A stretch of DNA of 64,000 bases from Eledone cirrhosa (Eukaryota), in the NCBI GenBank assembly GCA_964016885.1, contig OZ024742.1:227788001-227852000 (forward strand). The letters run 5' to 3'. The position numbers and the translations under genes are program-made. The notes beneath the pieces are model-generated. The model saw only the letters and a program-made list of their open reading frames with translations. It searched no databases and was not told where the DNA came from. Of the stretch, positions 1 to 64,000 are shown piece after piece (the stretch's first letter is position 1; the number at the start of each line of letters is the position of its first letter).

Positions 1-879
1 TAGATTAGTTGTTTTAACCAAGCAAAGATTACTAAAAGGTATACAATATATTAGGTATTACTATGAATTTTTTTAAATATTTAAATCTAATTTTTACTGT
101 ACTTTTTTCTTGGAAAACATCCAAAAAGAAACATTTTGATACCTCATTTGTGAAATTTGGATGAATATTTTAGGAAATATGACAATTTGAATGGTCAGTG
201 AATTGGTTGAAATCTTGCCTAATTAGGCCTACATGAATGATTAGTCATATTTGTGATATATCTTTGAAACTGAGGTGACAATCATCTTCAAATTACACAA
301 GTTAATTTTGCTGTGGGGTAGCAGTTGCCTATTTTTTTCAGGTTCTTGAAAATGAAACTTCATTTCGGCAATCTTTTAAATATTTATGTAAATCCTATTT
401 TGTTGCATGTAACAAACAGTTGATTTCGCGATGCAAGCATAAGCTTTTCATGTATTCTCAGACCTTGCTAAATCCCAAAGTACAACCCACAAGGACTTGG
501 GTTTTGGCATATTTGTAGTAGGTATAGAACTAAATAAATCACGAGATTTTGGGTCATGGTACCATTTCAATAAAATTTTTATTGATGATTAAGGCCATTG
601 CAAGCTTTTCATGTATTTTCAGATATGGCTATATTGTGATCCATTATCTGTTGGGGGCTCAGTTTTGATACCCTGGTACAGGATATAAAATTGAATCCTC
701 TCTATTAAATCCAATACATTTAATAGGTATCCCTGTAGAGCTCCACAGTTTGTTTGATCATTTTCATGTCAAAATACATATCAATACAAAACTTTGGATG
801 TGAACTTTTTTTAATATTTTTTATTAAAATCCAACAAAGTCCTTAAGAAGACCGCTGTCTTTCTGATTTTATGGAAGAA

Positions 880-1545
880 ATTAGCAGTATAGGGTACCAG
901 TGTAAAGAGGAAGCGGTTGGTCAAGTCCCGGTATTTGATTATTCTCCTCTTCTCCCCATTGCAGGCAGTAGAGCCCGGGTTTGTGGTTGAAATGACAAGG
1001 TTAGAGGCAGAGAACGAGTCCTATCTCGCATCCTAAATTAGGGATTTACCCCCCCCCCCCCCCCCCCCCCCCAAAAGTGAAAAGGGTTAATGCATCAAGC
1101 ACTGCTCCACAACAGCATTTGTGTCTTGAACATGCAGATGAGGCACTGTGCCATTCCAATGTGGTTGCACTCATCATCAAGAAGGGTACCAGTTGATGAG
1201 GAAGGCACTGAATGCAGCCAAGCGCCACAGTTTGGTTGCGAAGCAGAGCATAGGCAGGTGAAACAGCATTGGTCCAAGGAAGGTTCAATCCGCCTGAAAT
1301 CAAACTTGCACCTGACATTGTCTCGGTTACGTTGAACATTGGTACACTGGGGCATGGCAAGGCCTTTGTCGGTTCAATCAGCCAGGCCTCACTCCATTCT
1401 CCAGGCCACGTCAGGTTCTGTCATCTTGCGGAGGATGTCGATGAGGGAGTGATTGGAGGAGATTGAGGAGGGATAGCCTGGCAGTGCTAAATGAAGAGTG
1501 GATTGGAGGCTGAGGCAGCCAAATCTCACAGGGAGTTTTGTCATT
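880..1545 (-). mobile_element. Degenerate CRE-clade-like non-LTR retrotransposon fragment (post-RT region and start of REL-type C-terminus), interrupted by a poly(C) tract
   Basis: Minus-strand translations LPVRFGCLSLQS..LALPGY, QPNCGAWLHSVPSSSTGTLLDD, HKCCCGAVLD and DSFSASNL..PGSTACNGEKRRIIKYRDL resemble CRE-like ORF motifs; several frameshifts; C run at ~1049-1072. Confidence 0.6.
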
Positions 1546-1699
1546 TAGTTTTATTTCTTTTGTTCAATTTAATCCTTTTGATGCCAAACTGCCTATGTTT
1601 CTATAAAACCAAGCCATTTATATTCATCAGTTGGATCCTATGATGCAGGCCTACACCTTCCCATATATTCTCTTTGTTCTGTAATAATCTCTTGTAATA

Positions 1700-2395
1700 A
1701 GATTTCTGTGCCTCTTTCTTTTCAACATTAGTCACAGCATGTCTCCCACAATTATTTCATACACACTTTTCCCCAACTATGTTTTAATTATCTGTCTCAG
1801 GATCCCAAACACTTCACATTGTTGCATGTGCACATTGTTTTTTCAGCTTCTCTTCTTGTTGTGTATATCTGGCACATAGTCTCTCTTCTAGCTGTTAGCC
1901 ATTGCTCTCTATTTCCAGTCTTTTCAGACTTGTCTCTTTACTCTGATGGCCCTAATTAGTCTATTATTCTACCACCATGTCACTTTCTGTCTTGGTAGGA
2001 CCTTGCTACAACCAAAGACCTGGTCTGTGGACTTCACAAAAGATTGTAGTCATTGAGCAAGCTTTCTCTGATAAGTTCTTTCAATTACCATGTCTTCCTA
2101 CTCCATATTAGCTTTTCTCTCACAGTTCGTCTTGCCTTACCCTAAGATCACTGATAACTAATTTGTGTTGGGAGGTATATTCTTCACAAGGGAATGATGA
2201 GGCATTTATGACAATTTGTCTGTCTTGCTTTGGTGACAATGTAGTCTATTTGGTTTCTGTGACATCTTGATTGGTAGATAATCAGGTGGCTGGCTGGTTT
2301 CCTGAAGTTCATATTGCAGATGGTTAGGTTAGAAGTGCCATAGAACTCTAGAATCTTAGACGCCATTTCAATTCTTGTACTATCCCCAAAGCCTT
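1700..2395 (-). mobile_element. Old RTE-type LINE fragment (APE endonuclease end and linker)
   Basis: SKILEF..NLTICNMNFRKPASHLIIYQS..NQIDYIV is homologous to the EN end of the younger RTE copies in this window; heavily disrupted. Confidence 0.7.
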
Positions 2396-2620
2396 TATGT
2401 ACACTTTCTATTTGGTGAAGATAGAAATGATATCACTGTGTGAGGCTATTGTCCCCCCAAACACAACATTCAATTTGAAAGAGATGGTATACCAACATTC
2501 AAATTTGGTTACTGTGGCATTTTTTCATGATATACACATATCCACATTAATAAAAGTTGCTTTTCACAAAGAATATGTTTAGAAATAATGTTTTATTTAT
2601 TTACTAATTGATTTTCATCT

Positions 2621-2634
2621 TTAAGACGTAACAC
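2621..2634 (-). CDS. Candidate terminal coding exon of the host gene (G-V-T-S-stop)
   Basis: Acceptor ctctcttttacag ends at 2635; phase-1 join to exon 19976 gives ATG G|GT GTT ACG TCT TAA; AATAAA follows. Very short, and unseen intervening exons are possible (phase 0 would read VLRLKDENQLVNK*). Confidence 0.35.
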
Positions 2635-2849
2635 CTGTAAAAGAGAGAAGAAATTTTAATCTTTCACAGAACACCAAATTTTTCATTTTGAGAACAAACA
2701 CCTCAACAGATAAAGCCCATCAGTGGTTAAAGTTATAATAATGTGAAGACATACACTGTAGGTAAGGGGTGTTAAAATGGTACAAAAGGTCAGTTGGAGT
2801 GAAATGAAGGCATGTCGCTTAATGGTTAGGGTCCAGACATTTTATTTCA

Positions 2850-4030
2850 CGTTCCATAGACACGCTGGCCTGGCAGTGGGGAATTCATCGCGAGAGACCA
2901 CTGCATCATCTAGAATGGCCCTGAGGATAAGACGGGCCTCTGCGGTGTGGCACTGGCCATGCCGAAGCAAGTCACTCATCAGCTGGAACCCAGTGAATGA
3001 CCGTTTGCTGTCCTCCCGTTTACTCCACCGGCATGGGAAGACGACACTGTCAAAGACAAATTCTACCCCATGACATCACTATCAGCCTGGCAGACACTAC
3101 CATACCACCTCTTCTTCCGTCAGGCTACCTCTAATCAACCCATTGGCGTAACCTTCGCTGACCCATCCACCAATGACAATGGTGATCACCTGCTGCTCCT
3201 CTGCCATTACAACAATCTCTGTATCTCTGACACCTGGTTGCCCCGCAAACTCATCCATCACTGGACCTGGTACGGTCCAGACGGTTAACCCGGAAGGTAA
3301 TGAACCATGGCATCATCTCCCATCAGTGGAGGTCATTTGTCACCAACTGCCAGGTCTACAGAGGAGCTCAACTCGGCAATACTGATCATCTGTTGCTGGT
3401 TGTGACAATGAGGCTCAACTCGGCAATACTGATCATCTGTTGCTGGTTGTGACAGCTGAGGCTGAAGTTGCAAGTGGACCCTGATACCAAGTACCAGCCT
3501 CACTCTGACTCATCTTGTCTCTGCGATTCCAACATCGCCTATATATTTGCATGCTCTATCAGCAATCACTTCAGCAACCTGGCTGAAGATGAGGCCAACA
3601 ACTGGGAGATCTTTAAATCAAGCATCAACCAGTGTGTGCATAACATCCTGGTAAACTCAAGACCTCTTCCCAAATGGCCCTGGATTTCACTGCAGATGCT
3701 GGAGATAATTAGCTGTCGCTGTAAGGCTCACCTGCGCAGTGACATGAATGAGTACTGCTGGCTCAACTGGATACACAACAAGGCCATCATGGATGACTGG
3801 GAGAAGTTTTGGGCAGAAGAAGCCAAGTGCCTGGAGACAGTGGCAAGGAACAACAACCTCAGCTAGGTATTCAACGCACTCCACAGAGCTCGCGCTGGTC
3901 CCCGGATCAAAACAGCCATAATGAAGGCTACCAATCGCAAGGTCATCATCACTGAAACCACCTGCCTCGAATGCTTGAAGGAGCACTTCTGCCTTCTTCT
4001 GCATCACCCACCAGTCCCAATTGATCCCTG
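2850..4030 (+). mobile_element. Degenerate RTE-like LINE fragment of a different family (APE endonuclease and linker)
   Basis: SWNPVNDRLL, NDNGDHLLLLC..NNLCISDTW..HHWTWYGPDG, RGAQLGNTDHLLLV; internal ~49-bp tandem duplication at ~3365-3460. Confidence 0.7.
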
Positions 4031-4489
4031 CCTATCCAAGGGTAGAAGCACTCAGTCCATAGGACGAGTTTAATAAGAATAGTTACAACAGTGACATAAA
4101 CAGGTACTTAGTACTTAAGTTTCGTTACTCATTCAGCCTGTTATAAAAATAGTAAAAAATTTTTCTAAGTTAACTCAAAGAATCCAAATTCTTTGACATA
4201 CATATTAACCCAAAGAAAATATATTCCTTGACATCAGGATTAGTTAGTCAGGTCTAAACCATTTACTCATAATGAACTTCATTTCGAGTATACAGCAGCT
4301 AAAGCAATCAAGTCGTATATTTAGGCAGTGTTTATCTGAAGCCAGTTGAGAGAGTATATTCCATTTCTTTTAGTTACAAAGGCAGCAAAATTTTGTCCCA
4401 TTAACATATGTAGTAGATTTTTCTCATATACCCAAAGGCACACCTTTTTCCATTAAATGGAGTATATTAGAAAAATCTACCACCTATGT

Positions 4490-4940
4490 TAATGGTCAAA
4501 CATAATTTGACCATCAACCACATAGAAGAAATGAGAGCAAACTTAGCTGCTGGACCTGATGGATTTCCAGCAATTGTTCGAAAAAAAAAGGTGAGCAGAG
4601 GCTGAAAACTACAGACCTTACATGTCAGTAAAGTCATGGAACGAATCATCAGAAAGAAACTGATCACCTAACTAACTGAAACAACTGCTAGGCAGCTCAA
4701 ACGCGAACATGATATATCTTGACTTTGCAGCATAACTGGAACAGACAGAAGCCATACTATTGCAGCCAATGGGGGCCCTCTCAAAGGAAACATCAATAAC
4801 AAGCGGGGTGCCCCAAGGCACAGTCATGGGACTACTACTGTTTTGGGTGACGTTTTCAAACATACCCTCTGTAGTACATACAACATCCCTCACTAGCTAT
4901 GCTGATGACACAATGGTAGCAAAAGTAATGAAGAACACTC
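4490..4940 (+). mobile_element. CR1/L2-type reverse transcriptase fragment
   Basis: AAGPDGFP, SKVMERII, YLDF, SGVPQGTVMGLLLF, YADDT motifs with internal deletions. Confidence 0.75.
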
Positions 4941-4984
4941 ACCACATAGCAAAAAACAATGGGGATAGGCAGCAGGCTGATGGG

Positions 4985-5200
4985 ATCGCATATAACCCCC
5001 AGATAGGGACCCCACATAGTAACACAACAAGAAAATCTAGGAGTAGAACATTCCTCTGGTATAATCTGGTCTTTAACTCTGCAATTAAAACTAATCTGCC
5101 CTTAGTATTCTTCAAACTAATAGATAAGCACTTTCCAAAATCACACAAGTATCATAAAATATTTAATAGGAAAACCATCAGATTATTGTACTTAACTGCA
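4985..5200 (+). mobile_element. Penelope-like element fragment (RT-to-GIY-YIG linker)
   Basis: RSRTFLWYN..NSAIKTNL..FFKLIDKHFPKSHKYHKIFNRKTIRL resembles the PLE linker motif (WFNPP..LIDKHFP..HKIFNR). Confidence 0.65.
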
Positions 5201-5215
5201 ATCGATCTTAATGGA

Positions 5216-8200
5216 TCATCATCATCATCATCATCATCAGGTTTAGCGTCCGTGTTCCACGCTTGCATGGGTTTGGACGGGGGTTTTCCCACTTGAGGCA
5301 AGGGTGGTTGTCTTGCTCGCATAGGACTGTCTGGCGGGTTTTCTACAGTTGGATGCCCTTCCTAACACCAACCACATTTACAGTGTGGGGCTGGGAGGTT
5401 TTTACTGTGTTGCCTACACGGCCACATTACAGCGTGGACTGTCTGGCGGGTTTTCTACAGCTGGATGCCCTTCCTAACACCAACCATATTTACAGTGTGG
5501 GGCTGGGAGGTTTTTACCGTGTTGCCTACACGGCCACATTTACAGCGTGGATTGTGTGTTTTTTTTTTTTGTCGTGACACCTACACGATCTCATTTGTTT
5601 CGGCCTGGATGTTGTGGGACCAACATAACTTTACATTGAAAGGGGCGGTGTGGATGGGGTGGAGGTGGTGGGACGGGGGTGTGTTTTGATAGAGATGCCT
5701 ACTGACTGTAGTAGGTTTTTACTTTGTATTTAGGTAAGGCGGGTCTTCTCTATTACTGAGTACCGCCAAAGGTCTCGGTCCAGTGACATTGTCTTGGAGA
5801 GGTGTAAGCGTGTGAGGTCGGAATTTATCAGCTCGTCCCATGTTTTTCTGGGTCTGCCTACTCCATGGCTACCGTCTATCTTTATTGCCCTGCACTTTGT
5901 TATACAGCTGTCGTCTTTCATGCGCATCACGTGACCGTACCAACGTAGCCTTCTCTCGAGTAAACAACATCTGATCCCTCTTATTTCTAATTTTTTCCTT
6001 AGTTCGTTTATGCTTTGCCGTTCACGTATATTACTATTGCACATCCAGCGGAGCATGCAAGCTTCGTTCCTCTCTAGTCTGCGTATATCCTCTGCACACA
6101 ATGCCCAGGTCTCACTGCCATGCAGCATTGCTGTTCGTATGCAGGCATTGTATAACCTGCCTTTCATTTTTAGGGAGAACCCTCTAGCGGCTAATAGTGG
6201 TATAAGCTCTCTGAACTTTTTCCATCCAGTTCTGACTCTAGCTACTGTACTTTCAGAGCACCCTCCCCCACTGCTGATTTTGTCACCCAGGTAACGGAAG
6301 CTGTCCACTATTTCTATAGAACCCTCTGCGCAGTTGAAGGAGCTAGTATTTTGTGGGCACTTGCTGCTAGTTATTGCACCAGAGCACCGGCCACATGTAA
6401 AATCTATGTTCTTAGTTAGCTTACCTGTGATCCCACTACATCTTTTATGCACCCATACTTTGCATTTGGGACATAAAATGGAGTTTCTACCTACGCCTTC
6501 CTACACACTGAGCATGGCCATTTCCCAGATGGGACTGCCGCCTTATTTTCTTTCCTACAAACTAGAACTTTAGTCTTAGCCAAGTTAATTTTAAGGCCTT
6601 TTGATTCTAGGTCGTGCTTCCATGTTTGGAATTTCTTCTCTAGTTCGGTCATTGATTCAGCTATGAGCGTTAGATCATCTGCGTATAGGAGTTCCCATGG
6701 GCAGCCGGTCTTGAACTCCTCTGTTATAGCCTGAAGGGCAATAATAAATAGTAGGGGGCTAAGAACAGAGCCCTGATGGACACCAACTTTTACGCTAAAC
6801 TCTTCATTATATTCGTTGTTAATTCTAACCTTACTGACTGTTTCTTTATACATGGCTCGTATAGCTCTCACAAGCCATTCGTCAACACCTAGTTTTCTAA
6901 GAGACCACCAGATAATGGAACGGGGGACTCTGTCGAAGGCTTTCTCCAAGTCGACGAAAGCTAAGTATAGGGGTTTACTTTTAGCTAGGTACTTCTCCTG
7001 TAGTTGTCGTACAATGAAAAGAGCGTCTGTGGTACTTTTGCCTGACACAAACCCGAACTGCATTTCATCTAGATCAATTCTCTCTCTGATTAGTTGCGCT
7101 ATTACTTTTTCCGTGACCTTCATGACCTGGTCGATTAATTTAATGCCTCTATAGTTACTCCTATCTAGGTCATCTCCTTTTCCCTTATAGCAGTTAACGA
7201 TGATGCTGCTACACCAGTCCTTCGGAACAACCCCATTCTGTACGACTTGGTTAACTATCCGGGTGACCATGGTGTGTCCCACCGAACCAGATGCCTTCAG
7301 CATCTCAGCAACTATTTCCGAAGGACCAGCCGCCTTACCCGTCTTCATATCTTTGATTGCCTTGCTTATTGTACTACCCTGGACTAACACTGCTGGTCCC
7401 TCTATTGGGTCGATGTGGGGGGGAGACTGTCTTTCTCCCATTTGTTCTCCTCATTTAGAAGCCTTTCGTAGTGACACTTCCAAGCTACCTTCTTATCAGC
7501 GTCGGTGATGGCAAGTATGCCATCATCATTAAGTACACACTTCTCCCCAACAATATCACGGTTTTCCTTGACACATTGCCTGGCAATCCTGAACACCTCA
7601 CGTTGTAGAACATGCTTGAACTTTCTTTCCTCTGCTTCCCTTCTTGCGAAGTACACTTGTCTCCTAGCTTCCCTCCTGGCCACTTGATAGTCTTCTCTAC
7701 TTCCCCCATCCCGCCATGCTTTCCAAGCCTGCTTTTTGGCCTTAATTGACTCCTCCACCTTACTGTTCCACCACCATGTTACTCTCCTCCTACCTACAGG
7801 CCTGCTCCAGCCACAGACTTCGTCTGCCGCCATCAGCAGGTTTGCTCTCAGGAATTCCCACTGTTCCTCTATATTATACAACTCTAATTGCTCTTCCTTA
7901 CTGTCGAAAGCGTCAAATAATATGCTTTGAAATTTATTTCTGGCTATGGGGTCCTTTAGCTTCCATATTTTTCTCCTGAGGATAGTCCTCTTCCGCTGTC
8001 TAGTACGTCTCGTCCTGACTATGAGGTCGCTAATTATCAGTCTATGTTGGGAGGTGAATTCTTCATGGGGGAGGGATTTAGTATTAACAACAGACACTCT
8101 GTCACGTCTTCTGGTAAGGATATAATCTACCTGGCTTGTGTGTTCCCCCGATCATAGGTGATCAAGTGATTGTCTCGTTTTTTGAAGTTAGTGTTACAGA

Positions 8201-8496
8201 TAGTTAAGTTATTTGCGTCGCAGAATTCCAGGATTCTGGAGCCTTCCTCATTTCTAGTACCGAACCCATAGCCTCCATGGATTCCGTCATAGCCGTCACA
8301 ATGTTGTCGAACGTGACCATTTAGGTCGCCTGCAATAACTATATAGTCACTGTCGGTTATTTGGGAGGTAGCGAGCATCAGTGTCTCGTAGAATCTGTCT
8401 TTTATAGCGCCGGGCAGTCCGGATTGGGGTGCGTACGCAGATATTACTGTCACCGTAGTTTTATTGAGGACAAGTCTTATTTTAATTATTCTGTCG
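5216..8496 (-). mobile_element. RTE-clade LINE copy (5'-truncated, frameshifted): APE endonuclease, RT, PHD-like finger, 3'UTR and (GAT)n tail
   Basis: ORFs 8127-8453 (AYAPQ, GDLNGH), 7402-8097, 6491-7441 (FVDLEKAFD, HQGSVLSP, YADD), 5730-6452 (RRLRWYGHV, GRPRKTW); (CAT)n at ~5216-5238; ~116-bp duplication in the 3'UTR. Confidence 0.95.
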
Positions 8497-8699
8497 ATAT
8501 ATAAATAAACTTAAGTGCTTATCCATATGTGATTATATACAAAACTCTAGCATAGATTGTAACAATAAGTGTAATCCAATAGGATACTCACAATCAATAA
8601 ACCAACTTAAGACAGCAGGCATCAACGGCAGAATCATATCTCTCTCACAACCTACTCTAACTCACACTGCATATGGTAGCTCGGAGCCTTTACATAGAA

Positions 8700-9110
8700 A
8701 GGTAGTGAACTGTAACTGCCCTCAACCAGATAAATGCTCTCTACAAAATGAGTGCTTAAGCAATGGCTTAGTATACTAATGCATAAACAAACGGAAATGG
8801 AAATATATAGGGTCCACAGTGAAAGATAAAAAAAAAAAAAGCTGGTTTGTACATAGACACTCCATAAGGAATTACAAGCTCAGAAACTCAACTATGTTAG
8901 CAAGTAAAATTTGGGAATTAGAGGAAAGTGGATCTAAGTACCAGCTTAAGTATAATCACAAATAACTCCAACAAATAACTCCAACTTATGTATTCTAGAG
9001 CTGTATTACATAATCATAGGAAAACCCTGCTAAATAGCAGGCTTGAATGTGTTTTCAATTGTAGGCATAAAATCTTAAATACATTTTCTTATTACAGATC
9101 CCACTAGCAT
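8700..9110 (+). mobile_element. Penelope-like GIY-YIG endonuclease fragment
   Basis: CNCPQPDKC..ECLSNGLVY..KYIGST, NSTMLASKIWEL, LLNSRLE..NCRH; decayed. Confidence 0.7.
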
Positions 9111-9264
9111 ACGATTAGATCCAGTAACCCAAGTATTTAAACTTATATAAATCTAATCTCGCAGACGGAATTATTTGTTTATAAGTCAGGGGTGGGCAAA
9201 CTACGGCCCGTGAAAGCATTCAGCGAATTAATAAAAAGAATATATATATAATATATATAATCTA

Positions 9265-9681
9265 TCATCATCATCATCATCATCATCGTTTAACGTCCAT
9301 ATTCCACGCTTGCATGGGTTTGGATGGGAGTTTTCCCACTTGAGGCAAGAGTGGTTGTCTTGCTCGCATAGGACTGTCTGGCGGGTTTTCTACAGCTGGA
9401 TGCCCTTCCTAACACCAACCACATTTACAGTGTGGAACTGGGAGGTTTTTACCGTGTTGCCTACACGGCCACATTACAGCGTGGACTGTGTGTTTTTTTT
9501 TGTCGTGACACCTACACGACCTCATTTGTTTCGGCCTGGATGTTGTGGTACCAACATAACTTTACATTGAAAGGGGCAGTGTGGATGGGGTGCAGGTAGT
9601 GGGACGGGGGGTGTATTTTGTTAGAGGTGCCTACTGACTAGTAGGTTTTACTTTGAATTTAGGTAAGGCGGGTCTTCTCTA
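9265..9681 (-). mobile_element. RTE LINE 3' end only (same family)
   Basis: Near-identical to the 3'UTR at 5216-5750; (CAT)n tail. Confidence 0.9.
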
Positions 9682-9769
9682 TCTAAACTAATAAAGTAAG
9701 GAGTGCGGGGCTACGTCCAGAATATATTATTTTATCCCGTTTGTAAAATAAGTTGGATTACTTTGAATA

Positions 9770-9958
9770 AATAATTGTTTCTACGTTAGGCACAAGGCCA
9801 GCAATTACCCAGTGCATTACTGGTACTTTATTTTATCGACCCTGTAAGGATGAAAGGCAAAGTCAACCTCGGCGGGATTTGAACTCAGATCGTAAAGGGA
9901 CGTAACTATGCTGGAAAGCATGGCGTCCGACCCTCTACCGATACTGCCAATCCACTAC
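9770..9958 (-). mobile_element. tRNA-derived SINE, family 1
   Basis: Minus strand A-box-like tggcagtatcgg and B-box gagttcaaatc; body shared with copies at 11822, 20505, 20830, 23760 and 56322. Confidence 0.8.
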
Positions 9959-10337
9959 ATAATTTATCTACTAAATTTCGTTATTCTTGATTAAATATAA
10001 ATAATATTGTTGCTTATTTTAAGATTCATTTCTTTAAAATTTTCAAATGTCAACACTTCTGGTTAGCGATCGCTTATTTCACATATTTCCGTCACTAGTT
10101 TTTGCCTAATGCAGTTTATATATAATATCGTCTTTTTTTAATGTATCATGGATTACGTTATTGATTACATAAGACAGTGTAACGCAGTCTTTGTTCAATT
10201 TCTGTGTATATTGTCAATTACAATATTATTTGATGTATCATATCTACATACTTGCGTATAATATCAATATGCACATTACACATGCTAGCAGAAAACCACC
10301 CGAAGGGTGGTTTTCTGCTAGTATGTATAATATATAT

Positions 10338-11099
10338 AATGTTGCATGGCAGTGAGACCTGGGCATTGTGTGCAGAGGATATACGCAGACTAGAGAGGAA
10401 CGAAGCTTGCATGCTCCACTGGATGTGTAACAGTAATATACGCGAACGGCAAAGCATAAACAAACTAAGGAAAAAATTAGAGATAAGAGGGATCAGATGT
10501 TGTTTACTCGAGAGAAGGCTACGTTGGTATGGACACGTGATGCGCATGAAAGTCGATAGCTTTATAACAAAGTGTAGGGCAATAAAGATAGACGGTAGCC
10601 ACGGAATAGGCAGACCTAGAAAAACCTGGGACGAGCTGATAAACTCCGACCTCACACACTTACACCTCTCCAAGACAATGTCACTGGACCGAGACCTTTG
10701 GCGGTACTCAGTAATAGAGAAGACCCGCCTTGCCAGTAGGCATCTCTAACAAAATACACCCCGTCCCGCCACCACCCCCACCCCATCCACACCACCCCGT
10801 TCTATGTAAAGTTATGTTGGTGCCGCGCCATCGAGGCCGAAACAAATGAGATCGTGTAGGTGTCACGACAAAAAAACACACAGTCCACGCTGTAATGTGG
10901 CCGTGTAGGCAACACGGTAAAAACCTCCCAGACCCACACTGTAAATGTGGTTGGTGTTAGGAAGGGCATCCAACTGTAGAAAACCTGCCAGACAGTCCTA
11001 TGCGAGCAAGACAATCACTCTTGCCTCAAGTGGGACTACCCCCGTCCAAACCCATGCAAGCGTGGAACACGGACGTTAAACGTTGATGATGATGATGAT
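10338..11099 (+). mobile_element. 5'-truncated RTE LINE copy with a probable target-site duplication
   Basis: MLHGSETWAL..RRLRWYGHV..EKTRL, 3'UTR and (GAT)n; atatataatgt is present at both junctions. Confidence 0.92.
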
Positions 11100-11129
11100 A
11101 TATAATGTATATATATATATATATATTAC

Positions 11130-11815
11130 AGGCTGCGGATGATATTTGTTCGCAATTTTCAACTGCTAATTTTATGCAAATTTTTTTAACTTCCGTTGTC
11201 ACTCTTGTCTTCATAAAAACAGTGACTATATTTCCATTATTTATTTTCAGAATAAACTTGAGAAGTACCCAAGCGATTTTTAAAAAAACTTTACATGTGT
11301 ATTACTTATGTTTCAGGGAGTGTTATGCACATAAAATTCAACTTATTGATCTCCTAGGGCCCGCATTAGGTGAAAAACTGCGTTTTTTAAGCTTTTTAGG
11401 GTTTTTTGAGGCGTTACATCAGACCGATTTCCTTGAAATTGTAACTATGCATTAGTCAGTCTCTTCTTCATACCGTGAGCAAAGAAAATCCAACATTTTT
11501 ATGGCCTAGGGCTTGCATTAGGTGAAAAACTTCATTTTTTCAGCTTTTTAGGGCTTTTTTGAGGTGTTACGTCTAGCCAATTTTCCCGAAATTTCAAGAC
11601 ATATTATACACATAAAAAAAATTTATTTTCTTGATCCCCTAGGGCCCGCATTAGTTGAAAACCTGCATTTTTCCTGCTTCATCGAGGAAAATCTTAAAGA
11701 TTATCCAGCCATCAGAGTATTCGGTTTATTTCCTTTACATATTGTCCAGACATGCAGTTTTTCCACGATTAGGTGAGTTGGCAGCCCGCGTTCCAAAATA
11801 CCTTATCCCGTGCAA
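11130..11815. repeat. Unclassified non-coding element with three ~140-150-bp internal repeats
   Basis: ctagggcccgcattaggtgaaaa-like motif at ~11354, ~11506 and ~11639; bounded by (TA)n. Confidence 0.5.
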
Positions 11816-11821
11816 TATATA

Positions 11822-11942
11822 TATAATTGTTTCTACTTTTGGCACAAGGCCAGCAATTATCCCAGTGTATTACTGGTACTTTATTTTATCGACCCTGTAA
11901 AGATGAAAGGCAAAGTTAACCTTGGCTGGATTTGAACTCAGC
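11822..11942 (-). mobile_element. Truncated SINE, family 1
   Basis: Matches 9770-9890. Confidence 0.75.
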
Positions 11943-12539
11943 CAAATATAATATATATATAATTAGCAGAATGGCCCGTTGCTCAGGCTTCTAAATATAG
12001 ATTGGCATGTTTATGCCTCCTTTCTGAAACAGTACAGAGAAGTAAGGAATACTTCGGCCATTTTGTGCTTATAAAAAAAATTTGTCGTAGATTACCAGGG
12101 GTTTAACTTAATTGGGTGCCTGAGAGTAAAATGTTCAACCCACGAAAGCCAAGACGATAGGGTTAAGTAAAAAAGCATTCGACAAACTGAACATGTATTT
12201 GTTGTGCTATGGTACAATGAAAGTTACAGAGCAGTAAGCATGCGGGACTGCAGAGAGCATGAAGGAATTTAGTTGGATACTTTTAAAGTTACAAAAATCT
12301 ACCCAAATCTGATATAGACCGAACTGTTATATCGGATGCTGAACGCTTCAGAGTTACTACTGAGGTCTCCATCAACAATTTCAAGGGATGTACGTTTAAG
12401 TAGGAATAATATAGTCTATAAAGAGAGGTAACTCTTTCAAAATACTAAAGAGTTGTCTATCTTGACCATTGTAGACAAAATTGCCGACAAAAACGGCTTA
12501 AAGTTTTAGTAAAAAAAATGCCTTTAACAACAGAAACTT

Positions 12540-13250
12540 GAAAAATAAAAGCTGCAGTTAATATCAGGGGAAGCTGCCTAACTGACAATGTTATCTATAG
12601 GTGCACTGTAACTAGCCATAATAGTGTCAAACATGATATAGGGGGCACATCTGGCTCTTTCAAAACTAGATTTCAAACGAATCTCCACTCTTTTACCATA
12701 TCGTAAGAGCAACCCCTAGATCACGTCAACAGCAGAGCAGAATCTGTGATAAATTGCAGACACAGAATACAGCAATCATTCTATGGATGGACCCCGGTTG
12801 ATATCTGAACACCATAAACCAGGGCCTCCTGCACCAAACCATAACACGCCAGAGGACGGGGTGCATAATTAAACATCTGTACAATCACTCCGGAAGGTAA
12901 CAGTACTGTACACTCACCCCCGCACACCAACTATGCCTCTTAGATCTGGCCTGACTAAGAGGTAGTAAATTGGCACTCATAAAATAGTAGTGGAGAATAA
13001 TTATCATGTGAATGGATAATAAGCCCTTTAGGGACACTTATTCAAACACCGGTCAGTGATGCAAACAGCCATGTCTGTTTGAGTTAAACATAAACTTCGA
13101 TGTGGTTATCATCTTAAAACCCCCTTTGGGTTCTGTATTGAACACTCTCTAGATTTGTATGCCCTTGAGAAGCCCTTTTCGGGCGAAACCTACGTAGGTG
13201 CTTATTGTATAAACATGTTCTAACAGTCTGTATTCTCTTTCGTAATTTTT
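12540..13250 (+). mobile_element. Penelope-like element 3' part (GIY-YIG, then non-coding terminal region)
   Basis: GSCLTDNVIYRCTVT..IGGTSGSFKTRF and NSRAESVINCRH; 3' region similar to 16457-16645; the element may extend upstream to ~12080. Confidence 0.7.
13161..13201 (+). ncRNA. Putative minimal type-I hammerhead ribozyme (U3-A8 variant)
   Basis: GCCC-UUGAGAA-GCCC(UUUUC)GGGC-GAAA-C(CUAC)GUA-GGUGC: 4-bp stem II with G10.1-C11.1, 2-bp stem III, GUA cleavage triplet (after 13196), imperfect stem I; lies downstream of a PLE GIY-YIG. Confidence 0.65.
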
Positions 13251-13251
13251 T

Positions 13252-13547
13252 CATTCATCATCATCACCATCATCATCATTTTACGTCCGCTTTTCCCTGC
13301 TTGCAAGGGTGGGACGGGAACTGATTCTGGCTTGACTTCTACAGCTGGATGCCCTTCCTAACACCAACCTCATTTACAGTGAGTGTTGGGTGCTTTTTTG
13401 CCGTGACACCTCCATGACCACTTTGCAGTGGAATGATAGGGACCTCAGTCCTATCATCTCATTTCTACAGCTGAGTAAACTGGAGCAATGTGAAATAAAG
13501 TGTCTTGCTCAAGGAAACAACACATCACCCAGTCTGAGAATTGAACT

Positions 13548-13549
<2 letters not shown>
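13252..13549 (-). mobile_element. tRNA-derived SINE, family 2, with RTE-like 3' tail (5'-truncated at the B box)
   Basis: Reverse complement closely matches ~56000-56290; shares ttaggaagggcatccagctgtagaa and cggacgtaaaatg(atg)n with the RTE 3'UTR. Confidence 0.8.
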
Positions 13550-13582
<33 letters not shown>

Positions 13583-13610
13583 TTAATATATATAATATAT
13601 ATATATATAT

Positions 13611-16308
13611 AGACTGATAATTAGCGAGCTAATAGTCAGGACGAGACGTACTAGATAACAGAAGAGGACTATCCTCAGGAGAAAAATATGGAAGCTAAAG
13701 GACCCCACAGCCAGAAATAAATTCAAAAGTATACTACTTGATGCTTTCGACAGTAAGGAAGAGCAATTAGAGTCGTACAATATAGAGGAGCAGTGGGAAT
13801 TCCTGAAAGCAAACCTGCTGATGGCGGCAGACGAAGTCTGTGGCTGGAGCAGGCCTGTAGGCAGGAGGAGAGTAACATGGTGGTGGAACAGTAAAGTGGA
13901 GGGGTCAATTAAGGCCAAAAAGCAGGCTTGGAAAGTATGGCGGGATGGGGGAAGCAGAGAAGACTATCAAGTGGCCAGGAGGGAAGCTAGGAGACAAGTG
14001 TACTTCGCAAGAAGGGAAGCAGAGGAAAGAAAGTTCAAGCATGTTCTACAACGCGAGGACCAAAAACGTGAGGTGTTCAGGATTGCTAGGCAATGTGTCA
14101 AGGAAAACCGTGATATTGTCGGGGAGAAGTGTGTACTTAATGATGATGGCATACTTGCCATCACCGACGCTGATAAGAAGGTAGCTTGGAAGTGTCACTA
14201 CGAAAGGCTTCTAAATGAGGAGAACAAATGGGAGAAAGACAGTCTCCCCCCACATCGACCCAATAGAGGGACCAGCAGTGTTAGTCCAGGGTAGTACAAT
14301 AAGCAAGGCAATCAAAGATATGAAGACGGGTAAGGCGGCTGGTCCTTCGGAAATAGTTGCTGAGATGCTGAAGGCATCTGGTTCGGTGGGACACACCATG
14401 GTCACCCGGATAGTTAACCAAGTCGTACAGAATGGGGTTGTTCCGAAGGACTGGCGTAGCAGCATCATCGTTAACTGCTATAAGGGAAAAGGAGATGCCC
14501 TAGATAGGAGTAACTATAGAGGCATTAAATTAATCGACCAGGTCATGAAGGTCACGGAAAAAGTAATAGCGCAACTAATCAGAGAGAGAATTGATCTAGA
14601 TGAAATGCAGGTTTGTGTCAGGCAAAAGTACCACAGACGCTCTTTTCATTGTACGACAAATACAGGAGAAGTACCTAGCTAAAAGTAAACCCCTATACTT
14701 AGCTTTCGTCGACTTGGAGAAAGCCTTCGACAGAGTCCCCCGTTCCATTATCTGGTGGGCTCTTAGAAAACTAGGTGTTGACGAATGGCTTGTGAGAGCT
14801 ATACAAGCCATGTATAAAGAAACAGTCAGCAAGGTTAGAATTAACAACGAATATAGTGAAGAGTTTAGCGTAAAAGTTGGCGTCCATCAGGGCTCTGTTC
14901 TCAGCCCCCTACTATATATTATTGCCCTTCAGGCTATAACAGAGGAGTTCAAGACCGGTTGCCCATGGGAAATCCTATACGCAGATGACCTAACACTCAT
15001 AGCTGAATCAATGGCCGAGCTAGAGAAGAAATTCCAAACATGGAAGCACGGCCTAGAATCAAAAGGCCTTAAAATTAACCTGGCTAAGACTAAAGTTCTA
15101 GTTTGTAAGAAAGAAAATAAGGCGGCGGTCCCTTCCGGGAAGTGGCCATGCTCAGTGTGTAGGAAAGGCATAGGTAGAAACTCCATTTTGTGTCCCAAAT
15201 GCAAAGTATGGGTGCATAAAAGATGTAGTGGGATCACAGGTAAGCTAACTAAGAACATAGATTTTACATGTGGCCGGTGCTCTGGTGCAATAAGTAGCAG
15301 CAAGTGCCCACAAAATACTAGCTCTTTCAACTGCGCAGAGGGTTCTATAGAAATAGTGGACAGCTTCCGTTACCTGGGTGACAAAATCAGCAGTGGGGGA
15401 GGGTGCTCTGAAAATACAGTAGCTAGAGAGCTTATACCACTATTAGCCGCTAAAGGGTTCTCCCTAAAAATGAAAAGCAGGTTGTATGATGCCTGCATAC
15501 GAACAGCAATGTTGCATGGCAGTGACACCTGGGCATTGTCTGCAGAGGATATACGCAGACTAGAGAGAAACGAAGCTTGCATGCTCCACTGGATGTGTAA
15601 TAGTAATATACGTGAACGGCAAAGCATAAACGAACTAAGGAAAAAATTAGAAATAAGAGGGATCAGATGTTGTTTACTCGAGAGAAGGCTACGTTGGTAT
15701 GGTCACGTGATGCGCATGAAAGACGATAGCTGTATAACAAAGTGCAGGGCAATAAAGATAGACGGTAGCCACGGAATAGGTAGACCCAGAAAGACCTGGG
15801 ACGAGTTGATAAATTCCGACCTCACACACTTACACCTCACCAAGACAATGTCACTGGACCGAGACCTTTGGCGGTACTCAGTAATAGAGAAGACCCGCCT
15901 TACCTAAATACATAGTAAAACCTACTACAGTCAGTAGGCATCTCTAACAAAATACACCCCCGCCCCACCACCCCCACCTCATCCACACCGCCCCTTTCAA
16001 TGTAAAGTTATGTTGGTGCCACAACATCCAGGCCGAAACAAATGAGATCGTGTAGGTGTCACGACAAAAAAAAAACACACAGTCCACGCTGTAAATGTGG
16101 CCGTGTAGGCAACACGGTAAAAACCTCCCAGCCCCACACTGTAAATGTGGTTGGTGTTAGGAAGGGCATCCAGCTGTAGAAAACCCGCCAGATAGTCCTA
16201 TGCTAGCAAGATAATCACTCTTGCCTCAAGTGGGAAAACCCCCGTCCAAACCCATGCAAGCGTGGAACACGGACGTTAAACGTTGATGATGATGATGATG
16301 ATGATGAT
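13611..16308 (+). mobile_element. RTE-clade LINE copy (5'-truncated; RT, PHD-like finger, 3'UTR and (GAT)n)
   Basis: ORFs 13821-14294, 14215-14682 and 14600-15907 are nearly identical to the 5216-8496 copy, in inverted orientation; 5' junction in (TA)n. Confidence 0.95.
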
Positions 16309-16311
16309 ATA

Positions 16312-17260
16312 AGGTACTCTACATCCCTCGCCAATTACATCACCCATTTAAACGACACTAGCACCAGCTTCTCCACTTATTGGGAAATTGTCAACCAGGC
16401 AACACCCTACAACTTCAAGAAAAACTGCCAGCTCTGTCTCATGGAGCTTTACTATATCGTGCAAGCACCCCCTGATCTCATCAACAGTTGAGCCAAAACC
16501 GTCATCAATTGCAGCCATCGACTACAACAGTCGTTCTACAGATGGACCCCGGATAATACTCAAACACCATAGTACCAGGGCATTTTACACCGTACCCTGG
16601 CTTGTCTTAAAACGGTGGGTTAAAAATTAAACATCTGTGAACAATACTATTATCCAGCCCCCCGTTATCCCTCAAGGGTGTTGCACTACATGTGTCCGGA
16701 CCTAATTGCCTCGTCGTATTCCTCCACACCAACAGAATAAATCTTGAGTATCTCTGCAGGATTGATGATTGTACCATTTAAACACCATGGGCGTATAATC
16801 ATGTGATTGTGCAGGGCCTGACGTTTATGCCTTTACACTTTTCGGCGTTTAAACCTTTGTTGAAATTGCAGCCTCATACTAACTTAGACCGTACATAAGT
16901 TTCACCAACCATAATGATATTGAACACTCACAATCATACCTTAACTGTGCCTCTGCAAACTGGCTTGACAAAGCATAATTAAATTAGCATGTAGTAAATA
17001 GACTTAGGGGAAGAAATAAATATTTTATAATAGTGGAAATGAATTTTAGCAGATAATTCCAAATTAGCACCGGAATTACCCCCAATTACACAAACATAGG
17101 CATCTAATTCTGTAACACCGAGATATGAATTTCGATGTTAAAATCGTATTCATACCCATTCAGGGTTTCTAATTAAACCCTTTACTTTCCTCTGAGCCTC
17201 CTCTGAGCCCAACTTCGGCGTAACATGTGTAAGAGCTCCTTATAATATATATTTTAACGG
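16312..17260 (+). mobile_element. Penelope-like element 3' part with a decayed hammerhead-like motif near 17195-17238
   Basis: WEIVNQATPYN..CQLCLMELYYIV..INS..INCSH; homologous to 12701-12885. Confidence 0.6.
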
Positions 17261-17292
17261 TCTGCTTCTCTTTCTTCAATTATATATATATA

Positions 17293-18344
17293 CTAGCATT
17301 AAATCCCGGCGTTGCTCGGGGTCAGTAAGTTACCAAAGTTAGGTTGCACCACCCATTTTATGGCAGCACTTTTTTGTCTGCCAGGCACTGGGTGAATAAA
17401 TTGCAGACCTGGACTGCCGAAGCAGGAGCTGCGCCAGCAGTGACAATTGTAGTTTCGCCTATGGATATTATCTCTGTGCAAAGAAGTCTTGAAATTTATT
17501 GTTTCACAGTACTTGCGCAATACTAGACGATGCCAGCCGAACAACAGAGCTGCGATGGAGTTGTTCTGCATGGTTATCTAATGTGTGTTTTCTAAATTTA
17601 AGACAGTAGGGAGGGGTGTGTTATGGGGGAGAGTTAGCTGCTGTTTCTAGCAGGTTTAGTGACCTCATAGAGGATATGTGTTTTCTAAATTTAAGACAGT
17701 AGGGAGGGGTGTGATATGGGGGAGAGTTCGCTGCTGTTTCTAGCAGGTTCAGTGACCTCATAGAGGATATTATTGTGTATAGTAAATAAACTGATACTTC
17801 TTTCTTCCACGTTCGTTGAGAGATGTTTTAAAAAAGATGTATCGCTATTTTTTTTGTTGTTGAATAAATTTATCTGTTGCTTTTGAATAATTGTTGTTTC
17901 GTATGAAATGTAATAAGTTCTCTTCGTTGTCATTGAAGTAAATAAATGTTTGACCGTTCCACACTCAAAAACAAACGTTCTCTCTCTCTCTCTCTCTCTC
18001 CTTCATTTCTCTCTTCTTTCTTCGGCGTTCCTAAAGGAAGTTTGTAAGTTTAAGCGTATATAAGAGAAAGTTGCAGCATGTATGTAGTTTTATCGAATTT
18101 TAAGGGGAGTAGAGAGAGGGATCAGATTGTATTAGAGGGGTAAAGCATCATGTATTTAGTTTTATCGATTATCTCCGTAATTGTGGGTGAGTTTGAAATA
18201 AATAAAAAGTCGTTGACCTAAGTTAGACCATTTACAACATTCTTACAGACTTTGAGTCGAATCAGTTTGAAATTGTGCAAATGTATAAACATGGAACATG
18301 CACACACACACACACACACACAACAACAATCTGCCTTTTATAGA
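17293..18344 (-). mobile_element. Non-autonomous Helitron
   Basis: Minus strand A|TC 5' end at 18344 followed by (GT)n; 3' hairpin CCCGAGCAACGCCGGG 8 nt before CTAG|T at 17293; no TSD; internal ~95-bp tandem duplication at 17581-17770. Confidence 0.7.
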
Positions 18345-18409
18345 TAATGATATATGTTATCTTTTACCTGTTCCAGCCATCCGGCTGAGGCCATGTTGCT
18401 TCAATTTTT

Positions 18410-18525
18410 ATACCCAGCCGCCTGCATATGTGTTGAGGTGTTCTTTAATGCCGGTGCGGAGAGGTTGAGACATACTACCATGTAGAACTCCTTACATTTG
18501 TTGCATTCAATTCAGTATACCACAT
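18410..18525 (-). mobile_element. Short Penelope-like GIY-YIG fragment
   Basis: VVY*IECNKCKEFY..QPLRTGIKEHLNT, similar to the 53898-54245 ORF. Confidence 0.55.
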
Positions 18526-19975
18526 GTATTAGTTGGTACATACTTGTGTCATGGATAGGGTATTATAGTCAGAGTATTCCACAGATACATGTAACCTTAT
18601 CATAATTCCCAAATCAAATCAGTGTGATACATGTGACATGGTGTCATCTTGTATTATAGTGTAAGTGGCTGAGTCTTCCAAAGATGTGTACCCTTAACCT
18701 CCTCACACCATATTCCCAATAAACTGGTAACATCAAATTTCACTTTCAGTCATCGGGGGGGGGGGGGGGGGGAATAAAAAAAAATCCTATTTTAAAGCTG
18801 GGTCAATCAGCCCGTCACATTAAAAACTACAGAATTAGCATTATAGCTAATGTTGCGATTTTAGGTGTTCTTTCTTTCTGTGACATATTCACATTAAAGT
18901 GTATTTGCTGGGGAGCTAATAGGTTATCTCCCTCCAGCCTGGGCTGAAAGGGGTAACATAATTCCCAAGCTGAATCAGTGTTACAAGGCTGGACCTTTGA
19001 ATTACAGGTATAATCCATCTGATGGGCTTCCACACAGCTTCTGTCTACCTATCACAAAACTTAGGTTGACTGAGGTGATAGTAAAGACACTTGGCAAGGT
19101 TGCTAGGCAATGGGATTGAACCTGAGACCTCATAGTTAGCGAAGTGAATTTCTTAACCACTCAACTATGTCTGTGTCCTCAACTACAAATACAAATTTTC
19201 TGGCTTAGCTGTTGTCTTTTATGAAGATTTCGGACACTATCTGAGGTCAACCATCCTGACCATAGCTCAAGCCCTCGCTAGAGAACTCCCACCACTACTA
19301 CATCATAGTGGTGGGAGCCCATAAAACCAAGACAAACCAGGTGCATTTCCATCAACAAAGGTCACTTCAATTGCCTAAGTGCTAATGCCACAGTGCACTC
19401 TGCTTGTAGGCACCCAGCACTCCCTGTGAAGTGGTAGTGCTGGTCTCATAATAAAATGCACGCAGCCTACATGGCAAGATGTTAGTGCTGATCATGATAA
19501 TAAAATACGCCCAGTACATCTGTAAAGTGGTTGGCATTAAGAAGAGCATACACCTATAGAAATTATGCCAAACTGGAACGTATGATCAAAACATGGTAAT
19601 CTGATAAATTTGACCTCAGTAGGTGACAACTTGTCTAACCCATGCCAGCATGGAACACAGATGTAAAATTGTAATTATGATGGTGACAATTAGTCATCAC
19701 CAATTATTAATAGTAATTATCACTAAAGGGCATCCAGCTGTAGAAAGCTTGTCAAACAAGAAGTTGGGGGGACCCTTCAGTTTGTGTCAAAAGATAAAAC
19801 TACTTCTCCTTGTAGAACATATGACTGTATGTAAATGAGATGCAGACTCCTTGGCTTGTCTGGGAGGTCAATAGCCCCACTTCAGTACTGACTTTGTCTA
19901 TGTAGACCCATCCAACTCTTGCTAGCAGAGAAAGTGAATGTTAAACAATGATGATGATGAATTGTAAATACTTAC

Positions 19976-20031
19976 CCATTACTTTTACATCTTCTGTACA
20001 TTCTTTGATAGAAACAGTCAAATGTTGAATT
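19976..20031 (-). CDS. Host gene exon 8 of those seen: (R)IQHLTVSIKECTEDVKVM
   Basis: Acceptor ctttttctgcag, donor G|gtaagt; phase 2 to 1; AG+A=Arg join with the previous exon. Confidence 0.85.
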
Positions 20032-20424
20032 CTGCAGAAAAAGACAATTATGTTGATTAAAGATGAAAGTTCATTTGTAATCTATCTCATTTATTCTGGT
20101 TGTTTACATTCCAAGTTTAAATTGAGCTTCAACCTGCCAGGGTCAATAAAATGAAGTACCAGTCAAGCAGTACTGGGGTCAATTTAATCAACTTTGCCTC
20201 CCCAAAATTTGCTACCCTTATGCTTAAATTAGAGATCAATAATTAAAACTATCTTAGATTAATTGTGTTATTTTCAGGTTGTTGGTAAGAAATGGTATGT
20301 AGTGATGTAGATATGTAGTTCTGATAATTATGAGGTGGTATAGAGGGGTACAGAGTTGTGTAGAGTGGTATATTATGTGTGTGTGAGATATGTGAGTGAA
20401 GATAATTAAATTCATCAACTTTAC

Positions 20425-20495
20425 CTTTTCATCATATGGAATATCAAGTCCTCATTGTTATCATGAAACATCACTTTAATAACATCTTTAGTGAA
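20425..20495 (-). CDS. Host gene exon 7: FTKDVIKVMFHDNNEDLIFHMMK
   Basis: Acceptor ttctttttcag, donor AG|gtaaag; phase 0 to 2, open frame. Confidence 0.85.
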
Positions 20496-20504
20496 CTGAA
20501 AAAG

Positions 20505-20975
20505 AATGGTTTCTGGTTTAGGCATAAGGTCAACATTTTTGGGGGAGTGGGGAGGGTTTCAAATAAATTTACCCTAGTGCATTACTGCTACTTTATCTTA
20601 TCTGCGCTATAAGGATGAATGAAAGACAAAGCTAAACCTGGCGGGATTTGAACACAGAACGTAAAGGGACGTAACTCTGCCACAAAGCATGTTCAACATT
20701 CTACCAATACTGCCAATCCACTGCTCTTCTCATAATAATAATAATAATAATAATGATTTCTTTATTAATCACAAATGGTTTGCAAAAAACATATTAAGGA
20801 TGGTACTCTGAGTTTATGGAAAATTATGAATAATGGTTTCTTATATAGGCACAAGGGCCAGCAATTATGGGGGAGGGGACAGTCGATTAAATCGACCCCA
20901 GTGCATGACTGGTACTTTATTTTATCAACCCCGTAAGGATGAAAGGCAAAGTTAACCTCGGCAGGATTTGAAAGT
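20505..20975 (-). mobile_element. Two adjacent SINE family 1 copies (one near full, one 5'-truncated)
   Basis: Similarity to 9770-9958 at ~20505-20725 and ~20830-20972; the first ends about 10 nt from the exon 7 acceptor. Confidence 0.75.
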
Positions 20976-21252
20976 GTTTATATTTGTCTAAAAACCTTTC
21001 ATCATAATTTTATGTAAGAATATTTGTTGTGTTCCAAACATCAGTTTAACCATTTTGATAACAAACCACCTGAAATCTCTTTATGTTCTATGATACAAAA
21101 CTGTTTGTTTTAAAGTATAATTATCTAAAAACCTTCTAACAAATTTTATATAAGAACCTTAGTTGAGTTATGTTCAAAACACTAATTTATTCCTCTTGAT
21201 ACCAAACTACTTGAAACCTCTACTGGGAGATGTTTAGATAAATATAAACGTG

Positions 21253-21555
21253 TTAACCCTTCATCATCATCATCATCTTCGTTTAACGTCCACTTTCCAC
21301 GCTAGCATGGGTTCTATTACCATACTTTTAATGAGAGACACTGCCTATAACTTTCAAATGATTTTGAACATAAAAAATTGGAGGATTTTAGTAATATAAC
21401 TAACTTTCTTGTTAAGTTGGTATTCAGAACATAATAAAGTTCTTACATAAAATTATGATGGAAAGTTTTTAGATAAATATAAATGCTTTAAAACAAACAG
21501 TTCCATATGCTAGAACCATGGATGGTTTCATGTGGTTTGGTATCAAAAAGATTAA
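21253..21555. mobile_element. piggyBac-like MITE (TTAA-CCCT type ends) with a short RTE/SINE tail inserted at ~21261-21312
   Basis: ttaaccct ... aaaagattaa termini; related copies at ~21046-21220, 58672-59100 and ~1568. Confidence 0.5.
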
Positions 21556-21784
21556 TTTTAGATATTTCTTCATGCTAATAAAAGTATGAAAATTTTATCA
21601 TCAACTGAAGTTCACAGGGTGTGTCATGTGATCAGACTTTACAAATGTAAAAAAGAAGCATTTTAACACCATTTCTTCCATGTAAGTCCTCTGATAAACT
21701 TACTAGTCATTTGAGACAATGTTTTACAGCCAGATGCCAATATATTTAGCTGCCTCTTTAGAAGAAGAAAAAGAAAAGAATTAC

Positions 21785-21875
21785 CGTAGAAGATTGGTAC
21801 TTTTCCAGAAGGTTGCTGAAAACCTTCAACTCCCCATTACTGGCTTGAAATATCTTCCTTTGTATCCATACATTT
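21785..21875 (-). CDS. Host gene exon 6: (E)NVWIQRKIFQASNGELKVFSNLLEKYQSST
   Basis: Acceptor tttctatttaattctag, donor CG|gtaatt; phase 2 to 0. Confidence 0.85.
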
Positions 21876-21939
21876 CTAGAATTAAATAGAAACAACAACA
21901 AAAACATAAATAGTTGCAATATATATATATATATATATA

Positions 21940-22758
21940 TAAAAATGAAAGGCAGGTTGTATGATGCCTGCATACGAACAGCAATGTTGCATGGCAGTGA
22001 GACCTGGACATTGTGTGCAGAGGATATACGCAGACTAGAGAGGAACGAAGCTTGTATGCTCCGCTGGATGTGTAATAGTAATATACGTGAACGGCAAAGC
22101 ATAAACGAACTAAGGAAAAAATTAGAAATAAGAGGGATCAGATGTTGTTTACTCGAGAGAAGGCTACGTTGGTATGGACACGTCACGTGATGCGCATGAA
22201 AGACAACAGCTGTATAACAAAGTGCAGGGCAATAAAGATAGACGGTAGCCACGGAGTAGGCAGACCCAGAAAAACATGGGACGAGCTGATAAATTCCGAC
22301 CTCACACACTTACACCTCTCCAAGACAATGTCACTGGACCGAGACCTTTGGCGGTACTCAGTAATAGAGAAGACCCGCCTTACCTAAATACAAAGTAAAA
22401 CCTACTACAGTCAGTAGGCATCTCTAACAAAATACACCCCCGTCCCACCACCCCGCCCCTTTCAATGTAAAGTTATGTTGGTGCCACAACATCCAGGCCG
22501 AAACAAATGAGATCGTGTAGGTGTCACGACAAAAAAACACAGTCCACGCTGTAATGTGGCCGTGTAGGCAACACGGTAAAAACCTCCCAGCCCCACACTG
22601 TAAATGTGGTTGGTGTTAGGAAGGGCATCCAGCTGTAGAAATCCCACCAGACAGTCCTATGCGAGCAATGACAACCACTCTTGCCTCAAGTGGGAAAACT
22701 CCCGTCCAAACCCATGCAAGCGTGGAACATGGACGTTAAACGATGATGATGATGATGA
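21940..22758 (+). mobile_element. 5'-truncated RTE LINE copy
   Basis: MKGRLYDACIRTAMLHGSETW..EKTRLT, 3'UTR and (GAT)n; 5' junction in (TA)n about 65 nt from the exon 6 acceptor. Confidence 0.93.
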
Positions 22759-23024
22759 TACACACACACACATTGGTTAAGAAGTTGGCTTCAGGAGCCT
22801 GTTGTATATATTATCATCATTTAACACTGCCTTTCAATGCTGGCATGGAATATATAGGCCATCACAGACAAAGTTAATACTTAATTGAAGCTACTGTCTT
22901 CCCAGACAGGTCAGGGTCCTGCTTCTCACTTACATACATTCAAATTTTGGCATGGTTTTTACAGCTGGATGGCCTTCTTATCACATAATTATTGATAAAT
23001 GAATAAATACACCATGTAGTTAAT

Positions 23025-23312
23025 AAGTGGCCTAGTAGTTAGGGAGTTGGACTCATGATCATAGGGTCATGGGTTCAATTCTGAGATCAAGGAGTGCATT
23101 GTGATTTTGAGACTTCATTCATTTCATGCTGCTTTTCATAAGAGAGTTACACACTGTAAAGTGTTTGGCATCAGGAAAGGCCTCCAGTTGTAGAAACCAA
23201 GCCAAAATGTGTAGGAGAAAGACATGGCCACCTGACCAGTCTAGCCTCAGTACATGACAAACCATCTAACCTATGCAAGCATGGAAAATAGACATTAACA
23301 GTGATGATGATT
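23025..23312 (+). mobile_element. Diverged tRNA-SINE with RTE-like tail
   Basis: gtggcctagtagttagg..gggttcaattc head; ggcatcaggaaaggcctccagttgtagaaa..gcatggaaaatagacattaa tail. Confidence 0.6.
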
Positions 23313-23759
23313 GTAACCCCTATCATTAAAACATTCAAAATACAACCTTGTAACCAGCCAGCTAAACCTGCATGTGTGAGCAGTAACATGATAGGACTGG
23401 GGGGCCCTGATCATTAAAACCTCCAAGAAATCTGTGAGATACCTCATAGGAGCCTAGCTAAACCTATATAGGTATAAACTCTAACAAATGTCATTTTACG
23501 AATATTTTCCATGAAGGCATGGGCTGAATAGGCGGGTCAGGGAATCACATTTAATGTTTCATCTTTGACATGGTTTCTGTAGTTAAAATGTGTACAGGAT
23601 GCATTTACCATGTAGATTGCCCAAACTAGAAAAGTTGTCATGTCCTTGACACAACAGAAGAGCCTTCCCTACCCTACGGAGGTGGAGGTGAGAAAAAAAA
23701 AATATATATACATGTTACACAACAGCACCAACAACCATGCCAACAATTCCTCAATACAG

Positions 23760-23948
23760 CAATAATAATTGTTTCTACTTTTGGCACAATGCCAGCAATT
23801 ATCCCAGTACATTACTGGTACTTTATTTTATCGACCCCGTAAGGATGAAAGGCAAAGTTAACCTCAGCAGGATTTGAACTCAGACTGTAACTCTTTGCTG
23901 CAAAGCATCGCGTCCGACCCTCTACTGATACTGCCAATCCACCGCCCT
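23760..23948 (-). mobile_element. SINE, family 1
   Basis: Matches 9770-9958; flanked by caataataat on both sides. Confidence 0.8.
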
Positions 23949-24003
23949 AAATACATCAATAATAATAATACCACTACCTCCACACACCACTAGAAATACA
24001 TAC

Positions 24004-24105
24004 TCAGAAGATTCTTGGAATTCAGAATACAATCTTATAGCATTTGGTTTGCAATGGCTGGAGATCAACTCATCAGCCTTCCTGCAGTTCTCCAAGAATC
24101 TACTC
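24004..24105 (-). CDS. Host gene exon 5: (K)SRFLENCRKADELISSHCKPNAIRLYSEFQESS
   Basis: Acceptor tcttatatcttttacag, donor GA|gtatgt; phase 2 to 2; AA+G=Lys join across the satellite intron. Confidence 0.85.
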
Positions 24106-24174
24106 CTGTAAAAGATATAAGATAACCATTACTATCATCAACACCACCATCACTATCAACATTTTTCATAATCA

Positions 24175-27100
24175 AACAGTCCCACAGTTCACACAATGAC
24201 TGTCCAAAGGTCCACACTATGACAGTCATACAGACCACACTATGAGGGTCACAGACCACACTATGACAATCACACATCACATCACACTATGACAGTTGCA
24301 GTCCACACTATGACAGCTACAGTCAACACTATGACAGTCACAGTTCACACGATAACAGCTACAGTCAACACTATGACAGTCACAGTTCACACGATGACAG
24401 CTACAGTCAACACTATGACAGTCACAGTCCACACTAAGACAGCTACAGTCAACACTATGACAGTCACAGTTCACACTAAGACAGCTACAGTCAACACTAT
24501 GACAGTTGCAGTCCACACTATGACAGCTACAGTCAACACTATGACAGTCACAGTCCACACTAAGACAGCTACAGTCAACACTATGACAGTCACAGTTCAC
24601 ACGATGACAGCTACAGTCAACACTATGACAGTCACAGTTCACACGATGACAGCTACAGTCAACACTATGACAGTCACAGTCCACACTAAGACAGCTACAG
24701 TCAACACTATGACAGTCACAGTTCACACTAAGACAGCTACAGTCAACACTATGACAGTCACAGTTCACACGATGACAGCTACAGTCAACACTATGACAGT
24801 CACAGTCCACACTAAGACAGCTACAGTCAACACTATGACAGTCACAGTCCACACGATGACAGTCACAATGACAGCTACAGTCAACACTATGACAGCTACA
24901 GTCAACACTATGACAGCTACAGTCCACGCTATGACAGCTACAGTCAACACTATGACAGTCACAGTCCACACTATGCCAGCTACACTCCACACTATGACGG
25001 CTACAGTCACCACGATAACAGTCACAGTCCACACTATGACAGCTACAGTTCACACGATGACAGCTACAGTCCACACTATGACAGCTACAGTCAACACTAT
25101 GACAGCTACAGTAAACACTATGACAGTCACAGTCCACACTATGGCAGCTACAGCCAACACTATGTCAGTCACAGTCCACACTATGACAGCTACAGTCAAC
25201 ACTATGACAGTCACAGTCCACACTATTACAGCTACAGCCAACACTATGACAGTCACAGTCCACACTATGACAGCTACAGTCAACACTATGACAGTCACAG
25301 TCCACACTATGACAGCTACAGTCAACACTATGACAGCTACAGTTCACACTATGACAGCTACAGCCAACACTATGACAGCTACAGTCAACACTATGACAGC
25401 TACAGCCAACACTATGACAGTCACAGCTCACACTATGACAGCTACAGCCAACACTATGACAGTCACAGTCCACAATATGACAGCTACAGTCAACACTATG
25501 ACAGTCACAGTCCACACTATGACAGCTACAGCCAACACTATGACAGTCACAGTCCACACTATGGCAGCTACAGCCAACACTATGACAGTCACAGTCAACA
25601 CTATGACAGCTACAGCCAACACTATAACAGCTACAGTCAACACTATGACAGTCACAGTCCACACTAAGACAGCTACAGTCAACACTATGACAGTCACAGT
25701 CCACACTATGACAGCTACAGTCAACACTTTGACAGTCACAGTCCACACGATGACAGCTACAGTCAACACTATGACAGTCACAGTCCACACTATGACAGCT
25801 ACAGTCAACACTATGACAGTCACAGTCCACACTATGACAGCTACAGTCAACACTATGACAGTCACAGTCCACACTATGACAGCTACAGTCAACACTATGA
25901 CAGTCACAATCCACACTATGACAGTCACAGTCCACACGATGACAGCTACAGTCAACACTATGACAGTCACAGTCCACACTAAGACAGCTGCAGTCAACAC
26001 TATGACAGTCACAGTCCACACGATGACAGCTACAGTCAACACTATGACAGCTACAGCCAACACTATGACAGTCACAGTCCACACTATGACAGCTACAGTC
26101 ACTATGACAGTCACAGTCCACACTATGACAGCTACAGTCACTACTATGACAGTCACAGTCAACACTATGACAGCTACAGTCAACACTATGACAGTCACAG
26201 TCCACACTATGACAGCTACAGCCAACACTATGACAGCTACAGTCAACACTATGACAGTCACAGTCCACACTATGGCAGCTACAGCCAACACTATGACAGT
26301 CACAGTCCACACTATGACAGCTCAAACAACACTATGACAGTCACAGTCCACACTATGACAGTCACAGTCCACACTATGACAGCTACAGTCAACACTATGA
26401 CAGTCACAGTCCACACTATGACAGCTACAGTCCACACTATGACAGCTACAGTCAACACTATGACAGTCACAGTCCAGACTATAACAGTCACAGTCCACAC
26501 GATGACAGTCACAGTCCACACTATGACAGCTACAGTCCACACTATGACAGTCACAGTCCCCACGATAACAGTCACAGTCCACACGATGACAATCACAGTC
26601 CACACTATGACAGCTACAGTCCACACTATGACAGCTACAGTCCACACTATGACAGTCACAGTCCCCACGATAACAGTCACAGTCCACACTATGACAGTCA
26701 CAGTCCACACTATAACAGTCACAGTCCACACGATGACAGTCACAGTCCACACTATGACAGCTACAGTCAACACTTTGACAGCTACAGTCCACACTATGAC
26801 AGCTACAGTCAACACTATGACAGCTACAGTCAACACTATGACAGTCACAGTCCACACGATGACGGCTACAGTTCACACTATGACAGTCACAGTCCACACT
26901 ATGACAGCTACAGTCAACACTATGACAGTCACAGTCCACACGATGACAGCTACAGTTCACACTATGACAGCTACAGTCAACACTATGACAGTCACAGTCC
27001 ACACGATGACAGCTACAGTTCACACTATGACAGCTACAGTCAACACTATGACAGTCATAGTCCCCACGATAACAGTCACAGACAACACTATGACAGCTAC

Positions 27101-30100
27101 AGTTCACACTATGACAGTCACAGTCCACACTATGACAGCTACAGTCAACACTATGACAGTCACAGTCCACACGATGACAGCTACAGTCAACACTATGACA
27201 GTCACAGTCCACACGATGACAGCTACAGTTCACACTATGACAGCTACAGTCAACACTGTCACAGTCCACACTATGACAGTTACAGTCAACACTATGACAG
27301 TCACAGTCCACACGATGACAGCTACAGTTCACACTATGACAGCTACAGTCAACACTATGACAGTCATAGTCCCCACGATAACAGTCACAGACAACACTAT
27401 GACAGTTACATTCAACACTATGACAGTCACAGTCCACACGATGACAGCTACAGCCACAGTCCACACGATGACAGCTACAGTTCACACTATGACAGCTACA
27501 GTCAACACTATGACAGTCACAGTTCACACTATGACAGCTACAGTCAACACTATGACAGTCACAGTCCACACTATGACAGCTACAGTCAACACTATCACAG
27601 TCACAGTCCACACTATGACAGCTACAGTCAACACTATGACAGTCACAGTCAACACTATGGCAGCTACAGCCAACACTATGACAGTCACCGCCCACACTAT
27701 GACAGCTACAGCCAACACTATGACAGCTACAATCCACAGTATGGCAGCTACTGCCAACATTATGACAGTCACCGCCCACACTATGACAGCTACAGCCAAC
27801 ACTATGACAGCTACAGTCCACACTATGACAGCTACAGTCAACACTATGACAGTCACAGTCCACACTATGACAGCTACAGTCCACACTATGACAGCTACAG
27901 TCAACACTATGGCAGCTACAGCCAACACTATGACAGTCACCGCCCACACTATGACAGCTACAATCCACACTATGACAGCTACAGCCAACACTATGACAGT
28001 CACAGTCAACACTATGGCAGCTACAGCCAACACTATGACAGTCACCGCCCACACTATGACAGCTACAGCCAACACTATGACAGTCACAGTCCACACGATG
28101 ACAGCTACAGTTCACACTATGACAGCTACAGTCAACACTAAGACAGCTACAGTCAACACTATGACAGTCACAGTCCACACGATGACAGCTACAGTCAACA
28201 CTATGACAGTCACAGTCCACACTATGACAGCTACAGCCAACACTATGACAGTCACAGTCCACACTATGACAGTCACAGTCCACACGATGACAGCTACAGT
28301 CAACACTATGACAGTCACAGTCCACACTAAGACAGCTACAGTCAACACTATGACAGTCACAGTCCACACGATGACAGCTACAGTCAACACTATGACAGTC
28401 ACAGTCCACACGATGACAGCTACAGTTCACACTATGACAGCTACAGTCAACACTATGACAGTCACAGTCCACACTATGACAGCTACAGCCAACACTATGA
28501 CAGTCACAGTCCACACTATGACAGTCACAGTCCACACGATGACAGCTACAGTCAACACTATGACAGTCACAGTCCACACTAAGACAGCTACAGCCAACAC
28601 TATGACAGTCACAGTCCACACTATGACAGCTACAGTCAACACTATGACAGTCACAGTCCACACGATGACAGCTACAGTTCACACTATGACAGCTACAGTC
28701 AACACTATGACAGTCACAGTCCACACGATGACAGCTACAGTTCACACTATGACAGCTACAGTCCACACTATGACAGCTACAGTCAACACTATGACAGTCA
28801 CAGTCCACACTATGACAGCTACAATCCACACTATGACAGCTACAGCCAACACTATGACAGTCACAGTCCACACGATGACAGCTACAGTTCACACTATGAC
28901 AGCTACAGTCAACACTATGACAGTCACAGTTCACACTATGACAGCTACAGTCAACACTATGACAGTCACAGTCCACACGATGACAGCTACAATTCACACG
29001 ATGACAGCTACAGTTCACACTATGACAGCTACAGTCAACACTATGACAGTCACAGTCCACACTATGGCAGCTACAGCCAACACTATGACAGTCACAGTCC
29101 ACACTATGACAGTCACAATCAACACTATGACAGCTACAGTCAACACTATGACAGTCACAGTCAACACTATGACAGCTACAGTCAACACTATGACAGTCAC
29201 AGTCCACACTATGACAGCTACAGCCAACACTATGACAGTCACAGTCCACACTATGACAGTCACAATCAACACTATGACAGCTACAGTCAACACTATGACA
29301 GCTACAGCCAACACTATGGCAGCTATAGTCCACACTATGACAGCTACAGTCCACACTATGACAGCTACAGTCAACACTACGACAGTCACAGTCCACACTA
29401 TGACAGTCACAGTCCCCACGATAACAGTCAGTCCACACTATGACAGCTACAGTCCACACTAAGACAGCTACAGTCAACACTATGACAGTCACAGTCCACA
29501 CGATGACAGCTACAGTCAACACTATGACAGTCACAGTCCACACTAAGACAGCTACAGTCAACACTATGACAGTCACAGTCCACACGATGACAGCTACAGT
29601 CAACACTATGACAGCTACAGCCAACACTATGACAGTCACAGTCCACACTATGACAGCTACAGTCAACACTATGACAGTCACAGTCAACACTATGACAGCT
29701 ACAGTCAACACTATGGCAGTCACAGTCCACACTATGACAGCTACAGCCAACACTATGACAGTCACAGTCCACACTATGACAGCTACAGTCAACACTATGA
29801 CAGTCACAGTCCACACTATGACAGCTACAGTCAACACTATGGCAGTCACAGTCCACACTATGACAGCTACAGCCAACACTATGACAGCTACAGTCAACAC
29901 TATGACAGTCACAGTCCACACTATGGCAGCTACAGCCAACACTATGACAGTCACAGTCCATACTATCACAGCTACAGTCAACACTATGACAGTCACAGTC
30001 CACACTATGGCAGCTACAGCCAACACTATGACAGTCACAGTCCACACTATGACAGCTACAGCCAACACTATGACAGTCACAGTCCACACTATGACAGCTA

Positions 30101-33100
30101 CAGTCAACACTATGACAGTCACAGTCAACACTATGACAGCTACAGTCAACACTATGACAGTCACAGTCCACACTATGACAGCTACAGCCAACACTATGAC
30201 AGTCACAGTCCACACTATGACAGTCACAATCAACACTATGACAGCTACAGTCAACACTATGACAGCTACAGCCAACACTATGACAGCTATAGTCCACACT
30301 ATGACAGCTACAGTCAACACTACGACAGTCACAGTCCACACTATGACAGCTACAGTCCCCACGATAACAGTCACAGTCCACACTATGACAGCTACAGTCC
30401 ACACTAAGACAGCTACAGTCAACACTATGACAGTCACAGTCCACACGATGACAGCTACAGTCAACACTATGACAGTCACAGTCCACACTAAGACAGCTAC
30501 AGTCAACACTATGACAGTCACAGTCCACACGATGACAGCTACAGCCAACACTATGACAGTCACAGTCAACACAATGACAGTCACAGTCCAACGATGACAG
30601 TCACAGTCCACACTATGAATGCTACAGTCACCACTATGACAGCTACAGTCCACACTATGACAGCTACAGTCACAGTCCACACTATGACAGTCACAGTCCC
30701 CACGATAACAGTCACAGTCCACACTATGACAGTTACAGTTCACACGATGACAGCTACAGTTCACACGATGACAGCTACAGTCCACACTATGACAGCTACA
30801 GTCAACACTATGACAGTCACAGTCCACACTATGACAGCTACAGTCAACACTATGACAGTCACAGTCCACACGATGACAGCTACATTTCACACTATGACAA
30901 CTACAGTCAACACTATGACAGTCACAGTCCACACTATCGCAGATACAGCCAACACTATGACAGTCACAGTCCACACTATGACAGCTGCAGTCAACACTAC
31001 GACAGTCACAGTCCAAACTATGACAGCTACAGTCCACACTATGACAGTCACAGTCCCCACGATAACAGTCACAGTCCACACTATGACAGCTACAGTCCAC
31101 ACTATGACAGTCACAGTTCACACTATAATAGTCACAGTCCACACGATGACAGACACAGTCCACACTATGACAGCTACAGTCAACACTTTGACAGCTACAG
31201 TCCACACTATGACAGCTACAGTCAACACTATGACAGCTACAGTCAACACTATGACAGCTACAGTCAACACTATGACAGTCACAGTCCACACGATGACAGC
31301 TAGAGTCAACACTATGACAGTCACAGTCCACACTATGACAGCTACAGTCCACACTATGACAGTCACAGTTCAGACTATGACAGCTACAGTCAACACTACG
31401 ACAGCTACAGTCCACACTATGACAGTCACAGTCCCCACGATAACAGTCACAGTCCACACTATGACAGTCACAGTCCACACTATAACAGTCACAGTCCACA
31501 CGATGACAGTCACAGTCCACACTATGACAGCTACAGTCAACACTTTGACAGCTACAGTCTACACTATGACAGCTACAGTCAACACTATGACAGTCACAGT
31601 CCACACTATGACAGCTACAGTCAACACTATGACAGTCACAGTTCACACTATGACAGCTACAGTCAACACTATGACAGTCACAGTCCACACGATGACAGCT
31701 ACAGTTCACACTATGACAGCTACAGTCAACACTATGACAGCTACAGTCAACACTATGACAGTCACAGTCCACACTATGACAGCTACAGTCAACACTATGA
31801 CAGTCACAGTCCACACGATGACGGCTACAGTTCACACTATGACAGTCACAGTCCACACTATGACAGCTACAGTCAACACTATGACAGTCACAGTTCACAC
31901 TATGACAGCTACAGTCAACACTATGACAGTCATAGTCCCCACGATAACAGTCACAGACAACACTATGACAGCTACAGTTCACACTATGACAGCTACAGCC
32001 AACACTATGACAGTCACAGTCCACACTATGGCAGCTACAGCCAACACTATGACAGTCACAGTCCACACTATGACAGTCACAGTCCACACTATGGCAGCTA
32101 CAGCCAACACTATGACAGTCACAGTCCACACGATGACAGCTACAGTTCACACTATGACAGCTACAGTCAACACTATGACAGTCACAGTCGACACTATGAC
32201 AGCTACAGTCAACACTATGAGAGTCACAGTCCCCACGATAACAGTCACAGTTCACACTATGACAGCTACAGTTCACACTATGACAGCTAGTCAACACTAT
32301 GACAACTACAGTCCAAACTATGACAGTCACAGTCCACACTATGACAGCTACAGTCCACACTATGACAGTCACAGTCCACACTATGACAGCTACAGTCAAC
32401 ACTATGACAACTACAGTCCAACACTATGACAGTCACAGTCCACACTATGACAGCTACAGTCCACACTATGACAGTCACAGTCCACACTATGACAGTCACA
32501 GTCCACACTATGACAGCTACAGTCAACACTATGACAGTCAGTCCACACTATGGCAGCTACAGCCAACACTATGACAGTCACAGTTCACACTATGACAGCC
32601 ACAGTCAACACTATGACAGTCACATTCCACACGATGACAGCTACAGTCCACACTATGACAGTCACAGTCCACACGATGACAGCTACAGTCCACACTATGA
32701 CAGTCACAGTCCCCACGATAACAGTCACAGTCCACACTATGACAGCTACAGTCCACACTATGACAGCTACAGTCCACACTATGACAGCTACAGTCAACAC
32801 TATGACAGTCACCATCCACACGATGACAACTACAGTCCACACTATGACAGCTACAGTCCACACTATGACAGCTACAGTCCACACTATGACAGCTACAGTC
32901 CACACTATGACAGTCACAGTCCCCACGATAACAGGCACAGTCCACACTATGACAGTCACAGTCCACACGATGACAGCTACAGTTCACACTATGACAGCTA
33001 CAGTCAACACTATGACAGTCACAGTTCACACTATGACAGCTACAGTCAACACTATGACAGTCACAGTCCACACTATGACAGCTACAGTCAACACTATGAC

Positions 33101-36100
33101 AGTCAGTCCACACTATGACAGCTACAGTCCACACGATGACAGCTACAGTCCACACGATGACAACTACAGTCAACACTATGACAGTCACCAGCCACACTAT
33201 GACAGATACAGTCCACACTATGACAGCTACAGTCCACACTATGACAGTCACAGTCCCCACGATAACAGTCACAGTCCACACTATGACAGCTACAGTCCAC
33301 ACTATGACAGTCACAGTCCACACTATAACAGTCACAGTCAACACTTTGACAGCTACAGTCCACACTATGACAGCTACAGTCAACACTATGACAGTCACAG
33401 TCCACACGATGACAGCTACAGTTCACACTATGACAGCTACAGTCAAGACTATGACAGTCACAGTTCACACTATGACAGCTACAGTCAACACTATGACAGT
33501 CACAGTCCACACGATGACAGCTACAGTTCACACTATGACAGCTACAGTCAACACTATGACAGTCATAGTCCCCACGATAACAGTCACAGACAACACTATG
33601 ACAGTTACAGTCAACACTATGACAGTCACAGTCCACACGATGACAGCTACAGCCACAGTCCACACGATGACAGCTACAGTTCACACTATGACAGCTACAG
33701 TCAACACTATGACAGTCACAGTTCACACTATGACAGCTACAGTCAACACTATGACAGTCACAGTCCACACTATGACAGCTACAGTCAACACTATCACAGT
33801 CACAGTCCACACTATGACAGCTACAGTCAACACTATGACAGTCACAGTCAACACTATGGCAGCTACAGCCAACACTATGACAGCTACAATCCACACTATG
33901 ACAGCTACAGCCAACACTATGACAGCTACAATCCACAGTATGGCAGCTACTGCCAACATTATGACAGTCACCGCCCACACTATGACAGCTACAGCCAACA
34001 CTATGACAGCTACAGTCCACACTATGACAGCTACAGTCAACACTATGACAGTCACAGTCAACACTATGACAGTCACAGTCAACACTATGGCAGTCACAGT
34101 CCACACTATGACAGTCACAGTTCACACTATGACAGCTACAGTCAACACTATGACAGTCACCGCCCACACTATGACAGCTACAGCCAACACTATGACAGCT
34201 ACAATCCACAGTATGGCAGCTACTGCCAACATTATGACAGTCACCGCCCACACTATGACAGCTACAGCCAACACTATGACAGCTACAGTCCACACTATGA
34301 CAGCTACAGTCAACACTATGACAGTCACAGTCAACACTATGGCAGTCACAGTCCACACTATGGCAGTCACAGTCCACACTATGACAGATACAATCCACAC
34401 TATGACAGCTACAGCCAACACTATGATAGTCACAGTCAACACTATGGCAGCTACAGCCAACACTATGACAGTCACCGCCCACACTATGACAGCTACAATC
34501 CACACTATGACAGCTACAGCCAACACTATGACAGTCACAGTCCACACGATGACAGCTACAGTTCACACTATGACAGCTACAGTCAACACTATGACAGTCA
34601 CAGTCCACACTATGACAGCTACAGTCAACACTATGACAGTCACAGTCCACACGATGACAGCTACAGTTCACACTATGACAGCTACAGTCAACACTATGAC
34701 AGTCACAGTCCACACGATGACAGCTACAGTTCACACTATGACAGCTACAGTCAACACTATGACAGTCACAGTCCACACTATGACAGCTACAGTCAACACT
34801 ATGACAGTCACAGTCCACACTATGACAGCTACAATCCACACTATGACAGCTACAGCCAACACTATGACAGTCACAGGCCACACGATGACAGCTACAGTCA
34901 ACACTATGACAGTCACAGTTCACACTATGACAGCTACAGTCAACACTATGACAGTCACAGTCCACACGATGACAGCTACAATTCACACGATGACAGCTAC
35001 AGTTCACAATATGACAGCTACAGTCAACACTATGACAGTCACAGTCCACACTATGGCAGCTACAGCCAACACTATGACAGTCACAGTCCACACTATGACA
35101 GTCACAATCACCACTATGACAGCTACAGTCAACACTATGACAGTCACAGTCAACACTATGACAGCTACAGTCAACACTATGACAGTCACAGTCCACACTA
35201 TGACAGCTACAGCCAACACTATGACAGTCACAGTCCACACTATGACAGTCACAATCAACACTATGACAGCTACAGTCAACACTATGACAGCTACAGCCAA
35301 CACTATGGCAGCTATAGTCCACACTATGACAGCTACAGTCCACACTATGACAGCTACAGTCAACACTACGACAGTCACAGTCCACACTATGACAGTCACA
35401 GTCCCCACGATAACAGTCACAGTCCACACTATGACAGCTACAGTCCACACTAAGACAGCTACAGTCAACACTATGACAGTCACAGTCCACACGATGACAG
35501 CTACAGTCAACACTATGACAGTCACAGTCCACACTAAGACAGCTACAGTCAACACTATGACAGTCACAGTCCACACGATGACAGCTACAGTCAACACTAT
35601 GACAGCTACAGCCAACACTATGACAGTCACAGTCCACACTATGACAGCTACAGTCAACACTATGGCAGTCACAGTCCACACTATGACAGCTACAGCCAAC
35701 ACTATGACAGCTACAGTCAACACTATGACAGTCACAGTCCACACGATGACAGCTACAGTCAACACTATGACAGTCACAGTCCACACTAAGACAGCTACAG
35801 TCAACACTATGACAGTCACAGTCCACACGATGACAGCTACAGTCAACACTATGACAGCTACAGCCAACACTATGACAGTCACAGTCCACACTATGACAGC
35901 TACAGTCAACACTATGACAGTCACAGTCAACACTATGACAGCTACAGTCAACACTATGGCAGTCACAGTCCACACTATGACAGCTACAGCCAACACTATG
36001 ACAGCTACAGTCAACACTATGACAGTCACAGTCCACACTATGGCAGCTACAGCCAACACTATGACAGTCACAGTCCACACTATGACAGCTACAGTCAACA

Positions 36101-39100
36101 CTATGACAGTCACAGTCCACACTATGGCAGCTACAGCCAACACTATGACAGTCACAGTCCACACTATGACAGCTACAGCCAACACTATGACAGTCACAGT
36201 CCACACTATGACAGTCACAGTCAACACTATGACAGCTACAGTCAACACTATGACAGTCACAGTCCACACTATGACAGCTACAGCCAACACTATGACAGTC
36301 ACAGTCCACACTATGACAGTCACAATCAACACTATGACAGCTACAGTCAACACTATGACAGCTACAGCCAACACTATGACAGCTATAGTCCACACTATGA
36401 CAGCTACAGTCCACACTATGACAGCTACAGTCAACACTACGACAGTCACAGTCCACACTATGACAGCTACAGTCCCCACGATAACAGTCACAGTCCACAC
36501 TATGACAGCTACAGTCCACACTAAGACAGCTACAGTCAACACTATGACAGTCACAGTCCACACGATGACAGCTACAGTCAACACTATGACAGTCACAGTC
36601 CACACTAAGACAGCTACAGTCAACACTATGACAGTCACAGTCCACACGATGACAGCTACAGTCAACACTATGACAGTCACAGTCCACACTAAGACAGCTA
36701 CAGTCAACACTATGACAGCTACAGTCAACACTATGACAGTCACAGTCCACACGATGACGGCTACAGTTCACACTATGACAGTCACAGTCCACACTATGAC
36801 AGCTACAGTCAACACTATGACAGTCACAGTTCACACTATGACAGCTACAGTCAACACTATGACAGTCATAGTCCCCACGATAACAGTCACAGACAACACT
36901 ATGACAGCTACAGTTCACACTATGACAGCTACAGTCAACACTATGACAGTCACAGTCCACACTATGGCAGCTACAGCCAACACTATGACAGTCACAGTCC
37001 ACACTATGACAGTCACAGTCCACACTATGGCAGCTACAGCCAACACTATGACAGTCAAAGTCCACATGATGACAGCTACAGTTCACACTATGACAGCTAC
37101 AGTCATCACACTGACAGTCACCGTCCACACTATGACAGCTACAGCCAACACTATGACAGTCACAGTCCACACGATGACAGCTACAGTTCACACTATGACA
37201 GCTACAGTCAACACTATGACAGTCACAGTCGACACTATGACAGCTACAGTCAACACTATGAGAGTCACAGTCCCCACGATAACAGTCACAGTTCACACTA
37301 TGACAGCTACAGTTCACACTATGACAGCTAGTCAACACTATGACAACTACAGTCCAAACTATGACAGTCACAGTCCACACTATGACAGCTACAGTCCACA
37401 CTATGACATTCACAGTCCACACTATGACAGCTACAGTCAACACTATGACAACTACAGTCCAACACTATGACAGTCACAGTCCACTCTATGACAGCTACAG
37501 TCCACACTATGACAGTCACAGTCCACACTATGACAGTCACAGTCCACACTATGACAGCTACAGTCAACACTATGACAGTCACAGTCCACACAATGACAGC
37601 TACAGTTCACACTATGACAGCTACAGTCAACACTATGACAGTCAGTCCACACTATGGCAGCTACAGCCAACACTATGACAGTCACAGTTCACACTATGAC
37701 AGCTACAGTCAACACTATGACAGTCACAGTCCACACGATGACAGCTACAGTCCACACTATGACAGTCACAGTCCACACGATGACAGCTACAGTCCACACT
37801 ATGACAGTCACAGTCCCCACGATAACAGTCACAGTCCACACTATGACAGCTACACTCCACACTATGACAGCTACAGTCCACACTATGACAGCTACAGTCA
37901 ACACTATGACAGTCACCATCCACACGATGACAACTACAGTCCACACTATGACAGCTACAGTCCACACTATGACAGCTACAGTCCACACTATGACAGCTAC
38001 AGTCCACACTATGACAGTCACAGTCCCCACGATAACAGTCACAGTCCACACTATGACAGTCACAGTCCACACGATGACAGCTACAGTTCACACTATGACA
38101 GCTACAGTCAACACTATGACAGTCACAGTTCACACTATGACAGCTACAGTCAACACTATGACAGTCACAGTCCACACTATGACAGCTACAGTCAACACTA
38201 TGACAGTCAGTCCACACTATGACAGCTACAGTCCACACTATCACAGCTACAGTCAACACTATGACAGTCACAGTCCACACGATCGCAGCTACAGTCAACA
38301 TTATGACAGCTACAGTCCACACTATGACAGCTACAGTCAACGCTGACAGTCACAGTCCACACTATGACAGCTACAGTCAACACTATGACAGTCACAGTCC
38401 ACACGATGACAGCTACAGTTCACACTATGACAGCTACAGTCAACACTATGACAGTCACCATCCACACTATGACAGCTACAGTCCACACTATGACAGTCAC
38501 CAGCCACACTATGACAGATACAGTCCACACTATGACAGCTACAGTCCACACTATGACAGTCACAGTCCCCACGATAACAGTCACAGTCCACACTATGACA
38601 GCTACAGTCCACACTATGACAGTCACAGTCCACACTATAACAGTCACAGTCAACACTTTGACAGCTACAGTCCACACTATGACAGCTACAGTCAACACTA
38701 TGACAGTCACAGTCCACACGATGACAGCTACAGCCACAGTCCACACGATGACAGCTACAGTTCACACTATGACAGCTACAGTCAAGACTATGACAGTCAC
38801 AGTTCACACTATGACAGCTACAGTCAACACTATGACAGTCACAGTCCACACGATGACAGCTACAGTTCACACTATGACAGCTACAGTCAACACTATGACA
38901 GTCATAGTCCCCACGATAACAGTCACAGACAACACTATGACAGTTACAGTCAACACTATGACAGTCACAGTCCACACGATGACAGCTACAGCCACAGTCC
39001 ACACGATGACAGCTACAGTTCACACTATGACAGCTACAGTCAACACTATGACAGTCACAGTTCACACTATGACAGCTACAGTCAACACTATGACAGTCAC

Positions 39101-42100
39101 AGTCCACACTATGACAGCTACAGTCAACACTATCACAGTCACAGTCCACACTATGACAGCTACAGTCAACACTATGACAGTCACAGTCAACACTATGGCA
39201 GCTACAGCCAACACTATGACAGTCACCGCCCACACTATGACAGCTACAGCCAACACTATGACAGCTACAATCCACAGTATGGCAGCTACTGCCAACATTA
39301 TGACAGTCACCGCCCACACTATGACAGCTACAGCCAACACTATGACAGCTACAGTCCACACTATGACAGCTACAGTCAACACTATGACAGTCACAGTCAA
39401 CACTATGGCAGTCACAGTCCACACTATGGCAGTCACAGTCCACACTATGACAGATACAATCCACACTATGACAGCTACAGCCAACACTATGATAGTCACA
39501 GTCAACACTATGGCAGCTACAGTCAACACTATGATAGTCACAGTCAACACTATGGCAGCTACAGCCAACACTATGACAGTCAAAGTCCACATGATGACAG
39601 CTACAGTTCACACTATGACAGCTACAGTCATCACACTGACAGTCACCGTCCACACTATGACAGCTACAGCCAACACTATGACAGTCACAGTCCACACGAT
39701 GACAGCTACAGTTCACACTATGACAGCTACAGTCAACACTATGACAGTCACAGTCGACACTATGACAGCTACAGTCAACACTATGAGAGTCACAGTCCCC
39801 ACGATAACAGTCACAGTTCACACTATGACAGCTACAGTTCACACTATGACAGCTAGTCAACACTATGACAACTACAGTCCAAACTATGACAGTCACAGTC
39901 CACACTATGACAGCTACAGTCCACACTATGACAGTCACAGTCCACACTATGACAGCTACAGTCAACACTATGACAACTACAGTCCAACACTATGACAGTC
40001 ACAGTCCACTCTATGACAGCTACAGTCCACACTATGACAGTCACAGTCCACACTATGACAGTCACAGTCTACACTATGACAGCTACAGTCAACACTATGA
40101 CAGTCACAGTCCACACAATGACAGCTACAGTTCACACTATGACAGCTACAGTCAACACTATGACAGTCAGTCCACACTATGGCAGCTACAGCCAACACTA
40201 TGACAGTCACAATTCACACTATGACAGCTACAGTCAACACTATGACAGTCACAGTCCACACGATGACAGCTACAGTCCACACTATGACAGTCACAGTCCA
40301 CACGATGACAGCTACAGTCCACACTATGACAGCTACAGTCAACACTATGACAGTCACAGTCCACACGATGACAGCTACAGTCCACACTATGACAGTCACA
40401 GTCCACACGATGACAGCTACAGTCCACACTATGACAGCTACAGTCAACACTATGACAATCACAGTCCACACTATGGCAGCTACAGCCAACACTATGACAG
40501 TCACAGTCCCCACGATAACAGTCACAGTCCACACTATGACAGCTACACTCCACACTATGACAGCTACAGTCCACACTATGACAGCTACAGTCAACACTAT
40601 GACAGTCACCATCCACACGATGACAACTACAGTCCACACTATGACAGCTACAGTCCACACTATGACAGCTACAGTCCACACTATGACAGCTACAGTCCAC
40701 ACTATGACAGTCACAGTCCCCACGATAACAGTCACAGTCCACACTATGACAGTCACAGTCCACACGATGACAGCTACAGTTCACACTATGACAGCTACAG
40801 TCAACACTATGACAGTCACAGTTCACACTATGACAGCTACAGTCAACACTATGACAGTCACAGTCCACACTATGACAGCTACAGTCAACACTATGACAGT
40901 CAGTCCACACTATGACAGCTACAGTCCACACTATCACAGCTACAGTCAACACTATGACAGTCACAGTCCACACGATCGCAGCTACAGTCAACATTATGAC
41001 AGCTACAGTCCACACTATGACAGCTACAGTCAACGCTGACAGTCACAGTCCACACTATGACAGCTACAGTCAACACTATGACAGTCACAGTCCACACGAT
41101 GACAGCTACAGTTCACACTATGACAGCTACAGTCAACACTATAACAGTCACCATCCACACTATGACAGCTACAGTCCACAGTCCACACGATGACAGCTAC
41201 AGTCCACACGATGACAACTACAGTCAACACTATGACAGTCACCAGCCACACTATGACAGATACAGTCCACACTATGACAGCTACAGTCCACACTATGACA
41301 GTCACAGTCCCCACGATAACAGTCACAGTCCACACTATGACAGCTACAGTCCACACTATGACAGTCACAGTCCACACTATAACAGTCACAGTCAACACTT
41401 TGACAGCTACAGTCCACACTATGACAGCTACAGTCAACACTATGACAGTCACAGTCCACACGATGACAGCTACAGCCACAGTCCACACGATGACAGCTAC
41501 AGTTCACACTATGACAGCTACAGTCAACACTATGACAGTCACAGTTCACACTATGACAGCTACAGTCAACACTATGACAGTCACAGTCCACACGATGACA
41601 GCTACAGTTCACACTATGACAGCTACAGTCAACACTATGACAGTCATAGTCCCCACTATAACAGTCACAGACAACACTATGACAGTTACAGTCAACACTA
41701 TGACAGTCACAGTCCACACGATGACAGCTACAGCCACAGTCCACACGATGACAGCTACAGTTCACACTATGACAGCTACAGTCAACACTATGACAGTCAC
41801 AGTTCACACTATGACAGCTACAGTCAACACTATGACAGTCACAGTCCACACTATGACAGCTACAGTCAACACTATCACAGTCACAGTCCACACTATGACA
41901 GCTACAGTCAACACTATGACAGTCACAGTCAACACTATGGCAGCTACAGCCAACACTATGACAGTCACCGCCCACACTATGACAGCTACAATCCACAGTA
42001 TGGCAGCTACTGCCAACATTATGACAGTCACCGCCCACACTATGACAGCTACAGCCAACACTATGACAGCTACAGTCCACACTATGACAGCTACAGTCAA

Positions 42101-45100
42101 CACTATGACAGTCACAGTCAACACTATGGCAGTCACAGTCCACACTATGGCAGTCACAGTCCACACTATGACAGCTACAATCCACACTATGACAGCTACA
42201 GCCAACACTATGACAGTCACAGTCAACACTATGGCAGCTACAGCCAACACTATGACAGTCACCGCCCACACTATGACAGCTACAATCCACACTATGACAG
42301 CTACAGCCAACACTATGACAGTCACAGTCCACACGATGATAGCTACAGTTCACACTATGACAGCTACAGTAAACACTATGACAGTCACAGTCCACACTAT
42401 GACAGCTACAGTCAACACTATGACAGTCACAGTCCACACGATGACAGCTATAGTTCACACTATGACAGCTACAGTCAACACTATGACAGTCACAGTCCAC
42501 ACGATGACAGCTACAGTTCACACTATGACAGCTACAGTCAACACTATGACAGTCACAGTCCACACTATGACAGCTACAGTCAACACTATGACAGTCACAG
42601 TCCACACTATGACAGCTACAATCCACACTATGACAGCTACAGCCAACACTATGACAGTCACAGGCCACACGATGACAGCTACAGTTCACACTATGACAGC
42701 TACAGTCAACACTATGACAGTCACAGTTCACACTATGACAGCTACAGTCAACACTATGACAGTCACAGTCCACACGATGACAGCTACAATTCACACGATG
42801 ACAGCTACAGTTCACAATATGACAGCTACAGTCAACACTATGACAGTCACAGTCCACACTATGACAGCTACAGTCCACACTAAGACAGCTACAGTCCACA
42901 CTAAGACAGCTACAGTCAACACTATGACAGTCACAGTCCACACGATGACAGCTACAGTCAACACTATGACAGTCACAGTCCACACTAAGACAGCTACAGT
43001 CAACACTATGACAGTCACAGTCCACACGATGACAGCTACAGTCAACACTATGACAGCTACAGCCAACACTATGACAGTCACAGTCCACACTATGACAGCT
43101 ACAGTCAACACTATGACAGTCACAGTCAACACTATGACAGCTACAGTCAACACTATGGCAGTCACAGTCCACACTATGACAGCTACAGCCAACACTATGA
43201 CAGCTACAGTCAACACTATGACAGTCACAGTCCACACGATGACAGCTACAGTCAACACTATGACAGTCACAGTCCACACTAAGACAGCTACAGTCAACAC
43301 TATGACAGTCACAGTCCACACGATGACAGCTACAGACAACACTATGACAGCTACAGCCAACACTATGACAGTCACAGTCCACACTATGACAGCTACAGTC
43401 AACACTATGACAGTCACAGTCAACACTATGACAGCTACAGTCAACACTATGGCAGTCACAGTCCACACTATGACAGCTACAGCCAACACTATGACAGCTA
43501 CAGTCAACACTATGACAGTCACAGTCCACACTATGGCAGCTACAGCCAACACTATGACAGTCACAGTCCACACTATGACAGCTACAGTCAACACTATGAC
43601 AGTCACAGTCCACACTATGGCAGCTACAGCCAACACTATGACAGTCACAGTCCACACTATGACAGCTACAGCCAACACTATGAGAGTCACAGTCCACACT
43701 ATGACAGTCACAATCAACACTATGACAGCTACAGTCAACACTATGACAGCTACAGCCAACACTATGACAGCTACAGTCAACACTACGACAGTCACAGTCC
43801 ACACTATGATAGCTACAGTCCACACTAAGACAGCTACAGTCAACACTATGACAGTCACAGTCCACACGATGACAGCTACAGTCAACACTATGACAGTCAC
43901 AGTCCACACTAAGACAGCTACAGTCAACACTATGACAGTCACAGTCCACACGATGACAGCTACAGTCAACACTATGACAGTCACAGTCCACACTAAGACA
44001 GCTACAGCCAACACTATGACAGTCACAGTCAACACAATGACAGTCACAGTCCAACGATGACAGTCACAGTCCACACTATGAATGCTAGTCACCACCATGA
44101 CAGCTACAGTCACAGTCCACACTATGACAGCTACAATCCACACTATGACAGTCACAGTCCCCACGATAACAGTCACAGTCCACACTATGACAGTTACAGT
44201 TCACACGATGACAGCTACAGTCCACACTATGACAGCTACAGTCAACACTTTGACAGCTACAGTCAACACTATGACAGTCACAGTCCACACTATGACAGCT
44301 ACAGTCAACACTATGACAGTCACAGTCCACACGATGACAGCTACATTTCACACTATGACAACTATAGTCAACACTATGACAGTCACAGTCCACACTATCG
44401 CAGATACAGCCAACACTATGACAGTCACAGTCCACACTATGACAGCTACAGTCAACACTACGACAGTCACAGTCCAAACTATGACAGCTACAGTCCACAC
44501 TATGACAGTCACAGTCCCCACGATAACAGTCACACTCCACACTATGACAGCTACAGTCCACACTATGACAGTCACAGTTCACACTATAATAGTCACAGTC
44601 CACACGATGACAGACACAGTCCACACTATGACAGCTACAGTCAACACTTTGACAGCTACAGTCCACACTATGACAGCTACAGTCCACACGATGACAGCTA
44701 GAGTCAACACTATGACAGTCACAGTCCACACTATGACAGCTACAGTCCACACTATGACAGTCACAGTTCACACTATGACAGCTACAGTCAACACTACGAC
44801 AGTCACAGTTCACACTATGACAGCTACAGTCCACACTATGACAGTCACAGTCCCCACGATAACAGTCACAGTCCACACTATGACAGTCACAGTCCACACT
44901 ATAACAGTCAGTCCACACGATGACAGTCACAGTCCACACTATGACAGCTACAGTCAACACTTTGACAGCTACAGTCTACACTATGACAGCTACAGTCAAC
45001 ACTATGACAGTCACAGTTCACACTATGACAGCTACAGTCAACACTATGACAGTCACAGTCCACACGATGACAGCTACAGTTCACACTATGACAGCTACAG

Positions 45101-48100
45101 TCAACACTATGACAGCTACAGTCAACACTATGACAGTCACAGTCCACACTATGACAGCTACAGTCAACACTATGACAGCTACAGTCAACACTATGACAGT
45201 CACAGTCCACACGATGACGGCTACAGTTCACACTATGACAGTCACAGTCCACACTATGACAGCTACAGTCAACACTATGACAGCTACAGTCAACACTATG
45301 ACAGTCATAGTCCCCACGATAACAGTCACAGACAACACTATGACAGCTACAGTTCACACTATGACAGCTACAGTCAACACTATGACAGTCACAGTCCACA
45401 CTATGGCAGCTACAGCCAACACTATGACAGTCACAGTCCACACTATGACAGTCACAGTCCACACTATGGCAGCTACAGCCAACACTATGACAGTCAAAGT
45501 CCACATGATGACAGCTACAGTTCACACTATGACAGCTACAGTCATCACACTGACAGTCACCGTCCACACTATGACAGCTACAGTCAACACTACGACAGTC
45601 ACAGTCCACACTATGACAGCTACAGCCAACACTATGACAGTCACAGTCCACACGATGACAGCTACAGTTCACACTATGACAGCTACAGTCAACACTATGA
45701 CAGTCACAGTCGACACTATGACAGCTACAGTCAACACTATGAGAGTCACAGTCCCCACGATAACAGTCACAGTTCACACTATGACAGCTACAGTTCACAC
45801 TATGACAGCTAGTCAACACTATGACAGTCACAGTCCACACTATGACAACTACAGTCCAAACTATGACAGTCACAGTCCACACTATGACAGCTACAGTCCA
45901 CACTATGACAGTCACAGTCCACACTATGACAGCTACAGTCAACACTATGACAACTACAGTCCAACACTATGACAGTCACAGTCCACACTATGACAGCTAC
46001 AGTCCACACTATGACAGTCACAGTCCACACTATGACAGTCACAGTCCACACTATGACAGCTACAGTCAACACTATGACAGTCACAGTCCACACGATGACA
46101 GCTACAGTTCACACTATGACAGCTACAGTTCACACTATGACAGCTACAGTCAACACTATGACAGTCAGTCCACACTATGGCAGCTACAGCCAACACTATG
46201 ACAGTCACAGTTCACACTATGACAGCTACAGTCAACACTATGACAGTCACAGTCCACACGATGACAGCTACAGTCCACACTATGACAGTCACAGTCCACA
46301 CGATGACAGCTACAGTCCACACTATGACAGTCACAGTCCCCACGATAACAGTCACAGTCCACACTATGACAGCTACAGTCCACACTATGACAGTCACAGT
46401 CCACACGATGACAGCTACAGTCCACACGATGACAACTACAGTCAACACTATGACAGTCACCAGCCACACTATGACAGATACAGTCCACACTATGACAGCT
46501 ACAGTCCACACTATGACAGTCACAGTCCCCACGATAACAGTCACAGTCCACACTATGACAGCTACAGTCCACACTATGACAGTCACAGTCCACACTATAA
46601 CAGTCACAGTCAACACTTTGACAGCTACAGTCCACACTATGACAGCTACAGTCAACACTATGACAGTCACAGTCCACACGATGACAGCTACAGCCACAGT
46701 CCACACGATGACAGCTACAGTTCACACTATGACAGCTACAGTCAACACTATGACAGTCACAGTTCACACTATGACAGCTACAGTCAACACTATGACAGTC
46801 ACAGTCCACACGATGACAGCTACAGTTCACACTATGACAGCTACAGTCAACACTATGACAGTCATAGTCCCCACGATAACAGTCACAGACAACACTATGA
46901 CAGTTACAGTCAACACTATGACAGTCACAGTCCACACGATGACAGCTACAGCCACAGTCCACACGATGACAGCTACAGTTCACACTATGACAGCTACAGT
47001 CAACACTATGACAGTCACAGTTCACACTATGACAGCTACAGTCAACACTATGACAGTCACAGTCCACACTATGACAGCTACAGTCAACACTATCACAGTC
47101 ACAGTCCACACTATGACAGCTACAGTCAACACTATGACAGTCACAGTCAACACTATGGCAGCTACAGCCAACACTATGACAGTCACCGCGCACACTATGA
47201 CAGCTACAATCCACAGTATGGCAGCTACTGCCAACATTATGACAGTCACCGCCCACACTATGACAGCTACAGCCAACACTATGACAGCTACAGTCCACAC
47301 TATGACAGCTACAGTCAACACTATGACAGTCACAGTCAACACTATGGCAGTCACAGTCCACACTATGGCAGTCACAGTCCACACTATGACAGCTACAGCC
47401 AACACTATGACAGTCACAGTCAACACTATGGCAGCTACAGCCAACACTATGACAGTCACCGCCCACACTATGACAGCTACAATCCACACTATGACAGCTA
47501 CAGCCAACACTATGACAGTCACAGTCCACACGATGATAGCTACAGTTCACACTATGACAGCTACAGTCAACACTATGACAGTCACAGTCCACACTATGAC
47601 AGCTACAGTCAACACTATGACAGTCACAGTCCACACGATGACAGCTATAGTTCACACTATGACAGCTACAGTCAACACTATGACAGTCACAGTCCACACG
47701 ATGACAGCTACAGTTCACACTATGACAGCTACAGTCAACACTATGACAGTCACAGTCCACACTATGACAGCTACAGTCAACACTATGACAGTCACAGTCC
47801 ACACTATGACAGCTACAATCCACACTATGACAGCTACAGCCAACACTATGACAGTCACAGGCCACACGATGACAGCTACAGTTCACACTATGACAGCTAC
47901 AGTCAACACTATGACAGTCACAGTTCACACTATGACAGCTACAGTCAACACTATGACAGTCACAGTCCACACGATGACAGCTACAATTCACACGATGACA
48001 GCTACAGTTCACAATATGACAGCTACAGTCAACACTATGACAGTCACAGTCCACACTATGACAGCTACAGTCCACACTAAGACAGCTACAGTCCACACTA

Positions 48101-51100
48101 AGACAGCTACAGTCAACACTATGACAGTCACAGTCCACACGATGACAGCTACAGTCAACACTATGACAGTCACAGTCCACACTAAGACAGCTACAGTCAA
48201 CACTATGACAGTCACAGTCCACACGATGACAGCTACAGTCAACACTATGACAGCTACAGCCAACACTATGACAGTCACAGTCCACACTATGACAGCTACA
48301 GTCAACACTATGACAGTCACAGTCAACACTATGACAGCTACAGTCAACACTATGGCAGTCACAGTCCACACTATGACAGCTACAGCCAACACTATGACAG
48401 CTACAGTCAACACTATGACAGTCACAGTCCACACGATGACAGCTACAGTCAACACTATGACAGTCACAGTCCACACTAAGACAGCTACAGTCAACACTAT
48501 GACAGTCACAGTCCACACGATGACAGCTACAGACAACACTATGACAGCTACAGCCAACACTATGACAGTCACAGTCCACACTATGACAGCTACAGTCAAC
48601 ACTATGACAGTCACAGTCAACACTATGACAGCTACAGTCAACACTATGGCAGTCACAGTCCACACTATGACAGCTACAGCCAACACTATGACAGCTACAG
48701 TCAACACTATGACAGTCACAGTCCACACTATGGCAGCTACAGCCAACACTATGACAGTCACAGTCCACACTATGACAGCTACAGTCAACACTATGACAGT
48801 CACAGTCCACACTATGGCAGCTACAGCCAACACTATGACAGTCACAGTCCACACTATGACAGCTACAGCCAACACTATGAGAGTCACAGTCCACACTATG
48901 ACAGTCACAATCAACACTATGACAGCTACAGTCAACACTATGACAGCTACAGCCAACACTATGACAGCTACAGTCAACACTACGACAGTCACAGTCCACA
49001 CTATGATAGCTACAGTCCACACTAAGACAGCTACAGTCAACACTATGACAGTCACAGTCCACACGATGACAGCTACAGTCAACACTATGACAGTCACAGT
49101 CCACACTAAGACAGCTACAGTCAACACTATGACAGTCACAGTCCACACGATGACAGCTACAGTCAACACTATGACAGTCACAGTCCACACAATGACAGTC
49201 ACAGTCCAACGATGACAGTCACAGTCCACACTATGAATGCTAGTCACCACTATGACAGCTACAGTCACAGTCCACACTATGACAGCTACAATCCACACTA
49301 TGACAGTCACAGTCCCCACGATAACAGTCACAGTCCACACTATGACAGTTACAGTTCACACGATGACAGCTACAGTCCACACTATGACAGCTACAGTCAA
49401 CACTTTGACAGCTACAGTCAACACTATGACAGTCACAGTCCACACTATGACAGCTACAGTCAACACTATGACAGTCACAGTCCACACGATGACAGCTACA
49501 TTTCACACTATGACAACTATAGTCAACACTATGACAGTCACAGTCCACACTATCGCAGATACAGCCAACACTATGACAGTCACAGTCCACACTATGACAG
49601 CTACAGTCAACACTACGACAGTCACAGTCCAAACTATGACAGCTACAGTCCACACTATGACAGTCACAGTCCCCACGATAACAGTCACACTCCACACTAT
49701 GACAGCTACAGTCCACACTATGACAGTCACAGTTCACACTATAATAGTCACAGTCCACACGATGACAGACACAGTCCACACTATGACAGCTACAGTCAAC
49801 ACTTTGACAGCTACAGTCCACACTATGACAGCTACAGTCCACACGATGACAGCTAGAGTCAACACTATGACAGTCACAGTCCACACTATGACAGCTACAG
49901 TCCACACTATGACAGTCACAGTTCACACTATGACAGCTACAGTCAACACTACGACAGTCACAGTTCACACTATGACAGCTACAGTCCACACTATGACAGT
50001 CACAGTCCCCACGATAACAGTCACAGTCCACACTATGACAGTCACAGTCCACACTATAACAGTCAGTCCACACGATGACAGTCACAGTCCACACTATGAC
50101 AGCTACAGTCAACACTTTGACAGCTACAGTCTACACTATGACAGCTACAGTCAACACTATGACAGTCACAGTTCACACTATGACAGCTACAGTCAACACT
50201 ATGACAGTCACAGTCCACACGATGACAGCTACAGTTCACACTATGACAGCTACAGTCAACACTATGACAGCTACAGTCAACACTATGACAGTCACAGTCC
50301 ACACTATGACAGCTACAGTCAACACTATGACAGCTACAGTCAACACTATGACAGTCACAGTCCACACGATGACGGCTACAGTTCACACTATGACAGTCAC
50401 AGTCCACACTATGACAGCTACAGTCAACACTATGACAGCTACAGTCAACACTATGACAGTCATAGTCCCCACGATAACAGTCACAGACAACACTATGACA
50501 GCTACAGTTCACACTATGACAGCTACAGTCAACACTATGACAGTCACAGTCCACACTATGGCAGCTACAGCCAACACTATGACAGTCACAGTCCACACTA
50601 TGACAGTCACAGTCCACACTATGGCAGCTACAGCCAACACTATGACAGTCAAAGTCCACATGATGACAGCTACAGTTCACACTATGACAGCTACAGTCAT
50701 CACACTGACAGTCACCGTCCACACTATGACAGCTACAGTCAACACTACGACAGTCACAGTCCACACTATGACAGCTACAGCCAACACTATGACAGTCACA
50801 GTCCACACGATGACAGCTACAGTTCACACTATGACAGCTACAGTCAACACTATGAGAGTCACAGTCCCCACGATAACAGTCACAGTTCACACTATGACAG
50901 CTACAGTTCACACTATGACAGCTAGTCAACACTATGACAGTCACAGTCCACACTATGACAACTACAGTCCAAACTATGACAGTCACAGTCCACACTATGA
51001 CAGCTACAGTCCACACTATGACAGTCACAGTCCACACTATGACAGCTACAGTCAACACTATGACAACTACAGTCCAACACTATGACAGTCACAGTCCACA

Positions 51101-53458
51101 CTATGACAGCTACAGTCCACACTATGACAGTCACAGTCCACACTATGACAGTCACAGTCCACACTATGACAGCTACAGTCAACACTATGACAGTCACAGT
51201 CCACACGATGACAGCTACAGTTCACACTATGACAGCTACAGTTCACACTATGACAGCTACAGTCAACACTATGACAGTCAGTCCACACTATGGCAGCTAC
51301 AGCCAACACTATGACAGTCACAGTTCACACTATGACAGCTACAGTCAACACTATGACAGTCACAGTCCACACGATGACAGCTACAGTCCACACTATGACA
51401 GTCACAGTCCACACGATGACAGCTACAGTCCACACTATGACAGTCACAGTCCCCACGATAACAGTCACAGTCCACACTATGACAGCTACAGTCCACACTA
51501 TGACAGTCACAGTCCACACGATGACAGCTACAGTCCACACTATGACAGCTACAGTCAACACTATGACAGTCACAGTCCACACGATGACAGCTACAGTCAA
51601 CACTATGACAGTCACAGTCCACACTATGACAGCTACAGTCAACACTATGACAGTCACAGTCCACACGATGACAGCTACAGTCCACACTATGACAGCTACA
51701 GTCAACACTATGACAGTCACAGTCAACACTATGGCAGCTACAGCCAACACTATGACAGTCACCGCCCACACTATGACAGCTACAGCCAACACTATGACAG
51801 CTACAATCCACACTATGACAGCTACAATCCACACTATGACAGTCACAGTCCACACTAAGACAGCTACAGTTCACACTATGGCAGCTACAGCCAACACTAT
51901 GACAGTCACAGTCCACACGATGACAGCTACAGTTCACACTATGACAGCTACAGTCAACACTATGACAGTCACAGTCCACACTATGACAGCTACAGTCAAC
52001 ACTATGACACTCACAGTCCACACGATGACAGCTACAGTTCACACTATGACAGCTACAGTCAACACTATGACAGTCACAGTCCACACGATGACAGCTACAG
52101 TTCACACTATGGCAGCTACAGCCAACATTATGACAGTCACCGCCCACACTATGACAGCTACAGCCAACACTATGACAGCTACAGTCCACACTATGACAGC
52201 TACAGCCAACACTATGACAGTCACAGTCCACACTATGACAGCTACAGACAACACTATGACAGTCACAGTCCACACTATGACAGCTACAGTCAACAGTATG
52301 ACAGTCACAGTCCCCACGATAACAGTCACAGTCCACACTATGACAGCTACAGTCAACACTATGACAGCTAGTCAACACTATGACAGCTAGTCAACACTAT
52401 GACAGTAACAGTCCACACTATGACAACTACAGTCCAAACTATAACAGTCACAGTCCACACTGACAGTCACAGTTCACACTATGACAGCTACAGTCCAAAC
52501 TATGACAGCTACAGTTCACACTATGACAGCTACAGTCAACACTATGACAGTCACAATTCACACTATGACAGCTACAGTCCAAACTATGACAGCTACAGTT
52601 CACACTATGACAGCTACAGTCAACACTATGACAGTCACAGTTCACACTATGACAGCTACAGTCAACACTATGACAGCTACAGTTCACACTATGACAGCTA
52701 CAGTCAACACTATGACAGTCACAGTCCACACTATGGCAGCTACAGCCAACACTATGACAGTCACCGCCCACACTATGACAGCTACAGCCAACACTATGAC
52801 AGCTACAGTCCACACTATGACAGCTACAGCCAACACTATGACAGTCACAGTCCACACTATGACAGCTACAGTCAACACTACGACAGTCACAGTCCACACT
52901 ATGACAGCTACAGTCCACACTATGATAGTCACAGTCCACACGATGACAGCTACAGTCCACACGATGACAGTCACAGTCCACACTATGACAGCTACAGTCA
53001 ACACTATGACAGTCACAGTCCACACGATGACAGCTACAGTCCACACTATGACAGCTACAGTCAACACTATGACAGTCAGTCCACACTATGACAGCTACAG
53101 TCAACACTATGACAGCTACAGTCCACACTATGACAGCTACAGTCAACACTATGATAGTCACAGTCCACACGATGGCAGCTACAGTCCACACTATGACAGC
53201 TACAGTCAACGCTGACAGTCACAGTCCACACAATTACAGCTACAGTCAACACTATGACAGTCACAGTCCACACGATGACAGCTACAGTTCACACTATGAC
53301 AGCTAGTCAACACTATGACAGTCACCGTCCACACGATGACAACTACAGTCAACACTATGACAGCTACAGTCAACACTATGACAGTCACAGTCCACACTAA
53401 AGTAGTCACAGTGCTCACTACGACAGTCACACAGGCCACACCATGACAATCCCACAGA
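24175..53458. repeat. 29.3-kb tandem array of a 21-bp unit (ACTATGACAGTCACAGTCCAC / ACTATGACAGCTACAGTCAAC), ~1,390 units, intronic
   Basis: Directly visible; frequent A/B alternation (42 bp); degenerate units at both edges; recurrent diagnostic indels define 2.5-5.2-kb duplicated blocks. Confidence 0.99.
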
Positions 53459-53477
53459 AACAATAACAAAGACTTAC

Positions 53478-53582
53478 TTGTCGAGTTCCTGGAATTTATC
53501 TAAGTTATCTCGGTTTGTGTTGTCCAGGAGACGAGTGCTGATCTCTTGTGTGTGGCTGGCTAGATTTGTGATGGTCGGGACA
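53478..53582 (-). CDS. Host gene exon 4: (C)VPTITNLASHTQEISTRLLDNTNRDNLDKFQELD
   Basis: Acceptor ctctctttctctccag, donor AA|gtaagt; phase 2 to 2. Confidence 0.88.
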
Positions 53583-53790
53583 CTGGAGAGAAAGAGAGAG
53601 TGAGTAGGACGCTGGAGAGAGGAAAAGTCACCCACAACACACCATGTGTATTTGTGTGTGTGTGCGTGTATATATATATATATATATACAATTTAAATAT
53701 GCCACCTTTTGGAATTATATGTTCTTATATCCTTTACAAATTACCTCCTGTTAATGTTTGATATATTTATATACATGTCAATCATTTTTT

Positions 53791-53826
<36 letters not shown>

Positions 53827-53889
53827 GGTCGTTTTGGAAGCCTCAACAATGCAGATGCTCGATTGCTACTGTGTGTGTGTGTTGTTGTT

Positions 53890-54535
53890 TCATTTGTTTA
53901 CACCAGCCATCTTGTCTCACTTTTCTTGGATTGGTTATTTATTTGTGGTCCGAGGTGTTTGATCCAAAGTGCTTCCTTGATTCCTAAAGTGCCGATGTTG
54001 CGTTCCTTTGCTAACACTGTGACAATGGGCCTTCCATCTTTGTTTCCGCATTTGATTATGTGTTTCCGGAAAGATGAGGCCCTGGTGTTGATGTGCTCCT
54101 TGATCCGGATATTTAGTGGCCGGATGGTGTTACTGATGTAGAAGTCGTTACACTTGCCACATTCTTCCTTGTATACGACACACGTGCGTAAGCAACAGTT
54201 CATTTCGTGCATCAGACAGTTGCTGAGGGAACACGCATCAACCAATTTCTCGGGTTTCCTGGAGAGGCATCTCCATAGGGAGGGGTCCGACTGGATGTCG
54301 AGGCCCTCTCTCCATATGGCCCTGTGTTATAGCGTTGGTGGTTTTCTCGCCCAGGTGCGGGATTTTAAGGAAGCACTTGCCTTGGGTGTTTCTCTGCCTC
54401 TTGCGTCTGGTGTCTCTTACTCTGCTTGTAAATGATGCTGGGTATCCGTTCGTCTCCAGCACCCTGTTGAATCGCTTGGTGTGGGCGACACCACTCACGG
54501 GATTGCTGCATCTATTTTTAATCCGCGTGATCTCA
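53890..54535 (-). mobile_element. Penelope-like element fragment with GIY-YIG endonuclease
   Basis: LETNGYP..FLKIPH; CVVYKEECGKCNDFYISNTIRPLNIRIKEH..IKEALWIKHLGPQINN; frameshifted. Confidence 0.85.
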
Positions 54536-54610
54536 TATGTGATGTACCCTCTTTTAGCACTGTTATATATATATAAACCTAGACATACCAGTTATAATAT
54601 CACTACTTAC

Positions 54611-54699
54611 CAGTGATCAGACTCCATACAGCCTGTTTTCAGCAAGTAATGGTTTAAGAATTCCAAATTAAAGGCTGATCGTCTTTTTTGTAAGACATC
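54611..54699 (-). CDS. Host gene exon 3: DVLQKRRSAFNLEFLNHYLLKTGCMESDH
   Basis: Acceptor atatttttcag, donor TG|gtaagt; phase 0 to 2. Confidence 0.88.
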
Positions 54700-55044
54700 C
54701 TGAAAAATATACAATAAGGCATTCAAATATTACTAATTATATAGATTTTATCTGTTTAACCGTTTCCTTACCATATTTCTAATTATTACGACACATTTCC
54801 AGAGCAGTGTTTCTCAACATTTTTTACCATGGCCCACTTCGATTTAAAAGAAAAATTGTTCCTCCACTAAGTTAGTATAGTACACATTATATATAGTGTG
54901 GCATATAGTATAATACATAGTGTAGTATTCAGCATAGTATATAGTACAGTATGTATCATAGTATATAGTATAATATATAGTATAGTCTGTAGTATATTTT
55001 ATGACATAATATATACTTTTTATTGTCCTTGCCTTACCTCACTT

Positions 55045-55460
55045 ATCATCATCACCGTTTTACGTCCATTCTTCCACGCTAGCATGGGTTAGATGGTCGG
55101 CTGACCTTGTCTTGTTCATATGGGAACTGATTTTGGCTTGATCTCTACAGCTGGATGCCCTTCCTAACACCAATCTTATTTACAGTGAGTGCTGGGGCCT
55201 ATATGACCACTTTACAGTGTAGGCTGGGTGCTTTTTTGTCATGGCACCTCCATGACCACTTTGCAGTGGGAGGGATGGGGGCATATTGTCTATATGCTTC
55301 AGCTTGTACTTGTGGGAAGTTGGGTCTTCTGTATTATTGTGTGATGCCTGAGGTCACAGTCCCGTGTCATCGCCTTTGAGAGGTGCAATTGGATACGGTC
55401 AGCTTTTATCATCTCATCCCAGGTCTCCTTGGGTCTCCCCACTCCAAGGCTTTCATTGAT
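55045..55460 (-). mobile_element. 3' end of a related but distinct RTE subfamily
   Basis: GVGRPKETWDEMIKAD..LHLSKAMTRD..QKTQL plus a 3'UTR resembling the SINE family 2 tail. Confidence 0.7.
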
Positions 55461-55949
55461 TCACTTCACCATAACCTACCCCTACCTCAACCCACATTTC
55501 TCACATCTTCCCACCCAACCTCCACTCCTACTTAACCCCACAAAATCCATCCTTCGCTGTTATCTCCCTTGCACATTACCAGCTGCTCTTCAAAGCTGAA
55601 CGATCATTCCTTGTTTGGGGTTCCTCTTCACACACCTCATATTCCCCTGCAACAAATTTCACATCGGCACCGGTTTGAAGCAGTTCCTGCGTCACACAAA
55701 ACTGAAATTTTTCTTAACACCAGCACACAACAACTGGGACTGCTTCATGGACTTAGGTTTCTAACCATCTCATTGGATGCCGAACCCTAGCTAATTCAGC
55801 ATCCTGGATTTGTGAATATATGCTCCAGTTTCTGGAAACAAAATCTATGTCTCAACTTCACCCTTGCCAAACTCACAGCCCTTTGTATTGTAATAACATT
55901 ATCATAAAACATATAGAACAGTGCACAGAATGATATATAGTATAGTATA

Positions 55950-56296
55950 TGGAGGCACATGGCTTAGTGGTTAGAGCATTGGCCTTGCAATCGAAAGGTT
56001 GTGAGTTCAATTCTCAGACCGGGTGATGTGTTGTTTCCTTGAGCAGGACACTTTATTTCACATTGCTCCAGTTTGCTCGGCTGTAGAAATGAGATGATAA
56101 GGACTGGGGTCCCTATCATTCCACTGCAAAGTGGTCGTGGAGGTGCCACGGCAAAAGAGCACCCAGCACTCACTGTAAATGAGGTTGGCGTTAGGAAGGG
56201 CATCCAGCTGTAGAAATCAAGCCAGAATCAGTTCCTGTCCCACCCTTGCAAGCAGGGAAAAAGCGGACGTAAAATGAAATGAATGAATGAATGAAT
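55950..56296 (+). mobile_element. Full-length tRNA-derived SINE, family 2, with RTE-like tail
   Basis: A box tggcttagtgg, B box gagttcaattc, central ccttgagcaggacactttatttcacattgctccag, RTE-like 3' end, (TGAA)n tail. Confidence 0.85.
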
Positions 56297-56321
56297 ATAG
56301 CATAATGTATAACATGGTATA

Positions 56322-56480
56322 TAGGTGAAATGGCAAAGTCATTAGAACATAGAATAGATTGTTCTGTGGTATTTGTTCTGGCTCTTTGTTCTCTGAGTTC
56401 AAATCCTGCCGAGGTCAACTTTACCTTTCATCCTTTTGAGGTTAATAAAAAAAAAGTAGCAATCTAGTACTGGGGTCGAT
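56322..56480 (+). mobile_element. Diverged SINE, family 1
   Basis: gagttcaaatcctgccgaggtcaactttacctttcatcc..tactggggtcgat. Confidence 0.7.
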
Positions 56481-56878
56481 TCTTTCTCTATATATCTTTC
56501 ACCCTTCCTCTCTCTCACTTTCTATCCTTCTCTGGAAAAAAATCTGCTGTGTTCAGACCTAGAAACACCACTACAGCACCCCTACGACTCCATCAGGAGT
56601 TGTGGAACCATGTATGCATAGTATAGTACATAGTATATAGCATAGTATAAGCACGTTGAGGTCTCTCTGACCTGTCTTGTCATATACCTTGACAACCCAT
56701 GCCACCATGGAATTGAACATAAAATGATGATATATTTATATGTGTGCATGTATGTCTGAACAGAGTGGAGCCCCTGTCATTAAAGCACCCACGATGCCTC
56801 CTATGAGATACAGCCTAGTGTGAGTGGAGTGGGGGTGTTGTTAGACATATGCATGTGTGAGCTGTAACAATATATATA

Positions 56879-56885
<7 letters not shown>

Positions 56886-56953
<68 letters not shown>
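56886..56953. repeat. (GA)n microsatellite
   Basis: Direct; about 33 units. Confidence 0.95.
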
Positions 56954-56957
<4 letters not shown>

Positions 56958-57013
56958 GTTTTATAGTGTTTGGATGGAGAGATGTAAGAAAAAAAGATGT
57001 GATAGAGACTTAC

Positions 57014-57149
57014 ATCAATTTTAACCATCTTTTTGGTGAGTTCACTGAGCTGTGGTGAGAAATGGCGAAGAGAGGTTAATGTGTTGATAATCCATGCTGT
57101 ATGAGCAACAGATTCACTTTGGTTCAAGAAACTTTGTTTCAAATATGTC
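57014..57149 (-). CDS. Host gene exon 2: (M)TYLKQSFLNQSESVAHTAWIINTLTSLRHFSPQLSELTKKMVKID
   Basis: Acceptor ttccatatatttcag, donor AT|gtaagt; phase 2 to 0; overlaps ORF 56801-57142. Confidence 0.88.
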
Positions 57150-57249
57150 CTGAAATATATGGAATATTAACTGAATGTCTTTTGTTGTTGACAAGTTTAC
57201 ATTACATGGCATGTCTTTAGTTGTTTTTTTTGTTACTCATGGATGCAAG

Positions 57250-57595
57250 GTTAAATGGTTAAGAAATTTGCTTCACAATCATTAGGTCCCTGATTCAATC
57301 CCATTGAGTGGCATCTTAGGCAAATGTCATTTACCATAGCCTTGGGCAGACACATGCCTTGCAAGTGTTGGAAACTGTTTGGAAGCCTATCGGATGCACT
57401 CTAACTGTAGTTCAAAAAGTCAACCATGTCACAGAGTGTGTCAAGCTGAATCTTCTTGGATTACATTCAGGGCACATGTGTGTGAAATGCTCAGCCACTT
57501 AACACGTTTATTTCATGAACAAGCTGTTCCATTGATTGAAAAACTGGAACACTCATCTTTAAAACCGACATTGGTTCGTTCCATTCCACTTTATC
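57250..57595 (+). mobile_element. Diverged tRNA-derived SINE (third type)
   Basis: tggttaagaaatttgcttc..gattcaatccca..ggcatcttaggcaaatgtc; similar heads at ~59292 (+) and ~19000-19165 (-). Confidence 0.55.
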
Positions 57596-57846
57596 ATTAG
57601 CATTATATCCACATACTTGTACCTATGGATTGAGGGGTAATGGTTTCTTGGATTTAAGTTTTGCACAAGCAGTATTCAACCACAAGCATACACCCTTTAG
57701 CATAGTGTGGCCCATAGCACCACTATTTGCTGCTGAACGTCAAGTTGTAGAGGGAGTACCAATTAAGGAAATCACCAAATATCAGGACAAATATTTTTGG
57801 ATTTCACAGAAGACAAAGACTACCATAAACTACAGATGTAAAGGTG

Positions 57847-58190
57847 AGGCACACATTGCAGTAATTGCCTAGGGTGTTAAATACCCAGGCACACATTGTA
57901 GAGCTAACCTTTAGTGTTAAATACCCAGGCACACACTGTAGGGCTAGCCGAAGGCGTTAAATACCCAGGTACACATTGTAGGGCTAACCTAGGAAGCTAA
58001 ATACCTAGGCACACATTTTAAGGCTAGCTACCCTAGTGTGCTAAATACCCAGGCACACATTGTAGGGCTAACCTTGAGTGCTAAATACACAGATACACAT
58101 TGTAGGATTAGCTTAGGGCTCTAAATATCCAGGTGCAAAATACCCAGACACACTGTAGAGCTAGCCTAGGGCTCTAAATATCCAGGTGCC
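57847..58190. repeat. 40-bp minisatellite, ~8 diverged copies
   Basis: Unit approximately ggcacacattgtagggctaacctagggtgttaaataccca, starting at 57848, 57888, 57928, 57968, 58008 and beyond. Confidence 0.9.
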
Positions 58191-58279
58191 AGCCCTCCTT
58201 GCACCTATACACATACATACCAGTCTTTATGATGAAGAATATTTTAGAAAATGAATCTATCTATATGTTTTTAACTTAC

Positions 58280-58430
58280 ATTGAGTGCCGCAAAGCTTCT
58301 TGGAGTAGTTTTTGCTTTAGATTTATATTTACAACTAAACGTTTTATGAAAAATATTACATTTAAACAGGTCCGCAACTGTGCTCTCTCGGCAGAATGAA
58401 TTTCTTCAATGTTTGTTATAGGAAATTCAG
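58280..58430 (-). CDS. Host gene exon 1 of those seen (internal): xEFPITNIEEIHSAERAQLRTCLNVIFFIKRLVVNINLKQKLLQEALRHS
   Basis: Acceptor tttttacattttgttacag, donor AT|gtaagt; phase 1 to 2; overlaps ORF 58276-58515; upstream exons not found. Confidence 0.85.
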
Positions 58431-58671
58431 CTGTAACAAAATGTAAAAAGCAGATGAAAAAACTTATATTATATATATTTGAAACTATATTTTCTTTTTG
58501 GTCAAGCCACCTCAATACAGATAATAACTATAAATTATAGTTGGATAAATCAGGTAGAGTACCCACAAAAACAGAAAAAAAGTGGATAGAACCACCTATA
58601 TATGTGTGTGTACACACACCACACACACAGATGTATATATGAATTAGACTTGAGGAGTTTTATCAATCAGT

Positions 58672-59100
58672 TTAACCCTTTTGAGACCAAACTGCCTGAA
58701 CCCATATCCTTATTTTACAATATAAAACTATTTGTTTTAAAGTATTTATTTTTATCTAAAATCCTTTGATAATAATTTTATCTAAGATTCTTACTTAAGT
58801 TATGTTCCAAACACCAAGTTAATAATGAGAAACTTTGCTATATTAGTAAATTGCTCTTGATTATTAACAAAGATTTTTGGTGGTTATTATCACCTTTAGC
58901 AAGATTGCCACTATCGGAAGATGGAGAGGTATGAGAAGTGTTCCAATGTATCAAAAATTATAGATCAGAAGGGCTGGTGACTGATCAAGCACGACCAAAT
59001 TACGCCACAGCGATAAAATAGTTCTATCTCGTCTCGCTACAGATTCTTTGAAAATCATAGGCAGTGTCTCTCATCATAAATATGATAAGGACAGGGTTAG
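58672..59100. mobile_element. piggyBac-like MITE of the same family as 21253-21555, in opposite orientation
   Basis: ttaacccttttgagaccaaac ... ataggcagtgtctctcat ... agggtta. Confidence 0.5.
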
Positions 59101-59458
59101 GTGCAAAATACAACACATAATCCTGGCTTAGGGCAGCAAAATACTAAAAATGGCAATGGAACTCAAATGTCACCCTAAGAGTTAAATCTACATAGAAACT
59201 TGTTGATAATTATATTGTATAAAATAATTCAATTTATCCTTCTCATTACTATTTTACATTAAAAGAGAATTTTAAATACATATGCACAGACATGGTTGTA
59301 TGGTTAAGGAGTTTGCTTCACAACTCCATGGTTTTGGGCTCAGTCCCACTGTGTGACACATTGAATATTTTTTATTATAGCTTCAGGTTCACCAATGTCT
59401 TGTGGTAATAATTTGGTAGACAATAACTATAGAAATTTGCTGTGTATGAATATATATA

Positions 59459-59742
59459 TATATTTGAAAAAAAGGAAAAGAATGACTTCATTTGTAGTTC
59501 TAAACAATTTGATTTAATTCTATATTATAATATTATGAGTTGGTAGATCCGTCTGACAATCGCCACCAACGAATGCAAGAAAGTTCTCCAGGAAAGTTAA
59601 CCAGGAATCTTTAAAAATCTTCCCACCAAAGTTAACAAAGAACTTACTAGATCTACCAACTCATAATATTATAATATTATAAAATTAAATCAAATTGTTT
59701 AGAAGTGAAGTGAAGTCATTCTTTTCCTTTTTTTAAAATATA
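59459..59742. mobile_element. Foldback/MITE with ~90-bp terminal inverted repeats
   Basis: aaaggaaaagaatgacttca..tattatgagttggtagatc (59470-59549) is the reverse complement of gatctaccaactcataata..tgaagtcattcttttccttt (59650-59730); TA flanks. Confidence 0.8.
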
Positions 59743-59781
59743 CCTAACTGTACCAAGGATCTCGCACATTCTCCAATATAC

Positions 59782-59857
<76 letters not shown>

Positions 59858-59953
59858 TGAGTGTCCCAAAAATATATACACACTTTGATTACCTGTACAG
59901 GCAATATTTATTAGAAGGCTGTTGAAGTGCGTACACATTTTTGTGACACCCTG
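59858..59953. mobile_element. Tiny Tc1/mariner-like MITE relic
   Basis: gagtgtcccaaaaatatatacacact versus agtgcgtacacatttttgtgacaccctg: imperfect ~27-bp inverted repeats of the CAGGGTGT type. Confidence 0.5.
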
Positions 59954-59977
59954 TGTGTGTATGTGTGTATATATATA

Positions 59978-60512
59978 TTGTTAAATTATGCCCAAAATAC
60001 GGGGATCTTATTTAAACCTTAACCTTCTCACTAACCTTAATTCTGTCGTATTTTTCAAAACAAATCTTCTTATATATTTTATATATATTTTGTTATGCTT
60101 GTTAAATTATGCCCCAAATACGAGGACTTTATTTAAACACTTAACCTCTGCTCCCTCCTATCTTCCCCCCCCCCTCTATATTATGCTGGTTCGCCCCCAA
60201 TCCCTTCCGCTCTCTCCAAATATAAAATAAATCCTTTGCAAGTACAAAACTCAGAAACCGCCAACCCTATTTCAGGCTAGGCCGCACGCATGGTGAAATG
60301 TAACGTACTAATTGCTATTTCTTCACTCTTCTCTCCATTTTAATTCCCTAGTCCATTCATCAATCTGTATCATTTATCCCAGAATCCAATCCTTGTTGCT
60401 TTTCTATTCGATAATTCTAGCGTATTTTTCAAAACAAATCTTGTATTTTTTATGCTTGTTAAATTATGCCCAAAATACGGGGATCTTATTTAAACCTTAA
60501 CCTTCTCGCTAA
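59978..60512. repeat. Three dispersed direct repeats of ~55 bp upstream of the RTE
   Basis: ttgttaaattatgcccaaaatacggggatcttatttaaaccttaacct at ~59978, ~60099 and ~60456. Confidence 0.75.
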
Positions 60513-63500
60513 GGAGGTCGATGTTTGTTGTATTCAAGAGACCAGGTGGAGGGGTGGGTCTGCTAGATTCATTGTGGGTAAAGAACGATGTTATAAGCTT
60601 TTCTGGGTGGGAAATGACAATGGGCTGGGTGGAGTAGGAATCATGGTAGCAGAAAAGTGGGCAGATAAGATAATAGACGTAAATAGAGTGAACGACAGAA
60701 TAATTAAAATAAGACTTTCCTCAATAGAACTACTGTGACAATAATATCTGCATATACACCACAATCTGGACTGCCTGGCGTTATAAAAGACAGATTCTAT
60801 GAGACGTTAATGCTCACTACCTCCCAAATAACCGACAGTGACTATATAGTTTCGCTGGTGACCTAAATGGTCAAGTTGGACAACATTGTGACGGCTATGA
60901 CGGAATCCATGGAGGCTATGGGTTTGGTACTAGAAATGAGGAAGGCTCCAGAATCCTGGAATTCTGTGACGCAAATAACCTAACTATCTGTAACACTAAC
61001 TTCAAAAAACGAGACAATCACTTGATCACCTATAGATTGGGGGAACACACAAGCCAGGTAGATTATATCCTTAACAGGAGACGTGACAGAGTGTCTGTTG
61101 TAACCACTAAATCCCTCCCCCATGAAGTATGCACCTCTCAACATAGACTCATAATTAGCGACCTCATAGCCAGGACGAGACGTACTCGACAACAGAAGAG
61201 GACTATCCTCAGGAGAAAAATATGGAAGTTAAAAGACCCCACAGCCAGTAATAAATTTAAAAGCATATTACTTGATGCTTTTGATAGTAAGGAAGAGCAA
61301 TTAGAGTCGTACAATATAGAGGAACAGTGGGAATTCCTGAAAGCTAACCTGCTGAAGGCGACAGATGAAACCTGTGGCTGGAGCAGACCTATAGGCAGGA
61401 GGAGAGTAACTTGGTGGTGGAACAGTAAGGTGGAGGGGTCAATCAAGGCCAAAAAGCAGGCTTGGAAAGCATGGCGGGATAGGGGAAGTAGAGAAGACTA
61501 TCAAGTGGCCAGGAGAGAAGAAGAGGAAAGAAAGTTCAAGCATGTTCTACAACGCGAGGACCAAAAACGTGAGGTGTTCAGGATTGCTAGGCAATGTGTC
61601 AAGGAAAACAGTGATATTGTCGGGGAGAAGTGTGTCCTTAATGATAATGGTGTACTTGCCATCACTGACACTGATAAGAAGGTAGCTTGGAAGTGTCACT
61701 ACGAAAGGCTACTAAATGAGGAGAATAATTGGGAGAAAGACAGTCTCCCCCACATCGACCAGCAGTGCAAATTGAAGGTAGTATAATAAGTAAGGCGATC
61801 AAAGACTTGAAGACGGGCAAGGCGGCCGGGCCTTCGGAAATAGTTGCTGAAATGCTGAAAGCATCTGGAACCGTGGGACACACTATGGTCACTCGGATAG
61901 TAAACCAAGTCATACAGAATGGGGTCGTTCCGAAGGACTGGCGTAGCAGCATCATCATTAACTGCTACAAGGGTAAAGGTGATGCCCTAGATAGGGGAAA
62001 CTATAGAGGCATTAAATTAATTGACCAGGTCATGAAGGTCACAGAAAAAGTAATAGCGCAACTAATCAGAGAGCGAATTGATCTAGATGAAATGCAGTTC
62101 GAGTTTGTGTCAGGTAAAAGTACAACAGACGCTCTCTTCATTGTACGACAACTACAGGAGAAGTACCTAGCTAAAAGTAAACCCCTATACTTAGCCTTTG
62201 TTGACTTGGAGAAAGCCTTTGACAGAGTACCCCGCTCGATTATCTGGTGGGCCCTTAGAAAACTAGGTGTTGATGAATGGCTTGTGAGAGCTATACAAGC
62301 CATGTATAAAGAAACAGTCAGCAAGGTTAGAATTAACAACGAATATAGTGAAGAGTTTAGCGTGAAAGTTAGTGTTCATCAGGGCTCCGTCCTTAGCCCC
62401 CTACTATATATTATTGCCCTTCAGGCTATAACAGAGTAGTTCAAGACCGGCTGCCCATGGGAACTCCTATATGCAGATGATGGCTGAATCAATGGCGGAA
62501 CTAGAGAAGAAATTCCAAACATGGAAGCATGGCCTAGAATCAAAAGACCTTAAAGTTAACTTGTCTAAGACTAAAGTTCTAGTTTGTAGGAAGGAAAATA
62601 GGGCACCGGTCTCATCTGGGAAATGACCATGCTCAGTGTGTAGAAAAGGAGTAGGCAGAAACTCCATTTTATGTCCCAAATGCAAAGTATCAGTGCATAA
62701 AAGATGTAGTGGGATCACAGGTAAGCTAACTAAGAATATAGATTTTATATGTGGCCGGTGCTCTGGTGCAATAAGTAGCAGCAAGTGCCCACAGAATACT
62801 AGCTCATTCCATTGCACAGATGGTTCTATAGAAATAGTGGACAGCTTCCGTTACCTGGGTGACAAAATCAGCAGTGGGGGAGGGTGCTCTGAAAGTACAG
62901 TAGCTAGAGTCAGAACGGGATGGAAAAAGTTCAGAGAGCTTATACCACTATTGGGCGCTAAAGGGTTCTCTCTAAAAATGAAAGGCAGGCTGTATGATGC
63001 CTGCATACGAACAGCAATGTTACATGGCAGTGAGACCTGGGCATTGTGTGCAGACGATATACGCAGACTGGAGAGAAACGAAGCTTGCATGCTCTGCTGG
63101 ATGTGTAATAGTAACATATGTGAACGGCAAAGCATAAACGAACTAAGGGAGAAATTAGGAATAAGAGGGATCAGATGTTGTTTACTCGAGAGAAGACTAC
63201 GTTGGTACGGTCACGTGATGCGCATGAAAGACGACAGCTGTATAAAAAAGTGCAGGGCGATAAAAATAGACGGTAGCCACGGAGTAGGCAGACCCAGAAA
63301 AACCTGGGACGACTTGATAAATTCCGACCTCACACACTTACACCTCTCCAAGACAATGTCACTGGACCGAGATCTTTGGCGCTACACAGTTATACAGAAG
63401 ACCCGCCTTGCCTAAGTACAAAGCAAAACCTACAGTCAGTAGGCACCTCTAACAAAATACACCCCCGTCTCACTACCCCCACCCCATTAAATGTGAAGTT

Positions 63501-63913
63501 ATGTTGGTACCACAACATCCAGTCCGAAACAAATGAGGTCGTGTACGTGTCACGACAAAAAAACACACAGTCCACGCTGTAATGTGGCCGTGTAGGTAAC
63601 ACGGTAAAAACCTCCCAGAACACACTGCAAACGTGGTTGGTGTTGGGAAGGGCACCCAGCTGTAGAAAACCCGCCAGACGTGTAGGTGTCACGACAATAA
63701 AAGACACAGTCCACGATGTAATGTGGCTGTGTAGGTAACACAGTAAAAACCTCCCAGTCCACACTGTAAACGTGGTTGGTGTTAGGAAGGGCATCCAGCC
63801 GTAGAAAACCCGCCAGACAGTCCTGAGTAAGACAACGAATCTTGCCTCAAGTGGGACAATTCCCGTCCAGACCCATGCTAGCGTGGAAAATGGACGTTAA
63901 ACGATGATGATGA

Positions 63914-63917
<4 letters not shown>
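60512..63917 (+). mobile_element. Longest RTE-clade LINE copy (EN from DVCCIQETRW to the 3' tail), inactivated
   Basis: ORFs 60466-60738, 61022-61786, 61729-62439 and 62636-63415; stops, frameshifts and a deletion after YADD; ~140-bp 3'UTR duplication; (GAT)n followed by (AT)n. Confidence 0.95.
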
Positions 63918-63954
<37 letters not shown>

Positions 63955-64000
63955 TATGTGTGTGTGTGCATGCGTGCATGCAATGTCTATGTTTATACCT

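Follow-up and report, generated by a model that had tools for sequence, protein, structure and literature searches.

Can a gene go on being spliced correctly when one of its introns has been given over almost wholly to a tandem repeat, and what, if anything, does such a repeat do there? The question is raised by a 64,000-nt stretch of the Eledone cirrhosa assembly (contig OZ024742.1, here called the window), in which a sequence-only reading had described an intron of about 29 kb made almost entirely of some 1,390 copies of one 21-bp satellite, packed against both splice sites of an apparently intact gene. Our reading, to which we give a probability of roughly 0.78, is that the intron, which belongs to an intact, spliced TBK1/IKKe-like gene, is filled by a single-locus 21-bp minisatellite, and that this is likely near-neutral filler grown by duplication of units and of blocks.

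The host gene and its splicing

The gene around the array is about 79 kb long, and the 17 exons that we traced encode 669 codons with no stop, all introns being GT-AG; two further introns are 11 kb each. The features of the locus, in window coordinates, are as follows.

58280..58430, minus strand: exon, 151 nt, in the contig of public run X4
57014..57149, minus strand: exon, 136 nt, in the X4 contig
54611..54699, minus strand: exon, 89 nt, consistent with 88 nt left unassigned in the X4 contig
53478..53582, minus strand: 105-nt exon immediately preceding the array, in the putative coiled-coil/scaffold part of the kinase, present in the X4 contig
24106..53477, minus strand: intron of the TBK1/IKKe-like gene, 29,372 nt, GT-AG, phase 2, spliced out in the X4 contig
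53442..53477, minus strand: donor end with GTAAGT, 36 nt unrepeated elsewhere in the intron, the last 18 nt being a degenerate unit
24183..53459, minus strand: single-locus minisatellite of 21-bp units, some 1,390 in number and of 155 variants, with degenerate edges and clean units at about 24284-53395
41207..51538, minus strand: tandem duplication of a 5.1-kb block, copies of 5,113 and 5,218 nt, 4 mismatches and 3 indel events
24106..24182, minus strand: non-repeat acceptor end, 77 nt, with pyrimidine tract
24004..24105, minus strand: 102-nt exon immediately following the array, in the X4 contig
21785..21875, minus strand: exon, 91 nt, in loose letters of the X4 contig
20425..20495, minus strand: exon, 71 nt
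19976..20031, minus strand: exon, 56 nt, the last traced with orthologue support, not established as the stop-bearing exon

The traced protein is 86% identical to an O. sinensis protein and 60% identical to a full-length homolog. When one kinase exon was used to search PDB, TBK1 took the top 12 of 15 matches (best E 1.5e-13), the next family following at E 1.4e-4, and the TBK1 ubiquitin-like domain (PF18396) was found on the same strand, 1 kb outside the window, at 56.3 bits, which is above its cut-off. For the coiled-coil scaffold domain (PF18394) the O. sinensis orthologue reached 19.3 bits (E 9e-4) against a cut-off of 25.9, and the weak homolog P0008 reached 120 bits, above the cut-off. 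Searches with P0006 gave no match among longer proteins and nothing better than E 0.29 in PDB, and the ESM Atlas returned no match above 0.8. Judged by these similarities the gene is TBK1/IKKe-like, a class that takes in both kinases. TBK1-like kinases are broadly expressed in other animals. A second related gene is present on C15.

The array-bearing intron, the 13th of the 16 traced, begins GTAAGT and ends TTTTACAG, and its flanking exons meet in frame in the codon AA|G (Lys), just as had been proposed. The check suggested at the time, a search for transcripts joining these two exons, bore the proposal out: a 3,642-nt spliced contig of run X4 joins them exactly. The splicing is seen in this one contig, and contigs drop rare forms; that X4 is RNA we infer from the contig's being spliced. 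A retrocopy is an unlikely origin for it, the upstream exon matching the assembly once only. A contig of run X1, which may be the assembly's own sample, runs from the upstream exon 98 nt into the intron with 0 differences; at the acceptor end X1 sequence reaches only as far as 24161, short of the repeats. Run X5, from another species, gave pieces of about 90% identity near 57520-58497 and no contig on either array-flanking exon, and the longest record of the O. sinensis protein, at 25,955 bases, would hold its intron to a smaller size than the Eledone one only if that record is genomic, which makes it weak evidence. The earlier supposition that the gene is intact is thus supported, as is its expression as spliced RNA.

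Composition and growth of the array

TRF placed the 21-bp array at 24864-53399, with 1,358 copies at 82% matches, and further units lie below 24864. A wrap-around parse of the whole intron yielded 1,397 segments (about 12 of them degenerate pieces from the edges or flanks), of which 1,334 are exactly 21 nt long, with the units head-to-tail, and 11-mers occurring at least three times cover 99.3% of the intron. The longest non-repeat stretches are the 36 nt next to the donor and the 77 nt next to the acceptor, with none over 15 nt inside; across the entire intron, therefore, this 11-mer coverage leaves no TE insertion in the array. Degenerate units start 18 nt in from the donor and clean ones 82 nt in, and the units decay gradually at both edges. 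The description of an uninterrupted repeat pressed against both splice sites, with about 1,390 copies, accordingly holds; the unique sequence of the intron comes to less than about 110 nt. The intron contains no Ns, and the array length of 29 kb is the length in the assembly.

The term "one satellite" needed more revision. There is indeed a single 21-bp family, but the unit that had been quoted accounts for only 292 of the 1,397 segments; there are 155 variants in all, and the two main types show a tendency to alternate, so that the array has a dimer period of 42 bp. In genome-wide searches all 293 exact matches to the unit and all 890 matches to a degenerate pattern fell inside this intron, as did 509 of 548 matches to a 17-mer with one mismatch allowed. 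The array is hence shown to be a single-locus minisatellite rather than a dispersed satellite family, and the satellite label falls. Its unit in the 10-100 bp range, its one locus, its interspersed variants and its block duplications are those of a single-locus minisatellite and putative VNTR. Two RAD-seq runs compared with the locus covered neither the exons nor the edges of the array. Human locus-specific VNTR arrays longer than 10 kb, as described in PMC2588610, have units of 20-40 bp and lengths of 10-53 kb, several with irregular higher-order blocks, and the Eledone array (21 bp, 29 kb, 5.1-kb blocks) lies within that range.

Runs of identical units extend to 77 units, compared with at most 7 in 20 unit shuffles. 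The two copies of the 5.1-kb block are 99.9% identical, and block copies at many further offsets are older and more diverged. The near-perfect block copy, together with the absence of insertions, supports the recent expansion that had been suggested, and it is a reasonable inference that the intron was formerly small. A DNA hairpin as the driver of expansion was rejected, because either strand folds no better than shuffles (z +0.37 and +1.21).

Giant arrays across the genome

We asked how exceptional such an array is in this genome. Among 138 evenly spaced 10-kb samples, a set that excludes one stretch chosen for a gene, 14 contained at least 9.5 kb of tandem array (Wilson 95% interval 6-16%). 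Each of these arrays has a unit of its own, unrelated to the others, and the three that we measured were 77, 144 and 208 kb long. Probably, then, about 10% of the genome lies in tandem arrays of at least 10 kb. The arrays were found in 11 of 58 samples within 25 Mb of a contig end and in 3 of 80 interior samples; the TBK1-like locus is interior on a 379-Mb chromosome-scale contig, where arrays are scarcer. By comparison, 16 such human arrays are given for hg18, an old and incomplete assembly, in PMC2588610.

For the three larger arrays an intronic position was not demonstrable, a strict exon filter leaving 14 candidates that were mostly retroelement or noise (5 kb of left and 16-20 kb of right flank). 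Because these arrays were not placed in introns, introns filled from wall to wall may be less common than large arrays in general. In the cephalopod genome papers searched by keyword, the word "satellite" was absent from the main text, which suggests that the array load may be a neglected contributor to the size of octopod genomes; literature searches, with subscription journals largely outside their coverage, found no paper on the locus itself or on octopod minisatellites of giant size. The load may also cause broken gene models, and we consider it a more interesting lead than the single locus. A bolder reading would make it an undescribed mode of octopod genome growth, with thousands of giant minisatellites, many of them single-locus, forming about a tenth of the genome and swelling the introns of working genes, and with length-variable, structured, UGU-rich intron RNA tuning TBK1. 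Taken whole we think this improbable, the tuning of TBK1 being its unlikely part.

Filler, regulator or artefact

On our preferred reading, that of near-neutral filler, the seed of the array would have lain in a short intron and grown by unequal exchange or slippage, sometimes with kilobases copied at once, and the short unique ends were likely kept by selection on the donor, the branch region and the pyrimidine tract. The sense strand has a single GTAAG in this intron (the donor itself) and three GTGAG, and we found no AATAAA or ATTAAA and no pyrimidine run of at least 8. Because that strand is without a strong donor, pyrimidine tract or poly(A) signal, both exons would still be recognised and the array likely tolerated. 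Transcription proceeds at 1-4 kb/min, and the probable cost of the array would be some extra minutes. Similar or larger arrays are common in the genome, so this one is probably filler that the gene tolerates, not a regulatory device; it is from this commonness and the lack of signals that its neutrality would follow.

The array might nevertheless be a by-product that still tunes TBK1, longer alleles lowering expression or causing the next exon to be skipped through UGU-binding proteins or RNA structure. The model is the VNTR in intron 18 of ABCA7, a 25-bp unit ranging from 300 bp to more than 10 kb, whose length is linked to lower expression and to skipping of exon 19 (PMC6660495; see also PMC10078293). 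The two repeats are similar in unit size and in their setting, an intron flanked by two used exons in a gene that is expressed; the effect in ABCA7 is a measured one, and the Eledone array is longer, at 29 kb. The array adjoins both splice sites, and skipping of the 102-nt downstream exon would keep the frame. UGUG occurs 1,336 times in the intron RNA, the commonest unit contains an inverted repeat of 8 bp that includes one G-U pair, and folding of the RNA gives long imperfect duplexes. Its sense strand is 66.75% U+G, the two-thirds figure given earlier, but the suggestion that it might scaffold UG-binding proteins found no positive evidence: UGUGUG occurs only 7 times, and no pure UG run exceeds 3 dinucleotides. 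Against dinucleotide shuffles the sense RNA comes out more stable (z -3.7, matched by 0 of 200), and in absolute energy it ranks first for stability among 15 arrays, yet other arrays have similar z values (-4.2, -3.5 and -3.3), and against column-permuted repeats it is unremarkable (24, 2, 16 and 6 of 100 as good in four slices). Folding is thus only moderately above repeat-aware controls, and no sign of function was found. The sole transcript contig, for what a contig can tell of rare forms, includes both exons, and we regard tuning as unlikely, if the least unlikely of the alternatives weighed here.

It is less probable still that the array, although real, was inflated or collapsed in length by the assembler, the 5.1-kb duplicate being, for example, two haplotypes laid in tandem. 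The near-identity of the block copies would fit this, arrays of this length are long relative to typical accurate long reads, and the end of the X1 contig at 24161 leaves the acceptor-side anchor not independent. The gradual decay of units at both edges, the lack of Ns, the older block copies at many offsets and, with the reservation about its sample, the donor-side X1 contig argue the other way. A mis-join of unrelated loci is ruled out, since the two flanks are parts of a single gene and keep its order and phase.

Least probable of all, to our minds a very faint prospect, is a selected timer or RNA scaffold with dedicated proteins. The likeness to the Drosophila Y-loop genes kl-3 and kl-5, invoked in the sequence-only reading, extends to a satellite-type, tandem-repeat intron transcribed within an expressed protein-coding gene, here with the strong strand bias noted above. 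Those genes, according to PMC11207136 and PMC6508613, exceed 4 Mb, need the greater part of an interphase of 80-90 h for their transcription, have megabase introns of a size conserved across species, and are germline-specific and dependent on Blanks and Heph. Set beside them, a 29-kb intron in a gene of about 79 kb, with a single-locus unit interior on a chromosome-scale contig, is about two orders of magnitude smaller, and the comparison was overdrawn; signs of recent growth rather than conservation, the broad expression of TBK1-like kinases in other animals, and larger arrays common in this genome also speak against a timer.

As filler, the locus is a clean and large case of an intron-filling minisatellite, in which 29 kb of repeat and less than about 110 nt of unique intron are still spliced correctly, and if alleles vary it would be a convenient natural test of the effects of intron length and of repeats. 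A mirage minisatellite of the amphioxus type, whose unit copies an exon edge and splice site, was rejected as its origin, given the single GTAAG and the unrepeated 36 nt at the donor. The unit can be read openly in four of its six frames, and one stop-free sense run reaches 2,033 codons (32423-26325). We rejected a coding repeat because this run has no ATG, because 42 of 54 length variants are frameshifting, and because its length, met in 0 of 100 single-unit shuffles, was met in 7, 11 and 22 of 200 block-preserving shuffles. Read-through from the donor hits TAA at once.

The host gene and its array-filled intron

The minus-strand intron running from 53477 to 24106 is 29,372 nt long, with a 5' end of GTAAGT and a 3' end of TTTTACAG. 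The exons that it separates (53582-53478 and 24105-24004, minus strand) meet in phase 2 at a Lys codon, confirming the canonical splice sites and in-frame join proposed in the sequence-only reading. TRF reports 1,358 copies of a 21-bp unit at 24864-53399, and additional units lie below 24864. Of the intron, 99.3% falls within repeated 11-mers; the non-repeated stretches that remain measure 36 nt at the donor end, 77 nt at the acceptor end and at most 15 nt internally, so that no mobile element is inserted in the array. The near-complete filling and the absence of transposons noted earlier therefore hold, as does the estimate of roughly two-thirds U+G (66.75% T+G on the sense strand of the intron). 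The description as one repeated unit was right about the 21-bp period but not about uniformity: our parse gave 1,397 segments (1,334 exactly 21 nt) in 155 variants, among which the 21-mer originally quoted accounts for just 292 and a second type for 256. Neighboring units form 898 pairs of mixed class versus 353 of the same class, and this tendency of the two main classes to alternate produces the identity maximum at lag 42.

Using adjoining genome stretches and one full-length homolog, we traced 17 exons of the host gene over ~79 kb, encoding 669 codons with no stop (the stop-bearing last exon is not among them), and with GT-AG borders at every intron. The gene is thus intact as far as traced, as had been supposed; its remaining introns measure 171 to 11,676 nt. 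On the same strand, a TBK1 ubiquitin-like domain was found 1 kb outside the window; still further upstream, one kinase exon matches TBK1 structures (E 1.5e-13). Because another related TBK1/IKK-like kinase gene, on the plus strand and with compact introns, is present at C15:4393001-4403000 (stretch L069), we label the host TBK1/IKKe-like and do not choose between the two. One exon matches the Octopus sinensis protein LOC115231772, annotated as "uncharacterized", at 94% identity, and this protein is collinear with the host gene over the junction spanning the array. The 280-aa O. sinensis entry matches the C-terminal half of the host kinase, and is probably a split gene model.

Eight sequencing runs were found for a check of splicing, with RNA on record for none of them. 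In one, X4, a single contig (3,642 nt, depth 81.8) matches exons 53477-53582, 57013-57148 and 58279-58430 without a single difference. The exon lying between the first two fits a gap of 88 nt in the contig's listing. An X4 contig of equal length and depth spans exon 24004-24105 at record positions 1674-1787, with loose letters leading on one side to exon 53478 and on the other to exon 21875. Because these letters run from exon 24004-24105 into exon 53478, the junction over the array was formed in RNA, and the spliced join that the sequence-only reading had put forward as a check is present. A retrocopy could also yield a spliced contig, yet is an unlikely source, since upstream exon 53478-53582 has one match in the assembly. 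The contig, whose run shares its study with the probable source sample of the assembly, informs on use of the junction rather than on efficiency, retention or skipping. We conclude that the array-filled intron is real and spliced.

A single-locus minisatellite in an array-rich genome

All 293 genome matches to the exact unit, and all 890 to a degenerate unit pattern, lie inside the intron; an array 17-mer with one mismatch allowed gave 548 matches, 509 of them in the window. The reversed control 17-mer had 946 matches, on one strand only and 0 in the window, which are probably a different, unrelated array met by chance.

The longest identical runs of unit order extend over 77 and 75 units (at most 7 in 20 shuffles) and correspond to a 5.1-kb block in tandem, 51538-46425 versus 46425-41207, with 4 mismatches and 3 indels. 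Shorter shared runs occur at many further offsets. The pattern is that of a variant-repeat minisatellite enlarging through unit and block duplication, presumably by unequal exchange or slippage. An alternative for the youngest 5.1-kb block is a duplication made in assembly. A contig from run X1 anchors the donor side of the array with 0 differences, but on the acceptor side X1 sequence stops short of the repeats.

To place this minisatellite against its background, we sampled 23 large contigs of the 3.0-Gb assembly, in which the window occupies C3:227788001-227852000, at even spacing, taking 138 stretches of 10 kb (L036-L174 minus L069). TRF covered 31% of the sampled bases, and in 14 of the 138 stretches one array of period at least 7 fills at least 9.5 kb (Wilson interval 6-16%; length-weighted 10%). 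The units of these 14 arrays are unrelated, 7-227 bp long, and different in each stretch. Four were examined genome-wide, of which three are mostly confined to one locus each.

Three filling arrays mostly confined to single loci (ends located directly, interiors inferred from match counts)
C13:21890077-22033650, ~144 kb, 28-bp unit
C5:4962924-5039866, 77 kb, 44-bp unit
C1:422851203-423058957, 208 kb, 85-bp unit, within a LINE-like element

The 85-bp unit is also scattered through the genome as single copies, and a search of flanking sequence for exons did not demonstrate an intronic position for any of the three. The fourth array (L071, C18:3000001-3010000) has a 65-bp unit, a 20-mer of which has 29,697 genome matches on both strands; present singly and as arrays, it is a dispersed repeat seeding tandem arrays in many places. 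Filling arrays are more frequent within 25 Mb of contig ends (11/58) than in the interior (3/80; Fisher p 0.008), and the kinase intron is at an interior position. This load makes a 29-kb array ordinary in this genome as to size, a comparison that does not extend to introns filled from end to end. The lead to carry forward is how heavily the whole genome is loaded with giant arrays. Long stop-free frames were also seen in two sampled arrays, L167 (C19:36 Mb; 741 codons) and L080 (C1:137 Mb; 1,582 codons); in L167 the repeat unit is 54 bp long and might encode protein.

Function, tolerance and precedents

The suggestion that the transcript might scaffold UG-binding proteins gained no positive support. 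TDP-43 prefers UG runs longer than those in the array RNA, where the longest pure run is 3 dinucleotides. UGU-rich words, the targets of CELF proteins, are abundant (1,336 occurrences of UGUG). The commonest unit holds an 8-bp inverted repeat including one G-U pair, and a 300-nt array slice folded as RNA with a z of -3.7; as DNA, neither strand had such an excess. A fairer control, repeats with their columns permuted, equalled the array in 24, 2, 16 and 6 of 100 cases. Several of 14 other arrays had a similar z, and the lowest absolute energy was that of the kinase intron. A stop-free run of 2,033 codons (26325-32423, minus strand) with Val/Thr/Ile and Cys/His heptads was rejected as a coding signal, as it has no ATG and block shuffles reached its length in 7 to 22 of 200 cases. 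Selection on the array is unsupported by the UG-run, folding and open-frame tests.

The sense strand of the intron has GTAAG once and GTGAG three times, 0 poly(A) hexamers and 0 pyrimidine runs of 8 or more; its 426 branch-like YTRAY words have no pyrimidine tract after them. The array may thus hold little that could misdirect the spliceosome or the 3'-end machinery, which would fit selection acting on the short unique intron ends alone.

Among known systems, the closest class is that of the locus-specific VNTR arrays of 10-50 kb with higher-order blocks, of which 16 are reported in hg18 (PMC2588610), and the closest functional precedent is the intronic VNTR of ABCA7 (PMC6660495, PMC10078293). 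The proposed likeness to Drosophila Y genes is not supported by size: those are described as exceeding 4 Mb and requiring Blanks and Heph (PMC11207136, PMC6508613), and the 29-kb intron is far smaller. A literature search found nothing on this locus. By keyword look-up in the main text, "satellite" is absent from the cephalopod genome papers PMC13218726, 10.1101/2025.08.29.672809, PMC12682272 and 10.1101/2023.05.16.540928, whose supplements may bear on it; the Sepia paper among them gives simple repeats as 5.83%. The array is of a known kind, the single-locus minisatellite, and we consider it most likely neutral, with a probability of a little under 0.8.

Other repeats lie in and near the gene. 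Several copies of a LINE-like element, in both orientations, occupy 5215-11100, 13600-16300, 60800-63900 and other parts of the window, with endonuclease and reverse transcriptase words, frameshifts and a terminal (ATC)n tail. An 11.6-kb intron of the host gene contains, at 75084-76604 in window coordinates (L013), three blocks ~605 bp apart of three 98-bp units each. A small, degenerate 40-bp minisatellite at 57847-58189 lies in an upstream intron, and sequence from another species (run X5) is ~90% identical on both of its flanks.
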